Part shown: positions 1 to 64,000 of the stretch, piece after piece | How positions within the stretch are numbered: the first letter of the stretch is position 1 | Layout of the letters: each line of letters starts with the position of its first letter | Source of the DNA: Haplodiscus bocki | Lineage: Eukaryota | NCBI GenBank assembly: GCA_965655095.1 | Contig: OZ296648.1 | Coordinates: 8,494,001-8,558,000 of the forward strand | Direction: 5' to 3' | Length of the DNA stretch: 64,000 nucleotides | Translations under genes and position numbers: made by a program | The notes under the pieces: model-generated | What the model was told of the DNA's origin: nothing | Database searches by the model: none | What the model saw: only the letters and a program-made list of their open reading frames with translations

Positions 1-2352
1 AAAACCGTACAGCAAAATTGGTAGAACAATAGACTTGTAGAGACCAAGTTTCACGAAGGTGTTGACTGAGTATGCTATGTTTCTCCTGAGCAAGTAGAGA
101 ACTTTGTTGGATTTTTTCAGTCTCTCGTTTATGTGGCATGTCCAGCTGAGATCGTTCTTGATGAAAACTCCGAGGTCTTTGATGACGTTAACCTTCTCTA
201 GTTTTTGTTTGTAAAGCGATAGATTTCCGTCACTGCCTTTTAGTGTGAGCATTCCGCATTTTTCAATGGCAAGTTTCATCTGATTTAATTTAACCCATTT
301 TTCAATTGAGGAGAGGTCCGATTGTGCGTCTAACTGGTTTTGGCCAGTGTAGAGGAGTTTCAGATCGTCTGCAAAGATGTAAGGTTGGCTGAAACGTAGA
401 GCATCGGGAAGATCATTGATGAATATGCAGTAGAGAAGGGGACCAAGAAGTGATCCTTGAGGGACCCCGCTTGTTACGTCAAGTAGATTAGAACAGTGGT
501 TTCCAATTCTGACATATTGTTTCCGATTGTCTAAATAGTCGTAAAGCAGATCCAATAAACAGCCTCCGACTTCGATGGAGCAGAGTTTGTTTAACAAGTG
601 CTGATGTGGTACTCGGTCAAAGGCCTTGGAGAAATCAGCATAGAAAGCTACGATGTAGTCATCGGTGTTACTGTCCAAAGCTTCATGAATGTCTTTCAGG
701 AACCTTAACATGTTGCTGTAAACTGATCGTCCACGTACGAAACCATGTTGATGCCTTGATAGGTAGGATGCAAAGTGTTTGTATAGCGGCTCGTACATGC
801 ATTTCTCAAAAAAATTTTCATCAATATCGAGGAGAGAGATACCTCTGTAATTCTCAACGAGTTTTCTGTCGTCTTTTTTGTAAATGGGTGAAACGGCAGC
901 TGTTTTCCAGCTCGATGGCATTTTACGTAAACGTTTGATGTTCTTGAACAGTACATTCAGGGTTTTGCTCATTTCACGATTTGTATATTTATAGATCACA
1001 GGAGCTTTCCCATTTGGCCCTCTCGATTTTGATATATCGAGGTCTGATATGAAATTACTGATAGTTTTTACTGATATAGAGAAGTTTGATAGAGAAGAAG
1101 TCTGATAATTGAGTTCTGATTTGCTGAAGTGCGTTTTTGGCGCGAAAACTGAATTGAAGAACTCGTTGAAAAGTTCTGCTTTCTGTTGATCAGTTTCTGC
1201 AGAACGCCCGTTTAATTCGACCACCAGTGGGATGATTGCCGATTTGTTGAGGTGTTTTAGGTGCTTGAAGATCCTGTGAGTTGACCTGGATCCCAATAAT
1301 TTGTTTTGGTAGTCAATTCGATCTTGTTCGCAGAGTTCAGTGACCATGTTTTCGAGTTGGCAAACATAAGATTTTCTGTAGCTTGTCGGGCGTGTAGATA
1401 ATAGTCGTTTCTGTGTTTCAAGTTTTTTCAATTCGTGCGAGGTGCTCGGTTGAATCCAGGGAGGCAGAGTTTGTCGGTGACTTGTTCTTGTGGGAACGTG
1501 TAAGTCGGACAACCAGTCAAGGTAGTCAATGTACTCAGCATACATGTTGTCAATGTTAGTGAAGCATACAGGTGTAAACGGAGTGCCTTCCATTTCTTCA
1601 ATCATTGATTTATAGTCACCTGACCCGTAGCTTTTGTATTTTTCTCGAACCGGATTGTACTCTGTGAAACGGAAGTCCACAGACGTTTTAATTGGTAAGT
1701 GGTCAGAGCAATTGAAAGTTTTTATCGAATTTTTGATCGTTTTCAGAAAAGACTGTGCAATTTTGGTAGAAAAACACGTCCAGTGTGTTGGAGTTGCAAG
1801 TTGGAAAGTTGATGGATTGCTTTAGCAGTCTGCTTTCGAACAGTTCAATTAACTCGGATTCCTCCTCATCAAAAGTTGTCCAAGAGTCCCAGTTTGTGTT
1901 CGGGAAGTTTAAATCCCCACATACAAGTACTATGTTCCTCTTTGGCAGCTCGCGTAGAATTTCCTGGAAGTCATTCATTGTGTAACGGTAAGGACTTGTT
2001 TTCGGAGGATTGTAGAACGAGCATATGTAGATTTCAACACCTTCGATTTTTACTTTGCAAAGAACGCAACTATCGACTTCCTTCGTTTTTAAGCGGTGTG
2101 AGCTGAGGGTGTTTTTGACTGCGATTAGCGCTCCCCCGTGCGTGTTGGTAAACTGGTGTTTGCGATCTTGTCTATATATGTTGAAATTACTAAGAAAGAG
2201 TTCAGAGTCGTTGATTTGTTCGTTTAGCCAAGTTTCACACACACACACACTATATTGTACGCGCCCGTTTGTATAGCGTTTGCCAGTTTGTGACGTCGTT
2301 CAAAATTGACTAAACTTCTTGCATTGATTTGAAGGATATTGAGCGAAGATAG
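1..2352 (-). pseudogene. LINE ORF2 (APE endonuclease + reverse transcriptase), frameshifted
   Basis: Endonuclease motifs LNILQINARSL, CETWL, YNPP, GDLNFP, TLD, SDH. RT motifs YADFSKAFDRVPH (~650-606), SGVPQGSLLGPLL (~470-435), FADDLK (~375-358). Frameshifts at a (GT)n tract near 2240 and an A-run near 1720. Confidence 0.9.
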
Positions 2353-3246
2353 TCATCTGGTAGCGGGCGCTCCCGTCTCCAGTTCAACCTTCACTTCGTT
2401 ATTGAAGAGCTCAAAATTGCGTATTTTGAGCTTTTCTCTCGGTACACCTTCTTCTAGAAGTTCTCTTCGTTTTTTCAGACATAGACTCTCTTTAATAGCT
2501 TCATCTTTTGATAAGGCTTGTGAGATGAAAACATTTTGTGATTTTAGCTCATTTCGTCTTTCCACACTTTTGGCTAACACCAATCGTACCTCGTGAGATG
2601 TGGCGAGTGTTACGAGCAGGGTGCGGGGTTTGGTTCTATCCTTGTTGAATTTTCCTAACCGTTTCATTTCAAATACTTGGGGGTTGACGCCTAGGCACTT
2701 CAGCACTTCATTTACTTTCTCGTTTGTTGGGATGAGATTTTCGTTTCGTGATTTTTCCGGATCTTCGCTGATCCCTTGTATTCTAAAACTTCTTTCAGTG
2801 TTGTGCGTGTTTTCGATGACACTAGCTTTTGTTTCTGTTCCAGGAGGAATAGCTGCTTTTGTTGCGTTTTTGGCTGCGATAGTGGCATAGTTTTCTTCGA
2901 CTTTTTGACAAGTTCGCGTGATGGCTTCTTGTACCTTTCGGTCTACTAACTTAGATAGGTTGTTTTCAATCTTGTTCAGTTTCTCGTTTATATCAAGCTT
3001 CTCAAGTTTTTCTTCAATCTTCAAATCACATCTATTGCGGATGAAATTGTCTCTCTCGTTGTTTTCGACACAAGTATTGCAAAGAAGCATTGCTAGTTGG
3101 CCGAGTTCTTTTATTCCATTTATGGCGACCGTGCTTAGACCAGTACATGTCGGGTCTAGATGCATTTGGCAACCGCAAGCGACGCATTTGTAAGATTTTT
3201 CATTAGCATTGATGGTTCGTTTACAAGTCTTGCAGGGAAGAGACAT
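2353..3246 (-). CDS. LINE ORF1 protein (N-terminal PHD finger, coiled coil, RRM-like C-terminus), 297 aa
   Basis: CxxC...CxxC...HxxxxC...CxxC pattern (CKTC, CVAC, HLDPTC, CNTC), a heptad-rich middle, and RLGK...PRTLLVTL typical of CR1/L2 ORF1. Directly upstream of ORF2. Confidence 0.85.
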   Translation of the reverse strand: MSLPCKTCKRTINANEKSYKCVACGCQMHLDPTCTGLSTVAINGIKELGQLAMLLCNTCVENNERDNFIRNRCDLKIEEKLEKLDINEKLNKIENNLSKLVDRKVQEAITRTCQKVEENYATIAAKNATKAAIPPGTETKASVIENTHNTERSFRIQGISEDPEKSRNENLIPTNEKVNEVLKCLGVNPQVFEMKRLGKFNKDRTKPRTLLVTLATSHEVRLVLAKSVERRNELKSQNVFISQALSKDEAIKESLCLKKRRELLEEGVPREKLKIRNFELFNNEVKVELETGAPATR

Positions 3247-3347
3247 TTCTGAAAACCACTCTAATCCTCGAAGCCCGTATTCAAACGGAGCCTGTCAGAT
3301 CAAAGTGAATTCAAAAATGGTTTGCAGCGAGAAACTCACAAGCTAGA

Positions 3348-3971
3348 CTAGGCCGATTTTATTGCTTTATTTCGTGACTTCTTTGATGGTCTGGTATGTC
3401 GGTTTATCAGTTTTTTTAAATCGCAACCAAAGTTAAGAATAGTCTGCAGTAGATGAATTTCTAGGAAGGGTTTGATATGAAGCTTACGGTACTGGTTGGG
3501 AAGATCGCTCTTCTGTTTCTTCTTGGTCAATGTGTTTCTGATAACGTCCAGCGTTGGGATGCCGGTGGACTTCAATTCTCTGTATGCGTTTGGTGCAAGA
3601 ACAAGTGGATTTTTGCTCACCTCGCGTTGGATATACACAATGCCGATAAGATTTGGAACTGAACTGACCTTCTCGACCAGTTGCTCGGGAGTAAGGGGGG
3701 TACTTTTGATTTGAGGATGACTGGTAATAGAGTTGTTGAGCACGTCGTGCCACAGAATGATACCTTCACCTCTGGGGACTAATCGAAGAATGTGACGAAC
3801 CTGCTTTTCACGATCGGCTTGAGGGTTGAAGCTCAATCCAGGAGTTGCTTTGATTCGTCTGCCCAGTCTTCGTTTGATGTTTGGATAGCGATCAATTGAA
3901 TGGCTCAGACTGCTGGCTCCAATAAACACTACCATTTGGGAGGAACCACGGCTACCCCAGAATTCATTCAA
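3348..3971 (-). CDS. SGNH/GDSL esterase-like ORF upstream of LINE ORF1, 207 aa
   Basis: VVFIGASS (block I-like), TPGL (block II-like), LWHDVLNN (block III-like) and KLHI (block V-like) appear in the expected order. Same strand as the LINE and about 100 bp upstream of ORF1. Confidence 0.5.
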   Translation of the reverse strand: MNEFWGSRGSSQMVVFIGASSLSHSIDRYPNIKRRLGRRIKATPGLSFNPQADREKQVRHILRLVPRGEGIILWHDVLNNSITSHPQIKSTPLTPEQLVEKVSSVPNLIGIVYIQREVSKNPLVLAPNAYRELKSTGIPTLDVIRNTLTKKKQKSDLPNQYRKLHIKPFLEIHLLQTILNFGCDLKKLINRHTRPSKKSRNKAIKSA

Positions 3972-3989
3972 TAAACTGAAACTATTTAA

Positions 3990-4251
3990 TAATTAATTAA
4001 ATTGCATCTACAAACGCGGAAATATTAATGTCTTCATTAAGAACGCTAATTACCTTTAATCGATGAGCATAATTATATTAATGATTGCAACTGGTTTATA
4101 CAGAATGTTGTTAGGCCTCAGTAATTATTTAATTCGGAGTGACATGTTCTTGGGGTGAAATGTACGTGGGGTGAAATGTACGTGGGGTGAAATGTACGTG
4201 GGGTGAAACGTACGCGGGGTGAAATGTACCGGGTTGAAATGTCATGTAACC
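3990..4251. repeat. MULE-family terminal remnant with ~6 x 16-bp subterminal repeats (TGGGGTGAAATGTACG)
   Basis: Closely similar to 26855-27100, which lies next to a MULE transposase. Both end in GTCATGTAA(C/T)C. Confidence 0.7.
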
Positions 4252-5939
4252 CTAATTTGGACTTCTCTGTGTTGCTTTGCTTGACTTATATTGTGAAGTG
4301 TATAAATAATAATAATAATCTGTATCGTATTTCTTTGATTTAGCCCAAGCCGTGGTTTGTATTTAAAAACGGAAATTTCCGATTTGCTGTTAAAATAATT
4401 CAAGGCCGGTTTTGATTCAATGTAGCGTCTCTGAACTCCAAAATGAAACCAGTGAAAAGCTGTAGTCATATATTATTTAAACTAATAGGGAAACGTGTAC
4501 AATAAGTGCATCTACCGGCAGAAGTCTTGTTCAAATTCCATCCAAAGGCTAATTAATATCATCTAGGCTCGCCGAGTTTATGCCTGCACAACATGGTTCA
4601 TTGAATTGCTGCGTTTAGAAATTTCTATTTGGATATCAAGTCAGAATGCTTTAGAAGATTACTATTGGATATCAGATTTTATTTCTACTAATAGGAATCA
4701 AATTTTGTTCCCCAATAAAATTTCTTATTAGAGACATTTCTTATTCTTAGCTCATCATTTTAACAATAGAAGCAAAATCATTCAATGGGCAGGGTCGTAT
4801 TTTCGGACAAATTTTGCCATTCTACTAGGTAAAATAGACATAAGTGATGGAATTTTAAATTTTAAAACTTATAGTACATGAAGAGAATCGAACACCACCT
4901 GACTTCTGGATTCTGAGAATTACGTTGTACTGATTGAGTATTAGTCATATATGACTACGACGACGGACTGAGGGATAATGGGAGCTTCTATTCTAGCCAG
5001 CACAGCTTAATCACAGCAGCTTTTGTCATAGCGTAATCTGAGGAAAATTGAATTTATTTTGGAATAAACAACATAAAAAAAAGAATACATAGACTACGGT
5101 TTGTGGCTAAGAGTAGTAATGAATGAAAACATAGATTCACTAATTATCATCTATCGAAGACGCATGAATAATATTGTTGAATTTGTAGGAAAACAAACCA
5201 TATAAGAGACATATGCTAGCACATTTGAATTCATCGGAACATATAGGCAATAAAAAAGTATGGCATCGTGATCTTTGTAACATGAATATAAATGCTAATA
5301 CAAAATCTTCCCATGTTATACCTACCAATCATAGAAAAGCTAATAATACTGTTAGAAAAAATATGTGATAAATAAAGAATATGTAGTTACCAATCCCAAG
5401 ATTGACAAAATAACTGAGATTGTATACAAAGAAATAGTTGTTGTCTTGAATTAATTTCCTAGATTTGAATATAACTTTGAATATTTAGTACAATTTTTGA
5501 GACTCATTATTCCACCTTGATTCTTGACCAAAAACGGGAATAATCAACAATAGTAGTAAATACGAAAGCAAGACAACCAGGGGCTGAAGACCCTCATGTT
5601 TCAAGATAGGCTCTAAGATCCCAGAGCCGAGAAGGGTTGTCACCCCCTCTTTGACGTGTTTTTGTTGGCTGCCGAAATTTCTGTGTTTCCAGGCGCCCGC
5701 GATGACCGCCTGCGCTGGCCGATAGTTATACATAAGCGGTGAATTCTTTCACTCGCCGTTAGTTATTCCGCCTGCCGCTACTTTTTAAGGTTGACAAAGT
5801 TATTTGAAATGTATAGTCTACAAACATCTTGTATGCAATGCACATTTACTTTGTAACTATTACATTCTTACGTGTAATTACGTAGAAAAGAGTACATTAA
5901 CATCGTGGATTCCGGTATTTTCTTCTTGTCCGACCTTGA

Positions 5940-6252
5940 AAAGAAGAAATGCTAATGCGGCATACATCTTGTAGAAACAGCTCACGCTGGGAAAACAGCA
6001 ATTTATTTGGAGTCATCCGCTTGTTGTGATTCCTGCAGAAAATATGTTCAAGACCAGGGTAATCGGCAAAATAAAATTCATGGCGAAACTTTGCTCTCGT
6101 TATGCAATGCTCATCCTGCACATTCCAGAGTTGCGTGTTGATAATCACAAATTGTTGCAGAGATTCGGAACCAGATCGCAAAGAAAACCAATGTACCGAT
6201 GCTTGAGAAGCGGAATGCGATTTATTATTTGTCGAAACGCGTTATTGTCCAT
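5940..6252 (-). pseudogene. Decayed Polinton/Maverick adenain-type cysteine protease
   Basis: Fragments MDNNAFRQII...YIG, VIINTQ....DEHC (degenerate NT...GxHW), FYFADYPG (YFDSxG-like) and QDVC; frameshifted. Lies next to the capsid relic. Confidence 0.55.
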
Positions 6253-7080
6253 TTTGAATGTGTTTTCCAACCACACTAACTTTGTCCACTGCAGCTGAAG
6301 GAATTCGCTCTCCCAATACAATGACATCTGTAGCATGCTCATGTGCAAATGTAAATTTTATCTCCAGCCTCAACAATTCTCCAACCAACTCTGCATATTG
6401 ACAGTGTTCAGTTGCGTCTTGCATCGACGTCAAATCGGATACTAGCAGGTAAAGGTCTACAAATTTATCAATGGGGATGGATGGTGTGCCATCTTGGGAA
6501 TTCAATGCTTTCGTTTTATTTACGTATAGGCGACGTTTATCGGACGTGCCATAGTCTACGATTTGTTGCCCGCCTCTAACCTAATTTGTCTCACGTCCAA
6601 TTGTTGATATCAAAATGGGTTTTCAGTGAAAGAACCAGTGAAAGCAGAACTTGTATTCATTGCCAATTGCGATTCGGCGATTTGGAGCTTTTTTTGAAAC
6701 TTTTCCTGGATAAACTGATTCTGTCGGGCTGGGATGATAAATGCTTTTGCCAATGTTTCCATGTAGTTATATTCCCCGGGCGAGTATGCGAGCATATCCA
6801 TTCTTTTTTATAATCTTCGAGAACAATGCGGTGAGTGTAGATTGAATTCAAAGACTGACATTAGAGTTGTTGCTAATCATATAAAACTCTGGCCTGGCTC
6901 GTTTAAGCGTATTCTAGCTGTCACTTTCGAGTTCGATTGAGAAGTTGACAAAAAAATTGATCCCCATTTTACCGTACAACAACCACCCATCAAGTTTGCT
7001 AAGCACTTTCATCCTTTCTTGTTAAAAAAAGGCTCATTCAATGGTTATTAGTGGATCTCATCAGGATTTGTCTCCGTAGT
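6245..7080 (-). pseudogene. Decayed Polinton/Maverick major capsid protein (C-terminal part)
   Basis: Fragments RARPEFYM, AFTGSFTENPF and LVSDLT...VGELLRLEIKFTFA...VIVLGE resemble Polinton MCP motifs (G....NPF; FDLT...G.LRLE..F). Multiple frameshifts. Confidence 0.6.
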
Positions 7081-7089
7081 CATAACCTT

Positions 7090-10000
7090 TGAAAAAGGTA
7101 AAATTACCACGACATGAGAAATCTTGTACCACAGGAACAAAGTCTTGTCCGCGATGTCCCAAGTATTTCTGCAAATATCAGAAGGAAGCCAATCATCACA
7201 TTCCTAGAAAAACTGCAGTGGCAACATTAGATGCCAAAACAAAATGTCCTATTTGTGAAAAGGTTTTCCCATCGTTTACTCCTTGCAGAAGCACTAGAAA
7301 CCGCGTGGAATTGACGTTACTGTGAACTTGTAATCAATTATGGGCGAATACCATGATTAGGACTTCCGTGAAGGCCTCACAGCTTTCATCACTTTTTGGT
7401 CGATTCTGAATTCATCAGAGGTAGACAGCACGTTTTCAATTTGGCTTGGAGCAACGTTACTCCGAGTTTCCTGAAGACAAATTACAACATATCTTCGAAA
7501 ATTTGCAGTGTGCGCGCTGACTTGTTCTGCGCAATTTAGAAGAGGGGAAACATCGTTACTTTCATGCATATGAAAGGAGTTACTTTTCGAAGGGTCAGAA
7601 GTAAAACCCACAAAGAGGACACGTTGGAATTACTGAAGTGTTGATGATTTGAACATTGTGGAACTGAGTGCTCGAGAGATCTTCAACCGAATGGAAGTGT
7701 TTGCCACAATTGTGACTTTTTTCGCAACAATAGTAAGCAACCTTCCTGTTGGTCGTAAAAATGTTTCATCACTTCTCGACCTGATAGAGGGTGCAGATTT
7801 TGATGGCCTCATTTACGAGGCAAACAAACAACGTCGCAACGACAAACTGTGCCTCCTAAGGGCTGTTTTCTTGCACCCAACAAAAATGGAGATGTTGGAG
7901 AAAGAAGCCTTCAAACTTTTAATGATTACTTCAACCTCAACCAAAGTCTATCATCTGAGAGGCTCCGAGATGTTGCTTTAGAAGATCGCATCGTTGAACA
8001 ACTGGCAGAAATAAATTTTTTAGTCTTTGATATTGCAGTATCGGATAGTGGATTTTCTTGAGTACTTGCTCAATACTCTTTGCAAAGATTCAACTCGGGG
8101 GCAATTCAGTTTCGGTATAACGACCATATCTACCATGTTACAGATGTGATCAATGTTATCAAGTCGTTTCGTTGCCCTAGACTCGATAAATTTTCCAAAC
8201 GATGTCCAAATTTACTAAAACACCTATCTAAATGTGAAGAGTTGGTTAAAAACATCTATCCAAAGACTGTCTATCAACTTCGGGAAACACTTTATGACGA
8301 TTTGAGAATTTCCAAAAATGAGGTGACAGAAGATGAAATTCTGTTCAAAAACTTCCCTGTCTTTGATTTTGATTGAATTTGTGTAAAAAAAATATTACCT
8401 TGATTGATAGAAGGAAACCACTACTTGAGTTGGTAAGCATGAACCAATTTCTGTCTTTTTAACCTTTAATGTGCTCGAAGAACCAAGATTTGTCTCTGAC
8501 ATTGAACCCTACTACCTAATTTCTGCCTTTTTAACCTCTGTGGAAAATCTTGCTGCGAAGTATATCAGAGATGAGTCTCATTTCATAATATTGCTACATC
8601 AGTAAGGAGAAACCCGAGCTGTAATGTCAACAATCAACAGTGGATGTCTTTTATCACTTGCACTAAGTTATTAGGGAGAGTGCAGTTAAAAGCGACGTTG
8701 AAGAAATCACTGCTTCCATACATTTTTTTACAGATGACTTAACGTTCAAAGTTTTCATGGAGTTCAAGGTTAATTGAACTCCATGAGAACTTCGAACGTC
8801 AAGTCAACATTCGACTTTTTTTGGTTTAAGCAGCGCCAAGTATGATATGAACCTCATAAAGTCGAACCTAATTCCTCTGCTCGTGAATAAAGTGAATGAA
8901 AAAAATTGTCGAAGCAACCTTCATAAGAAAGGCAAGTCAATTTGTGCCGGCACTTCGATTTCATTAATTTTCTCGGAGGTGCAACTACTTGATTCTTTCC
9001 TCAAATCAAACAAAATCAACGAAACGAAAGTTTTTTCTCTTAGGGGTGGTTTGATAGTCCTGAAAAACTCATGCATCAATCACTTCACTGTACGAGTTTT
9101 TTTCCGTGGATAACGTATTTGCAAACAGCTTGATGAAACTCAATCCGATTATCAAACTTTCTTCATTGTTAGATACAACACTGTAGATTCCCTCAAAAAC
9201 AACAAACTTTCGGAGATTCCCCCACTGGGTCAAGAAAACTATGCCTACTTACAGCAAGTATGGATTTCCCGCAATATGCAATCATTCAGAGATTTCCTTC
9301 GCTCGTACAACAATAGGGATGTGGTGCCCACTCTAGAATTGATGAATAATGATTCAATTTTAACAAGAGGGGAGTGATATGTTGAAACTGAGTTGTACCT
9401 TGCCAAACCTGGCGAACTTTTGTCTCCGTAGCTCTACAGCCGGCGATTTTTACCCCTCCCGGAAGGAGACAAAATTTAGCTTGAGAGAGTGAGAGAAAAC
9501 GTGGTTACTGGACTTTCAATTGTTTTGACTGAGAATTTTTGTTTGACCGTGATTGGTCAAGCATAAATTCGATCTCCACAGAAGTTTGCAAATCTAAACT
9601 AGGTATTGATGCTTTTCAACTTTCCATGTGCAATCTGTCAGCCAATGCGAACGGTAGTCTGCACACGCTGGCAATTGAATGCCGAAATGCAACGGTTCAA
9701 GCCAAGGTATAATCTACCACGATCCTTTAAGTCTACGGATATTGCATGTTTCCAAAATTCACGTCCGGACTGCAAGATTGAAAGCGTTTACACAAACGAA
9801 AAACTGACTGTTTTAACGTTGATGGATTTTGCTGTCACTCAGACACATTTTTCGAGGCTCTATGTTGCTTCCACCATTTTTGAAAATATCAGGAGGTTCC
9901 GCCTGGTCTCACTGATACGTCATTGCGAAAGGTCAAAAAAAGAAGGAAATGGACTATTTAGGTTGGTGTTACTCACGAGAGATTCAGTGTTGTATCATTG

Positions 10001-11270
10001 AAATATGGGAGTGCGGAAAGAGACACAATGTGCGAGAAATTATGAAATCGAAGTCCTTTGCTTAATTAATTTTTCCGTACGAGCGTTCGTTCAGTTTTTC
10101 AACTTGGTGTCCCCCATTCGCCGCTAAAATTTGTTGGGTTTTGTTCAATGGGATGTTCAACTTCCAGACAAATTGACGGAAAAATTTGAAACTTTTCCGC
10201 TATTAAATAAAAACACTCGTTTCCCTCTCAGATTTTGGTGATTTCACGGAAAAAATGCTGAGGAAAACAAGCCGTTGACTTAACCTCGGAGAATGTTATT
10301 ATTTAGCTTCCGCCTTACAAACCGAACAATCATCACACCATTTTTTGAGTTTTTATCCTGATCTTGGACTAGAATGCCGCCAAACTCATCGCTTCGTTCG
10401 GTATACTTCATTGAGATGCTTCAACAGGTTTGTTCAGTCTGCAGTGATTGATCGAAGACAAAGTGAAGAATATCTACCTAGCTCGTAGCCGAAACTATGA
10501 AGCTTTTAGCGAATAGTTCTTGCGGTTATCAACCAATGGATTAGAGTCGGCATACAACGACAGAATATTTGGATGAGAACTCAAATAAAGCCATAGAGTG
10601 CCAGTTTTTCAAGAGACTGAATCAGCTACACACTAACTTGTATGAAGTTGAATAAGTAAAACCTGACATAGAGACTGAGGAACTTATCGTCGTTGCCTTT
10701 TCTTTAGTCTGGCAGTATGCTAAATTGCAAATGCTTGAATTACCTCAAAACTTCTTCGATATTTTTTGTGAATTCGGTTCATTCGAAGAAAAAGAAATGG
10801 ACACAGATTCCTTCTACCTACCACTAGAGATGATTCTCCTGAAAATTCTCCAGCCCGAAATGAGGAATATTTGGAACAAAATCAGAATGCAAAACTGTAG
10901 CAACGACTTTTCTGCCAACTGTTGCCGTAATTTTTTCTGTGGAGCTTGTTCTCTGGATCATATAAAACATCAGTAAAAAAATGGACTGTTCAAGGAAGAA
11001 TTTCCTTGTACTGGATTATTTTGTCTGTGTAGTAAAGCTTTTTCATGCTCCTACTACAGATGATATCAAGTTGAGCAACAAAAGAACTGGTAACTGGTGC
11101 AGGACCGCTGCCAAAATTCAGACGCGTACTGGAAACGAAAACGAATGTTCAATTCACAAAACGGGGTTCCCAAACTGTGCAACGTTCTGTTTGTACGTAC
11201 GAGCAATTAAAACGAGGGTTGCTGTACTTCCATCCAAAAATAATTGTTCTCAGTGACGGAGTTACACGAA
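7090..11270 (+). pseudogene. Decayed Polinton-type protein-primed DNA polymerase B
   Basis: Ordered remnants: N-terminal Zn fingers, FPVFDFD (ExoI, ~8355), SAKYDMNLIK (ExoII, ~8830), YNNRDV (ExoIII, ~9305), GIDA (motif A, ~9602), ETMKLLANSSCGY (motif B, ~10490), EMDTDSFY (motif C, ~10795). Many stops and frameshifts. Confidence 0.75.
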
Positions 11271-12479
11271 ATCATGCCTTTCCTAATTAAGTTTTCAATA
11301 TTCTCATACTTTTTGCAAATGCTTCCGTTGATAGCTGAAATTTCAAAACCCAAATTGTTTTTTGAAAAAATTCAGTTACACGGTTCAGATCATTTCTTTT
11401 AATCTGCCATCGAAAGAGCTTGGCGAAAAGCTAGCATAAGAATTAAGAATTGACTGCTTACTTAAACTTTTCGCCGGCGCGGGTGGCCGCTGCGGGCCGC
11501 GGGAAAAATAAACTTCGACAGCCAACAAAAACACATCGAGGAAGAGTGGGTGAAGACCCTTCTTGGCTCGCAATCCTGTAGCCTATCTAAGATGTGTGCC
11601 TTCACCCCCTGACTCTTGCTACCGTATAATAAACTACCAACAATTTGATTAAGTTGATGAAAAATAATCCATAGAACAAACAGGAGGAGCATGAGGATGG
11701 TGAAATTGGGTTTCATTGTGAACAAGTCATGAAAATGACAATCAAGGTTTTTAGAATTCATATGCTTGCGTACAACTTCCAAGTATGCTAAAACAACTAT
11801 CGTATATATTGAAAGTGTAGAATATTGCTTTCCTTAATGTATAATAGCATATATCAACCACATGAAATCACACAACCTTTTTGAGCTTCCAGACAGTTCA
11901 AATGCTCGAGTTCCATTATACAATTCTCAAAACTATTCTGAGGAAATCGATCTAATAATCTACAAGAATCATGTAATGTCTACGTTTCTTTGCAGAAGGT
12001 GTTACCTACAATAATCAATACAGTGCTCAATATCTACAGTAACTCAATCAGTTCTTGAAAGTCATTTGGAAAGATGTATTAAGCTATTTAGCACGAGATT
12101 TGTGATGAGAGATGTCAACTAGATGAAAAAATAAGTAATAATGACCGACTTGTGAAATTTGATTCAACAATATGGACAGCTGAAGAATTTTAACGTATGA
12201 ATGGTCCAGTTCCAAATACAGCAACGAATCAAAACAATTCCAGTAGCTTAGAATTTTGTGAAATTTCCCTTTTGAGATAACTTATACTTACTTTACCAAA
12301 GAATTAGAGAATATTTTGGAGACTTTTGTGTTGATTGGTTTGTAAAAGAGATATTAGAAATAGAGAGGTATATCAAAAAGTATCTAGAACAAACTTTTCT
12401 TCAGTTGACCCTGCCAATGTTGGTCCACAGAACTGAAGGTGATTCAAGAAACTGCTTGTTGTGGGAGCAACCCTTTACT

Positions 12480-14400
12480 TGCGATGAAAAAATTATTGTG
12501 GATCGTTCGTTTACCCGGAGAATACAGAGCATTACCCAATTAATGAATTTTAGGCGCATGCATCACGTTGAATCTTGATTTGTTCGATCAATTTTCACAC
12601 TTTCTCTGTGTATGCTTGCCATATAATTGGAATTTGAATGGGGCTCATGGAAGGAAGATTCATATGAGATTGATATTATAGCAAAAACGTCTGGAAAATG
12701 TGTGTATGTTAGAATAGAAGGTAAAATAGAATATATAAAATTAAAATAGAAAGATTCATGGAGATTTTCAGATTGCAGTTAGGAAAAATTATTAGACACA
12801 TTATCATCATTTCTATCTTTGGATAATAACGGAATGAGTGTTGACTAATTTAGGGAAAAAATAGCATATCCTGATGAACAGTATAAACTAATTGATGAGT
12901 TTTTCGTCAACTGGACCTACCAAGAAGTGAAAATTACTCTTTTCTTAAAGCAAACGTCGCCTTCCGACAAGGGTATTAGAACATAGACAGTAGAGTGGAT
13001 GGCGCAAGGCTCGCTAAAGTACTCAACCTCATAATTACATCGCTGACCAAATGCGTGTGCAATGGCAGAGACTTTGGAAAAATCTAGACTGATTAGGAAG
13101 TGAGCAAACAATAGAGATAACAGCGGAGGTTTAACATACTTATCCTGTTTTTGAAAGAAAATCTGGCCGAAAAAGATTCTTTTTTCCTCAAAAGTCATTG
13201 AAACATCAGTTCCCATTTGGCAAATGCGGCTTCAAAACAGCAGGGTGCCAAAAATAGACATTTAGGGCGTTAGGTATGATTTAAAAAATCAGAAAACAAA
13301 AAGTTCCTCCGAAAACCTCATATATTTTCGATAATTTTCCTCAGAAGTCTCGATTAAAAGATTTTTCGCGGAATTCGGAGGTCCTATGAAACACCGAGGG
13401 GACACTGAAAGTTTTTGATGGGCGCCACCCCTGAGGCAATTTTGTCCTTGCGATGAGAGAAGTAATAAATTATCGCGAAAGACATGCAATTGAAAGAAAA
13501 TTTTCTGCATCTGAAGAGTACCTTTAGCAGACTACCTGACTACGAGCGAACGTATCCTCGGAAGCTTTGGACTGTTTCTCCAGACATCCCAGTGCTCTCA
13601 AATTAAAACATGAAACACAATTTATTTCAATTTTTGTACAACGTGATAGAATGTCCTTAGAAAAGTCTCGAGGAAACCTATTTTTTCGGCAATAATTTTT
13701 TGAGAAAAGTTCGTTCCTAGACGAAACTTGCATCAAAAAGCCACTGCTGTACGCCTTGCTTAATATATCCTTTAAAGCAAGTGACATGCATCAGAATTAG
13801 GCATGCTTAACGCGCGAGATCTTAAATTAATTCTTTCCAGAAAATACTCGGCCAAAATCTTGTGGGAAAAATCAGAAAAGTTTCGGCCAATAACTGACTG
13901 CAAGTAATGCTTCAAATTTCATCGCTTAGACAGCATTGAGATGCCATACAGGGAATGTAAGTTCAGAAAAGTGCAATAAAGTACCGTTTTCCCTCAAAAA
14001 ACCATGGTTTCCAATTGTTTCCGCCAAAAACTCGCTGGTGAACAATTTTCGTCTGGCAAAAAATTTTCTCCCCAGTCAATTATGACCTCGCCAGTGTAAC
14101 TAAGCATTAAACAAAGAGATCCTACTTTTGAGCTTGGAGGAAAACGGCGTCAAATTTAGGCAATGTGGTGGGCAGTGAGTTTTATCTAATGTGTTTCAAA
14201 AAAAGTTCTTCATTTTCACAAGAAAGCATATAACTCACCGAACCTATTTATGTAGGTTTCTGTGTATTGGAACTATCAAAATTAATAATGTATGAGTAAT
14301 ATTATGTTACATTTCGAACTTTTATGGGTCCCGCTGTCATACTACTTTTCATAGATTTTGACTTTTTTGTATTATTGTTCAAACCTAAAACTCCATCTCT
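12480..14400 (+). pseudogene. Second, more fragmentary Polinton-type pPolB relic
   Basis: EPIYVGFCVLELSKLIMYE at ~14240-14296 matches the KPIYVGF..LELSKL.MY pattern that precedes motif C in Polinton pPolBs. Weaker GEYRA and AYP remnants at ~12520-12880. The interval is interrupted. Confidence 0.45.
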
Positions 14401-16420
14401 ACTTTGAAGATTTGGATCGTTTGTGATTTTGCTAATCTAGATGGCATTCATGATTTTTCTTCCGCTGAAAACGAGATGGTTGTAGGAAAAAAGCTTGAAA
14501 CAGTTCTTGTTTAGGAGTCGATAAAGCAATGTTTTCTAAGAAGTAAATCGTACCTATACACAACACAAAATGCAATTCAATTGAAACAGGCGGTACAAAC
14601 ATGTAGAGTGTAATAAGTATAGTTTTGATGATTATGAGAAATGTTTCGAAAATTATGAAACTTTTCCTGGAACTAATTACTCCCCCAGGAGAGAAAAACA
14701 CAGTTTTAGTGGTTAACCCAAAGAACACTAACAAATCAATGAAGTCAACTGTGCAAATGACGAGAACCAGCAACTACGCTGTTTTGCAAAATGGATACGG
14801 ACAATGTGCTCGGGATTCAAGGCACATTTTAATCTTCACAACTTTTATAGACGTATTTTTACCAAAAAATGAAAATTATTTGAGGCCTGTCGTCGAAGAA
14901 ATTCGAATTCGCTTTTTCCAATATAATATTCAATCCGTTTTCATTGAGACCTTATCCTAATTAAATATATGTGCGAAATTTATAAAAATCCATATATTTG
15001 TTTCATTTTTGTTCCGTTAACTGAGCTTAAAGAACAAGCTTAGCCGGATAAACATAGTTCAAGGTTGAAGGTTTGGTGCGATATTTCATAATTGCAAATT
15101 TCATCCTTAATTTTGTGAGATAATAAATTGAAAATTAGATTTGATGCTAATTCTTTTCAATTCTAGGCGTCAGCTGCAGATAATGTTCTAGGAGAGAATA
15201 CCTAATTGAGCTATTTTGAAGTGTTTATGTTGAAGGCTGTGGTTAGTGTTCCGAAGTTCGCCAAATTCGGCCATCGCTGCTTCACCTATTATGAACTTAA
15301 ATTGTCGGCTTTGATTCTGAACGCTGGTTCGGTCGAGTTTTATTTGTCGGTTCCGTTAACCTGTGGTATGCATTTAAAAGATACACGAGACCAGGTCTTT
15401 CGAATTTTGATTTTGAACTTTTCATTAGTTATTGGATTAGTGCTCGTCTTTTTAAACGGTATAGCTTCCAATGTTCAGAAATTTTCATTAATCGCTGGCT
15501 TGTGCTTGCAACACTGATAACAGAACTTTACTCAGACTATCTTTGACTCCTTTTATCGTAGTATACCTTGATTTGAAGAATCGAAAAAAATGTGACTTGC
15601 TCTCGTGGCAGGGGGTTGACACATCTGAATGAGAAGAGAAAATGGTCGAGACTTGTTTGTGTATTATTTTCAGATTTATGGAAATTAACAATCAACAATG
15701 CAACCAAAGTGATGATTCAAAAACAATGACTCTCTTCTGAAAGACAGATAATGTTTGGCAGAGAAGAGTGGGAAAACAATTGACCCGGGTTAAGCCAGGG
15801 AAAAGACTCATCATTGCGGTGGGTTTTCTCACGTGAATGAGCGGCGCTTAATCGGTGGGCGGCTCTCAAACAACGGTGCTGTGTCTGCGCGGTACTGTCC
15901 ACCTGTGATTTCATCGCTTGAGAAAAACGGTTTTTCATAAATGAAGTTATTCAAAACGTTCACCCTTTGGCGCTATCTTCAAAACTAGAGGGGATTCAAT
16001 TTGGATGACAAAGGAGGGATTTCATTGGTACCGATTTTTTGTAAATAAAATTAGGAATTTTATTTTCCCCTGTAACATGTACTCTTCTTCGTGGAAAAAG
16101 TGCCCGACGACTATTACAGTGGATTTTGTCTGTTTTTAAAAGACTACTTATTAGGCGAAATTCTAAAAATTATACATTTTTGGTACAGGCCTGATGATGG
16201 CATCTTCGGAGTAAATCCTGAAGTCAAAAATGTCGCAAATTTTGTACAATCTTCACACCGATATTTTGGCGCCTTCCTGGCTTGTCCGCGACGCTGCCTC
16301 AGATGTTCTTTTTTTCCTCATTTTTAATGGAGCTATAAGCGATTAAATTACTTAAAGGTCTGTACTGGGACGGTGTTGTGCTTGGCTATCTAGGAGAGAG
16401 CAGCAGAAGTGAAGTGGAGA

Positions 16421-16537
16421 ATGAATTACGAGCAGCTGATAGCTTCAGCCATGTTTGCCAGTTCTTTTGCCAACTTTCTCAGCTCAGTCTTTTTCTACTG
16501 TGTCAACGACCCCAGTCTCTACAGCTCACTCTACAGG
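16421..16537 (+). CDS. Possible first coding exon of the EDEM1-like gene
   Basis: ATG-initiated 39 codons ending at a GTCAGT donor in phase 0, which is in frame with the acceptor at 19967. No homology support. Confidence 0.3.
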
Positions 16538-16988
16538 GTCAGTATACTCTCCACAGATGATGAAATCAAGTAAACATTCACCAATTGTGTCTGGTTCAAT
16601 TGAATCGAAAAAAGTTCTGCACTTTCATAGTCACAATTAACTCACGAGACGAATTTTGGTAATAAGGATGTGGACTAGAAATAGTCAAGACAATAAAGAC
16701 AACAAGTCAGTTACGTTAAGTTTTTGGAAACTGTTCTGGATTGAATCAAGAATCTTTAAATCAAAAGTGCTTCTTCAAGTTGTGGCGTTGATGAATACCA
16801 TCCGCAATTTCCAAGATGTTTGCTTGAATCTGAAGTCACACGTCTGGTAATTTAAACTTAATGATTCATAAAAAACCATAACAGTACACTGAAAAGTTTT
16901 CGAGATCTCAAAATAGCTGACGTTTGTCAACAAACTATCAACTTGATCTCAAAAATTTCTCTATTGTCAATGGTGAGAATTGGTGATT

Positions 16989-17350
16989 ACGTTTGCGCAA
17001 GCAAGGTTATATCACAGTCTTTTTTTCCGATCCGCTCACTACTCGTACTTGTGCCTACATTTTAATGTTGCTTAGATTTTGTTCATGCGCTCTCGCTTTC
17101 TTGCAAAAATTCGTTTACATGGCCTATTTTCCAATCTGTGCATGTGTTTTTTAATTCACTGTAAAGCGATTTAACTCCTTTAGTCGTTCGCACTCGTTAC
17201 ATTTAAATATATGAGAATTAACTGAGTTAATTAAATTTCTGTTTGTTTAATCAGTAGTACCGTGGCCCCTTCAAAACCAGTTATACTTGTTGGATTTATT
17301 CTCCAGTATTCCGTTGACGCAAGTGTTGCGAAGCCCAGCTTTACCTGTGT
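16989..17350 (+). mobile_element. Non-autonomous Helentron-like (HINE/DINE-1-like) short element
   Basis: 5' ACGTTTGCGCAAGCAAG and 3' ACGCAAGTGT followed by a CGAAGC-NNN-GCTT hairpin. Body is related to 33012-33374 and 34758-35150. Confidence 0.45.
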
Positions 17351-19967
17351 TTATATGATGTCAACGGTGTCAGAAGAAAAACACCCAAACCCTAAATACC
17401 CGAGACTGAAATAACCATACTAATCAAATCATTAACAACGTCTTTGTTGAGGAATAGAACTTTGACAAAATTGTTGAGCTACAAAACTTAAACTTTTCTG
17501 TCATAATAGCTCAAAATCGAGAAGAAACAAACTAACCTGATGTTACAGCAAACTTTAAGCAATTCCAATTTCTAACTCCGGTAAAATATTTGATCACGCT
17601 TAACCTTCAATAACGAACATACCGAAGTCCTCGCAAATATTAAAGTCGCCAATTAATGACATGCTTACCAAATTTTAATTTTGCGCGTACCTAGGTATCA
17701 TCGGTAATACATTGAGAGATTACTTATATGAATGATTATACGATTCCTGAACATGAGCTCAAAAATGTACAAACGTCAATTTGTTTAATTATCATGTTCT
17801 CATGCATTGATGCCCTTTTCAGTTGCTACATACCTCCCATCTTTGAGGAGCATTATTTTGAAGTTCCTCCCCTCTCAGAATGTCATGTTTATTTTCTTTG
17901 ATATAAATACCGCCATGTTTATGATACTTTGCCAGACGTTATATAATTTTTCTACAATAAAGCTTTCTAAAAACATTGTCTTGTAGTCTTCGCTGCCCTG
18001 CCCGGTCCACTGCCTTAACAGTCTTATTGATAAAAGTTTGAAGATGCTTCTATTTACCTAGGTTTCATGGTGTGTTAAAATACTGGTGGTGTCGAATTAA
18101 AATGCCACAAGTCAAAGTTTTCAAAGAAAATTTTCTTGAATAGGAAAACAGCCGTAAGGCTTAAATAATTGGGGCTGACACGAGGGTAGAGGGCTGTAGC
18201 TCTTTTTCGTGTCATAGTGTCCAAAAATAATATTAAAACTAGTTTTCATTAAAAGTAAGCTTTCAAAATTCCGTGCCTCTCCGAAAATTTTGACTGAAAA
18301 TAAATTGGAAATTTTAGCTTTTACACTTGCGCAAGCAAGTGTTATATGCGCCTTCAAAAAGACAAAAAATAATTTCAACATTTTTTAAAGAAAAAAACAC
18401 GTGTACGCGACAAATTTTTCAGCTCTGTGGGAAACTTGTAATACCCCACAAAATTTTCTGAACTGCGATAAATTTATGACCTCCTACCCCACAAAATGTT
18501 CAACCCTGTGAGACAATTGTGATTCCCCCCTCCCCCCTCCACACACACTCGCAACAATTTTCGGTACTCTGGAAAATTTTAAATTTCAAGATGGTGTGAG
18601 TTTTTGCAAAGTTGATCCTAGATGTGGTGATAATTTTGTACTCTTTATTTATAATGGCGTGTAAAAGTTGATGATTGTAAGAAGCAACTGTATTTAAGCA
18701 TCATAATTAGGACATCACTCCAGTAATTATGCAAAATTCAAGATTTTTGGGTGGTTTTAATATTAAGATGCTTTCAATTATTTAACTCGTATGTTTGTTT
18801 CAATGTTGGGTATTTTGGGACATTGGATATTTTGGTCTTGGTTACTTTGGGGCATTTGGTATTTCATCCTTGAGCATTTTGGGGTGGAACCTATGCCGAC
18901 ATCAAAGGGCATTCTGACTGATTTCCGTTAAATAATTGTGGACAACTTTATTCTTCTGAACGTGAAATTGTTACGTTGACACTTTGATCTGGTTTAGAAG
19001 TGTCACCTACGATATTTGGCGAATGAGATTGGGTGACTGACGTCTTTTTTAAAATCATCGACACGCACAGTTTTTGTGGGTCATATACAGTACTGATTTC
19101 AATCAGGTGAACTGAGCAAAAATTGTACAACTTTTGAGCATACTTTCTCAAAGCACAATGATTTTACCAGTAGGCCGTAAAGGCAAAGGTTTCTTAGATT
19201 ATTCATTAAGATTTTATTGGTGTTTTTGTTTTGAAATCGCTCTAATACTTGAAAGGTATGACTACCTTGATTTTGATCATTTTCACCAAATTTGAGTTTT
19301 TTTCGGAAATTTCGTAAACTAGAAAAATACAGGGAAACGTTCAGTTCCAATTTTCTACATTTTTCCCAAAACTTTTGACGCTTACAACTTTCTGGAAAAT
19401 GAAATACTTGAAAGTTTACGTTTATTTACTGAAGTGAATTTTCTGTACATTCAGTTATAAAACTCTATATCTTTGTCAGAGTTCAGATCTCGTAAAATTG
19501 TTAATGGTCTCAGAAAAGTTTTCGGAGAGATTAAAGGCTGTAAAACGATCCATATTGTATTTGTCTACCAGCTTAAAGGATTGAGATTTCGAAGTTTTAA
19601 TGCATTTATAACAAGAGGTCACCGTTTTGCAAGAACAAGCGTTTTCAAAGAAAATGAAAATTGGGCCAAATTTGATTATCATGGTTTCGGGTGGATTCTA
19701 CAGTTTAATTTGAGACATCAAAGCTAGCTTATTCATCTACCTGGTCGATCAAGATCAGCAAAAAAAGTCCAAATATGGTGAAGAATTAGCATAAACAGGA
19801 GTTTGAAAGATTGGTCCGGTTTTCTTTAAACAAGAACTTTTTGATCTTACGAAAATTCTAAGAAACTTTCTACGACGTTTTTCTAAACCTTTTAGTTTTT
19901 GAGCATTTGATCTTCAAAAATGTCAATTTTTGCTCTGGAGTTCACTTAATTAAAATCATTGTTGTAG

Positions 19968-20293
19968 TATGTGGACCCAAGTTTTTGGTTTAATTTTTCA
20001 GCTGTGTCCTTATTACAGACAGCTGGAAGAATGACGTCACTTGGCGTTGGTCAAGGAGGAGTGAACGAAGAGCAGCCCTACAGGTTCTCAGTGAATGAAG
20101 ATGCCTTCTACTCCAGCAATCTGTCCAGTCTCTACTCTGAGTTCGCGTACTTTCCCCAGCAGGATAGGATAGAGATGCGGGAGTATGTGCGAGAGATGTT
20201 CTACCACGGCTACAGGGGATACATGAAACATGCATTCCCATTGGACGAACTCAACCCCATCAACTGTTCCGGTAGAGGGCCTGACCAAAACCA
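19968..20293 (+). CDS. EDEM1: EDEM1-like alpha-mannosidase (GH47), exon
   Basis: VREMFYHGYRGYMKHAFPLDELNPINCSGRGPD. Donor GTTAGT at 20294; 5' edge uncertain. Confidence 0.85.
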
Positions 20294-20507
20294 GTTAGTA
20301 TTGATGGAAGTGAGGGAAAAGTCAGGATTTGTTAGTAACTAACAAACACGGAACGCTCAACTCGGTGCTGTACATGAGACTCAAATTATGTAACGCGGGT
20401 TTTGTTTAAAATAATTTGGTATGGAAAAAACTGGTATGCGCAAAAGGCTAGAGTTTTCGGAGATTAAAACTCTTGGGAGCTGCGGTGAAAGAAAACGTAT
20501 CTTTTTA

Positions 20508-20572
20508 GGCGACCCTCGACTCGAACCCGTAACTATGGCTTGGCACGCTTTTGTCCTCCCTCTGGACCACCA
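20508..20572 (-). repeat. tRNA-like pseudogene or SINE head (Gly-like)
   Basis: Reverse strand has an A-box-like GGTGGTCCAGAGGG, a TGCCAAG loop and a B-box GGTTCGAGTC. The cloverleaf is imperfect. Confidence 0.35.
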
Positions 20573-21279
20573 AAATACGTTCTATCTTGTGATTTCACAA
20601 AAAAATGGACCAAAGATCGTACTAAAGAAAAGCGCCGACTAAAAAAGTCGAATTCTGAGAAAAGAGCTTGACAAAATTCTCAGCTCGAAAAACCATTAGT
20701 TCAGATGCACAGCTCACAAAATGAAGTAGTTGAAGTTGCATCTGACCATTAATTGTTGCTAAAGCATCTTTGAATGTTCGCTTGATTTCGAAACACCTCG
20801 ATTTGGAAGTTTCGCTTAATGTATTCTAAATGCTTCGATTTAGTTTCTAAAAGATGGCTTTTGTAAAGAATATCAAAAACTGGGTCGGCTAATTTTCAGG
20901 TAAACCTTTCGTGGTTTTTAGTACTGATTAGTGCGTTAATCCTTTTTTTCCTGGTGGTGATTGTCATACGGTGAACTCCGTTAATCCCATGATGCAACCG
21001 TACTGAATTAAAAGAAATACAGAAGCTAAATTTAGAAACTTGTTTATATACATATTAGTAAACAACAGACAGTGTTATGTTTGGAACATCGTAAATCAGT
21101 ATACCGAAGAAATCTTAAATGTTACTATTGGAAATTAAAAACTAATTCGTTTTTTTAATCTGTCCAGCTAGAATAGAAGAGTGATTAATGAGTTAAATGT
21201 TTTTTCTCTATTTATTATTGAGTTAATTGTTTTCTCTAGTACTGATTATTGCGTTAGTTTTGCTATGTTGTATGTTTAG

Positions 21280-21352
21280 AGCTAACATCAACCTAAATGA
21301 CGCTCTGGGCAACTTCTCTCTGGGCCTCGTTGATACTCTGGATACACTTTAT
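21280..21352 (+). CDS. EDEM1: EDEM1-like exon
   Basis: ANINLNDALGNFSLGLVDTLDTLY with AG/GT boundaries; phase is consistent with neighbouring exons. Confidence 0.9.
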
Positions 21353-21441
21353 GTTAGTGAGAAACCGTGCTTGTCTTGCTTTCAATCCTATTGTCTGCCG
21401 TTTGAATGAATTGAATGTTGGAGTCTTGTTATTTCTATTAG

Positions 21442-21545
21442 GTCATCGGGGACTTGGATGAGTTCAGAAGAGCAGTGACCATAGTGGCCAATCACGTCAC
21501 ATTCGACACTGACACCAACGTACAAGTGTTCGAAGCTAACATAAG
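21442..21545 (+). CDS. EDEM1: EDEM1-like exon
   Basis: VIGDLDEFRRAV...VQVFEANIR (GH47 catalytic FE motif). TAG acceptor and GTAAG donor. Confidence 0.92.
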
Positions 21546-22274
21546 GTAAGTCTGTTAGTTAGTTAGTTAATTGATTTTTTACTCAGTGAACTGCTCATGT
21601 ACTTTATTGGTAATAAGTCAGGCCGTTGATTAAATGCTTACTTAGTTAACTGCGTCGGTACATAATCTATTTTTTTTGGATTTTTCTAGGACTCGAAAAT
21701 AAGCCGATTATAAACATAACCTAGCTGCCTGATTTTAAGCCAGAACGGGTACCTCGCAAAAATCCTTTAAAATTTCGGGGAAAGGTGTTTTTCCAGCATG
21801 TCAAACTTTCTTCTCTCAAGACCAGTACTTGTGCAAGCTTTCTCGTGCAAAATTCCGAAGTGTCCTTTCACCAAAAAGATCGAAGCGCGCGAGTAGCTTC
21901 GATTGTCAAAAAATGACCCATCTGGTCGAATAGAAGCCGAACTTTTGAAAAAGTAGTGGATATTTTCCGTTTTTTCACATCAGCCCTAATGACAAAATTA
22001 TTACTTGCACCCTAGCTGATACTGTTCAAGATTGTTGTTCAATGAAATTTATTGGAACTGAGTTTTACTTCAACTAGCTTCAGCTTCTTGTAAATTGCGT
22101 GCATTGTCTCCTGAACACAAAAGATGAAGTCAGTGAATACATTGCTAGCAGAAGCTACAGCTTCAACCAGCAAGAAGTAATCTGCTGGGGGCTAACGGAA
22201 AACACTCAAAATAGAAACTAGTAATCCGGTTGAAACGAACTGATCTCTCCGTAGTAGTAATTGATTGTTTGCAG

Positions 22275-22878
22275 GGTGCTCGGAGGACTTTTATCTGCAC
22301 ATATCTTAGCCGCTTCCCAGTTATCATCATCATCATCTAAACCAACAGAATCAACAGTTAGAAAGACAACTTTTAATCCAGTGTCATCATCATCATTACC
22401 TGAAGAAAAATTATCTGGAGTGACTAGCCATAAGCAACAGAAGATGGACCCTTCTAAAGACAGTACAACCTCCTCGCTACAGGGCGCTGACAAAAAAACG
22501 AGATATTCTAACTACTCATCGACGTCATCTGCTGACAATTTGAGGCAACAGCATACTAAACCCCCCGTCCATTCAGGTGGTTTTGGTGACTCTAATTTAT
22601 CCTCTAACAGCAGATCAACTAGAAAACCAAGCTCAAGCGAAAAAGTTAGTGCCTCCCCAAACACAGCTCGAGATCAATCTCCATGGTTGTCGGATGTAGA
22701 TGAAGAATCTACTTCACTCAAAGACAGCAATGAACAGAATTCTGAATCTATCTCGTCTTCGGCTGGAGAGACAGTTGTGGCTGATTACGACAACGAGCTG
22801 TATGATTTAGCCCTGGATCTGGCCGCAAGACTTCTGCCGGCTTTTCAGAATAGCAAAAATGGACTACCACATCCCAGA
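22275..22878 (+). CDS. EDEM1: EDEM1-like exon with long Ser-rich insertion
   Basis: VLGGLLSAH...DYDNELYDLALDLAARLLPAFQNSKNGLPHPR. CAG acceptor and GTACGT donor. Confidence 0.88.
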
Positions 22879-25389
22879 GTACGTATTATGATAGTTGCAA
22901 CACATCCTGCGGCCTCGGGCCTCAGACGGAATATTCTAAGGCATAATATGAACCGCTTTTGTCGGTGCTTCACTATAATCACCCATATCAGGCTGCAGTA
23001 ACGTCATTGTTACCGATGGAGCATGCATCTAGATTGAAACCTCGGTCACCGAGGACAGTCTTCCAAACAGTTGTTCGAGGTTTTCGACATGTACATTTAT
23101 CGGCCATCACCAACTGAGTTTGGTATAAATTGGAGCCGGGAGCTGTAGTACCGTGTCTCAGATTTTCAAAACTGAGAAAAATTCTCTCCGACTTCATGGA
23201 CGAAAAAACGAAAAATGTAGCAAGCTAGTAAAAATGCAAATTGGTACTCGACCATGGCGTCATCGTAATATTAGCGTGTGAGTTAGCGAGTAAATAAAGC
23301 TAGCGAGTTTATTTAGTCGTTCGATACATTCGTTTACTTTCTTCATTCATTCAGCGTTCTAACAGTTTTTCATTACATAACCGAAAAGGATGAAAACATT
23401 GATTGGTACCATTAGAATGTCATACGGAAAAAGTTCAGACTAAAACTGGAACGGAAGTAATTATAATATCTAAACTGAAGATTTTCGATATTCTAGGTAC
23501 ATCTCGACCTTTTTAGCGTCTAAATTGTAGCGAAACTGTAAAGTAGCAAAAATAAATCAGCCAACTGCCTTAATGCTTTGCTAACGTAACACTGGTGCGT
23601 TGCTAAAATACAATGCAAGTAATAATGTAAACTTCAGTCCCAATTGTCTGCCGCTCCGATATCCGCCATAAATTTCAATTTTGTTGAATAAAAATATTAC
23701 TCTCGGATAACCGCCACTCGGTTTTCCACCATACATTTCAAACTCGAAAACCTGTTAAATTTATAAAGTTATTTATTTTGCATACCAACAATGAATTTTG
23801 CCGAGTATCGTGAATGTCGGTAGTGGTCATTTTTTGCGTCAGCAAGGTTTTATCAGGGAAAGTTGCGGTATTAATTTGTCGTAAATTTTATGGTATACAC
23901 AAAGTTATCGAAATTTCCAGTATGCGTTTTTTTGGAGAATTTTCAGTTGATCCAAGGGTATCACGACTGTGATTCAAAGCGCCCGCTGTTGAAGTTTTAT
24001 TCATGCAGACAGTTCAAAATTTGTTGAAAATAAGTAAATACTTTTTTAATTTGATGTTTGAGCCGTCAGGGGGGGGGGGGGCTATTTTCATAAATTTTGT
24101 ACTGTAGAAGCTCATTTAATCACAATTTCACAAATTTTCAGAAACATCTAAAAGGGGACTGATCCTACAGAGATTTCGGACAGACGTTCGAGATTTATGA
24201 CCCTAAAAATATCTTTGGGGTAACCTCTGTGAACTCAAAGATTTATTAAATTCATCAAGATTACGGAGCTAATCAATTCCTTCGGAATAACTTCTTAATT
24301 TTCCTTGAATGGCGAAAATTTAATTATTTGTGCTTTTCTCTGAAGCACAAAGGTAGAACTTGCGAAATTTGCTTGGGATTCGTTGATCTGAGACTAATTT
24401 ACTTCTAGACAAAATCACCAATGCCGCTTGAGAATCAGTATTTTCATTTAAAATGAATCTATTTTCATTTAAAATATCAAGGGAGTAAAAAAATATAGCG
24501 TTTATTATTCCGTTCCCGCAAGTGTTGCGAAGCACAGCTTCGCCTCTGTGTGAAAAGTTAGAGGGCAATGTGACATATACGACGTTTGCGATTTTCAAAT
24601 ACGAAAAGTGGTCACTGATTTATTTCAATTGTTCAATCAGAAGTTGTTTTTGTTCGAATTGGAGATGAAACGATTGAAAATCTGAATTTAATTTTGTTAT
24701 TCCATGTATTCTGCCATTGAACTCATCAAACAGATCCTTCAAGAGAAGGTAGGCATAGTAAATACTGTGACAACCATTTTGTTAAATTAGCCCTTTTTCT
24801 TCTCATTTTCAACGTTTTCCCACAAGTGTTGAGCTGATTTTGAGGACAGAGTAAAGCAACGAAGGAGCATTTAAGCTAAACAAACCGACACACCTCTGAG
24901 GACGATGACAATTTTTTTCGTGGATTCTTCATTCTGGTCTGATGGAATCATTAATCGGGCAAAACGTGATCGGTCAGCAATATTTGTTAAGGGAAGGGAA
25001 GTCGCTGTGCTTTTGACAATGCATCCACCAGTCATTTTCCATGGTCCAATTGGGTGCTATAACTGCACCAACAAATTACGACGAAAGACTGATGGTGCAG
25101 TTTTCTCAGTCTGATTACCTTTTTTGGAGACAACACAAGAATCTGTCAACTAACCCAACATTTTTTGACGGGGTAAGGGGGGAAAGGAAAAAACCCTGAT
25201 ATCGTCCTAATTACTGTGTTAAATTTTCGCTTGGAAAAGCCTTGTAATTTTTGAGAAAATTGAATTTCTTGAAAATTCAGGCAGGATGCACGCAAAATTT
25301 ATAATAATTTGTTCATAATCTTCAATTTGACATTGACAAGGAAGCCATCGCTCTGAGGAAGGCAATGGTATTTTCATCCTGATGATGTT

Positions 25390-26703
25390 CAATTGCGTTT
25401 TTCACCTTCGCCTCCAGTTGTCGGTACTTTTTCTCGAAAACTCCGTACCTGCTGTTGACTGCAAATAGAGATACATTTGGTTGCAGCATCCTTCTTCAAA
25501 TTTTCCAGCGTTCTCCGCAGACTTGGATGCCAGCCCGAAAAGAACGCTTGGATGCCAAATGCCAACCTTCAACCGCATTTGTAGTTCTAGCAACGCCTTC
25601 CGATGCAGCTTCTCTTTTGTTCCATATCGATGGGGGGAATAAAGGCTCTCAAATTTTTCTCTATGTATGTATTTTGGAAGTATGAACACAATTCATCAAT
25701 TTCTTCTACCTCACTTGAGTCGAGGGAGAGCTGCTCGCATACTTCTTGAAAATCTTCAACGACTAGCTTGAAGGAGGATTTAACATTTTCAAGCTTTTCA
25801 AAAGCCAAAGCTGGTGTAAGTTTCAAAGCCAGCAACAACTCTGGGATCGAACGGTACAAGTTTTTCAACCCGAGTTCGATAAAATTCTGCGATAAATGGC
25901 AGAAGCATCCCGATATAGTAGCAATGGGCAGTGCTTTTTCGAAGGTTTTCATAGCAGCTGGCTCAAAATCGATCAAAACTTTATCGGGAGCTGCATTCGG
26001 GAGGAGCAACAACAAAATATCCAGAAAAGGTTTATATGTGCTTTCTGTTTTGTTTGGTAAAAATCAGTACACGCAAGCTGGCGCTATTCCAGGACCCTTA
26101 ATGTGAACGGTGTACAGCTGATAAAACATTTTTGGGCTCAAATTAAACGTTCCATCTGCGAGCCATGATGGAGATGACTGCAAATATTTAGTCATTTCAT
26201 TGCCGCCGAAAACCATCATCCTTTCATCGTCTTCTTTTCCAGTGTCGTGCACCAAAAAAGTGAAATTCTTCAAGCACGTCGAAGTTTCGGCTTGCCGGGT
26301 CTGGTAAGTGGATCATTTTCTTTTTTTTGTCTCACTCGTTGAGAAACTTTGAAGAGACTGGCTTTAGAGGGCAGTGTCAATTGCGTTGAGTATTCGTCCG
26401 TAACTTCCAGCATTGCTGATGCAACTGAAACTGCGGGGGTTGAAACTTCACTTAAATCTTTGATTTTCTTAGAAACTTTAATCGCTCCAACGTTTCCCAA
26501 GCAAATATCGTGGTTTTGGTTCCTCGAATCGAAATCAGTTGCTCCCCACTTGTATTTGCAGAGGTTCGGCAGCTAAGTGTCTGATATTGGGCACAATTCC
26601 AAGCTGTGGTCAAATTATTCTCTCTTTTCTTGTAATATTCGTAGCCGTCGACTACCAGAATTGTTCTCGATTTGCTGGATTGCAAAAATTCAATGCTACT
26701 CAT
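25390..26703 (-). pseudogene. MULE (Mutator-like) transposase with N-terminal FLYWCH finger, disrupted
   Basis: VDGYEY...WNC...C, WLADGTF...FYQLYTVH, VLIDFE, GCFCHLSQ and RTTNAVEGWH. Several stops and frameshifts. Confidence 0.85.
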
Positions 26704-26854
26704 TGTCGTGTTGTTTTTGAGTTCAGTTGTTTAGTGAAAGAGTTTGAGATACTTTTTCATCTCGTGGTTTCACACCTTGCTTCCACACTTGATTTTCACA
26801 AAAAACACACGCAGCGAAAATGAATTGCATCGCTTTTTTGGTTTGCGTTCGCTT

Positions 26855-27100
26855 ATTTAATTAAATTACATCTACAAACGCGGAAATATTAATGTCTTCA
26901 TTGAGAACTTTAATTACCTTCAATCGATGGGCGTAATTATTTTAATGATTGCTACTGGTTTATACAGAATGTTGTTAGGCCACACTAATTATTCAATTCG
27001 GAGTGACATGTCCTTGGGGTGAAACGTACGTGGGGTAAAACCTACGGGGGGTGAAACGTACGTGGGGTGAAATATCTTCGGGGTGAATTGTCATGTAATC
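26855..27100. repeat. 5' terminal region of the MULE element with 16-bp subterminal repeats
   Basis: GGGGTGAAACGTACGT repeats ending GTCATGTAATC; homologous to 3990-4251. Confidence 0.65.
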
Positions 27101-27779
27101 TTACATGATACCCAAAATTGAAGAATAATTTCTATTTATTTATAAATTAAGTAATTACCAGCGCTTTGTATGATTAAGTAATTACCAGCGTCTTGTATTT
27201 TTTTCTCACATTTTGAACATTTGATTACATGTCAAAAATACTCTAGTGTCAAAATCACAAAAGAGAAAGTTCCCGCTTTTCAGTGTTTTAATTGTTTCTG
27301 AAAATTTTTGGACAAGAAGTATGAAATTTAGTATAAGGATTTTTTTCCAGGCGGTTTCTTGTTTTCAATATTTTTGAGTTGTTATATCGATATTAAACAC
27401 TATGACTTGTATCTTCCCAAGTAGAAACAAAACTTGGAATCATCGTGTATTATCTCATTTCCGTATACGGAAACTTTTCGAAAAGGCTGAAACCAAACAT
27501 CTTAAGCTCGTGGCTCACTCGGTATATGAAATGCAGAAAAGACTCCCCTATGAAAAATTAGAAGCTTTAGACACTGCGAGAGCAATGAAAATTGTGAATA
27601 TACCCATTTTTGTGCAGAAAATCCAGCATTTTCAACAAAATGTTTATTGACATCATGTGTAATTTGATTTTATTGAGACATAATTCAAATCGCATTCTTT
27701 GAGAAAACATTAAGACGCTGGTAATTAATTAAGTGCTAATTAACGACCAATTATACTTTATTTTTGGCTGTTAGAGCAT

Positions 27780-27880
27780 GGGGTATTGTGGTATTGGGTA
27801 TTATGTGACATTGGGTATTATGTGACATTGGGTATTATGGCATTGGGTGTTATGACTTTGGGTATTATGACATGTGACCC
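27780..27880. repeat. 15-17-bp tandem repeats (GGGTATTATG(TG)ACATT), probable DNA-transposon terminus
   Basis: About six copies ending GACATGTGACCC. Similar arrays at ~18808-18890 and ~31440-31500. Confidence 0.45.
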
Positions 27881-28454
27881 TTCTGGGATCCCTTGAACAA
27901 AAGACGCAATTTTCATTCCACTATTGTGTAAAAAATTGAAGGTAGAGGAAAGAACTTGTGAATATATGAAATGACTAGGATCTTGATTGGATCTGCGAGA
28001 TGATTCGGCTCACTGTAACCTTGAACTGGCCTTCGATACCAATTTACAAGATCTTTGATGGATCTCTGAGATCATTGCTTGGACAAAATCCTTGAATGTT
28101 CTTCCGAGAGGCTTGATCCAGAGAACCGTGGTTACATCTTTGAAGTCACTGATCCAGATTTTAACCTGGGCAGGTTTGCCAGCTGACTGATGTAAACAAA
28201 TTTTGAATTCAACATATAGATCACCGATGTAGAAACCCTGTTGTCGGATTTGGAAGTATCTGAACTTACGAATACCTGAAATAGATGCTTGAGAAAATTG
28301 ATTCCGTGAACGTTCTGATCTGATAACTGCTTGAACCAGTGATGTACATTTTTATTTTTCGCCGCATTTTTAATATGCAAGAAAAATTATTCATTCAGTA
28401 GGGTCTTTTTTTTTTTCAGTTGAAAATTGCCAAATTTTTTTTATTCAAAAATAA

Positions 28455-28775
28455 ATGACAGCAGTGTGGTTAGGCAACTAGGCTCTGAAGCGGTAGGTCC
28501 GGGCTCGAATCTCTACCGTGTCAGATATTTTTATGATTTCACTGACTTGTCAGAAATTCCCTTTCAAATGTTCCCATGGCACAGTGGGTCGGACAACATT
28601 ATTCTGAAGCGGTAGGTCTGGGTTCGAGCTCTGTCGTGCCAGGTCTGGGTTCGAGTCTCTGTCGTGCCAAATTTTTTTATGATTTCACTGACATTTGTCA
28701 AAAATTCCAATGGTTCCCATGGCACAGTGGGTAGGACAACAGGGTTTTGAAGCGGTAGGAACGGGTTAGTATCCC
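28455..28775 (+). repeat. Tandem tRNA-derived SINE-like units
   Basis: Three related units with an A-box-like GGCACAGTGGGT(A/C)G and a B-box-like GGTTCGAG separated by TGAAGCGGTAGG. Confidence 0.45.
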
Positions 28776-29456
28776 AGCCTTTACCTACATTTTTTTACTT
28801 AAATGTTACGACGGAAAATCGTAAATCGTAATACCCCCCCCCCCCTCGCATGCATGAAAAGTTTCGACAGCAGAATTTTTTTGAAACCAGGAAGGGTTTT
28901 TTTTCGACGGAGAATCGCAATACTCCCTTTGATTTTTCCGCAAGAAGAAAATTGACAAAATTACGCAAATTTGACCTGATCAGATTACCATTGAGTAAGC
29001 AATTTTTGTTGAACTTTTCGAAGAAAAAGTTTTTGATCGCGATGTAAACAACTTTTTACAGTTTTTAATGTATATCTTCTCAGTAGATTCTAAACCTCTT
29101 ATCTGGCGTTGATTCAACATATAATAAGGATTCATTTTTGAAAGTGTGATATTTCCAGATTTTTTACAACAGAATCATTCAAATGAAAGTATCTTGAATT
29201 TTTTAATAAAAACTAATAGAAATGTATATCACTGGAGTGCTCTGGTCGCTTCAGGATATGAACGAATTTTCGACACCTTCTTGAGTTTGGAATCTGGAAA
29301 CAATCTTCGATGTCACAAATCTGTTTAGGTTTTTGAATGGATCATAGATATGCTTTGAAAAAGTGGCAAAATGTATGGAATCTACCCTCTGGGAAGACAG
29401 GGTCGTTTTTATAAAATGGACTCGAAAAGTCATAATTTTGTCCTTTTCTGCGTCAG

Positions 29457-29741
29457 GTGAATTTGGTGCGAGGAGTGATGGACGAACCTCACCTGCAGCA
29501 GAACGTGAATTGTCTCGCTGGAGTGGGCACACTAGTGCTGGAGTTTGGGTTGCTCTCCCATCTCAGTGGGGATCCCATCTACGACAGAGTGGCACGTAAT
29601 GCCCTCTCGGCTGTGTGGTCCATGCGCAATAACGTCACTTCTCTTCTGGGAAATTCCTTCGACATACATTCTATGAGGTGGCAAAGTACCCTAAGTGGAG
29701 TCGGTGCTGGCATGGACTCTTTCTACGAGTATCTCATCAAG
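29457..29741 (+). CDS. EDEM1: EDEM1-like exon
   Basis: VNL...CLAGVGTLVLEFGLLSHLSGDP...SGVGAGMDSFYEYLIK (GH47 motifs) with AG/GT boundaries. Confidence 0.93.
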
Positions 29742-30190
29742 GTCGGTGTGTTCTGATACGATTTCATCTTCGCGTTGAACCATTAATTTCTTCTGATGTT
29801 ACAATTAAGAGATGTGTCCCTGCGTTCTGTCTGGTGGGGGGGGGGAGGGAGGGAGTGGTAAAATTATTTACATTCAAATGTCTTGTAATAGTTTGAGGGG
29901 TAATTTAGTGGTTGAGGAATAGTCACTCCCTCTTACAGCCGATTGAGAACACTGACTGTAATAGAATCCGAAGTGATGTAACTAACCCTCATGTTATGAA
30001 AATAGGACCTCCTGAGTATTGCGCCGTTTTTTCCAAGTTTGAAAATCTTTGTATTTTTCAAATAGACAACTACAATAGCTTGAGTTTTTCGTCGACAAAC
30101 ATCACACCACTTAACTGTAAAACTGAGCTTGCTGTTCGTCGAAAGTTTTGTACCTATTAACAGCAAGTTATTTTCAATGCCATGTTTCAG

Positions 30191-30273
30191 GCGTATGTGA
30201 TGTTCAATGAGGAAGACTATTTGACTTTATTCCGCGAAGCATATCAATTGGTGTCCATCTACAACAAAGAGGG
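30191..30273 (+). CDS. EDEM1: EDEM1-like exon
   Basis: AYVMFNEEDYLTLFREAY. TTTCAG acceptor and GTGCGT donor; phase is consistent. Confidence 0.85.
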
Positions 30274-30787
30274 GTGCGTACTTCCAACACCACTTTCATT
30301 AGCTTATGCAAAAAACGCTTTGTTCATTTTCCTTCACAATCATTGATAACACAAGGTTCAAAAGGAAGGAAATGCATGAAATCACAACTAGTCTTATTTG
30401 TCTAGAAGGCAATGAGGAAAACTATGAATCTCTACGTATCGTTCTGGGTCGGAGCAAAACCCAATTTTTACAGAAACCTTGAGCGAAATTTCAAGACAAC
30501 TTCTGAATAGTCCATCATGCCCCCTTGGAAATTTCAAAATTTGTGTTCGTTCCCCGGTTGGAGAAAACCAGAAGGTTCTTCCGCGATGCCTAATTTGTAT
30601 GTATCAAGATTTTGAAGAAGGTACATTCCGAATCATGCTTTATTTTGAATATCCCAATAGCGGAAATGCATCTTCGAAACATTTTGTGGGCCCCCTTGTT
30701 TTCTTTTCAATTTTGACCTTTATGAGCCTATCCCGACGTGAGTGATAAGTGAGTTCTCAAGTTCCAAATTAGAAGAATGTACTGTAG

Positions 30788-31740
30788 GGGGGCAAGAAAA
30801 AACAACCGATTTTAAATGAGACAAAACCGCCGATTTCGAAAATGAGACAGAACCGCCGATTTTACAGTGGGATAAAACCGCCGATTTTGTAAAAGAGAAA
30901 AAACTTCCATCAAAGTTGTTTCTCTGATAAAAGCATCTTGGCCCAATTATCGATAATTAGCAATTAAATTACCAATAGAAACAGATACCACTAACTAAAA
31001 GCAATTTCCTTCAATTTCTTCGGCAAAGAAATTTTCGCAAATGCCAACACCAAAGATTTTATATTGAAACCCTCGCTTCCATACTAAATTTGTAATACCC
31101 ACCGCCTATCTTTTGTGAAAAGAACTCCTCTGAATAAGTAAAATTTCTCCTCAAAAACTAAAACGCCATTACCAAAATATTCAGAAATGGTCTATTCGGA
31201 TATTTGGGTTCATACATTTGGGTATCAAGAAAAATCAGAAAATTATCTGACGCAGAAATTAAAATAGGTTGTTTTTTGTAATAGTTTTTCAATTTCATTG
31301 GCATATCATTTAGTGACAGAAAATTTAGTTTTGGAGATATAAGGATTATCAATTTTCATAATATTCTGTTCCTGGCCGTCCAAAATTTTAACCTTGGCTT
31401 TTTACAAAAATTCAAATTTCGATCAAAATTTTTTTTGACTTTTGGGTTTTTTTTGGGTATTTTGGGCTTGATTATTTTGGGTTTGATATTTTGGAGTAGA
31501 CCCATTTCATTAGTATAGTGATAATTTAATAGCTAATTATCCGTAATTAGGCCAAGACGCTTTCATCTTGAACAACTTTTATCTTTGCAAAGACTAGCGA
31601 TCTGTTTTATTACAAATCGGTGGTTTTGACCCACTTTAAAATCGGCGGTTTTGTCTCTTTATCAAAATCAGCGATTTTATCCCGTTTTCAAAATCGACTC
31701 TTCTGTCCCACTTTAAAATCGGCGGTTTTGTCTCGCATCC
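30788..31740. mobile_element. Non-autonomous Mutator-like/foldback MITE
   Basis: 9-bp TSD GTACTGTAG (30779-30787 and 31741-31749). TIRs are built of GAGACAAAACCGCCGATTTT repeats and their reverse complement. Confidence 0.8.
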
Positions 31741-31816
31741 GTACTGTAGTGATAGGATGCGATAATACATGATGATTTTGTTTTGATATATTGAAAACTT
31801 CCGTTTTTTATTTCAG

Positions 31817-31955
31817 GAGATTCAAGTGTCTTAATTTTGGGGGTGAGAAAGGCCACCAAGGGGGTCCTCCTTTGTTTCGAAATGTAGATTTACGAAATGG
31901 CGATATCGTCACTAACTGGATCGATTCTCTGCAAGCCGCTTGGCCCGGAATATTG
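31817..31955 (+). CDS. EDEM1: EDEM1-like exon (last before the 28.8-kb intron)
   Basis: GRFKC...GGPPLFRNV...WIDSLQAAWPGIL. The GRxxC...PPL insert is EDEM1-like rather than EDEM2/3-like (from recall of the vertebrate proteins). Confidence 0.88.
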
Positions 31956-33011
31956 GTTAGCTTTTGTCTTTAAAAAATACTTCTGAAGCCCTAGCCCCGT
32001 ACGGTTACAATCAACGCAAAGTTATTAGTCGTTACTACTCTGCGGTTCCTATCAAGAGTTGGGGTTATATTTAGAAGGGGATCTGTTCAAAAGTGGCTGA
32101 TACTTAAGAAGAGGGGTACTAATAGAGGATCCAATAATTTTCAAATTCATCAGCTTTGTTAGTACCAAATTTGGAATGTACGCGCGATTTCTCCCAACAT
32201 TTTTCATTTGAGGTCGGGAAAACTTTGTGAGTCACGGATTGGGCAGCATGCTATTATGTGAACAAGAAATGGCAAACGATTCTTATATTTTCCGATCCAT
32301 ACCAAGAGTGTCAAAACAAGAAGGGCGTTGCCAATTGTGAGGTTTAGACAGTACGAGGGGAGTGACTTAGCAAGAGCACCAGAGTGGCAATGCATTGCAG
32401 CTTTTTATAGCGGTGTAATTTTCAGGTCATGAAGCCGATAGACTTAAGGCATATAGGTTTCACTTGCTCTTTCTTCTTCGCGACTTTCCGATCATCTTTC
32501 GCAAATCGATTCGTGACTGGCCGGCGGAGCGATACGATAATTTCTTTATTTACTTTGATATTACACTTCTGTGGAGTATTTTCCGGTTCGTACACAGCTC
32601 AAAAAAGTTCCCACATTTTGATCAGATGAAAAGGAGTGTTCTTGGCTCGACTCTACTGACTCTGCCATTGCCGCTTGAGATTCGGTATTGTTATTTAAGT
32701 ATCAAGCGAATGAAATATTTTAGCGTTTCTTATTTGTATTCCATCTGCGCAAGTATTGCGAAGCACAGCTTCACATCTGTGTTTAAATATATTTTCTTCC
32801 CATAGCTATAGCGATTGTCACTATTTACTCCTCGATTTCAATTGATGCAGGAGAATGTTCATATGTTCTCAAATTTCCTAATGTGTTTTTGAGCTTATTT
32901 TAGGCTTTCTACAAATTCTGATAAAAATGAAGAATGTGTATTGAAAACCGGCTTCTGCTTCGTTTTATCATGTCCAAAAGCTGAATTTTTTGACGTCATC
33001 ACACTCTAGTG

Positions 33012-33374
33012 ACACTTGCCCAAGCAAGTATTATAACAGTCATATTTTTTACGATCCATTCACAACTGATACATGTTCCCAGATTTTGACCAAAGAGGAG
33101 GGAACTGGAACCGTTCTCATCGCAATTGCATGCTCTACTGACTGCCACCGTCGATTCAGCATCATTGTTTTTTCATTTGAAATATCGAGCGAATGATATC
33201 TTATAGCGTTTCTTCCTGGTGTATAATTGTTCGAGAATTAACTGAGTTTCTGTACACTTGTTATCAGTATTATTAGTAGTATGTTGGGCTCTTCAAAAAT
33301 CAGTTTTATTTAGTCGATTTGTTCACTAGTATTCAGTTGGCGCAAATGTTGCGAAGCACACCTTCGACTCTGAG
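33012..33374 (+). mobile_element. Non-autonomous Helentron-like short element
   Basis: 5' ACACTTGCCCAAGCAAGT and 3' GCGCAAATGTTGCGAAGCACACCTTCG. Body is similar to 34758-35150. Confidence 0.5.
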
Positions 33375-34757
33375 TCATCTCGTGTAGATGGTCAAAACCG
33401 GCTTCTTGTTCATTTTCAAGTTGTTTACTGTGCAACGTTAAACAGGCAGCAAAATGGCGTATTGTAAAAAATGATTGTAATATCAACTTTTCGAGTGTGA
33501 CAACATGTGGTAACAGCTACTTGTCTCAATTTGACTTTTTAGAACATTCTTGACTGACAGCTGGTGCAGTATTTCTGAAAGTGTCAATCACATCTCTGAT
33601 CATGCTTGCAAATATCTTTTGGGATTCATGATCTCAACTTACAATTGAAATGTGTCGCGAATTTCCGATCCGCTTCTGAAATTGAGATATTTGGAAGTTG
33701 GTGTGTTGTTTATTTTCGCCTTCAAAATGCTACTATTCTAAATATTGGGAAAAGTTCCATTTTACGACACTAAACGAAAGAATTGCAGCTGAGAAGAAAC
33801 AACAAAAACTTTGAGCTCCTTATCCTAATGGAGCTTTAATATATCCAAATATGTGACTTTCTTAAAATTTGCGAGTCAAACTAACGCTAAATTTCAGTAT
33901 TAAAGATGATCACCTACTTCTTCCCAGCGTTGAGAAAATAACGCTCTTAAATTCTTCACAATAATTTTGCAAAGACTAAAGAAATTTGGATGCCTTACAG
34001 CAAAAGTGATTCTTCTTTGGGTAATCATTTTCTCTCATTATACCTGAGAAGCGCTGCTGAGTTGAATTTGAAGCAGTCAAACCGCTAAAACTCACTGGCA
34101 AAAAAACACCTGTAAATGAAATAAGTACACCTGTAAATCGAAAGATACTAAATACCCGCTATGGCAAAAGAAGACTATGAATATATAAAATTGCTCACTC
34201 GATCAAATGGAAACAGGAGTCGTATTCGAACACACGTACAGGTGCGATCAATTTTGGTTGTTTTTTTATTCCTGTATCAGCACATTCTTACTTGTTCCTC
34301 AACTTTGGCCCTCATGCAAATTTTGAGCAGGGGACGTCGACGGGCAATCCTCCTCCGCGTCAATGAACGAATTTTTAGTCGTTAATCTCGACCACAATTT
34401 CAGGGGGTCCAAAACGCAATTGTCAAGTTCAATTTACATATACTGTCCAGTATAATAGGACATCACAATGCCATCATTAGTCCAGGGTGCCATTGCCTGT
34501 TCTAATGCGGCATTTTAGCCAAGCCACTGAAATAGCTGTGCAAAGAAAGTCAAACACCGTTAGGATGCCATCAGGCACGGACATCCATGACAATACAGTC
34601 TAAAATGATGTATCATACTTAACTTACCTTGTTAGGCATTCATTTAGCATGTCTGAAGGCCAATAGATTTTAGTTTTTTTTTCAATAGGCAAAGACGGGC
34701 GTGATCTACCGACTTAGTGAGGTTGAGTGCTAGAGTGAACCGGACTGTTTTATTCTT

Positions 34758-35150
34758 ACACTTGTGCAAGCAAGTTGCTCAACACATTCTCTATTTTTTC
34801 TGGTCCCTTCACCTCTGACACAAGTTCCTGGATTTGACCAAAGAAAGCGAAGTGACCTAGGCTCTAGCCTAGGACCGTTCGAGCCGCAGTCGCATGCTCT
34901 ACTGACTGCGCCATTGTCGCTTGAACATGAGTTTTTTATTTAAAATATCCAGCGAATGAAATCTTAAAGCGTTTCTTCCTGGTATATAATTGTTCAAGAA
35001 TTAACTGAGTTTCTGTACAATTGCTATCAGCAGTATTAGTAGTATGTTGGGCCCTTTCAAAAATTAGTTATTTTTAGTCGATTTGTTTTCTTGTATTCGA
35101 GTTTTTTTCTGTTGGCGCAAGTGTTGCGAAAGACAGCTTCGCCTCTGTGT
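34758..35150 (+). mobile_element. Non-autonomous Helentron-like short element
   Basis: 5' ACACTTGTGCAAGCAAGT; 3' sub-terminal inverted repeat GCGCAAGTGT followed by a CGAA...TTCG hairpin. Confidence 0.5.
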
Positions 35151-35599
35151 TATCTACTTTTATTCATTTGTATTGACTTCCTCCGGCTCCAACCTAAAGC
35201 TAATGTCAAAAATTACTCTTTGATCTAAAATACCTGATTCAAGTATTCTCAGATGTGCCATTTGAATTGGCATCTGAATTTGCGCTTTTCGAAAATGTTC
35301 ACTATTCGTCGCGTCAAAGTATTGTTGATTCAGAAAGTGTTCAAAAATTGCAACCTATTCAAGACGGCAAAAATTGTTCAATAGTATACCATTGAAAGCG
35401 AAATTTACGGCTCTTTTAATAGTGCGCAATGTTTCAACGTGATTGGACTTGATGCTAATTTCGCTGAATCCCAATTTTTTCAATGATTCTATATTTTTAG
35501 CGCGTAATGCCTCACATCCGTGTTGCCTGTATTTTGTTTTTTTTTTTTGTCTGATTTCATTCTGTTTGCGTTTCTTTGGATACAAAATGAAGGGTATTT

Positions 35600-36631
35600 T
35601 GTCACGACTTCTTCCCGCATCACTGGTCATCTTGGCCTCAATCCCAATGACAACCGCTGGGCCGTCTCCTAAAGTGTTTACTGAATGGGCGCGCCATGCC
35701 GGTGAACTGACAATGAATCCGGTGTGGTCAAAAATAGAACGAAGTCTTAGTTTCGTAAATGACTGGGGAGATTTTGATAGAAACATCTTCCGGATTCCGT
35801 AGAGGTCATTTGAACTACGTCCATACGAGAACGCTGTCCTCTTTTTGGAATGACTAGTAATTTTTTCCCAATGGGGCGACATCTGAATCACTATCGTCTC
35901 CTCCTCTCTATATAACCGACTGTGAACAACTCAGGTGCTTGCGGTTTTACTAACGCCTCTATACTAATTTAGTTCGCCTGCGAATTTTCTGTAAATTCCT
36001 GGTCTCCGCCTTAAAACTTCAGAATACACACGAGGCTGAACACAAGAAAATAGTTGATCAGAATCCACCATACTTGCCGCCCTCAGGAATCTGCTGTCGA
36101 GCTAGAAAGAACTTCGCTTATTTGAGACCACGGGTTCGATCAGCCAATCTTTGTTGATTTTTTTCCGAAACGGTTGAATTCAGTCCGTCGCTGCACCAGC
36201 CATTGAAATTCGTGTGTCAGCATCGCTAAATGAAACTGGTCGCCATTCCAACTGCATTAATGTTTCTCCAATTAGCACTTCGTTAATTGATGCCCACTCT
36301 GCTTTGCGTGCAGGAGTAATTCTATGAAACGCATATTCCTTTGCTGCTGTCTCCTACAAGCAGAAAAAATTAACAATTTATCCATATTTTTGGCTGCAAC
36401 TGTTTGGCACAGCATTTTCTAAAATTTATGTTGCAAGCAGAAAAATTCCCCGTCCATCTTATTTTCGGATTACGAAGTTTGACTCACCAACTGTTCTCTG
36501 CATTTCTTTATTCGTCTCCTTTAGCATGGAATAAGTCATTTTTCCGAAATACAGTGACGACTAATTGAGCTCTGTAGATGAATTTTGTTCTAACATCTTT
36601 TTATTGACCTTTGAAAATACAGAAGAAATTC
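35600..36631 (-). pseudogene. Heavily decayed LTR-retrotransposon pol (integrase side), interrupted by the palindromic element
   Basis: Weak remnants FHRITP and KISPVIYE. Appears to continue at 57339 across the TSD. Confidence 0.3.
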
Positions 36632-36637
36632 GCAGTG
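36632..36637 (+). repeat. Left 6-bp target site duplication GCAGTG
   Basis: Identical direct copy at 57333-57338, immediately outside the inverted termini. Confidence 0.9.
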
Positions 36638-37620
36638 AATAATATACTATATTGCGGATTTACCGGTAACTCCCCTGCGGGTCCTTACTAATAAATCCGA
36701 CAATATAGCCGTTCCCTACGCTTCGCTTCGGTCACTTATATTATTGCTCAGCTCTTTGAGCTTCGCCTTTCCTGACTCGCTTCTACGAAGCTCGTGGGAT
36801 GCTCGTCTCCGTCTCGCATAACTGATATACAATCACATACCATTATTTTCCACCACATAAAAACCATAGTTGAAATAAGCATGAATGTAAGGAAACGTGT
36901 ATATAAAAATCCACATTTATGTAAACGTAAAATTGTGAAGCAACGGTAAAACGTACTTGCACGTGTATTTTTATGTTAGTATTCTCTTTTCTATTTTGTC
37001 TCCTATAGCAGATCGGTATTTGTAGAATGACATCGATGAAGTTAAGGTATTGCCGCAGTGTTTGGGGTTCGCTGCTTAATACGTATCCCCAGTCGTTTGT
37101 CGTACATTGCCATGATGCTATAGGAGGAACTGTCCATGTCTTAATGCTTGAAAAAGCAGAATAGATCGACGGGGATATCCACCAGGAATGCTCACTCGAA
37201 GACAGCTGAAAAGCTCGACATGAAAGTTGGCCAGTGGATATTTTATCTTATTACGAAAACACGATTTCTGAGAAATATTCACCTTATGCCGACATACCTT
37301 AAACATGTAGAGATTATAAAATTTCAAGCTACAAATACAAATGATATACCATTAGAAAGCTCGTTAAAAGTTTAGTAAACCCTGAAAATTTCAGCTTTGT
37401 ATCTATTACCATCTTCGAGAAAATTGACAAAAACCTAAAATGTCGACATACCTTAAACATGTAGAGATTGTAAAATTTTGAGTTACAACAATGTGTGATA
37501 TACTTTTGGATAGCTTGTTGTAATAATAGTTTACCCTGAAAATTTCAACTTCGTATCTATTATAATTATTTGAATAAAAGTACGATGATTCAGAAATCAT
37601 TGTTAACAATAAAATTATTA
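36638..37620. promoter_or_regulatory. Left terminal non-coding region, putative replication origin (mirrored at 56347-57332)
   Basis: AATAAT terminal repeat, a cluster of GC-richer short hairpins at 36655-36820, and a degenerate direct repeat with ~154-bp period (37290 vs 37444). Confidence 0.55.
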
Positions 37621-37624
37621 TAAA

Positions 37625-37825
37625 TGATGATCGATGATGAGATATATGATTCAGATTTTGATGATTCTGATTTTGAAGATTTAGTTCATAGCGGTAAAGA
37701 TATACAAATTATTTATTTTGATAATATAGAACAATTTCAACAATCTGAAAAAACTTAATATAATTGGTGGGCTTAATCATAATTCAAATATCGCACAATA
37801 TATTATAATCAAACCAGGAAAATAA
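37625..37825 (+). pseudogene. Left-arm copy of the small acidic protein, frameshifted
   Basis: Mirror of 56143-56346 with a 2-bp deletion near 37750. Confidence 0.6.
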
Positions 37826-40800
37826 TTAAGAACTCCTTATTCTTCTATTTCTCATATTTTGATTATGGCATTGTCTACATATAGTTTTGTTTTTAATATA
37901 ATTATCAGGATTTATTACATTTTCACATTTACTACATTTTTTTATTGTATCTTTAACAGGTTTTTCTGTAACAATATTGTCTTCTGTTTGATAATACGGG
38001 AGCATGTAACCTAATTCATTTTCTGGTTTACGCTTTAATTTTTTTATTTCAACAGAGTATATAGCTATACGAGTTATTTTATTTAAACAATCTTTACAAC
38101 TGTTACTTATTTCACATTGAAAACAATTCATTTGAGGTTTAAGTAGGCATGATTTACATAGTTTGTTTTCATTACAAAGTTCACAATACGGTTTACGATG
38201 CGGTATTTTAATTCCGGCAAGTTCCCGTTTCCATTTTAGTTTAGATCTGTTTTCAATTGTTAATCCTTTTTCTAAATCAAGAAAACCTTTAAATGTTATA
38301 TCATTTATATTTTGGTTGAATCCTTTGAAAGTTGTTTTTTGTGATAAAACACCGTTTTCATCTATAACAATACAGTATTTGACTTTTGGAGCTAAAAACA
38401 ATCCATATTTGATACCCGCATTATCACCATAATCATTTTAGATTGCCAAAGACCTTTTCCTATTAAACCATTTTCATCCAAGATATTGTAATCGTTTTTG
38501 TGTATATATACACTATCGGTATCTCCATAGTATATTTTATTGTTTGTGAAACCATCTAATATTAAAATAACATCGTTCATTAATCTTTTTGAATGTGATA
38601 AAATCGTAGAGCCAAATTGAAATGGTTGGCTATTTATCTTTTTAGATATACCATTATCGTCGACACCTTCATGATCTACTATATTAACCATATAATTACC
38701 GTTTTCAAGAGGTATATAATTTTTAACTCTATCATCGTATTCTGTAAGCATCCAATTTTCTGTTACACATTTGTAATTTTCGGTAATATCTTGTCTAATA
38801 CAACTTCCATAACCACCGTTTACGGTATCTTTACACATTAATTGCAATATATTTTTACCTTGATTTTTATATTCATTACGTTTGTCTATCAAATCATGAA
38901 CATATTCGGTAAATGGATTGTAATCTAAATTATCACAGATAAATCCTTCTATAAATTCTAAAATAATACCTCCTATTCTAACAATTTGTTCAATATCAAC
39001 GCTAGTTAAATGCTGAGTTATATGACCATTTCGAAATCTATTTACACGCTCGAATTTGTTTTTTGACTCATTAAAGACTTCTTCGTTAACAGCTGAATGT
39101 TGTAATATTAAGTATTCAGGTTTATAATATTTGACTTTAAAAAATCCGGAATTGTTTAAGTTTTTCCATCCGTTATTGTTAAAGAGATCACATAAATAAT
39201 TACTGTCTTGTTTAGGATTGATAGCTATCGATGTTTCTATTTTAGGCCATGTTGATTTATGACACGACATAGCTGACGGATATAACGATGTATAATCACT
39301 GCTTACTAACAGATCAGACTTATCGATTTTGTTTAATTCTTTCGATATAGGTAAACTTGCTAGTTTTTCGTTAACATATTTTTCTTGTTCTTTAGTATCA
39401 ATTCGTCTATAATCAACATATCTCGATTCGTATTTCTTATTGTAATGTTCACGAACTTTATTGATTTGACGGTAATATATACTGAACAATGTTGATATTT
39501 CTTGATCTTTACCTAAATATTTTTCGAGAATGTCAACTATTTGATTAAAAGAAGACGAAACAAATTTACGGTTCAAAGCAACAACTCTTCCTCCATGTAC
39601 TGTTTTTCTAATGAAATCTCTAACGTATTTATTTTTTGGGGTATAAAACGTTTTTCCTGAAGCCTCCATATATTTACCTAACGTCGACCATGATAACGAC
39701 GATTGTGTTAACGAAGTTTTAAATGAAACACCAGTTATTTTTTGAATTTTGTTAGCGTGTTTAGCAACGAGCATACCTAACCCTAAAACATCATTAATCA
39801 AATACGGTTTCCAAAAACGTTCTTTTTCTGTATAGTTAGATAATGTTATATCACTATGTTCCATTTCAGTCTTTAAAAGTTGTGGTTGTATACCATAATC
39901 TTTTTGAATCTTTCTTAATGATCCTGATATATGTACTTTACTACAGACGAATTTCATGTATTGAGGTATTTCTTTATTATTGTTGTCATAAATAGTACCT
40001 ACTCTAAAAATTAGTTTCAAAATACCTCTAGATGTATGTATTATTTTTGGAAAATATGTTTTCGGGAGAGAATTTAATACAATAACGTTATCGAATCCAG
40101 AAGCGTTATGAGGTATTAGTTGATATTTATAACAAGATATTTTATAATTACCGTCTTTATCTTTGAAAAATTTAGGTTTTCCTTTGTAGTTTCTAACGAT
40201 AAAATTTATCATGTCCATTACAGGGTTTTTGTTTTTATAATCAAAAATGTGAACATTTTCTCTCTCGATTTTTAATTCGTCTTCAGATAAATTACCATTG
40301 TAACACTCCTTTAGACGATTAAGATGATAACAACCGGCAGCATATGGAACACAATATTGTTTATAATCAACGTTAGCTGTTTCAAGGTCAAAAGCAAATA
40401 CGGCATATAGACAATCTTTTTCGTTTGATATAGGAAATTTATATTCTTGAACCTGTTTGAGTATGTTATCAGATATTTGGTTATCTTCATATTTGAAATT
40501 GTCTTCTAATTCTTTTATGGCGTTAGTGAAAGAGGTGTTTTTTGTCTTCCATATCACACAGAAATGATTTTCATGGATAATTAAACAAAGTCTTCGTTCA
40601 GTAACATATCGAGGAAGAATTTCTTGTTGATTTATATTGTAAACACCGAGGTTGATGTTATATTTTTTACAAAATGGTTGAATTTTAGCAGAAGTCTTAA
40701 TGTTTTTGGTTGTTTTACTGTTTTTTATAAAATCATGATATTTTTTAGTAAAATCTTTTTTGTATATGAATTCAAGACATTTTCTGAAACATTCGTTTTC

Positions 40801-41407
40801 TTCAGGAATATAACATAAATTACCTCTATATTCAACAATCTTTTTAAAACTATCACAACCAGTACCATAATATGAACGACGAATTTTATTGAATGATTTG
40901 GTGTATTTAATAACTATTCCTGTAAAAGTGATTGCCACGCTTTCATCATATCTTTCATTGATTTTTTCTATTCTTTCAATCAAAGCATCTCTATTACTAA
41001 AGAAAGCATTTATCATGGAAGATTCTTTATCATTGATTTTTAATTCGCCTTTTAATATAAAAGGATATTCATCTGTTACATTTTCAAGTACCTTTATAAT
41101 ATCATCGTTCTCAAATTTGACTATGTTGTTTTCTATAATATTTAGATATTCTCCCAAATCAATTTCATCGTTATCGAATTTAATATCACTAAAATCGAAC
41201 GGATTAGTCTCACCATAACGCTCATTATCTCGAATTTTTTGGTTAATGTTGTTTAATTCAATTATTTTATTATTATGTCTGGTGACTAATTCGTTTTTGG
41301 AATCGTTTAAAACCTCGTTGTTTCTTGTTTGTGGTGTTTTTTATTTTATTATTTACTATTTCTATTCTGTGTTCCAATAATTCAATCTCTTCGATAATTT
41401 GTTCCAT
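37826..41407 (-). pseudogene. Left-arm pPolB, frameshifted
   Basis: Near-identical to 52558-56142. A 2-bp deletion near 41317 and a 1-bp deletion near 38438 split it into the 921-aa and 191-aa track ORFs. Confidence 0.92.
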
Positions 41408-41507
41408 TTAATAAAATATAAATCGTTGAATTAAAAAATTAAACAGGTTGAAAAAGTAGTATTTTAAATTAATTCATATAAGAATTCAATAATTTATTAT
41501 TAAATAA

Positions 41508-41807
41508 ATGAATGACCAAATACAAATAAATAAAATTTTTCGTCTATGCGGTCATGAAAGAGAGTATGATAACTATCACAGACTATATGTTGCTTGCAAA
41601 AAAAGCGCTAGTAGACGATGTGCTAAACATTATCAGAAAAACAGGGAAAAAATATTAGAAAAAGCTAAATTATATCGAGAAAACAATAAAGATAAATTAA
41701 AACAAAACCGAAAAACAGTTAGTTCATATAAAGATGATATACAAGATCTTTACAATCAGATTAACACCTTAACAGAGATGCTGAAATCTACCACATTAGT
41801 TACTTAG
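41508..41807 (+). CDS. Left-arm copy 1 of the 99-aa Zn-ribbon/basic coiled-coil protein (two Cys lost)
   Basis: Mirror of 52158-52457, with ICRLC changed to IFRLC and CKKC to CKKS. Confidence 0.65.
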   Translation: MNDQIQINKIFRLCGHEREYDNYHRLYVACKKSASRRCAKHYQKNREKILEKAKLYRENNKDKLKQNRKTVSSYKDDIQDLYNQINTLTEMLKSTTLVT

Positions 41808-41902
41808 AATGGTGTTGATTCGAGAATACAAAATAACAACAGAATCGTTAACAGTTCATTTTAAAAAAATAATATTGAAATAATAATTATCTCTTTTTAA
41901 AC

Positions 41903-42638
41903 ATGACAGGCCTGATGTGTCAAGTAACGTGTGCGCCGTGTGATTTAAAAATTGATGAAACGAAGTGGAAGGAACACTTATGTTCTGAAAAACATTTAAA
42001 ATATTGTAAAGGTGCTGACCAAAGTATTGCAATAAAATTCTTTGAAATGATTTTTGCAGCAAATCCAGAAAAAAAAGATATTCAATTCAAAAATTGAAAA
42101 GGCACTCGATTTCTGGCGTTTATATTTTTCGACAAAACTACCAAAAGAGAAATCTGATCTATTATGTAATGATTCATACGATAAAAAGGAAATAGAGAAA
42201 AATCTTGAAACCGATTTCAACGATTTTATATTAAAAGTAGTACCTATTATCGGAAAAAACTATTTTCCTTCATTGAAAGATAAAACATTTTGTGAAATTT
42301 GTAGTGTAGAAGTAAATATAACACTTCTTTATAAACATATTAATTCAAAAGAACACAAGCAAATCGAAAATTACCTTATTAAGAACAGCATGACATATTG
42401 TGAAGTTTGTAAAAAAGAGATAAGAAATGATGAATGGAGAGAACATAATATTTCAGAAAATCACTTAGAGAAAGAACAAAAAAATTATTGTAAAGTTTGT
42501 AAGACGAAATATAGTGTTGTAGGGTATGCGAATTCATATGATAGTTTCCAAGAAAAATGCAGATGGGCTGAAGTTAGTCACACAGCTAACAAGGATCACA
42601 AACTAAATGCAGAGAGATTTGATTTTTATGGTTGTTAA
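41903..42638 (+). CDS. Multi U1/matrin-type C2H2 zinc-finger protein split at an A8 run (copy 1)
   Basis: The 64-aa and 194-aa ORFs overlap at GAAAAAAAAG and carry repeated CxxC...H..S..H fingers. Confidence 0.7.
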
Positions 42639-42676
42639 ATCAGAAAATTTATAATGATGAGTACTTTTGTATATAA

Positions 42677-42967
42677 ATGAATAAAAGATTTTCATACGAT
42701 AATATGATTAAATCACGATCAATAGAACCAAGTGACATAATTAGAACCTTTAAACTAGATCGATGTTGTGATTTTATGGAAGAGAAATACAATAATCCTA
42801 GATTAACTCAAAAAGAAATTTGTAATCAGCTAGGATTTACTGATAGAACTATTAGACGATACAGAGATGATATTAAAATGGATAGTCCTTATAGAATAAA
42901 TAATAACAAAAAGAAAAAACCTAAACAACCAACAGATACTAAATCAGTTCCAAATAAGAAATCTTAA
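42677..42967 (+). CDS. HTH DNA-binding protein (copy 1); reading frame continues past TAA to 43135
   Basis: LTQKEICNQLGFTDRTIRRY helix-turn-helix and a basic KKKKPK patch. Confidence 0.7.
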   Translation: MNKRFSYDNMIKSRSIEPSDIIRTFKLDRCCDFMEEKYNNPRLTQKEICNQLGFTDRTIRRYRDDIKMDSPYRINNNKKKKPKQPTDTKSVPNKKS

Positions 42968-43197
42968 AACAATGTTATAAAAGGTGGTAATGTTTCTGAT
43001 ACCCACACATTATCTGGTAGAGAATTAATCGCTCATACTTTTCAGAATGATAAAGCAGACTCTATTTTAGAAAACAAACAGGAAGATAATAAAAAATATA
43101 TTACTATAGCTAGAAGAATGGTAGATGGTGTTTAAAAACACATATAATTGCATGAATATCAAATATAATTACTCATACACGAGTTTCTTATTATTAA

Positions 43198-43503
43198 ATG
43201 GATAAAATAGAACAAGAAATAAAACAAGATGAAAATACGATAAATGATATAGCAGAGAAATTAGAACTCGTCTCTAACACTAATATGATAACAAAAGAAG
43301 AACTTTTACAGAAATTTGTAGCTAAAGATGTTATAAAAAACAAGATGATTAATGTTGCTGGTCAAATGTTTATAGAATATGAGAAAGAATTAGATAATTC
43401 TAATAAAATAATCAAAGGATACGAAGATTATATCGGAGATGATAAAATCAGAAAGGATATATTAGATAACGTTTGTGGATTAAACAAAGTCTTCGTTCAG
43501 TAA
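43198..43503 (+). pseudogene. Truncated copy of the 131-aa helical protein at the duplication junction
   Basis: Nearly identical to 46094-46489 up to ...VCG, then reads into pPolB antisense. Confidence 0.8.
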
Positions 43504-44307
43504 CATATCGAGGAAGAATTTCTTGTTGATTTATATTGTAAACACCGAGGTTGATGTTATATTTTTTACAAAATGGTTGAATTTTAGCAGAAGTCATAAT
43601 GTTTTTGGTTGTTTTACTGTTTTTTATAGAAATCATGATATTTTTTAGTAAAATCTTTTTTGTATATGAATTCAAGACATTTTCTGAAACATTCGTTTTC
43701 TTCAGGAATATAACATAAATTACCTCTATATTCAACAATCTTTTTAAAACTATCACAACCAGTACGATAATATGAACGACGAATTTTATTGAATGATTTG
43801 CTGTATTTAATAACTATTCCTTTAAAAGTGATTGGCACGCTTTCATCATATCTTTCATTGATTTTTTCTATTCTTTCAATCAAAGCATCTCTTTTACTAA
43901 AGAAAGCATTTATCATGGAAGATTCTTTATCATTGATTTTTAATTCGCCTTTTAATATAAGAGGATATTCATCTGTTACATTTTCAAGTACCTTTATAAT
44001 ATCATCGTTCTCAAATTTGACTATGTTGTTTTCTATAATATTTAGATATTCTCCCAAATCAATTTCATCGTTATCGAATTTAATATCACTAAAATCAAAC
44101 GGATTAGTCTCACCATAACGCTCATTATCTCGAATTTTTTGGTTAATGTTGTTTAATTCAATTATTTTATTATTATGTCTGGTGACTAATTCGTTTTTGG
44201 AATCGTTTAAAACCTCGTTGTTTCTTGTTTGTGGTGTTTTTTATTTTATTATTTACTATTTCTATTCTGTGTTCCAATAATTCAATCTCTTCGATAATTT
44301 GTTCCAT
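43480..44307 (-). pseudogene. 5' fragment of pPolB in the duplicated unit
   Basis: N-terminal ~275 codons only, with frameshifts near 44217 and 43625. Confidence 0.88.
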
Positions 44308-44407
44308 TTAATAAAATATAAATCGTTGAATTAAAAAATTAAACAGGTTGAAAAAGTAGTATTTTAAATTAATTCATATAAGAATTCAATAAATTATTAT
44401 TAAATAA

Positions 44408-44703
44408 ATGAATGACCAAATACAAATAAATAAAATTTGTCGTCTATGCGGTCATGAAAGAGTATGATAACTATCACAGACTATATGTTGCTTGCAAAAA
44501 AAGCGCTAGTAGACGATGTGCTAAACATTATCAGAAAAACAGGGAAAAAATATTAGAAAAAGCTAAATTATATCGAGAAAACAATAAAGATAAATTAAAA
44601 CAAAACCGAAAAAGTTAGTTCATATAAAGATGATATACAAGATCTTTACAAACAGATTAACACCTTAACAGAGATGCTGAAATCTACCACATTAGTTACT
44701 TAG
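44408..44703 (+). pseudogene. Left-arm copy 2 of the 99-aa protein, frameshifted
   Basis: 2-bp deletions near 44460 and 44613 relative to the other copies. Confidence 0.75.
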
Positions 44704-44798
44704 AATGGTGTTGATTCGAGAATACAAAATAACAACAGAATCGTTAACAGTTCATTTTAAAAAAATAATATTGAAATAATAATTATCTCTTTTTAAAC

Positions 44799-45534
44799 AT
44801 GACAGGCCTGATGTGTCAAGTAACGTGTGCGCCGTGTGATTTAAAAATTGATGAAACGAAGTGGAAGGAACACTTATGTTCTGAAAAACATTTAAAATAT
44901 TGTAAAGGTGCTGACCAAAGTATTGCAATAAAATTCTTTGAAATGATTTTTGCAGCAAATCCAGAAAAAAAAGATATTCAATTTAAAAAATGAAAAGGCA
45001 CTCGATTTCTGGCGTTTATATTTTTCGACAAAACTACCAAAAGAGAAATCTGATCTATTATGTAATGATTCATACGATAAAAAGGAAATAGAGAAAAATC
45101 TTGAAACCGATTTCAACGATTTTATATTAAAAGTAGTACCTATTATCGGAAAAAACTATTTTCCTTCATTGAAAGATAAAACATTTTGTGAAATTTGTAG
45201 TGTAGAAGTAAATATAACACTTCTTTATAAACATATTAATTCAAAAGAACACAAGCAAATCGAAAATTACCTTATTAAGAACAGCATGACATATTGTGAA
45301 GTTTGTAAAAAAGAGATAAGAAATGATGAATGGAGAGAACATAATATTTCAGAAAATCACTTAGAGAAAGAACAAAAAAATTATTGTAAAGTTTGTAAGA
45401 CGAAATATAGTGTTGTAGGGTATGCGAATTCATATGATAGTTTCCAAGAAAAATGCAGATGGGCTGAAGTTAGTCACACAGCTAACAAGGATCACAAACT
45501 AAATGCAGAGAGATTTGATTTTTATGGTTGTTAA
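44799..45534 (+). CDS. Multi C2H2 zinc-finger protein split at an A8 run (copy 2)
   Basis: Same structure as 41903-42638 and 51327-52062. Confidence 0.7.
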
Positions 45535-45572
45535 ATCAGAAAATTTATAATGATGAGTACTTTTGTATATAA

Positions 45573-45863
45573 ATGAATAAAAGATTTTCATACGATAATA
45601 TGATTAAATCACGATCAATAGAACCAAGTGACATAATTAGAACCTTTAAACTAGATCGATGTTGTGATTTTATGGAAGAGAAATACAATAATCCTAGATT
45701 AACTCAAAAAGAAATTTGTAATCAGCTAGGATTTACTGATAGAACTATTAGACGATACAGAGATGATATTAAAATGGATAGTCCTTATAGAATAAATAAT
45801 AACAAAAAGAAAAAACCTAAACAACCAACAGATACTAAATCAGTTCCAAATAAGAAATCTTAA
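45573..45863 (+). CDS. HTH protein (copy 2)
   Basis: Identical 96-aa translation in all three copies. Confidence 0.7.
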   Translation: MNKRFSYDNMIKSRSIEPSDIIRTFKLDRCCDFMEEKYNNPRLTQKEICNQLGFTDRTIRRYRDDIKMDSPYRINNNKKKKPKQPTDTKSVPNKKS

Positions 45864-46093
45864 AACAATGTTATAAAAGGTGGTAATGTTTCTGATACCC
45901 ACACATTATCTGGTAGAGAATTAATCGCTCATACTTTTCAGAATGATAAAGCAGACTCTATTTTAGAAAACAAACAGGAAGATAATAAAAAATATATTAC
46001 TATAGCTAGAAGAATGGTAGATGGTGTTTAAAAACACATACAATTGCATGAATATCAAATATAATTACTCATACACGAGTTTCTTATTATTAA

Positions 46094-46489
46094 ATGGATA
46101 AAATAGAACAAGAAATAAAACAAGATGAAAATACGATAAATGATATAGCAGAGAAATTAGAACTCGTCTCTAACACTAATATGGTAACAAAAGAAGAACT
46201 TTTACAGAAATTTGTAGCTAAAGATGTTATAAAAAACAAGATGATTAATGTTGCTGGTCAAATGTTTATAGAATATGAGAAAGAATTAGATAATTCTAAT
46301 AAAATAATCAAAGGATACGAAGATTATATCGGAGATGATAAAATCAGAAAGGTTATATTAGATAAAGTTTGTGGAGATAACGTAAAAGAAGTTTGTTCTG
46401 AGAAAGATGAAGTTTATAAAAATAATTCTATTAACAGATTTATTAAAATTTTAAATAATAATAAACGAGAAATGCTATCAAACAAATAA
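46094..46489 (+). CDS. 131-aa predicted helical/coiled-coil protein, unknown function (left arm)
   Basis: TAAATG start; mirror of 50372-50767. Confidence 0.65.
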   Translation: MDKIEQEIKQDENTINDIAEKLELVSNTNMVTKEELLQKFVAKDVIKNKMINVAGQMFIEYEKELDNSNKIIKGYEDYIGDDKIRKVILDKVCGDNVKEVCSEKDEVYKNNSINRFIKILNNNKREMLSNK

Positions 46490-46613
46490 TTAATATTGAA
46501 AAAAGTATCAAAAATATTTTATTAATCTTTTTATATGAATGATATAGATTTTTATAATATTGTAATTGATATATTGCTTCGTTTGCTATATTGTTAACAA
46601 TTTCTGTTTTCAT
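46443..46613 (-). CDS. 56-aa protein with C-terminal hydrophobic anchor (left arm)
   Basis: Mirror of 50245-50418 with an in-frame 3-bp deletion. Confidence 0.45.
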   Translation of the reverse strand: MKTEIVNNIANEAIYQLQYYKNLYHSYKKINKIFLILFSILIICLIAFLVYYYLKF

Positions 46614-46775
46614 TTATCTTTTCTTATTATGTGTTTTTATTATCATTGAATTAGTACACGAGTTTTTTAAAACGTTACTAGCATGCCCTTGAGATCTAAT
46701 ATGGTTTTGATAATTGTCAGGTAAAACAGATATATGACAAACACCACAATAAATTCTGTTTTGTGTACAAGGCAT
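46614..46775 (-). CDS. 53-aa single C2H2 finger protein (left arm)
   Basis: Mirror of 50083-50244. Confidence 0.6.
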   Translation of the reverse strand: MPCTQNRIYCGVCHISVLPDNYQNHIRSQGHASNVLKNSCTNSMIIKTHNKKR

Positions 46776-46809
46776 TTTATTATTAAGATAATTTTTTTCA
46801 ATTTTTAGT

Positions 46810-47217
46810 TCATATCTTTATCCTTATATATGCATACCCACCTTGGCAAAAGACATATTCTCCCAAAGTTATTCCCATAACACTATATAACTTTTCTAAC
46901 ACTGCTTTATCTTCTATATTTGATTCTCTATCCTCCTGATTACAGAGTCTTAATAACAAAATTTCAGAACCATTATGTTTTACTTTTGTTTGGTTACTTT
47001 TTGTAATATTTTTAACGTTTGAAAAGTCTGTTTTTACGCTATCATTCGATTCAAGAGATAGCTTATTCATACTACATGTGAGATCATGATTATTACAACT
47101 TTTTTTCATAACATTAATATAATGTCCTTTGGATTTCAAATGATTCGAATAATTATTAGGAATATAAGATTTATTACAATCACTACAGTAAATTCTGTTG
47201 TTTTGAGCACAATACAT
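46810..47217 (-). CDS. 135-aa U1/matrin-type C2H2 finger protein (left arm)
   Basis: RIYCSDCNKSY...YSNHLKSKGH. Confidence 0.7.
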   Translation of the reverse strand: MYCAQNNRIYCSDCNKSYIPNNYSNHLKSKGHYINVMKKSCNNHDLTCSMNKLSLESNDSVKTDFSNVKNITKSNQTKVKHNGSEILLLRLCNQEDRESNIEDKAVLEKLYSVMGITLGEYVFCQGGYAYIRIKI

Positions 47218-47316
47218 TTTATTAATTCAGATAATTTATTTCAATTATGAATAAGTAATAGTGATTAGAAATTTCAAAATATCTGAATCATACAGTTTTC
47301 ATTGATTTAAATAACC

Positions 47317-47859
47317 ATGCTGAAGTACTGCAATGGTTGTAAAAGAGATTTAGGGATTGATAATTTCTATTCCTATAAGAAAAGTATTTGTAAACATTGT
47401 TTAAATAAAAAAGTTAAATGTGGTTATTGTGATAGGGAATTTAATAGTACTAATTTATCCAAACACATAAAGCAGAGACATAGTACTTACGTTTGTACTT
47501 ACAATAATAGTACTTCTAATAAGACAGTCAAAAATATTAGTACTTCTAATAAGACAGACAAAAATAATATTACAGATGAAAAAAACGAACCTTTATATCC
47601 AACAATAGGAGATGGTCTATATCTTAATAATTATAAAAAATTAATGAAAGATAAAATAAATAATTTAGATATAAAAACTCAAGATAAAATAAATAGAATT
47701 CTTACTAAAAATAGAATGCTACACGATAAAATAAAAAATAATACAATAACTATGAGAGAAGAAAAACAATACGAGAATAATCTAAACAAACTAAAAGATT
47801 TGGATTATTTCGATGAAAGAGTTTGTAAGATACTTTTAAAATACAAGTATCTTGATTAA
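47317..47859 (+). CDS. 180-aa C4 + C2H2 zinc-finger protein (left arm)
   Basis: CNGC...CKHC followed by CGYC...HIKQRH. Confidence 0.7.
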   Translation: MLKYCNGCKRDLGIDNFYSYKKSICKHCLNKKVKCGYCDREFNSTNLSKHIKQRHSTYVCTYNNSTSNKTVKNISTSNKTDKNNITDEKNEPLYPTIGDGLYLNNYKKLMKDKINNLDIKTQDKINRILTKNRMLHDKIKNNTITMREEKQYENNLNKLKDLDYFDERVCKILLKYKYLD

Positions 47860-47860
47860 G

Positions 47861-48330
47861 TTTGATCTAGCCAGATTTTTGTTAAAAGTATTTGATCGGC
47901 CAAGATTTATGTTTAAAGTATTTTGATCGAACAAGATTTATGTTTAAAGTATTTGATCGAACAAGATTTATGTTTAAAGTATTTGATCGAACAAGATTTT
48001 TATTTAAAGTATTTTGATTGAACAAGATTATGTTTAAAGTATCTGATCGAACAAGATTTTTGTATAAAGTATTTGATTGAACAAGATTTTGTTAAAAGTA
48101 TTTTATTCAAACAAGATTTTTATTTAAAATATTTGATCGAACAAGACTTATGTTAAAAGTATTTTGATTGAACAAGATTTATGTATAAAGTATTTTGATC
48201 GAACAAGATTTTTGTATAAAGTGTTTGAATAAGATTTATGTATAAAGTATTTGATCGAACAAGATTATGTTAAAAGTATTATGATCGAACAAGATTATGT
48301 TAAAAGTATTTTGATCGAACAAGATTAATG
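47861..48330 (+). repeat. Tandem array, ~16 x ~30 bp (TTTGATCGAACAAGATTTATGTTTAAAGTA), left of centre
   Basis: Directly visible head-to-tail units of 26-31 bp with no unique spacers. Confidence 0.92.
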
Positions 48331-48390
48331 TCAAAGATTATTCCAAAACAGATAAGTATAATTAAAATTACACAAATTGTTACATGAGCT

Positions 48391-48497
48391 TATATTTCGG
48401 ACAGGGGCGGACACATTGTAATTATATAAGTGTGATAATGCAAAATATATATACAATTATTTGTTTATTCTAGTGTCGGCGCAGTGTCGGAAATTTG
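48391..48497. other. 107-nt central spacer of the palindrome, itself an imperfect hairpin
   Basis: Perfect arm symmetry stops at ...TACATGAGCT (48390) and resumes at AGCTCATGTA (48498). Inside, ATTTCGGACA pairs with TGTCGGAAAT, CGGACAC with GTGTCGG and ATAAGTGT with ACAATTAT, each with a mismatch. Confidence 0.85.
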
Positions 48498-48557
48498 AGC
48501 TCATGTAACAATTTGTGTAATTTTAATTATACTTATCTGTTTTGGAATAATCTTTGA

Positions 48558-48997
48558 CATTAATCTTGTTCGATCATAATACTTTTAACATAATCTTGTT
48601 CGATCATAATACTTTTAACATAATCTTGTTCGATCAAATACTTTATACATAAATCTTATTCAAATTTTTTATACAAATATCTTGTTCGATCAAAATACTT
48701 TATACATAAATCTTGTTCGATCAAAATACTTTAAACATAATCTTGTTCAATCAAAATACTTTTAACATAAGTCTTGTTCGATCAAATATTTTAAATAAAA
48801 ATCTTGTTTGAATAAAATACTTTTAACAAAATCTTGTTCAATCAAATACTTTATACAAAAATCTTGTTCGATCAAATACTTTAAACATAAATCTTGTTCG
48901 ATCAAATACTTTAAACATAAATCTTGTTCGATCAAAATACTTTAAACATAAATCTTGGCCGATCAAATACTTTTAACAAAAATCTGGCTAGATCAAA
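48558..48997 (-). repeat. Inverted copy of the ~30-bp tandem array (~15 units), right of centre
   Basis: Reverse complement of 47861-48330 with unit gain/loss. Confidence 0.92.
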
Positions 48998-48998
48998 T

Positions 48999-49541
48999 TT
49001 AATCAAGATACTTGTATTTTAAAAGTATCTTACAAACTCTTTCATCGAAATAATCCAAATCTTTTAGTTTGTTTAGATTATTCTCGTATTGTTTTTCTTC
49101 TCTCATAGTTATTCTATTATTTTTTATTTTATCGTGTAGCATTCTATTTTTAGTTAGAATTCTATTTATTTTATCTTGAGTTTTTATATCTAAATTATTT
49201 ATTTTATCTTTTATTAATTTTTTATAATTATTAAGATATAGACCATCTCCTATTGTTGGATATAAAGGTTCGTTATTTTCATCTGTAATATTATTTTTGT
49301 CTGTCTTATTAGAAGTACTATTGTTCTTGACTGTCTTATTAGAAGTACTATTATTGTAAGTACAAACGTAAGTACTATGTCTCTGCTTTATGTGTTTGGA
49401 TAAATTAGTACTATTAAATTCCTTATCACAATAACCACATTTAACTTTTTTATTTAAACAATGTTTACAAAAACTTTTCTTATAGGAATAGAAATTATCA
49501 ATCTCTAAATCTCTTTTACAAGCATTGCAGTACTTCAGCAT
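48999..49541 (-). CDS. 180-aa C4 + C2H2 zinc-finger protein (right arm)
   Basis: CNAC...CKHC and CGYC...HIKQRH; intact in both arms. Confidence 0.7.
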   Translation of the reverse strand: MLKYCNACKRDLEIDNFYSYKKSFCKHCLNKKVKCGYCDKEFNSTNLSKHIKQRHSTYVCTYNNSTSNKTVKNNSTSNKTDKNNITDENNEPLYPTIGDGLYLNNYKKLIKDKINNLDIKTQDKINRILTKNRMLHDKIKNNRITMREEKQYENNLNKLKDLDYFDERVCKILLKYKYLD

Positions 49542-49640
49542 GGTTATTTAAATCAATGAAAACTGTATTATTCAGATATTTTGAAATTTCTAATCACTAT
49601 TACTTATTCATAATTGAAATAAATTATCTGAATTAATAAA

Positions 49641-50048
49641 ATGTATTGTGCTCAAAACAACAGAATTTACTGTAGTGATTGTAATAAATCTTATATTCCT
49701 AATAATTATTCGAATCATTTGAAATCCAAAGGACATTATATTAATGTTATGAAAAAAAGTTGTAATAATCATGATCTCACATGTAGTATGAATAAGCTAT
49801 CTCTTGAATCGAATGATAGCGTAAAAACAGACTTTTCAAACGTTAAAAATATTACAAAAAGTAACCAAACAAAAGTAAAACATAATGGTTCTGAAATTTT
49901 GTTATTAAGACTCTGTAATCAGGAGGATAGAGAATCAATTATAGAAGATAAAGCAGTGTTAGAAAAGTTATATAGTGTTATGGGAATAACTTTGGGAGAA
50001 TATGTCTTTTGCCAAGGTGGGTATGCATATATAAGGATAAAGATATGA
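49641..50048 (+). CDS. 135-aa U1/matrin-type C2H2 finger protein (right arm)
   Basis: CSDC...HLKSKGH; TAAAATG start; divergent from the 180-aa gene across 99 bp. Confidence 0.7.
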   Translation: MYCAQNNRIYCSDCNKSYIPNNYSNHLKSKGHYINVMKKSCNNHDLTCSMNKLSLESNDSVKTDFSNVKNITKSNQTKVKHNGSEILLLRLCNQEDRESIIEDKAVLEKLYSVMGITLGEYVFCQGGYAYIRIKI

Positions 50049-50082
50049 ACTAAAAATTGAAAAAATTTATCTTAATAATAAA

Positions 50083-50244
50083 ATGCCTTGTACACAAAAC
50101 AGAATTTATTGTGGTGTTTGTCATATATCTGTTTTACCTGACAATTATCAAAACCATTTTAGATCTCAAGGACATGCTAGTAACGTTTTAAAAAACTCGT
50201 GTACTAATTCAATGATAATAAAAACACATAATAAGAAAAGATAA
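50083..50244 (+). CDS. 53-aa C2H2 finger protein, paralog of the 135-aa N-terminus (below ORF-track cutoff)
   Basis: MPCTQNRIYCGVCHISVLPDNYQNHFRSQGH aligns with MYCAQNNRIYCSDCNKSYIPNNYSNHLKSKGH. Same upstream motif. Confidence 0.65.
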   Translation: MPCTQNRIYCGVCHISVLPDNYQNHFRSQGHASNVLKNSCTNSMIIKTHNKKR

Positions 50245-50418
50245 ATGAAAACAGAAATTGTTAACAATATAGCAAACGAAGCAATATATCAATTACAATA
50301 TTATAAAAATCTATATCATTCACATAAAAAGATTAATAAAATATTATTTTTGATACTTTTTTCAATATTAATTATTTGTTTGATAGCATTTCTCGTTTAT
50401 TATTATTTAAAATTTTAA
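50245..50418 (+). CDS. 57-aa tail-anchored membrane protein candidate (below ORF-track cutoff)
   Basis: MKTEIVNNIANEAIYQLQYYKNLYHSHKKINKILFLILFSILIICLIAFLVYYYLKF. The ATG directly follows the previous stop (TAA-ATG). Confidence 0.45.
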   Translation: MKTEIVNNIANEAIYQLQYYKNLYHSHKKINKILFLILFSILIICLIAFLVYYYLKF

Positions 50419-50767
50419 TAAATCTGTTAATAGAATTATTTTTATAAACTTCATCTTTCTCAGAACAAACTTCTTTTACGTTATCTCCACAAACTTTATC
50501 TAATATATCCTTTCTGATTTTATCATCTCCGATATAATCTTCGTATCCTTTGATTATTTTATTAGAATTATCTAATTCTTTCTCATATTCTATAAACATT
50601 TGACCAGCAACATTAATCATCTTGTTTTTTATAACATCTTTAGCTACAAATTTCTGTAAAAGTTCTTCTTTTGTTACCATGTTAGTGTTAGAGACGAGTT
50701 CTAATTTCTCTGCCATATCATTTATCGTATTTTCATCTTGTTTTATTTCTTGTTCTATTTTATCCAT
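50372..50767 (-). CDS. 131-aa helical protein, unknown function (right arm)
   Basis: TAAATG start; conserved in both arms. Confidence 0.65.
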   Translation of the reverse strand: MDKIEQEIKQDENTINDMAEKLELVSNTNMVTKEELLQKFVAKDVIKNKMINVAGQMFIEYEKELDNSNKIIKGYEDYIGDDKIRKDILDKVCGDNVKEVCSEKDEVYKNNSINRFIKILNNNKREMLSNK

Positions 50768-50997
50768 TTAATAATAAGAAACTCGTGTATGAGTAATTAT
50801 ATTTGATGTTCATGCAATTATATGTGTTTTTAAACACCATCTACCATTCTTCTAGCTATAGTAATATATTTTTTATTATCTTCCTGTTTGTTTTCTAAAA
50901 TAGAGTCTGCTTTATCATTCTGAAAAGTATGAGCGATTAATTCTCTACCAGATAATGTGTGGGTATCAGAAACATTACCACCTTTTATAACATTGTT

Positions 50998-51288
50998 TTA
51001 AGATTTCTTATTTGGAACTGATTTAGTATCTGTTGGTTGTTTAGGTTTTTTCTTTTTGTTATTATTTATTCTATAAGGACTATCCATTTTAATATCATCT
51101 CTGTATCGTCTAATAGTTCTATCAGTAAATCCTAGCTGATTACAAATTTCTTTTTGAGTTAATCTAGGATTATTGTATTTCTCTTCCATAAAATCACAAC
51201 ATCGATCTAGTTTAAAGGTTCTAATTATGTCACTTGGTTCTATTGATCGTGATTTAATCATATTATCGTATGAAAATCTTTTATTCAT
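50998..51288 (-). CDS. HTH protein (right arm); frame continues past TAA to 50830
   Basis: HTH motif LTQKEICNQLGFTDRTIRRY; TAAATG start. Confidence 0.7.
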   Translation of the reverse strand: MNKRFSYDNMIKSRSIEPSDIIRTFKLDRCCDFMEEKYNNPRLTQKEICNQLGFTDRTIRRYRDDIKMDSPYRINNNKKKKPKQPTDTKSVPNKKS

Positions 51289-51326
51289 TTATATACAAAA
51301 GTACTCATCATTATAAATTTTCTGAT

Positions 51327-52062
51327 TTAACAACCATAAAAATCAAATCTCTCTGCATTTAGTTTGTGATCCTTGTTAGCTGTGTGACTAACTTCAGCCC
51401 ATCTGCATTTTTCTTGGAAACTATCATATGAATTCGCATACCCTACAACACTATATTTCGTCTTACAAACTTTACAATAATTTTTTTGTTCTTTCTCTAA
51501 GTGATTTTCTGAAATATTATGTTCTCTCCATTCATCATTTCTTATCTCTTTTTTACAAACTTCACAATATGTCATGCTGTTCTTAATAAGGTAATTTTCG
51601 ATTTGCTTGTGTTCTTTTGAATTAATATGTTTATAAAGAAGTGTTATATTTACTTCTACACTACAAATTTCACAAAATGTTTTATCTTTCAATGAAGGAA
51701 AATAGTTTTTTCCGATAATAGGTACTACTTTTAATATAAAATCGTTGAAATCGGTTTCAAGATTTTTCTCTATTTCCTTTTTATCGTATGAATCATTACA
51801 TAATAGATCAGATTTCTCTTTTGGTAGTTTTGTCGAAAAATATAAACGCCAGAAATCGAGTGCCTTTTCATTTTTTAAATTGAATATCTTTTTTTTCTGG
51901 ATTTGCTGCAAAAATCATTTCAAAGAATTTTATTGCAATACTTTGGTCAGCACCTTTACAATATTTTAAATGTTTTTCAGAACATAAGTGTTCCTTCCAC
52001 TTCGTTTCATCAATTTTTAAATCACACGGCGCACACGTTACTTGACACATCAGGCCTGTCAT
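51327..52062 (-). CDS. Multi U1/matrin-type C2H2 finger protein split at an A8 run (right arm)
   Basis: CAPC..WKEHLCSEKH, CEIC..KHINSKEH, CEVC..WREHNISENH and CKVC..HTANKDH. Confidence 0.7.
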
Positions 52063-52157
52063 GTTTAAAAAGAGATAATTATTATTTCAATATTATTTTT
52101 TTAAAATGAACTGTTAACGATTCTGTTGTTATTTTGTATTCTCGAATCAACACCATT

Positions 52158-52457
52158 CTAAGTAACTAATGTGGTAGATTTCAGCATCTCTGTTAAGGTG
52201 TTAATCTGATTGTAAAGATCTTGTATATCATCTTTATATAAACTAACTGTTTTTCGGTTTTGTTTTAATTTATCTTTATTGTTTTCTCGATATAATTCAG
52301 CTTTTTCTAATATTTTTTCCCTGTTTTTCTGATAATGTTTAGCACATCGTCTACTAGCGCATTTTTTGCAAGCAACATATAGTCTGTGATAGTTATCATA
52401 CTCTCTTTCATGACCGCATAGACGACAAATTTTATTTATTTGTATTTGGTCATTCAT
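52158..52457 (-). CDS. 99-aa Zn-ribbon/basic coiled-coil protein (right arm, intact)
   Basis: CRLC...CKKC followed by YQKNREKILEKAELYRENNKDK; TAAATG start; divergent from pPolB across 100 bp. Confidence 0.7.
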   Translation of the reverse strand: MNDQIQINKICRLCGHEREYDNYHRLYVACKKCASRRCAKHYQKNREKILEKAELYRENNKDKLKQNRKTVSLYKDDIQDLYNQINTLTEMLKSTTLVT

Positions 52458-52557
52458 TTATTTAATAATAATTTATTGAATTCTTATATGAATTAATTTA
52501 AAATACTACTTTTTCAACCTGTTTAATTTTTTAATTCAACGATTTATATTTTATTAA

Positions 52558-55500
52558 ATGGAACAAATTATCGAAGAGATTGAATTATTGGAACACAGAA
52601 TAGAAATAGTTAATATTAAAATAAAAAACACCACAAACAAGAAACAACTCGAGGTTTTAAACGATTCCAAAAACGAATTAGTCACCAGACATAATAATAA
52701 AATAATTGAATTAAACAACATTAACCAAAAAATTCGAGATATTGAGCGTTATGGTGAGACTAATCCGTTTGATTTTAGTGATATTAAATTCGATAACGAT
52801 GAAATTGATTTGGGAGAATATCTAAATATTATAGAAAACAACATAGTCAAATTTGAGAACGATGATATTATAAAGGTACTTGAAAATGTAACAGATGAAT
52901 ATCCTTTTATATTAAAAGGCGAATTAAAAATCAATGATAAAGAATCTTCCATGATAAATGCTTTCTTTAGTAATAGAGATGCTTTGATTGAAAGAATAGA
53001 AAAAATCAATGAAAGATATGATGAAAGCGTGCCAATCACTTTTAAAGGAATAGTTATTAAATACAGCAAATCATTCAATAAAATTCGTCGTTCATATTAT
53101 GGTACTGGTTGTGATAGTTTTAAAAAGATTGTTGAATATAGAGGTAATTTATGTTATATTCCTGAAGAAAACGAATGTTTCAGAAAATGTCTTGAATTCA
53201 TATACAAAAAAGATTTTACTAAAAAATATCATGATTTTATAAAAAACAGTAAAACAACCAAAAACATTATGACTTCTGCTAAAATTCAACCATTTTGTAA
53301 AAAATATAACATCAACCTCGGTGTTTACAATATAAATCAACAAGAAATTCTTCCTCGATATGTTACTGAACGAAGACTTTGTTTAATTATCCATGAAAAT
53401 CATTTCTGTGTGATATGGAAGACAAAAAACACCTCTTTCACTAACGCCATAAAAGAATTAGAAGACAATTTCAAATATGAAGATAACCAAATATCTGATA
53501 ACATACTCAAACAGGTTCAAGAATATAAATTTCCTATATCAAACGAAAAAGATTGTCTATATGCCGTATTTGCTTTTGACCTTGAAACAGCTAACGTTGA
53601 TTATAAACAATATTGTGTTCCATATGCTGCCGGTTGTTATCATCTTAATCTTCTAAAGGAGTGTTACAATGGTAATTTATCTGAAGACGATATAAAAATC
53701 GAGAGAGAAAATGTTCACATTTTTGATTATAAAAACAAAAACCCTTTAATGGACATGATAAATTTTATCGTTAAAAACTACAAAGGAAAACCTAAATTTT
53801 TCAAAGATAAAGACGGTAATTATAAAATATCTTGTTATAAATATCAACTAATAGCTCATAACGCTTCTGGATTCGATAACGTTATTGTATTAAATTCTCT
53901 CCCGAAAACATATTTTCCAAAAATAATACATACATCTAGAGGTATTTTGAAACTAAGTTTTAGAGTAGGTACTATTTATGACAACAATAATAAAGAAATA
54001 CCTCAATACATGAAATTCGTCTGTAGTAAAGTACATATATCAGGATCATTAAGAAAGATTCAAAAAGATTATGGTATACAACCACAACTTTTAAAGACTG
54101 AAATGGAACATAGTGATATAACATTATCTAACTATACAGAAAAAGAACGTTTTTGGAAACCGTATTTGATTAATGATGTTTTAGGGTTAGGTATGCTCGT
54201 TGCTAAACACGCTAACAAAATTCAAAAAATAACTGGTGTTTCATTTAAAACTTCGTTAACACAATCGTCGTTATCATGGTCGACGTTAGGTAAATATATG
54301 GAGGCTTCAGGAAAAACGTTTTATACCCCAAAAAATAAATACGTTAGAGATTTCATTAGAAAAACAGTACATGGAGGAAGAGTTGTTGCTTTGAACCGTA
54401 AATTTGTTTCGTCTTCTTTTAATCAAATAGTTGACATTCTCGAAAAATATTTAGGTAAAGATCAAGAAATATCAACATTGTTCAGTATATATTACCGTCA
54501 AATCAATAAAGTTCGTGAACATTACAATAAGAAATACGAATCGAGATATGTTGATTATAGACGAATTGATACTAAAGAACAAGAAAAATATGTTAACGAA
54601 AAACTAGCAAGTTTACCTATATCGAAAGAATTAAACAAAATCGATAAGTCTGATCTGTTAGTAAGCAGTGATTATACATCGTTATATCCGTCAGCTATGT
54701 CGTGTCATAAATCAACATGGCCTAAAATCGAAACATCGATAGCTATCAATCCTAAACAAGACAGTAATTATTTATGTGATCTCTTTAACAATAACGGATG
54801 GAAAAACTTAAACAATTCCGGATTTTTTAAAGTCAAATATTATAATCCTGAATACTTAATATTACAACATTCAGCTGTTAACGAAGAAGTCTTTAATGAG
54901 TCAAAAAACAAAATCGAGCGTGTAAATAGATTTCGAAATGGTCATATAACTCAGCATTTAACTAGCGTTGATATTGAACAAATTGTTAGAATAGGAGGTA
55001 TTATTTTAGAATTTATAGAAGGATTTATCTGTGATAATTTAGATTACAATCCATTTACCGAATATGTTCATGATTTGATAGACAAACGTAATGAATATAA
55101 AAATCAAGGTAAAAATATATTGCAATTAATGTTTAAAGATACCGTAAACGGTGGTTATGGAAGTTGTATTAGACAAGATATTACCGAAAATTACAAATGT
55201 GTAACAGAAAATTGGATGCTTACAGAATACGATGATAGAGTTAAAAATTATATACCTCTTGAAAACGGTAATTATATGGTTAATATAGTAGATCATGAAG
55301 GTGTCGACGATAATGGTATATCTAAAAAGATAAATAGCCAACCATTTCAATTTGGCTCTACGATTTTATCACATTCAAAAAGATTAATGAACGATGTTAT
55401 TTTAACATTAGATGGTTTCAAAAACAATAAAATATACTATGGAGATACCGATAGTGTATATATACACAAAAACGATTACAATATCTTGGATGAAAATGGT

Positions 55501-56142
55501 TTAATAGGACAAGGTCTTTGGCAATCTAAAAATGATTATGGTGATAATGCGGGTATCATATATGGATTGTTTTTAGCTCCAAAAGTCAAATACTGTATTG
55601 TTATAGATGAAAACGGTGTATTTTCACAAAAAACAACTTTCAAAGGATTCAACCAAAATATAAATGATATAACATTTAAAGGTTTTCTTGATTTAGAAAA
55701 AGGATTAACAATTGAAAACAGATCTAAACTAAAATGGAAACGGGAACTTGCCGGAATTAAAATACCGCATCGTAAACCGTATTGTGAACTTTGTAATGAA
55801 AACAAACTATGTAAATCATGCCTACTTAAACCTCAAATGAATTGTTTTCAATGTGAAATAAGTAAAAGTTGTAAAGATTGTTTAAATAAAATAACTCGTA
55901 TAGCTATATACTCTGTTGAAATAAATAAATTAAAGCGTAAACCAGAAAATGAATTAGGTTACATGCTCCCGTATTATCAAACAGAAGACAATATTGTTAC
56001 AGAAAAACCTGTTAAAGATACAATAAAAAAATGTAGTAAATGTGAAAATGTAATAAATCCTGATAATTGTATTAAAAACAAAACTATATGTAGACAATGC
56101 CATAATCAAAATATGAGAAATAGAAGAATAAGGAGTTCTTAA
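52558..56142 (+). CDS. polB: Protein-primed family B DNA polymerase (pPolB), 1194 aa, intact
   Basis: ExoI FAFDLET (D341/E343), ExoII HNASGFD (D440), ExoIII YLIND (D540), HGGRV, motif A SSDYTSLYPSAM (D705), motif B KDTVNGGYG (K860), motif C YGDTDS (D963/D965) and FLAPKVKY. No introns. Confidence 0.95.
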   Translation: MEQIIEEIELLEHRIEIVNIKIKNTTNKKQLEVLNDSKNELVTRHNNKIIELNNINQKIRDIERYGETNPFDFSDIKFDNDEIDLGEYLNIIENNIVKFENDDIIKVLENVTDEYPFILKGELKINDKESSMINAFFSNRDALIERIEKINERYDESVPITFKGIVIKYSKSFNKIRRSYYGTGCDSFKKIVEYRGNLCYIPEENECFRKCLEFIYKKDFTKKYHDFIKNSKTTKNIMTSAKIQPFCKKYNINLGVYNINQQEILPRYVTERRLCLIIHENHFCVIWKTKNTSFTNAIKELEDNFKYEDNQISDNILKQVQEYKFPISNEKDCLYAVFAFDLETANVDYKQYCVPYAAGCYHLNLLKECYNGNLSEDDIKIERENVHIFDYKNKNPLMDMINFIVKNYKGKPKFFKDKDGNYKISCYKYQLIAHNASGFDNVIVLNSLPKTYFPKIIHTSRGILKLSFRVGTIYDNNNKEIPQYMKFVCSKVHISGSLRKIQKDYGIQPQLLKTEMEHSDITLSNYTEKERFWKPYLINDVLGLGMLVAKHANKIQKITGVSFKTSLTQSSLSWSTLGKYMEASGKTFYTPKNKYVRDFIRKTVHGGRVVALNRKFVSSSFNQIVDILEKYLGKDQEISTLFSIYYRQINKVREHYNKKYESRYVDYRRIDTKEQEKYVNEKLASLPISKELNKIDKSDLLVSSDYTSLYPSAMSCHKSTWPKIETSIAINPKQDSNYLCDLFNNNGWKNLNNSGFFKVKYYNPEYLILQHSAVNEEVFNESKNKIERVNRFRNGHITQHLTSVDIEQIVRIGGIILEFIEGFICDNLDYNPFTEYVHDLIDKRNEYKNQGKNILQLMFKDTVNGGYGSCIRQDITENYKCVTENWMLTEYDDRVKNYIPLENGNYMVNIVDHEGVDDNGISKKINSQPFQFGSTILSHSKRLMNDVILTLDGFKNNKIYYGDTDSVYIHKNDYNILDENGLIGQGLWQSKNDYGDNAGIIYGLFLAPKVKYCIVIDENGVFSQKTTFKGFNQNINDITFKGFLDLEKGLTIENRSKLKWKRELAGIKIPHRKPYCELCNENKLCKSCLLKPQMNCFQCEISKSCKDCLNKITRIAIYSVEINKLKRKPENELGYMLPYYQTEDNIVTEKPVKDTIKKCSKCENVINPDNCIKNKTICRQCHNQNMRNRRIRSS

Positions 56143-56343
56143 TTATTTTCCTGGTTTGATTATAATATATTGTGCGATATTTGAATTATGATTAAACCCA
56201 CCAATTATATTAAGTTCTTTTTCAGATTGTTGAAATTGTTCTATATTATCAAAATAAATAATTTGTATATCTTTACCGCTATGAACTAAATCTTCAAAAT
56301 CAGAATCATCAAAATCTGAATCATATATCTCATCATCGATCAT
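56143..56343 (-). CDS. Small acidic protein (~66 aa), tail-to-tail with pPolB
   Basis: MIDDEIYDSDFDDSDFED... Its stop codon abuts the pPolB stop. The left-arm copy starts at TAAATG. Confidence 0.55.
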   Translation of the reverse strand: MIDDEIYDSDFDDSDFEDLVHSGKDIQIIYFDNIEQFQQSEKELNIIGGFNHNSNIAQYIIIKPGK

Positions 56344-57332
56344 CAATTATAATAATTTTATTGTTAACAATGATTTCTGAATCATCGTACTTTTATTCTA
56401 ATAATTATAATAGATACGAAGTTGAAATTTTCAGGGTAAACTAATATTACAACAAGCTATCCGAAAGTATATCACACATTGTTGTAACTCAAAATTTTAC
56501 AATCTCTACATGTTTAAGGTATGTCGACATTTTAGGTTTTTGTCAATTTTCTCGAAGATGGTAATAGATACAAAGCTGAAATTTTCAGGGTTTACTAAAC
56601 TTTTAACGAGCTTTCTAATGGTATATCATTTGTATTTGTAGCTTGAAATTTTATAATCTCTACATGTTTAAGGTGTGTCGACATAATGTGAATATTTCTC
56701 AGAAATCGTGTTTTCGTAATAAGATAAAATATCCACTGGCCAACTTTCATGTCGAGCTTTTCAGCTGTCTTCGAGTGAGCATTCCTGGTGGATATCCCCG
56801 TCGATCTATTCTGCTTTTTCAAGCATTAAGACATGGACAGTTCCTCCTATAGCATCATGGCAATGTACGACAAACGACTGGGGATACGTATTAAGCAGCG
56901 AACCCCAAACACTGCGGCAATACCTTAACTTCATCGATGTCATTCTACAAATACCGATCTGCTATAGGAGACAAAATAGAAAAGAGAATACTAACATAAA
57001 AATACACGTGCAAGTACGTTTTACCGTTGCTTCACAATTTTACGTTTACATAAATGTGGATTTTTATATACACGTTTCCTTACATTCATGCTTATTTCAA
57101 CTATGGTTTTTATGTGGTGGAAAATAATGGTATGTGATTGTATATCAGTTATGCGAGACGGAGACGAGCATCCCACGAGCTTCGTAGAAGCGAGTCAGGA
57201 AAGGCGAAGCTCAAAGAGCTGAGCAATAATATAAGTGACCGAAGCGAAGCGTAGGGAACGGCTATATTGTCGGATTTATTAGTAAGGACCCGCAGGGGAG
57301 TTACTGGTAAATCCGCAATATAGTATATTATT

Positions 57333-57338
57333 GCAGTG
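57333..57338 (+). repeat. Right 6-bp target site duplication GCAGTG
   Basis: Matches 36632-36637. Confidence 0.9.
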
Positions 57339-59000
57339 AACTATTTTCTAAGATACACTTCTCAAAGTTCAGCAATCCAGTTGGTCTTCGCCGAGTTGTG
57401 AGTGCTATTAGGGCTAATATTCCAACTTTCCAAGAAACAATTCAAGTTTAGATATGGACTGTTTACTGCATCATGTCCAAAACCGAGTTACTCTTGCAGA
57501 ACATGAGTTGGGCTCACTTCGCATATACATTTCGTCTTTTTTTATCGCAAGAGCTGACGCCACCTACGGACGAAATACGCAGCCGAGTGAAGCACCAATC
57601 GCTACGATGGAGCTCGCTTCAGGGAGATTTTTCGGATCCGGGAACCTTAAGAACTGAAGAATGTTGCCTCTGGGAATTTTTGGGATCAAGCCACGAGCGT
57701 TCCAACTGAAATGCTCTGAACCTTTAAAAGATAGCTGAATTTACCGGTAGCCGTGGTGAAGACGTGCTGGAACTCAAACGACGTGAACGAAAGATTTTTA
57801 ATGGTTGCGATCGAACAAGCTACACTTGAATTTGTCCAAATGGAATTGCTGGAAGTCCAAAACAGTACCTGGAAAAATTATAGTGGTTTACAATTTTTCA
57901 ACAGAGTATTCACGGAACACGCGACTGTGGCAACTTTTTCTTTGTCCAGAAAATAAACTGCAGTGATGATACGTTTGCGAACATTTAAAACTATCGGGAG
58001 CATTCGACTGACAAAATCAACATAATGAATTCGATACGAACAATGCTGAGCTTCTAACGATATCTTCAGTTACTCGTACTGAGCAACTGCTTTAATTTTT
58101 TTCCGGATGTTGTCTCATCTCAATAATGGCGCGAGTCAGATAAATTGACCTTAGTATTTGCCTCGCTTGAATTTTTATCCTGCATGAATCAATGTGTTGC
58201 AAGATATAATTGTGGTCGTGCAAGGACCAGTGGTGCGCTCTGCAATTCTACTGATAGCGGAAAATTCAGCGTTCACGGTTTTCCAGAGCCTGAGCCTGCT
58301 TTCGCAACTATCTGGAATTAAGACGCAGTTTCAGGAAATAATAAAAGCATGCCTTGTTGACTTTAACATTCCAAGACGCATTGGATCATCCCTAGATAAA
58401 ATGTGTTCCGATATGGTCGCCACTGAAACAGTCAATGAATCTTGTTTGGTTGGCATCTATCAAGTTCAAGAAAAGTGTTGCTGCCCTACAACTTTGTGCA
58501 ATACTTGTGCCAACGACAGAAAAGAGAGAACACTTTTGAGTAAAGATCTTGGATAATCAACTTCACTATGGATGTCCATGCCTTAGTCTAGAAGTTTCGT
58601 CGATTGCGTCCTCTGGATTGGTTGAATATCCAGAATGTCAGATTTTTATTTTTACTTGACAACGCGCAAAAGCAAAAGTCACATCAGGATCAGATCGGAC
58701 GTGTACACTTGCAATAAACTGCCCGTCGTCAAAGTGCATATCAAACTCCGTGTTCCACTTTATCTTTTTGGGACCGAAAAGAGACGATATGCCTCAAGAT
58801 TTTAAAAAGCGGAAGCGGTAGAGGCCCTGTTGAAAGAAGTATGGGAAAACTATTGAAAAGCCCAAAATTATGTTATCCAAGTAAAATGTTTGACATCGCC
58901 CGACCAATCACTTTAAAAGTGAGAAAACTGCGCCCCCTGCTTTCATTTCTTGACTCAAGTGTGCTTCTTGTTGTCTATTTATATGACCCCTGTAACCACC
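57339..59000 (-). pseudogene. Heavily decayed LTR-retrotransposon pol (RT connection/RNase H side)
   Basis: PRSLLKSVLSFLSLAQ (~58550-58500) resembles the Ty3/Gypsy P....lrSFLGL motif. RNase H-like remnants follow, and the domain order is colinear with 35600-36631. Confidence 0.35.
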
Positions 59001-60791
59001 TCAATTCTACTGCACTACTTCTACTGCATTACAGGTTGGGTTGCATCGTCCGAAAACTCCCCGCACAGCATTCAGTCAAAAAAGCATGAGTTAAACTTCA
59101 GTGAATTCAATTGACTTTTACCAAATCGAGTATTCCAAGAAATTGAGCAGCTTGTTGGTTCAAAGTTTAGCTGTGGAAGGCACGGATTATCCTGTCGGTA
59201 ATCTGAAACACAAAATCTTCTTCGCTGCACTTCGTAATGCAGCTCAGAGGTATCTTGCATTTGATCAAAAGTACCTCAAGGGTATTAGATCCAATCGCGT
59301 TCTAAGTTCAAAATCCCGGAGAAGGGACCAGATTGTTTCTGTTGCAATCAGTTTTCAAACCTCATCGCTCCGTTCATAACTGAATCATTTTGATTCAAAC
59401 CAAAGGTATTGCATATAACCTTGTAACATGAACCTCAGCCTCGAGGACTGGATGGTTTGTGTGCTGGCAAAGAATGACACGATTTTTGTGTTGGATATCT
59501 TCACTTGGCGTCGGATATACCTTGGATTTTCTTCATTTCTTGTACGCTTGATATTCAATAATTACAATGCGGTTATTTTTTGGGTAAAATTCTAGAGTTT
59601 GGCTACTGAAGTGTTTGAGATGGCATACATCCTCACAACTATGCGACTATTTTCTTCGCCTTTTTCCAGTTGCTGTCCTCCCCGCGGCGAATTGAAAGAG
59701 GGCAGCATTCCTGTTAGGACATTAAACAAAAAGTTCGAACTTAGAAAAAACACCTGGAACTTCGAACTCCTTATCTAAATAAACTTCAAATAATTCCGAA
59801 TATGTGAGCTCCTTTAAACTTTCGAGTCAAATGGGTGCTAAATTTCAGAGTTTAAGAAGATAGCTTAGTTGATATTATGATTGAGAAAGTAACATCTCTC
59901 TTAAATTCTGCACCATAGATCTGCTGACATGTAACAAATTTGAATGCCTCACATTAAGGTTGACTATTCTTCATCTAGCCTTTTTCTCTCGTCGTGCCTC
60001 AAGCACTGCTGAGTTGAAGTTGTGAAGCAGTCAAACAGCTTGACCTGGCATCCAGAACATATTTTAACAGAAAAAAAAAGAGCTTTATTACCCTCTTTGG
60101 CATGGGAAGACTACAATCATATGAAGATAATGATCACTATACCATGCATTGGCTTTCAAAAATCAACAGCGTCCTGAAAGATCACGTTTGTCATGCTAAT
60201 GTTGTGAATCTGAGACAATGTGGCAAATACTTGTAATAATGTGCAAGTTTCTTAAACATTGTACTGTCAAATGGCGAAATTTAAAAAGACTGGATTGACA
60301 GATCAACTTTTCGAATATAAGACACTGGGCCCGGTTGTTGTCTGATTTCGGTTTTTGGAAAAACCTTTTGATTGACAAGTGATTTAGTAAATCTGCAGAT
60401 GTCAATCACATATCCGATTTTGGTTTCAAATGTCTTTTAGGATCTTTGATCTCAAATGGCAAGTCAGAATGTTGCGAAGTCGGCTTCGTCTCTGTGTTCA
60501 ATATTACCAGCCATTTTTCTTCTAAATTCTTATTTCCATTTTGTATTCTAAATTTGTAGCGCTGAATGGATAGAGTCCTTGATGCCTAAGTTTTGAACTT
60601 CTATTTCAGGTGATGGTAGTCTTTGAAAAGTTAAGCAGTGTGTGACTAAGCCCCATTAAAAGAAGAAGGGGTATTGAATTTTTTCAGTATTTTTTGGGGT
60701 GGGGTGTTTATTTATTCTGCAGATCAATTTTTTTCCTGGCCTTCATTAACTGACTAAAAGCATGCTTAACTGACCCTGCAATTTTCTACAG

Positions 60792-61036
60792 GTGTTGTAT
60801 GGTGATATAGAGGAAGCGATATGTCAACATGCCCTGCATTTCGCTATTTGGCAGAAATACTCGGCTCTTCCCGAGAGATTCAACCTCGTCAGCCAAACAA
60901 GTGAGCTGCATTTCTATCCTCTACGGCCCGAGCTCGCAGAGTCCACCTACCTGCTGTACCGAGCCACCAAGAGCCCCTTCTATCTACACGTGGGACGCAT
61001 CATGGCACAAGATATCAACAAGTATACCAGGACGAG
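60792..61036 (+). CDS. EDEM1: EDEM1-like exon (first after the 28.8-kb intron); gene continues beyond the window
   Basis: [13 protein letters not shown]...LPERFN...[24 protein letters not shown]. Joins the 31955 exon in phase 0 (PGIL|VLYGD). Confidence 0.93.
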
Positions 61037-64000
61037 GTTACTTACTAACTTCACAATCACGTTACTCGATTAAAGAGTTAGCGATAGTAATGGCCAGCAA
61101 TGTTATGTTTAACTTCTTTTTCAGTTGACATCGTTTTTGTAAGAATTTGATGACAATAATGATTCCCGGCCCCTTTTAAACACTGGTGATGCATAAGTCT
61201 CCCTATTTACTTATTTCTTCCAATTTTCTCAAATTTCCGATGAGTTATTACTTGTCATATACTTATTCTTCTACCTCAAAAGTCTCACAAATCCTTTTTT
61301 TTTTGAAAATCGATTCTTGGAAAAGTTTTTTTGTTTCCAACTAAGGTTTTTCTGAGAGCTGGCAATATATAGAAGAGCTTAATGGGACCTGAGTTTCGCC
61401 CTTCGTTTTCTTTGTCCTCATATGCTGGTCCAAAAGTGATTTAAAAAATCTTGAAATGCTGACTTTGGTCGATTTTAAAGATGTTTTTTCTCAGTTCTGA
61501 ATTTTATGTTTTGTTTTCAAGAAATGACGGTCCAAACATTGCTAAAAATGCATATGATGTCAATTGTAGTCAGTTTTCCGAACGCTGGTTTTCTGAAACT
61601 ACGCACTAAATTCTTTTCTCTTGGACCTAATCTATATCTCTTTCAGGTAAATTTGGTGAATTGGAACTGTTTTCGAGATTGTATTTCAATCTAGGAAAAT
61701 CACAATCCAAACATTTTTTCGAAAGCCTAATATGTCGATTTTAATCTGGCTTTTTTCAAAATGGTTTCTATGCCAAACTACCCATCCAACTTCTCTCATT
61801 AGGAGCATAATCCGTTTTACAGGTTTTTCATTTTCTCTCATAATGATGATTCAAACACTGCATCTAAGGCATAGGATGTCGATTTTTGCCATTCTTGCAA
61901 ATGGGTTTTGTTTTAAACTACGCGCGCAATTTTTCTTATCTTTGATATTTGGAAATCATATTCCAGGTAGATTGATTTACATGTAGCACGTCTTGAGAGT
62001 TTGTTTGTTTTCTAGAAATGATGGTCCGATTTTCTGGCAATGATACTCCTTACCTTACTTTAGAAACATATGATGTCGTATTCAGTCATTTTCCGCGATA
62101 ATTTATGATGTCAATTGCCAATTGATTTTCTTAATTCAGGGCTCAATCAGGAGATTTCTATTTTGGCTCGTGTAATTCAGGCACTTCTGCGATTATTGGT
62201 TTCATTTTCTCGAAATTCTGGTCCAAATATTTTCCAAAATTTGTCCTAAACGACCCTTTCATATTTTTGTTGGGGCTTCATCAAAAGCAGTGTATATGTA
62301 GATTGTTTTAACCGATGCCAATTTTCCAGTTCGTTCCAGGTCTCATTGAATTGTTTAATTGAATTGGTTTGTCAGTCAGAATATTTATTCTCATCGATAG
62401 TTTAACGATATCGAACATTAGTTGAAACTCTGACTAGGAAATAATTGTTTTGTAAAGAGAATAGCTCGCCAAGAGCATTTTGCCTCTTGTTGAAAATTCT
62501 TTTTAACAAAGACTATGGTTGGATTGCGACCATCGAGTGCTTCTTCGAAAATCGCGATGTGGAGTATCTGAGGAGCCGATATGTCTCGTTTCAATCGTTT
62601 CATTTTCTAGACATGAATTATTTTGAATTGTTGCTTGAGATTCGATTTTTTTTGCTGGCGTCTTTTTAATATCGATGTCAGAAGATAAATATAGTGACTA
62701 CGTCGACCTTTTTTTTCAGCTTCTATGTCCTTGATTCTTCTGACTGGCCTGATGATTTCAACCTGTTGCTATATATTATGCTGTAATAGCGTATCAGAAC
62801 GATAACCACTTTCAACTTGAAAAGCGCGAGGAACGTGTTTTAAACCATACGAAGTGGCTATTTTGTAAATTTTTCAGTACTTGCTAGCAAAATTGAACCA
62901 AAGTCGACAGTTTTGGTTTTTTCGTCCTCATTTTTGCTACATTCGCGTTAAAGTCCATTTTTTCCGTACATATAGACCAAGTTATTGCCACCGTACCATT
63001 TTGATTTTTCCGGAGAGAACTTCAAGTTTGTGTATTTTTGGTCACGATAATTGTCATATCTCTCACTTTTGCTAATTTTCGGCCCTTTCGCTCCTTAGCC
63101 TTGGACCTCAATATCAATCTACACTACACAACTAGCATAAATCAATTCAGAATGTTAAATATGGGAATCTTTTCCAACCTTTTTTGAAATTTTTGTCCAA
63201 AAGCGTCTTAAGTGTTATGTAAATTAGCCAAAATCAGCCAATTTTTTGATTTTCGCAGAATTTTCGCTCTTCGCAATTCTTAACAAATTTCTAAGTATCA
63301 GTTAAAACTGATACGATACAGGAGCGGAAATCTCAAAGCGTGCTATCAATTCTCCTGAAAATGAATCATCTATGAGGTTCTCAGATGTCTTAAAGTACAA
63401 AAAAATCTTCATTTTCAACTTTGTGAATTTTCCGGTCTTTTGTTTTCTAATTCGGCTTTCTAGCAAAAAGTGCAATGAAAGCCGATGCTGGAGAACATAC
63501 TGGGTAAGTTTCCCTTGAAAACGACTGTTTTGTAAGAAGTAGATCATTTATACTGTTTTCGAGTCTGCGAAAGTAGCTCAATGCGAGGTTTTCCTGAAGC
63601 TTTTGCTCCGCCTTCCTACTTACCGTTGTGACTAAGCATCCACCTGATTTAGCTACAAGGTGTTAAGTTTCAAGGAACTTTGCTTCTTTGTGACAAATGT
63701 GTCGGAAATGGAACTTTCAGTGCTTTATAGTCAGCCAGAGAACTGCTCAAATCATCGACTATTCTCTGAAATTTTCTTTTGCCTACCAAGTCAATTTTCA
63801 GCTAAAAATCTACCATCAAGCAATGAAATTGAATGAAGTGTAGGAAGTTTGAGATTTCTCGAAATCAAATATTATGAAATAACAAAGTAGATTGCCGAGG
63901 GGCCCAGTTTTATTTCGCCTTTGCTGAGCATACTTTCGTAACCCAGCATGCAAACCCTGCTGAGTTGTAGAGCAAAATCCTGTTAGAAAAACGTTGAAAA

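Follow-up and report, generated by a model that had tools for sequence, protein, structure and literature searches.

The genome of Haplodiscus bocki contains, within the 64,000-nucleotide stretch analysed here (the window; contig OZ296648.1, positions 8,494,001 to 8,558,000), an element with the ends of a protein-primed replicon, flanked by short direct repeats and without an encoded integrase. How such an element was inserted, how it may be copied and what its ends are related to are the questions that this locus raises. The sequence-only reading had proposed a pPolB origin with non-canonical AA...TT ends that matches the adenovirus core origin, integrated in trans by a helper integrase.

Insertion site and empty allele

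The 20-nt end AATAATATACTATATTGCGG begins at 36638 on the forward strand and at 57332 on the reverse strand, and both ends are bordered by GCAGTG in the same orientation (Table 1), just as the sequence-only reading had described them. These are its only 2 matches in the 64-kb window when up to 3 mismatches are allowed; shuffled sequences are expected to give 0. An empty allele with a single GCAGTG, which had been named as something to look for, was found in 4 of 4 public runs (2 samples from 1 study, one run possibly being the source of the assembly), where a contig joins the left flank through one GCAGTG to window positions 57341-57362. Filled and empty junctions were both present in runs X2 to X4; the pieces from X1 showed the empty junction only. 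The GCAGTG pair is a true 6-bp target-site duplication (TSD) and, as the empty allele demonstrates, the insertion is polymorphic. The flank haplotypes at window 36484-36621 differ at 7 of about 138 bases, and the insertion lies on one haplotype.

Palindromic layout and gene content

As listed in Table 1, the element is a palindrome over its full length of 20,695 bp, or about 17.8 kb when the left-arm duplication is subtracted. Its arms are 99.2% identical over 6,847 bp and 98.0% identical over 4,931 bp. They meet at an asymmetric centre of 81 bp, and there is no unique interior between short TIRs. The 96-aa helix-turn-helix (HTH) gene is the most consistently retained gene among the palindromes examined. 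A homologue search with the pPolB gave 72 matches, none with an informative name, so the protein could be assigned to no host or clade; a PDB sequence search with it returned nothing significant.

Table 1. Features of the palindromic element and its borders (window coordinates).
Feature	Position	Strand	Basis or remark
Left TSD copy, GCAGTG	36632..36637	+	Single copy in empty allele
Whole palindromic element	36638..57332	.	Arm-to-arm alignment
(AAT)2 terminal repeat, left	36638..36643	+	Variant of the (AGT)2 repeat of Polintons (PMC8097293, in part); jump-back initiation likely starts here
Outer ~0.9 kb	36638..37570	+	Common to the ~1-1.3-kb TIRs of full-length Polintons
Subterminal stem-loop, nt 10-71	36647..36708	+	z -4.8; compensatory changes; nt 10 is the first paired base
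Left-arm pPolB copy	37826..41410	-	Frame broken near 38,435 and near 41,340
2.9-kb tandem duplication, left arm	40580..46375	.	Copies 99.2% identical
30-bp tandem repeat array, ~15 copies	47873..48331	+	TRF
Central loop, asymmetric, AT-rich, incompletely paired	48404..48484	.	Family-wide conservation
Mirror 30-bp tandem repeat array, ~14 copies	48562..48985	-	TRF
180-aa zinc-finger ORF	48999..49541	-	Weak C2H2 matches below cut-off; mirror 47317-47859
135-aa Cys/His-rich ORF	49641..50048	+	Mirror 46810-47217
131-aa ORF, no known family	50372..50767	-	dN/dS 0.05-0.15 between copies; mirror 46094-46489
96-aa helix-turn-helix ORF	50998..51288	-	36-49% identity to helper HTH
Multi-zinc-finger ORF, 195 aa stop to stop	51327..51914	-	ORF and domain search
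99-aa zinc-binding ORF	52158..52457	-	ORF and domain search
Right-arm pPolB, 1,194-aa open frame	52558..56142	+	PF03175, E 7e-13, above cut-off; start context TAAATG
(AAT)2 terminus, right	57327..57332	-	Sequence match
Right TSD copy, GCAGTG	57333..57338	+	Sequence match

The lack of an encoded integrase held up under search. Pfam found neither an rve integrase nor a helicase family in 9 element ORFs, the small ORFs matched no integrase in Pfam or NCBIfam, and tblastn of the element and the window, with INT and MCP taken from the family itself, detected nothing at E<=0.01. With the family ATPase, the sole tblastn match was a spurious one of 36 aa within the C-terminus of pPolB. A small ORF might nevertheless encode an unrecognised integrase or resolvase of the element's own, the conserved 131-aa ORF (for which the Atlas returned nothing and IMG/VR no relative) being the candidate. 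We find this hardly credible, given that the small ORFs lack any Pfam or NCBIfam integrase match, that several mobile copies (L143, L145, L239 and most of the Rep-type loci described below) do without the 131-aa ORF and that the TSD is as long as in elements that do carry rve.

On the host side, an ORF at window 22444-23001 (+) has a weak glycosyl hydrolase 47 match (E 1e-3, below the cut-off). Dispersed host repeats unrelated to the element lie at window 3990-4227 and 26854-27091, and further ones at 24462-24556, 32651-33380 and 34897-35155.

Full-length Polintons with the same ends

Across the 1.5-Gb genome, 506 exact copies of the 20-nt end were counted, against 0 in the control. Twenty of the 21 other plus/minus pairs among the first 100 matches listed were analysed, a pair of 27.8 kb being omitted. 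An rve integrase was present in all 20, which supplies the integrase-bearing element with the same ends that the sequence-only reading had called for, and a double-jelly-roll MCP in 19. Their TIRs measure about 0.3-1.3 kb where BLAST aligned them, and the interior is unique. All 20 carry a pPolB, merely 29-41% identical to that of the window. Same-end full-length elements thus combine pPolB, rve integrase, DJR capsid, A32 ATPase (with a Pfam score near the cut-off), TIRs of about 1 kb and a 6-bp TSD. The 356-, 364-, 282- and 178-aa ORFs of these helpers received no Pfam or NCBIfam assignment when an adenain-like protease and a minor capsid protein were sought. AA...TT ends on a pPolB replicon, as the sequence-only reading had them, are conserved.

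When TSD lengths were tabulated for these pairs, a direct 6-bp TSD was found in 17 of 20, and one further pair was off by a base in a homopolymer; the flanks are inverted in the other two and also in one of the 17. Pairs of the G10 type (see below) had a 6-bp TSD in 8 of 8. Overall, inverted flanks occur in 2 of the 22 palindromes with both ends located and in 4 of the 24 full-length elements, which points to mis-assembly or rearrangement at some ends. The loci with inverted-copy flanks instead of a TSD are L045/046, L047/048, L057/058, L157/158, L101/103 and L145/146, either by mis-assembly or by conversion.

A looser pattern (nt 1-7 fixed, with GCGGA downstream) matched 4,323 Polinton-type ends genome-wide against 173 in the control. 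This number is far higher than in vertebrates, for which copy numbers reach 287 at most (PMC8097293, in part). Full-length Polintons with the same ends are abundant in this genome, as judged by sequence, and the common ends and TSD length indicate that the window element was likely integrated in trans by the integrase of such a helper.

A family of mirror-image elements

A 2-kb interior probe, with 40 of 1,042 candidates scored, matched inverted pairs at many loci. All 8 pairs that were fetched are palindromes with arms 94-99% identical. Ten single-arm matches were followed, and every one of them runs into an N gap at the centre or close to it; many copies are therefore incomplete. The end AATAATAAAC occurs 134 times in the genome, and 10 pairs of it comprised 6 palindromes and 4 full-length Polintons. 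The centre motif gave 109 matches genome-wide (control, 1); 27 of the 30 inspected are surrounded by an inverted repeat that is symmetric and spans 200 bp or more, and 3 are not. Tracing 10 centres outward gave 5 clear palindromes, 1 element with mirrored genes and 1 with unlike arms; the remaining 3 were interrupted by gaps.

In total, 27 other loci (8 + 6 + 5 + 8) are palindromic by arm-to-arm BLAST. At E<=1e-5 their arms contain neither INT nor MCP nor any of the helper core ORFs; a short ATPase match of 35-50 bits occurs in three. Both ends were located in 22 palindromes, with 18 perfect 6-bp TSDs, 2 with a single mismatch and 2 inverted flanks. The median length is 17.3 kb for palindromes (n=17) and 18.2 kb for helpers (n=24), a comparison that is partly ascertained, as helpers and some palindromes were chosen by end pairing at 13-20 kb. 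The family members are integrase-less, capsid-less palindromes of 14-19 kb, and the window element is one of more than 100 mirror-image elements in this genome. Their 195-, 131-, 135- and 180-aa ORFs and central loop are absent from 24 full-length elements, apart from short weak zinc-finger matches elsewhere.

Some loci are unusual. At L225/L226 (G000:C1:92.29 Mb) two polymerase subtypes flank one centre, and the arms are unlike (82% identity in the core, 66% in the polymerase), either as a hybrid or through a mis-join. L121 and L123 (G000:C6:4.36 and 3.82 Mb) are the arms of one palindrome with the TSD TCGCTG inside a Polinton integrase gene, separated by scaffold gaps at the centre. L172-L177 (G000:C2:41.19 Mb) have six centre motifs in 12 kb in mixed orientation, forming a hairpin-junction array.

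Replicase evolution and exchange

A 1.1-kb pPolB segment was used to build a tree of 39 rows, with one deleted arm omitted and a midpoint root only. In all 14 copies the arms group as sisters, 13 times with starred support, and the palindromes span three deep lineages. Compared with the window copy, 11 of 13 copies have a pPolB dN/dS of 0.13-0.28, and the nearest two have 0.46; between the arms of 14 copies it is 0.47-2.37, with a median of 0.92. At the sequence level, pPolB is under purifying selection between copies and evolves neutrally between arms. The sisterhood of the arms and this contrast in dN/dS imply that the arms were identical at insertion and have decayed since, like LTRs.

Three integrase-bearing elements with a window-type pPolB nest among the palindromes and do not make up a clade (3 changes, of which at least 2 are forced). 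Given this nesting and a midpoint-only root, the tree does not fix the direction of pPolB exchange. The outer 0.26-0.3 kb or so of the window copy is of the helper type, unlike that of its nearest palindromic relatives, and its polymerase is of the palindrome type; in sequence terms it is a recombinant of the two. L235/236 have the palindrome core with a helper-type pPolB. L233/L234 and L239/L240 have the window's core, a third, distant pPolB, canonical AGTAGT ends and 6-bp TSDs; inside this third pPolB type, L240:4571-6955 has a weak endonuclease VII match.

In a second group of palindromes (L221/L222; L271-L286) no pPolB of their own is intact, and there is a 783-aa ORF, which at L221/L222 (G000:C1:15250957-15267927) is Rep_trans-like and sits on the palindrome core. 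Its structural model (pLDDT 86) resembles the Rep_trans rolling-circle initiators RepDE 4cwe/4cij (E ~1e-3), as well as inovirus Reps (E 7e-5 to 1e-3) and OB folds, with low TM-scores. A PDB sequence search with this ORF found nothing significant, and its Atlas leads were all sub-threshold. Homologues with 33-41% identity occur in Tritrichomonas. The model gives moderate support to a predicted Rep_trans-fold nickase. Among 150 scored matches to the ORF, 102 form at least 51 further convergent pairs and 0 divergent ones. The 8 pairs fetched are all palindromes, one with the window's exact 20-nt ends, and their centre differs from that of the window. An intein/LAGLIDADG-like ORF adjoins the Rep-like gene at L221:1203-1997. 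By sequence and model, then, replicases appear to be interchangeable on the palindrome core, which may carry any of three pPolB types or the predicted nickase.

These data bear on two other origins for the palindromes. They might have formed in place after integration of a full-length Polinton, one half being copied over the other, and arm ends derived from helpers (helper pPolB or a 165-aa ORF) in L235/236, L275/276 and L279/280 would suit this idea. For the family as a whole it is ruled out by the private core, that is, the four ORFs and central loop missing from the 24 full-length elements. In addition, one centre is conserved across deep lineages (between three pPolB lineages the central 230 bp, with about 70% A+T and incomplete pairing, keep 70-93% identity), there is selection between copies, and the empty allele makes the window site a polymorphic insertion. 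We regard an origin in place as very improbable.

The mirror symmetry might also be an assembly artefact from fold-back reads, as the N gap at the centre of 10 of 10 single arms and the inverted flanks at 6 of 46 end pairs could suggest. Here the flanks differ, the TSD is direct and non-palindromic, and both junction alleles are seen in independent contigs. The arms are 1-6% different with a neutral signature, and instead of turning at random the palindromes have one conserved asymmetric loop as their turning point. An artefact is thus barely credible at all. The selection pattern, conserved centre and empty allele lead us to reject both a fold-back artefact and a single rearrangement in place.

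The centre of the palindrome

The poxvirus concatemer resolution sequence has the consensus T5-6 N7-9 YAAAW, and TAAATG is a poxvirus late promoter. The centre might mimic a poxvirus concatemer junction, with a large DNA virus acting as helper that would resolve the dimer into hairpin-ended monomers and transcribe the genes. The pPolB, HTH, 131-aa and 99-aa genes all begin at TAAATG. Like the vaccinia telomere, which is an AT-rich mismatched hairpin beside tandem repeats (PMC8956199, in part), the centre is AT-rich, incompletely paired and flanked by tandem repeats. Unlike a poxvirus junction, it has no resolution sequence of the above consensus in any of 18 central segments scanned, and the other end of the element is protein-primed. 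TAAATG is not enriched overall in the right arm (17 against 14.7 expected). In 19 palindrome loci 57 of the 153 ORFs have their ATG preceded by TAA, and in 40 helper loci 224 of 382 do, counts to be read with the preference of the ORF caller for an in-frame TAA ahead of the first ATG. No helper virus was seen, and a genome search for a Pox_A22 resolvase gave no match, its control likewise matching nowhere. The idea of a poxvirus-like junction is doubtful, though compatible with the best explanation given below, to which it would add a layer. By analogy, the TAAATG starts and the telomere-like centre suggest possible replication alongside a poxvirus-type virus.

The terminal sequence

In human adenovirus the pol-pTP site AATAATATACC occupies nt 8-18, behind CATCAT (Table 2 of PMC6414723, in part). 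The similarity of letters on which the sequence-only reading had relied is real: the first 10 nt of the element equal 10 of the 11 letters of this site, both replicons are protein-primed and both have a terminal triplet repeat. Also, AATAATATA, with 9 of the 11 adenovirus letters, is kept in 3,746 of the 4,323 ends, of which the first 7 letters were fixed by the search pattern. What does not stand is homology. The letters are at nt 1-10 of the element, 7 nt out of register and without the CATCAT leader, and the 9-mer ATAATATAC is expected 0.9 times per shuffled window, at least 2 copies being found in 21 of 100 shuffles. Conservation across relatives, which had been proposed as the check, is poor at nt 10: C is found in just 1,027 of the 4,323 ends (24%), against G in 2,719 (63%).

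Position 10 is, moreover, the first paired base of a subterminal hairpin (nt 10-71). Among 31 distinct ends, two-sided changes occur at 5 of its 21 pairs, which 0 of 500 shuffles reach, in a shuffle that ignores kinship. The base at nt 10 co-varies with its partner: of 30 C-type ends 29 have a C-G pair there, and of 30 G-type ends 27 have a G-C pair. Nucleotides 1-9 are able to pair with an inverted copy about 100 nt inward. Type-B ends lack the terminal hairpin (z about 0), so it is not universal.

The closest pPolB relatives of the element end in AATAATAAAC or AATAATAACC, the nearest ones, at 97% identity, in AATAATAAAC; other family members end in AGTAGT. Vertebrate Polintons have 6-bp terminal repeats, (AGT)2, (AG)3 and (AC)3A, that are tied to jump-back initiation (PMC8097293, in part), a set that does not include (AAT)2. 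Because C10 is in the minority, nt 10 co-varies with its stem partner and the relatives end in AATAATAAAC or AGTAGT, the end of the element is best read, from its sequence, as an (AAT)2 version of the Polinton repeat. The adenovirus-like letters are likely this terminal repeat plus the foot of the subterminal hairpin. Homology of the ends with the adenovirus core origin, together with a like mode of action, is in our judgement very improbable.

A proposed life cycle

We put at roughly three in four the probability that the element, an integrase-less and capsid-less palindrome with its own pPolB, is a snap-back satellite of Polintons inserted by a Polinton integrase. This satellite reading draws on the TSD and empty allele, the same-end helpers with INT, capsid and ATPase, the private genes, the conserved centre and the pattern of selection. 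Outside the chromosome, pPolB and a terminal protein would initiate at (AAT)2 by jump-back. The displaced strand would fold on itself into a duplex of about 9 kb with one protein-capped end and one mismatched hairpin end, and copying past the hairpin would restore the mirror dimer of about 17-18 kb, equalising the arms in each cycle. This dimer would offer two Polinton-type ends for insertion by the helper integrase. Helper capsids probably package it, since the lengths match (median 17.3 against 18.2 kb, in the partly ascertained sample described above). We infer both integration and packaging in trans from the matching size and TSD length and from the common ends. The public runs, which consist of contigs and are blind to molecule ends, showed neither a hairpin nor a dimer as a free molecule.

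A single crossover with a helper could swap the outer end or the replicase, a change that would spread to both arms in the cycle that follows. Such a crossover followed by copying would account for helper-type ends on a palindrome-type polymerase, as in the window copy.

Relation to known elements

Like Polintons/Mavericks (adintoviruses), which have pPolB, a 6-bp TSD, a terminal 6-bp simple repeat and a size of about 17 kb (PMC10748475 and PMC8097293, in part), the element has all four of these properties, and it shares its outer TIR sequence with the full-length copies of this genome. Nematode Polintons swap pPolB within a conserved chassis (PMC10748475, in part), and the palindromes do likewise. 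The element differs in having no integrase, capsid or ATPase, and in an inverted repeat that spans its full length, where Polinton TIRs measure 46-1,500 bp. To judge by sequence, it would work like a non-autonomous Polinton derivative, yet it falls outside the Polintons because it has no integrase, no virion module and no unique interior.

Transpovirons are capsid-less linear satellites of about 7 kb with TIRs, an internal tandem repeat, zinc-finger or HTH genes and helper-virus promoters (PMC11788076, in part). The element likewise has TIRs and an internal tandem repeat, and one of its arms, at 7-9 kb, has genes of like kinds. Transpovirons encode a helicase and are non-palindromic, whereas the element has a pPolB or Rep-like replicase, a central hairpin and a chromosomal insertion with TSD. 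AAV snap-back defective genomes are also self-complementary and subgenomic, with one type of terminus and dependence on the full genome (PMC8235507, in part). These arise anew from their parent, whereas the palindromes are old lineages with private genes and a fixed centre, under purifying selection and integrated in the germ line.

No whole-element palindromic Polinton satellite was found in the paper listings searched, and a palindromic family or an (AAT)2 end may be on record in Repbase, subscription journals or the founding Polinton/Maverick papers. The parts of PMC10748475, PMC8097293, PMC8502044 and PMC11788076 consulted make no mention of palindromes, and those in the consulted part of bioRxiv 10.64898/2026.07.28.741278 are terminal ones of 52 nt. 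The palindromes are likely a new variant of Polinton-associated mobile DNA. A wider proposal, whose odds we judge to fall a little short of even, is that they represent an undescribed class of eukaryotic mobile DNA. In these hairpin-dimer satellites a Polinton end of the protein-primed kind would be combined with a hairpin telomere, and the replicase would be freely exchangeable, being one of three pPolB types or a rolling-hairpin nickase of the Rep_trans fold; for integrase and capsids they would depend on Polintons. They would form the third tier of a large-virus, Polinton and satellite system in an animal germ line, shuttling polymerases and ends between Polintons.

Palindromes of this kind break assemblies at their centres and escape screens in which an integrase or capsid gene is a requirement. 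What is understood of Polinton replication and integration comes mainly from sequence, and satellites that retain the ends, replicase and hairpin reveal which cis signals are key: the 6-bp terminal repeat, the subterminal repeats and unit length. They also give indirect evidence for an extrachromosomal strand-displacement phase and for size-limited packaging. Turnover of the Polinton replicase has been reported, unexplained (PMC10748475 and bioRxiv 10.64898/2026.10.13.758929, both in part), and a satellite lineage offers a concrete route for it.

Follow-up and report, generated by a model that had tools for sequence, protein, structure and literature searches.

Can a virus-like element consist of little more than its own inverted repeats, and how could such an element be copied and inserted? 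This question is raised by an insertion of 20.7 kb found in a 64,000-nucleotide stretch of the Haplodiscus bocki genome (the window hereafter). The original prediction described it as a giant palindrome carrying a protein-primed PolB and about nine compact genes in each arm, and proposed that it was the integrated form of a fold-back linear replicon with no described counterpart. No description of this layout was found in the literature either.

Structure of the palindromic element

The palindrome described in the original prediction is real. The two inverted arms match in blocks of 96–99% complementarity. By megablast, the outer 6.85 kb is 99.2% identical (49 mismatches, 5 gap positions) and the inner 4.85 kb is 98.0% identical. 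The left arm measures 11.8 kb because a 2.9-kb segment is tandemly duplicated. The unique centre is 81 nt between the innermost matched blocks, or about 100–107 nt if the imperfect GC-rich inverted repeat around it is counted. The GC content of the element is 26% against 39% in the flanks, and falls from about 0.39 to 0.24–0.30 exactly at the ends, which are bordered by a 6-bp target-site duplication (TSD). The element contains no N. The coordinates of its components are collected in Table 1.

Table 1. Components of the palindromic element, in window coordinates
Feature	Position	Strand	Other copies	Description and support
Whole element	36638..57332			20,695 bp; about 17.8 kb without the left-arm duplication; inverted-repeat blocks, GC drop, sharp ends
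Left TSD	36632..36637			GCAGTG
Right TSD	57333..57338			GCAGTG
Left arm	36638..48403			Includes the 2.9-kb tandem duplication, about 40580-43479 and 43479-46375
Right arm	48485..57332			8,848 nt, the less disturbed copy
Central core	48404..48484			Non-palindromic, AT-rich, bracketed by an imperfect GC-rich inverted repeat; folds with z = -5.6
Centre-proximal array, left arm	47861..48331			About 15.7 copies of a 30-bp tandem repeat
Centre-proximal array, right arm	48553..48998			About 14.9 copies of a 30-bp tandem repeat
Polymerase, right arm	52558..56142	+		Protein-primed-type family-B DNA polymerase, intact, 1194 aa; N-terminal ~330-aa conserved Cys/His region of unknown function, Cys-rich C-terminal tail
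Polymerase, left arm	37826..41407	-		Broken by two frame-changing indels, no premature stops relative to the right-arm copy
Polymerase fragment	43479..44307	-		Partial 5' fragment inside the duplicated segment
o99	52158..52457	-	41508-41807(+); 44408-44703(+), the latter with one frame-changing indel	Four-Cys zinc-ribbon plus coiled-coil protein, divergent from the polymerase gene
Zinc-finger gene	51327..52062	-	41903-42638(+); 44799-45534(+)	Four CxxC...H modules; two overlapping ORFs (one frame change) in all three copies; dN/dS about 0.2
o96	50998..51288	-	42677-42967(+); 45573-45863(+)	Small helix-turn-helix (HTH) protein, from weak HTH hits; dN/dS 0.06-0.20
o131	50372..50767	-	46094-46489(+); partial 43198-43479(+)	All-helical orphan protein, the most conserved gene of the family; 88-96% aa identity across copies; dN/dS 0.05-0.12
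o57	50245..50418	+	46443-46613(-)	Small hydrophobic ORF
o53	50083..50244	+	46614-46775(-)	Single zinc-finger module, paralogous to the N-terminus of o135
o135	49641..50048	+	46810-47217(-)	Zinc-finger protein; weaker constraint (dN/dS 0.5-0.9)
o180	48999..49541	-	47317-47859(+)	Innermost gene, N-terminal C2H2-like zinc finger
o67	56143..56346	-	37625-37825(+), with one frame-changing indel	Small acidic protein directly after the polymerase gene; dN/dS 0.07-0.19
Subterminal direct repeats	56408..56684		37286-37562	~154-bp repeats
Terminal fold-back	57225..57332		36638-36745	~108 nt including the last base; z = -5.2; the element starts 5'-AATAAT

A family of palindromic copies

Palindromic chimeras are a known artefact of long reads, and the structure could in principle reflect a fold-back read or a local inverted duplication at this one locus. 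Three contigs (carrying copies L003, L006 and L007) end at or near the centre of a copy, which shows that the assembler struggles there, and the 2.9-kb duplication in the left arm could be an assembly error. However, the palindrome lies inside a 438-kb contig with unique flanks on both sides, and its arms differ by more than 100 substitutions. All the copies come from one long-read assembly and were judged from the assembled sequence alone, but an artefact or a single rearrangement is, in practice, refuted by the further copies examined, their TSDs and their shared core.

The same assembly holds hundreds of copies. The polymerase cluster at ≥90% identity has 153 members on many contigs, and the databases contain 646 o131 and 152 o180 proteins, almost all from one ENA assembly. 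Five further two-armed copies (L002, L003, L016, L017 and L018), lying on other contigs, were examined, and all of them are palindromic. The original prediction had named all other family members being ordinary short-TIR Polintons as an outcome that would refute it, and this was not what was found. Independent TSDs were present where both ends could be read, namely in the complete copies L016 (GACACG) and L018 (GTTGTC). The core is homologous, with the same asymmetry, in the window, L002, L003, L016 and L017 (five of the six elements), and is shared by copies only 75–80% alike.

Single-arm copies also exist, showing that the palindrome is not the only integrated form. L005 starts within about 20 nt of the core edge, and L009, which at first looked like a palindrome with a different centre, proved to be a single arm that ends less than 1 kb from the centre.

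Outside this assembly, scans of IMG/VR viral contigs with the polymerase and o131 profiles found no relative. A scan of JGI metagenomes detected only short fragments, the best being 61% and 45% identical, the latter from a Cyphastrea coral metagenome. An exhaustive profile search with o131 returned only family fragments.

Gene content

Ten genes were counted per arm: the polymerase and nine small genes. The right-arm polymerase matches Pfam DNA_pol_B_2 (PF03175; E 7e-13, 48.6 bits against a cut-off of 25.8), and its exonuclease and polymerase motif residues are invariant among 18 relatives. Most of the genes are under purifying selection (dN/dS 0.05–0.3), including the polymerase (0.14–0.17). 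The zinc-finger gene, which is split in the window, is an uninterrupted 245-aa ORF in L002 and L007.

Polintons by definition encode a retrovirus-like (rve/DDE) integrase (PMC5499653), and their morphogenetic module comprises a double-jelly-roll major capsid protein, a minor capsid protein, a packaging ATPase and a maturation protease. None of these was found in the element by Pfam, PHROGs or NCBIfam searches, nor by tblastn with every protein of two classical Polintons of the same assembly (L004 and L008). The integrases of both gave no match in the whole window, and the only match to an ATPase protein is a 31-aa Cys-rich stretch inside the polymerase tail. NCBIfam and further Pfam scans of the small ORFs gave nothing above cut-off, and Rfam found nothing in the window.

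Solved-structure searches with the polymerase alone and with an 18-sequence profile gave no significant hit. AlphaFold models of the polymerase (pLDDT 47.6) and of o131 (47.8) were too poor to use. Foldseek placed phi29 polymerase on top, but at E 7e-3 with TM below 0.2, which is not significant with so poor a model. No separate terminal-protein gene was recognized, and the ~330-aa N-terminal extension of the polymerase is of unknown fold. The termini begin with a reiterated trinucleotide (AAT AAT or AGT AGT), the kind of terminal reiteration used for sliding or jumping back in protein-primed replication.

The absence of recognizable folds in several small ORFs means that an unrecognized integration function cannot be excluded. 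In a fully autonomous element, one of the orphan genes (o131, o180, the 245-aa zinc-finger protein, o99, or the N-terminal Cys/His region of the polymerase) would be an integrase or end-processing enzyme, and no helper would be needed. The purifying selection on unannotated accessory genes and the great abundance of the family favour this view, as does a PHROG hit of o99 to "endonuclease VII" (2e-7). However, a profile of six o99 homologues hit only coiled-coil proteins among solved structures, and o99 is also present in the classical Polinton L004. No protein is long enough or shows a DDE-like match. A 6-bp TSD is the hallmark of Polinton rve integrases, and the termini and subterminal repeats match those of co-resident integrase-encoding Polintons far better than the genes do, the pattern seen in non-autonomous elements. 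Full autonomy is therefore considered unlikely.

Relationship with co-resident Polintons

Classical Polintons lie in the same genome. L004 encodes rve (46.5 bits) and DJR (41.5 bits), both above cut-off, and L008 encodes Pox_A32, DJR and rve. Their polymerases are 45% and 38% identical in protein, respectively, to that of the palindromic element, while the subterminal repeats are 74–92% identical in nucleotides to L004 and L008. The gene o99, next to the polymerase, is the only small gene shared with a classical Polinton (L004). The last ~26 nt, nearly identical, and the terminal fold-back are shared with L008. The palindromes measure 16.3–17.8 kb, against at least 15.2 and at least 14.6 kb for the classical Polintons, so they are compatible with the same capsid.

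The interpretation given in the original prediction is thus only partly supported. The architecture is real, was integrated as one unit and is heritable, but this is not an isolated new class: it is a derivative of the Polintons/Mavericks that co-reside in the same genome. The missing integrase and capsid are most simply supplied in trans. This inference rests on the absence of genes plus shared termini, with the left end of neither helper readable, and only the terminus of the window subfamily was matched to a helper (L008), no partner being identified for the other two terminal types.

Concerted evolution of the arms and models of replication

In all five elements tested, the two arms of an element are each other's closest relatives: an element's own arms are 91.6–98.8% identical, against 74–92% between elements. 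This suggests that arms are regenerated from one another during replication, and it fits a fold-back or copy-back step. The evidence is indirect, since concerted evolution could also come from gene conversion or mismatch repair.

The explanation favoured here, with moderate confidence, is that the element is one young copy of a large family derived from Polintons/Mavericks. The family would have kept only the polymerase-side half of the genome (terminus, subterminal repeats, polymerase and o99), added its own set of small zinc-finger, HTH and orphan genes, and come to exist as a head-to-head inverted dimer of that half. The analysis establishes that the palindrome is the unit that integrates with a 6-bp duplication, that the layout and its asymmetric centre are inherited across diverged subfamilies, that the genes evolve under purifying selection, that integrase and capsid genes are absent, that complete Polintons with matching termini live in the same genome, and that the arms of any one element evolve in concert. 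The mechanism, by contrast, is inferred from integrated copies. The element would replicate itself by protein-primed strand displacement from its two identical ends, and a displaced or nascent strand would fold or copy back at the centre, so that one arm templates the other, as in snap-back defective viral genomes, keeping the arms identical. The same terminus at both ends would let the rve integrase, and probably the capsid, of a helper Polinton act on it in trans. No free, episomal, hairpin or encapsidated form has been seen, and both this mobilization and packaging by a helper remain inferences. Functionally, it would be a satellite or defective-interfering-like lineage that became a stable family of its own.

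A related possibility is that the unit genome is a monomer, an ~8–9-kb duplex closed by a hairpin at the "centre" end with a protein-primed terminus at the other. The palindrome would then be its dimeric replicative form, like a poxvirus concatemer junction or a parvovirus dimer, and would get integrated because it is the only form with two integrase-competent ends. The core is an imperfect, AT-rich palindrome of ~100 nt, as expected for the duplex copy of an incompletely paired hairpin loop, the arms are near-identical at insertion, and the break points of L005 and L009 lie at or near the centre. However, these two single-arm copies are equally explained by centre-break deletion of unstable palindromes, no resolvase or nicking function was identified, and no free forms have been observed. 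This model, which differs from the favoured one only in which form is the resting genome, is regarded as possible but doubtful.

Alternatively, the duplex palindrome could have arisen once by accident and be replicated end to end without any fold-back, the arms staying alike through recombination, gene conversion or mismatch repair. A duplex with two identical origins can, in principle, be copied like any protein-primed linear genome, and module-wise differences in dS show frequent recombination in the family. Nevertheless, a full-length displaced strand that is self-complementary over 8.9 kb is expected to fold back much faster than it pairs with another molecule. In addition, the arms are closest relatives even though subfamilies have diverged by up to 25%, which needs very efficient homogenization. 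This alternative seems unlikely.

Comparison with related systems

The element shares with Polintons/Mavericks the polymerase type, the 6-bp TSD, terminal inverted repeats, the cis sequences indicated above, AT-rich, compact, intronless genes and a similar overall size. It differs in lacking the integrase and the morphogenetic genes, in its own accessory gene set (o131, o96, zinc-finger proteins) and in inverted repeats that are the whole genome (arms of 8–8.9 kb) and not up to about 1 kb. Lacking the mobilizing enzyme while sharing terminal cis sequences with an autonomous element of the same genome, it matches in these respects a non-autonomous derivative, as MITEs are to their transposons or satellites to helper viruses.

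Snap-back genomes are defined as fully palindromic (PMC13506859). Like them, the element is an inverted duplication of one genome end (only the polymerase-side terminus is present, at both ends) around a short unique centre, which keeps the replication origin and would depend on a helper for the missing functions. Inverted-duplication DNA is also reported from incomplete adenovirus particles. Defective genomes, however, are transient by-products that usually lose coding capacity, whereas this lineage keeps an intact polymerase and about nine genes under purifying selection, has diversified into subfamilies and is integrated in a host germline in hundreds of copies.

Replication modules can act as independent mobile elements, and transpovirons and capsid-less pPolB linear plasmids (fungal/plant mitochondrial and yeast cytoplasmic plasmids) are replication modules of the Polinton-like virus world that live without a morphogenetic module (bioRxiv 10.64898/2026.10.13.758929). 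They are linear, with TIRs and protein priming, but their TIRs range from tens of bp to about 1.4 kb. Plasmids usually also carry an RNA polymerase and are not integrated with TSDs, and transpovirons carry their own transposase. None is known to be a whole-genome palindrome.

Hairpin-telomere replicons (poxviruses, parvoviruses) have dimer or concatemer junctions with an imperfect AT-rich palindrome of about 100 nt between two mirror-image genome copies, one strand templating the other arm. Terminal hairpins in endogenous virophages/PLVs have been discussed (bioRxiv 10.64898/2026.07.28.741278). These replicons self-prime from hairpins and resolve junctions with dedicated nickases or resolvases, while the outer ends here are protein-primed-type termini and no resolvase is recognized. 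The giant rDNA minichromosomes of ciliates and slime moulds are also perfect palindromes of ~20 kb with a short non-palindromic centre flanked by short inverted repeats, generated from a single-copy template by fold-back, but they are host gene amplicons with telomeres, without polymerase, mobility or TSD. Foldback (FB) transposons consist almost entirely of long inverted arms, but these are tandem-repeat arrays without a polymerase, give 9-bp TSDs and are unrelated in sequence.

Biological significance

A bolder reading, about as likely as not, is that of a previously undescribed kind of eukaryotic mobile element: a self-replicating, capsid-less and integrase-less pPolB replicon whose heritable information is a single ~8–9-kb arm plus loop. 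It would propagate as a snap-back palindrome, keep its own conserved gene set and repeatedly swap termini to parasitize different helper Polintons, in effect an evolutionarily stable "defective-interfering" lineage of an animal DNA virus, fixed in a germline.

The family would show that the replication module of Polintons can live as a selfish element of its own in an animal genome, an idea so far supported mainly by transpovirons and by mosaic genomes in protists. It would also be a natural case in which a snap-back palindromic genome, normally a short-lived defective by-product, became a long-lived, diversifying lineage with genes under selection. The replication of Polintons is not known to have been observed, and a family whose arms evolve in concert and whose centre looks like an unfolded hairpin gives sequence-level predictions about protein-primed strand displacement in a eukaryotic nucleus. 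Furthermore, hundreds of 16–18-kb palindromes are a notable source of genome instability, of assembly breaks and probably of double-stranded RNA for host silencing pathways. Finally, the terminal swaps between close relatives offer a readable record of helper–satellite coevolution.

Structure of the Palindrome

The repeat analysis shows that the element is one long inverted repeat, broken into blocks only by small indels and one duplication, with arms that are 96–99% complementary block by block. By megablast, the outer 6.85 kb of the arms is 99.2% identical (49 mismatches), while the inner 4.85 kb is 98.0% identical. The right arm comprises 8,848 nt, whereas the left arm is 2.9 kb longer because one segment is present twice in tandem. 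Between the innermost matched blocks lie 81 nt, although about 100–107 nt are not strictly palindromic when the imperfect GC-rich inverted repeat around them is counted. Arrays of a 30-bp repeat are found beside this centre.

The GC content falls from about 0.39 to 0.24–0.30 exactly at the two ends, the hexamer GCAGTG flanks the element on both sides, and the sequence contains no Ns. The description of the element in the original prediction, as two long inverted arms around a short unique centre with sharp ends and a 6-bp duplication, is accurate.

Coordinates of the features in the window and in related loci of the same assembly
Locus	Coordinates	Strand	Feature
Window	36638-57332		Whole inverted-repeat element
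Window	36638-48403		Left arm
Window	48485-57332		Right arm
Window	48404-48484		Sequence between the innermost matched blocks
Window	50486-53387		Right-arm equivalent of the segment present twice in tandem in the left arm
Window	57098-57332 and 36638-36872		Terminal segments that differ from those of L005 and L006
Window	about 55900-56120		Cys-rich C-terminal tail of the polymerase
Window	47503-47573 and 49285-49355		30-nt repeat (2.4 copies) inside the o180 coding sequence
Window	1703-3971	-	Three adjacent ORFs, remnant of a non-LTR retrotransposon
Window	22261-23001	+	ORF with a short glycosyl-hydrolase-47 match
L004	16500-23972		Second Polinton-like element, tail-to-tail with the first
L004	15088-15213		Near-perfect hairpin with 61-nt arms (z = -18)
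L005	about 6440-14950		Single-arm copy
L009	about 3400-11700		Single-arm copy
L009	1-3000		Flank of 52-54% GC

Gene Content

The right arm carries an intact ORF of 1194 aa that matches Pfam DNA_pol_B_2, the organellar/viral protein-primed type, above the curated cut-off. In an alignment of 18 relatives, the residues of the exonuclease and polymerase motifs are invariant. The Cys-rich tail of this polymerase shares a stretch of 31 aa (45% identity, E 8e-5) with the ATPase-like protein of L004, a locus with a classical Polinton in the same assembly, so that the two proteins carry a common zinc-finger module.

From the terminus inward, the other genes of each arm are o67, a small acidic protein; o99, a four-Cys zinc ribbon plus coiled coil that is divergent from the polymerase gene; a zinc-finger gene with four CxxC...H modules, which is one ORF of 245 aa in the related loci L002 and L007 and reads as two overlapping ORFs here; o96, a predicted helix-turn-helix protein; o131, a helical orphan; and o57, o53, o135 and o180, the last three having paralogous zinc-finger N-termini. 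The repeat inside o180 gives a repeated Asn/Ser/Thr-rich peptide, and the length of o180 varies from 163 to 230 aa among copies.

No integrase, capsid protein, ATPase or protease was found in searches with Pfam, PHROGs or NCBIfam. Furthermore, tblastn of every protein of two classical Polintons against the whole window hit only the polymerase and o99. As to the state of the copies, the left-arm polymerase has two frame-changing indels, the left-arm o67 has one and the inner duplicate of o99 has one, while the 245-aa zinc-finger gene shows one frame change in all three copies. All the other genes are intact in both arms.

Genomic Surroundings

The window is part of a 438-kb contig of ENA assembly ERZ26859043. 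The flanks of the element are ORF-poor eukaryotic DNA, with a non-LTR retrotransposon remnant, in which one of the ORFs has an endonuclease-reverse-transcriptase domain (Exo_endo_phos_2, 8.8e-12), and an ORF matching a GH47 mannosidase, probably an exon of a host gene. The flanks of related copies carry a P450 fragment and a BEL/Pao-type gag domain. Outside this assembly, the nearest polymerase relatives are short contigs from JGI metagenomes, one of which, Ga0126343, is a Cyphastrea stony-coral metagenome. An animal host, probably a cnidarian, is inferred, and nothing suggests human sequence.

A Family of Inherited Palindromes

The 90%-identity cluster of the polymerase has 153 members on many contigs, whereas o131 and o180 have 646 and 152 database proteins, respectively. 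Eleven further loci were read. L002 (polymerase 71% identical), L003 (70%), L016, L017 and L018 are two-armed palindromes with the same gene order. L016 (16.3 kb, arms 96.5%) and L018 (16.5 kb, arms 98.8%) could be read at both ends and have their own 6-bp duplications, GACACG and GTTGTC.

The contigs of L003, L006 and L007 terminate at or within about 1.5 kb of a palindrome centre, which fits assembly trouble at palindromes, and these elements are probably a systematic cause of contig breaks in this assembly. By contrast, L005 and L009 hold one arm only, with no inverted partner within 6 kb; L005 starts within about 20 nt of the core edge and L009 ends less than 1 kb from the centre. The L009 contig, which is also present in NCBI, has 18x coverage, and its flank has a higher GC content than the 36–43% GC found elsewhere, where coverage is 40–65x. 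It may represent a different compartment, haplotype or organism.

The non-palindromic core is homologous, with the same left-right asymmetry, in the window element, L002, L003, L016 and L017, although these copies are otherwise only 75–90% identical, while L018 has a different core. The palindrome with this centre thus predates the split of the subfamilies. The possibility of a one-off rearrangement, which had been set beforehand as the condition that would overturn the original prediction, is answered by these copies, and an artefact or a single rearrangement is practically excluded by them together with the structure of the window element itself.

Divergence Under Constraint

The lineage diverged while functional, as indicated by the dN/dS values between the window element and five other copies. 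For one and the same pair of copies, dS differs several-fold between modules; for example, it is 1.2 in the polymerase against 0.3–0.5 in the small genes. The subfamilies therefore recombine.

dN/dS of the genes between the window element and five other copies
Gene	dN/dS
polymerase	0.14-0.17
o131	0.05-0.12
o96	0.06-0.20
o67	0.07-0.19
zinc-finger gene (closer copies)	about 0.2
o99	0.15-0.47
o135, o180	0.3-0.9

Relation to Polintons

Classical Polintons are found in the same assembly. L004 has a polymerase that is 45% identical, an o99 homologue next to it, rve integrase (46.5 bits), a double-jelly-roll (DJR) capsid protein (41.5 bits) and an AAA ATPase, while L008 has a polymerase that is 38% identical, a Pox_A32-type ATPase, a DJR capsid protein and rve. 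The second Polinton-like element of L004 has rve and capsid homologues (72–83% nucleotide identity to the first) and an o99-like fragment, but carries small unrelated ORFs where the polymerase would be. It may be a polymerase-less counterpart of the polymerase-only family.

Although the polymerases of L004 and L008 are only 45% and 38% identical to that of the window element, the non-coding subterminal ~154-bp repeats of the window element are 74–92% identical in nucleotides to those of L004 and L008. The window copy differs from its closest relatives in its last ~235 nt, yet exactly that segment matches the end of L008, with the last ~26 nt almost identical and a ~110-nt terminal fold-back of the same design. 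The hairpin of L004 lies just inside the presumed terminus of the classical Polinton; it is analogous to the ~108-nt terminal fold-back of the window element and is absent from the AGTAGT-type termini. Moreover, copies whose polymerase is 92% identical to that of the window element end in a different ~100-nt terminus, as seen in L005 and L006, which indicates a terminal swap. Three terminal types occur in the family (AATAATATAC, AATAATAAAC-like and AGTAGTT).

A gene-poor element that shares ends, but not genes, with a complete element in the same genome is the usual signature of mobilisation in trans. Polintons are defined by polymerase plus integrase (PMC5499653), and this family therefore falls outside the definition while clearly deriving from them. 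However, full autonomy through an unrecognised integrase cannot be excluded, because several ORFs are orphans and the structure models failed. Short terminal palindromes in endogenous virophages and Polinton-like viruses have been described (bioRxiv 10.64898/2026.07.28.741278), as have mosaic replication modules, but no Polinton relative whose whole genome is a palindrome and which lacks integrase and capsid was found in the literature searched.

Concerted Evolution of the Arms and Proposed Mechanism

In all five two-armed elements compared, the two arms are each other's closest relatives, with identities of 98.5, 91.6, 96.5, 94.9 and 98.8%, while different elements are 74–92% identical. Since the palindrome is older than the subfamilies, the arms must be made alike again and again during propagation and then drift apart after each insertion, in which case the arm divergence of 1–8% simply dates the insertions. 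This is what a fold-back or copy-back step predicts, in which one arm is the template for the other, although gene conversion in a folded strand would give the same pattern.

The original prediction read the element as the integrated form of a fold-back linear replicon of no described class, and this interpretation is partly supported. The architecture, its inheritance across subfamilies, the constraint on the genes, the ends shared with co-resident Polintons and the likeness of the arms come directly from the sequences, whereas protein priming at the ends, the fold-back step, and integration and packaging by a helper are inferred from integrated copies alone.

In the proposed mechanism, the two identical ends would be protein-primed origins. 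All termini begin with a reiterated trinucleotide, AAT AAT or AGT AGT, the kind of reiteration used for sliding or jumping back in protein-primed replication. Strand displacement would release a strand that is self-complementary over 8–9 kb and snaps back, or the polymerase would copy back at the centre, and completing the strand would regenerate a duplex palindrome with identical arms. The imperfect, AT-rich core of ~100 nt is what the duplex copy of an incompletely paired hairpin loop would look like. The integrated copies are compatible with a resting genome that is either the duplex palindrome or a hairpin-closed monomer, and the two single-arm copies are compatible with monomer capture or with centre-break deletion.

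The duplex palindrome has the helper-type terminus at both ends and a size of 16.3–17.8 kb, close to that of the classical Polintons (at least 15.2 and at least 14.6 kb). In this view, the integrase of the helper could therefore insert it with a 6-bp duplication, and its capsid could plausibly hold it. The inverted-duplication DNA reported from incomplete adenovirus particles also matches this scheme. The proposed mechanism matches the concept of snap-back defective genomes (PMC13506859) and that of replication modules living as mobile elements (bioRxiv 10.64898/2026.10.13.758929).

Follow-up and report, generated by a model that had tools for sequence, protein, structure and literature searches.

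Transpovirons of the Megamimivirinae are described as capsid-less linear DNAs with few genes and terminal repeats, which form the third tier of a virus-virophage system, need the transcription machinery of the large virus and travel in virophage or giant-virus particles; the same account gives the mimivirus early promoter as AAAATTGA upstream of the start (PMC11464507). Entomopoxvirus-associated Polinton-like viruses (PLVs) were proposed by Barth et al. to be poxvirus hyperparasites, one integrated element without an integrase having possibly been integrated in trans (PMC11296320). The terms 'promoter', 'TAAAT', 'RNA polymerase' and 'palindrom' are absent from the main text of that article. 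Polintons/Mavericks (adintoviruses) are characterized by a protein-primed polymerase (pPolB) and inverted ends (PMC8502044). The yeast cytoplasmic virus-like elements (VLEs) pGKL1 and pGKL2 are protein-primed linear DNAs with a pox-early-like upstream element and a TAAA initiator (PMC6211774).

We analysed a window of 64,000 nt from Haplodiscus bocki, likely an acoel worm (contig OZ296648.1, positions 8,494,001 to 8,558,000, forward strand). It contains a 20.7-kb element (36638-57332) that is palindromic over its whole length, with two inverted arms ~99% identical and ends AATAAT...ATTATT. The element is flanked by 6-bp target-site duplications, GCAGTG, on the left (36632-36637, +) and right (57333-57338, +). 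Its axis is an imperfect palindrome of ~100 nt with an AT-rich core and GC-rich boxes (48391-48497), predicted to be the hairpin end of a half-length form. On either side lie 30-bp repeat arrays of 15.3 copies (47873-48331, +) and 14.2 copies (48562-48985, −). The outer terminal region (56400-57332, −; mirror copy at 36638-37570) has its first ~35 nt and 154-bp repeats (56408-56684) in common with L113, a PLV with integrase and capsid. The left arm carries a 2.9-kb tandem duplication (40580-46375, +; units 40580-43479 and 43479-46375) and its copy of pPolB is frameshifted. Duplication of a 6-bp target is a Polinton feature, and the element shares it with Polintons as described, along with pPolB and inverted ends. 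Unlike Polintons, it has no gene for integrase, capsid, protease or ATPase between 36638 and 57332; its inverted repeat is the entire element, and its gene starts are of pox type. It has no Rpo18 gene either.

Each arm holds one pPolB gene and nine small genes. In the right arm, pPolB (52558-56142, +; PF03175, E 7e-13, catalytic motifs present) starts at a TAAATG (52555). The same signal is found at the 99-aa Cys-finger/coiled-coil gene (52158-52457, −; TAAATG at 52460, plus a ATTCAATAA box), the helix-turn-helix gene (50839-51288, −; TAAATG at 51291), the gene of a 131-aa helical protein with no family assigned (50372-50767, −; dN/dS 0.13; TAAATG at 50770) and that of a 57-aa protein with a hydrophobic C-terminus (50245-50418, +; TAAATG at 50242). 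The TAA of this last signal doubles as the stop of the 53-aa zinc-finger gene (50083-50244, +). The 53-aa gene and its paralogue, the 135-aa zinc-finger gene (49641-50048, +), have TAAAATG (50079 and 49637) and an ATTGAAA..TTATCT box (50056 and 49613) 27 and 28 nt ahead of the ATG, respectively. A third box (52091) lies 29 nt ahead of the ATG of a ~245-aa multi-zinc-finger gene (51327-52062, −), where TAAAC precedes the ATG. The 180-aa zinc-finger gene (48999-49541, −) is without either promoter signal. The acidic gene of 66-67 aa (56143-56343, −) has lost its TAAATG in the right arm, which reads TAATTG with the ATG gone; the signal is kept in the left arm (37621, +) and in 19/21 copies.

All TAAATG, TAAAATG and ATTGAAA..TTATCT sites listed in an earlier sequence-only reading of the window are thus present at their positions, with corrections to the genes behind them. 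The three finger-gene boxes are real, but the third (ATG at 52062) belongs to the ~245-aa gene, frameshifted here into 64-aa and 82-aa pieces. The helix-turn-helix gene does start at TAAATG, but its 96-aa frame is a truncated form of a gene of ~159 aa in relatives. No multi-subunit RNA polymerase gene was found in the element ORFs scanned. The transpoviron reportedly encodes a fusion of a superfamily 1 helicase with an inactivated polymerase; the element differs in that no helicase was found among 11 ORFs scanned. It resembles transpovirons, as far as their published account goes, in being capsid-less and in having few genes and terminal repeats; its pox-type motifs would be those of a putative helper. 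It is unlike them in its own pPolB, its pox-type rather than mimivirus-type motifs, its whole-element palindrome and its insertion in animal chromosomes with 6-bp duplications.

The start signals stand out from the AT-rich background. TAAATG is found at 5/10 right-arm starts compared to 11/259 other ATGs (p=8e-5). With the strictest background, restricted to first ATGs after a stop and outside gene frames, TAA immediately precedes the ATG at 5/10 starts and at 11/181 comparable non-start ATGs (p=4e-4). If the single gene that takes its TAA from a preceding stop codon is set aside, TAAATG remains at 4/9 starts (p=0.003). TAA was found ahead of only 1/58 non-start ATGs with AT-rich upstream DNA, and over the whole arm TAAATG is not enriched (16 seen, 13.4 in 200 shuffles). 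The composite box occurs three times, each time ahead of a gene, against 0/259 other ATGs and a mean of 0.003 in 300 shuffles, although the boxes of the 135-aa and 53-aa genes are not fully independent because these genes are paralogues.

The motifs are also retained across 22 other copies of the element. TAA directly before the ATG is kept in 19/21, 18/19, 17/17, 16/16, 16/16 and 6/6 cases in six gene groups, and shadow ORFs do not have it across copies. Ahead of element-family ATGs, TAA/TAG/TGA number 106/2/4 among 274 ORFs; for other ORFs in DNA of at least 33% GC the corresponding counts are 2/1/2 among 68. TAA precedes 0/3 host histone starts and 0/11 ORF starts in a GC-richer Polinton. 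The poxvirus late promoter consists of TAAAT then G, overlapping the start codon, with a T 10 bases upstream of TAAAT that is accompanied by further T's (PMC11980589). In 17 gene groups, the mean T frequency ahead of TAAAT is 0.80 at -10 and 0.81 at -11, which 0/20000 shifts reach. This position was tested after reading of the vaccinia late feature, and the signal comes mostly from the 12 groups that belong to PLVs; within the window it is present in 4/6 genes.

The poxvirus early promoter is described as an A-rich element, 15 nt long, in which TGA occupies positions 6-8 and the start follows ~12 nt downstream (PMC6211774). The three window box genes fit this element in sequence and spacing, and a start ~12 nt on falls in TAAA. 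The family-wide core is TT[C/G]AA (TTCAA 31/52 vs TTGAA 21/52), unlike the canonical TGA, and the TTATCT part is outside the pox early consensus as described. The upstream box had been likened to the mimivirus early promoter, a comparison that we abandon: AAAATTGA is ahead of 1/10 window genes only, and across gene groups it was found in 10/24 and 4/16 cases in two and in none in eight. The poxvirus early element fits the upstream box better. The yeast VLE motif ATNTGA was also rejected (at most 4/15 in any gene group). TTTTTNT is the poxvirus early terminator, located after early genes and absent within them. It was rejected as a class marker of early-type genes, since its distribution was not as expected: it follows the 135/53-aa genes in 0/24 cases, PLV box genes show no depletion of it, the PLV has no class pattern, and its depletion is limited to the pPolB of the palindromic element and a few gene groups.

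The same host genome contains an AT-rich PLV family with a length equal to that of the palindrome, related ends and the same promoters. It encodes a retroviral-type integrase, unlike the palindromic element, and the poxvirus RNA polymerase subunit Rpo18 (PF03293, E 1e-13 to 1e-20, 5/5), the only RNA polymerase subunit in the PLV. Vaccinia rpo18 is the sole PDB match at E<=1; the protein matches the pox family and vaccinia rpo18 only, not cellular Rpb7. Three named viruses were present among the 10 matches looked up, namely sea otter poxvirus, carp edema virus and salmon gill poxvirus. In the Rpo18 tree, a long branch separates the acoel group from the named poxviruses. There are 456 candidate copies in the genome (150/150 scored), and the frames of the 150 scored copies are mostly open. 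In nine PLVs, TAAAT without a box is the usual signal of the capsid and protease genes and their neighbours, and some copies of Rpo18 and of several finger genes carry the box. No pox gene was found in the palindromic element itself. Its pPolB is 39% identical to that of the PLV and forms its own clade in a FastTree phylogeny that gave long-branch warnings and left out proteins <850 aa. The PLV is therefore taken as the partner on the basis of the ends, the length and the small-gene families in common; four of the element's small-gene families have PLV homologues. PLV terminal repeats range from ~0.5 to 3 kb and sometimes contain genes; these long repeats led us to reject inverted Rpo18 pairs as palindromic elements. 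The entomopoxvirus-associated PLVs, unlike the palindromic element, encode a capsid, are ~12 kb long and are of insect origin (PMC11296320).

The palindromic build is common to eleven other full copies. These measure 16.0-19.5 kb (lengths being approximate for 7/11, because of a 200-N gap at the centre) and the nine PLVs 17.3-20.0 kb, and the lengths are alike (p=0.65). The nearest relative of each arm is its own partner arm (12/12), arms within a copy are 97.8-100% alike, and one fetched copy has a single arm only. Target duplications of 6 bp flank the window element and 11/13 two-armed loci, one of them mismatched. The conserved centre is of one kind at 40/40 scored loci; it is mirrored in 26/30 copies when unequal array lengths are permitted and in 19/30 under a strict symmetry test. 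Inside the palindromes (window element and 11 full copies), 0/8 PLV core proteins, including integrase, capsid, protease and ATPase, had a match, and no ORF >251 aa other than pPolB was found in the arm gene groups. Every gene group tested is under purifying selection (dN/dS 0.13-0.60, versus at least 0.94 for three shadow ORFs). An assembly artefact was rejected on the basis of distinct flanks with target duplications, the degree of arm identity and the unequal array lengths, and is also countered by the gap-free centre of the window element and 4/11 full copies. Four contig sets from one sequencing study contain the element family and the host flank; they were uninformative about starts, about an empty site and about the element centre over its full length.

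Taken together, these data make it probable that this palindromic element, which lacks capsid and integrase, is a relative of the AT-rich PLV of the host, its genes likely being transcribed in the cytoplasm by the RNA polymerase of a poxvirus-like helper and the PLV likely providing integrase and capsid. As it has no capsid or integrase gene, both are likely borrowed from the related integrated virus. The best reading is a transpoviron-like third tier, which a pox-like helper would transcribe and the PLV would integrate and package. According to the sequence-only reading, the element might be a parasite of satellite or transpoviron type that is kept in the host genome and read by the RNA polymerase of a large DNA virus. 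This idea survives the start enrichment tests and is independently supported by the partner PLV, with the same promoters and a poxvirus-specific polymerase subunit, and by the vaccinia-late T ~10 nt ahead of TAAAT.

According to the mechanism that we propose, the host copy would be silent until the cell is infected by a pox-like virus. Genes with TAAATG would then belong to the late or intermediate class, their transcripts beginning within the A run and acquiring a 5′ poly(A) leader by slippage, and genes with the box (ATT[G/C]AAWWA at -23 to -29, then TAAA) would belong to an earlier class. A half genome of ~9 kb that ends in a hairpin would be primed at its outer end by the element's own pPolB; copying round the hairpin would give a ~18-kb palindrome with two identical protein-capped ends. 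The doubled form would match the PLV in length and in type of ends, and we therefore propose its packaging in PLV capsids and its insertion by the PLV integrase. In the pGKL pair the smaller element is said to depend on the helper element, and pGKL1 reportedly has a hairpin/palindromic deletion derivative. The poxvirus concatemer junction is described as an AT-rich imperfect inverted repeat with tandem-repeat flanks, which can refold into mismatched hairpin ends (PMC8956199). The element centre resembles it in layout; unlike that junction, it has no conserved pox resolution sequence evident by eye beside it, and no resolvase was found in the element or host assembly. More tentatively, and with slightly less than even confidence, we envisage a three-tier system of acoels: an undiscovered poxvirus, an integrated Polinton-like virophage with its own Rpo18, and the palindrome as a satellite of the virophage. 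The satellite would keep a hairpin-ended half genome and double it to capsid length, whereby it would acquire a pair of integrase ends; its stored form in the animal's chromosomes would act as a parasite or a defence set off by infection. No such system was found in print in open PMC and bioRxiv. If true, it would provide sequence evidence for present or past poxvirus-type infection of acoels, which are early-branching bilaterians, and would extend the virus-virophage-transpoviron pattern from amoebae into the animal germ line. Among relatives of Polintons, a palindrome that spans the whole genome and has a conserved hairpin at its centre would be an unusual way to replicate. The Rpo18 gene and the two promoter motifs can serve as direct handles in a search for the missing helper.

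Helper genes were not found in the assembly: searches without a positive control did not detect VLTF3, the VETF large subunit or the A22 resolvase. Two Rpb2-like genes were detected; the one examined belongs to host Pol III. No relatives of pPolB or Rpo18 were found in viral contigs, and none of Rpo18 in metagenome contigs. The lack of helper genes in the assembly would suit a nuclear transposon read by host Pol II and moved by the PLV integrase with no helper, its promoters being inherited from a pox-dependent ancestor or acting as an AT-rich initiator. The missing TTTTTNT pattern and the abundance of the PLV ATPase (5172 candidates in the genome), easily reached by nuclear transposition, point the same way. 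We nevertheless hold it to be unlikely, as copies 77-93% alike have conserved the motifs, down to two details of position known from vaccinia promoters, as the Rpo18 frames of the 150 scored copies are mostly open, and as host and GC-richer Polinton starts are without the motif. The helper could instead be another cytoplasmic replicon with a related polymerase, either a large DNA virus, mimivirus-like or of another kind, or a linear plasmid of yeast-VLE type. A box plus TAAA initiator is the yeast VLE layout too (PMC6211774), the box deviates from the pox TGA core, and the acoel Rpo18 branch is long and apart from named poxviruses. The restriction of Rpo18 matches to the pox family and the rarity of AAAATTGA and ATNTGA ahead of element genes make such a helper quite unlikely. 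The yeast system, as described, has its own RNA polymerase, ATNTGA 20-40 nt ahead of every ORF and no virions, and the palindromic element differs from it in being inserted, between target duplications, in the host chromosome.

That the palindrome is a passive fold-back, a defective-interfering by-product of PLV replication with promoters by descent and a functionless centre, would accord with the variable, sometimes gene-bearing PLV terminal repeats and the four shared gene families. It is improbable given the constancy and mirroring of the centre, the absence of centre and 30-bp arrays from 40 PLV-containing stretches, the separate pPolB clade and the purifying selection. Least credible, to the point of being very nearly dismissed, is chance in DNA of 75% AT, or the overlapping of stops and starts in a compact genome. 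TAAATG is indeed no commoner overall than in shuffles, and in 12/16 copies the TAA ahead of the 57-aa gene coincides with the upstream stop. However, the other five TAAATG groups of the element adjoin no upstream ORF (0/19, 0/18, 0/17, 0/16, 0/6), and TAA makes up 106/112 stop-like triplets ahead of ATG compared to 73-79% of real stops. For the start enrichment, chance and overlap are refuted by the start versus non-start counts, the family-wide triplets and the T(-10) test.

Among the small proteins, the 131-aa protein had no usable match in the ESM Atlas, and its AlphaFold model is poor (pLDDT 56). The ~245-aa protein matches generic zinc-finger clusters in the same atlas.

The element, a candidate satellite, is a palindrome at window 36638-57332, with arms about 99% identical; it ends in AATAAT and is flanked by a target duplication, GCAGTG. 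Both arms encode nine small genes and a protein-primed DNA polymerase B (pPolB; PF03175), the right-arm copy of which has intact motifs. The left arm carries a 2.9-kb duplication and frameshifts. Of 22 other loci in the genome that were examined, 13 are two-armed and 11 of these show 6-bp duplications. Among the remaining nine, seven run into an assembly gap close to the centre, one is partly covered and one is single-armed. The centre is a conserved imperfect palindrome of about 100 nt flanked by 30-bp arrays; all 40 loci scored, out of 181 candidates, matched it, and its flanks are mirrored at 26 of 30 centres (19 of 30 under a stricter test). The closest relative of one arm is its other arm in 12 of 12 copies. 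The gene groups have dN/dS values of 0.13-0.60, compared with at least 0.94 in three shadow ORFs. At the centres of loci L184 and L204 the left loop edge now carries right-edge sequence, a pattern that repair within a cruciform or hairpin would produce. A one-armed copy (L047-L048) stops just beyond the hairpin sequence of the centre and has a short tandem insertion close by. The terminal region (window 36638-37600) is much more abundant than the arm interior: a query containing it gave 11391 first-look candidates, and the contig depth summed over the region is very high, which hints that short derivatives are numerous or that ends are shared.

The promoter-motif feature of this element is real. 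Every motif named in the sequence-only reading is present at its given site, and the proposed association with gene starts holds against background. TAAATG is not overrepresented arm-wide (16 occurrences versus 13.4 in shuffles); it is found at 5 of 10 right-arm starts versus 11 of 259 other ATGs. With a stricter background of first ATGs after a stop outside gene frames (11/181) the p value is 4e-4, and with the abutting gene removed 4 of 9 starts remain (p=0.003). The ATTGAAA..TTATCT box occurs three times, each time 27-29 nt 5′ of a gene (shuffle mean 0.003), two of the three box-bearing genes being paralogues. The 180-aa gene has neither TAAATG nor box at its start.

Across copies, TAA abutting the ATG is retained at 19/21 acidic, 18/19 HTH, 17/17 131-aa, 16/16 57-aa, 16/16 99-aa and 6/6 type-A pPolB starts. 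In the 135/53-aa group a T and an A run occur in 24/24 cases and the box is present in 20/24; 12/14 members of the 245-aa group also carry it. Since the copies are related, these counts measure conservation and not independent events. The likeness to the mimivirus early promoter is not supported, AAAATTGA being confined to 10/24 and 4/16 of two gene groups. ATNTGA is rare before satellite gene-group starts.

The assembly's mitochondrial COX1 has acoels as its top named matches (75% and 72%), with non-acoels at 61-67%. A32-type ATPases are numerous in this genome (150 of 150 scored, 5172 candidates), and ten ATPase loci examined comprised nine AT-rich Polinton-like viruses (PLVs) and one GC-richer Polinton. 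The AT-rich family encodes capsid, integrase, protease and pPolB. One member has the first ~35 nt and the 154-bp repeats of the window element, PLV homologues exist for four small-gene families of the satellite, and lengths are similar (nine complete PLVs, 17.3-20.0 kb; eleven palindromes, 16.0-19.5 kb; p=0.65). The central palindrome and 30-bp arrays have no PLV counterpart, and eight PLV core proteins searched in full satellite copies gave no match inside. The pPolB of the satellite shares 39% identity with the enzyme of the end-sharing PLV and forms a clade of its own, so the satellite is not a recent deletion derivative of that virus. A large pPolB clade (proteins P0008-P0047) is 45-50% identical to the satellite enzyme, closer than the PLV pPolB. 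A second AT-rich virus-like gene block, at L141:254-8774, lies beside a PLV; nearly every gene in it has a TTTAAATG start, it includes homologues of the satellite HTH and 180-aa genes, and it is possibly a closer partner.

Several features point to a poxvirus-type RNA polymerase. PLV structural genes have TAAAT starts without the box, and several non-structural genes have ATTT[C/G]AAATAA. The triplet before the ATG is TAA in 106, TAG in 2 and TGA in 4 of 274 element-family ORFs; the corresponding counts for 68 other ORFs, from GC-richer DNA that is not AT-matched, are 2, 1 and 2. TAA precedes the ATG in none of three histone starts and in none of the 11 ORFs in the GC-richer Polinton. Vaccinia late promoters are described as having a T ten bases upstream of TAAAT (PMC11980589). 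Over 17 gene groups mean T before TAAAT is 0.80 at -10 and 0.81 at -11, reached in 0 of 20000 shifts, in a test tried after the vaccinia feature was known, with 12 of the 17 groups from PLVs and window genes fitting in 4 of 6. The pox early element is reported to start transcription about 12 nt downstream (PMC6211774). In the three window genes the box, apart from TTATCT, resembles that element in sequence and spacing, and a start about 12 nt on would fall in TAAA. Against the match, the core across the family is more often C (31/52) than G (21/52), unlike the canonical TGA. The entomopox early motif TGAAAXXXXA (PMC7728225) is present at 9/14 245-aa and 2/24 135/53-aa starts.

PLVs also encode an Rpo18, with a PF03293 match in 5 of 5 tested, and vaccinia rpo18 is the only PDB match; the named relatives are the sea otter, carp edema and salmon gill poxviruses. 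Because the PF03293 match spans only about 110-125 of 160 positions, this protein may be a variant subunit or a decoy. Rpo18-bearing AT-rich PLVs (L113-L114-L139, L105-L106-L140 and L124-L138; G000) include some with terminal repeats up to 1.5-3 kb, within which the Rpo18 gene is duplicated. Two metagenomic Rpo18-like proteins (P0439, P0447) group outside the named chordopox and fish pox sequences and could come from uncharacterised poxviruses.

Other results speak against a poxvirus-like helper. VLTF3, VETF-large and A22 were not found in the assembly, in searches run without a positive control. Of two Rpb2-like genes, the one checked is host Pol III (second subunit, L176; a 1139-codon open frame, apparently intronless there). 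TTTTTNT is depleted in the window's satellite pPolB (0 versus 2.7 expected), absent downstream of box genes (0/24) and without pattern by gene class in PLVs.

Beyond the anatomy, motifs, partner and selection, which are observed directly, we propose that the polymerase of a pox-like helper would transcribe the satellite in the cytoplasm, with leaders of slipped poly(A). Protein-primed copying around a hairpin end would yield a palindrome whose two ends are identical. Equal length, related ends and 6-bp duplications suggest that the PLV packages and integrates the satellite. The centre is reminiscent of the poxvirus concatemer junction (PMC8956199); neither a resolution sequence nor a resolvase was found here. 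The satellite would work like the transpoviron (PMC11464507) and yeast pGKL1 but belongs with neither, nor with autonomous Polintons. Poxvirus-associated PLVs are already known from insects, in a report whose main text holds no promoter or RNA polymerase analysis (PMC11296320), and egovirus KilA is described in parabasalid polintons (10.1101/2024.03.23.586382); further comparison sources are PMC8502044 and 10.64898/2026.10.13.758929. A search of open PMC and bioRxiv returned no publication about Polintons of acoels or describing a palindromic element of this kind.

Elsewhere in the window, weak glycosyl hydrolase 47 matches at 20031-23001 probably mark the exons of a mannosidase gene of the host.
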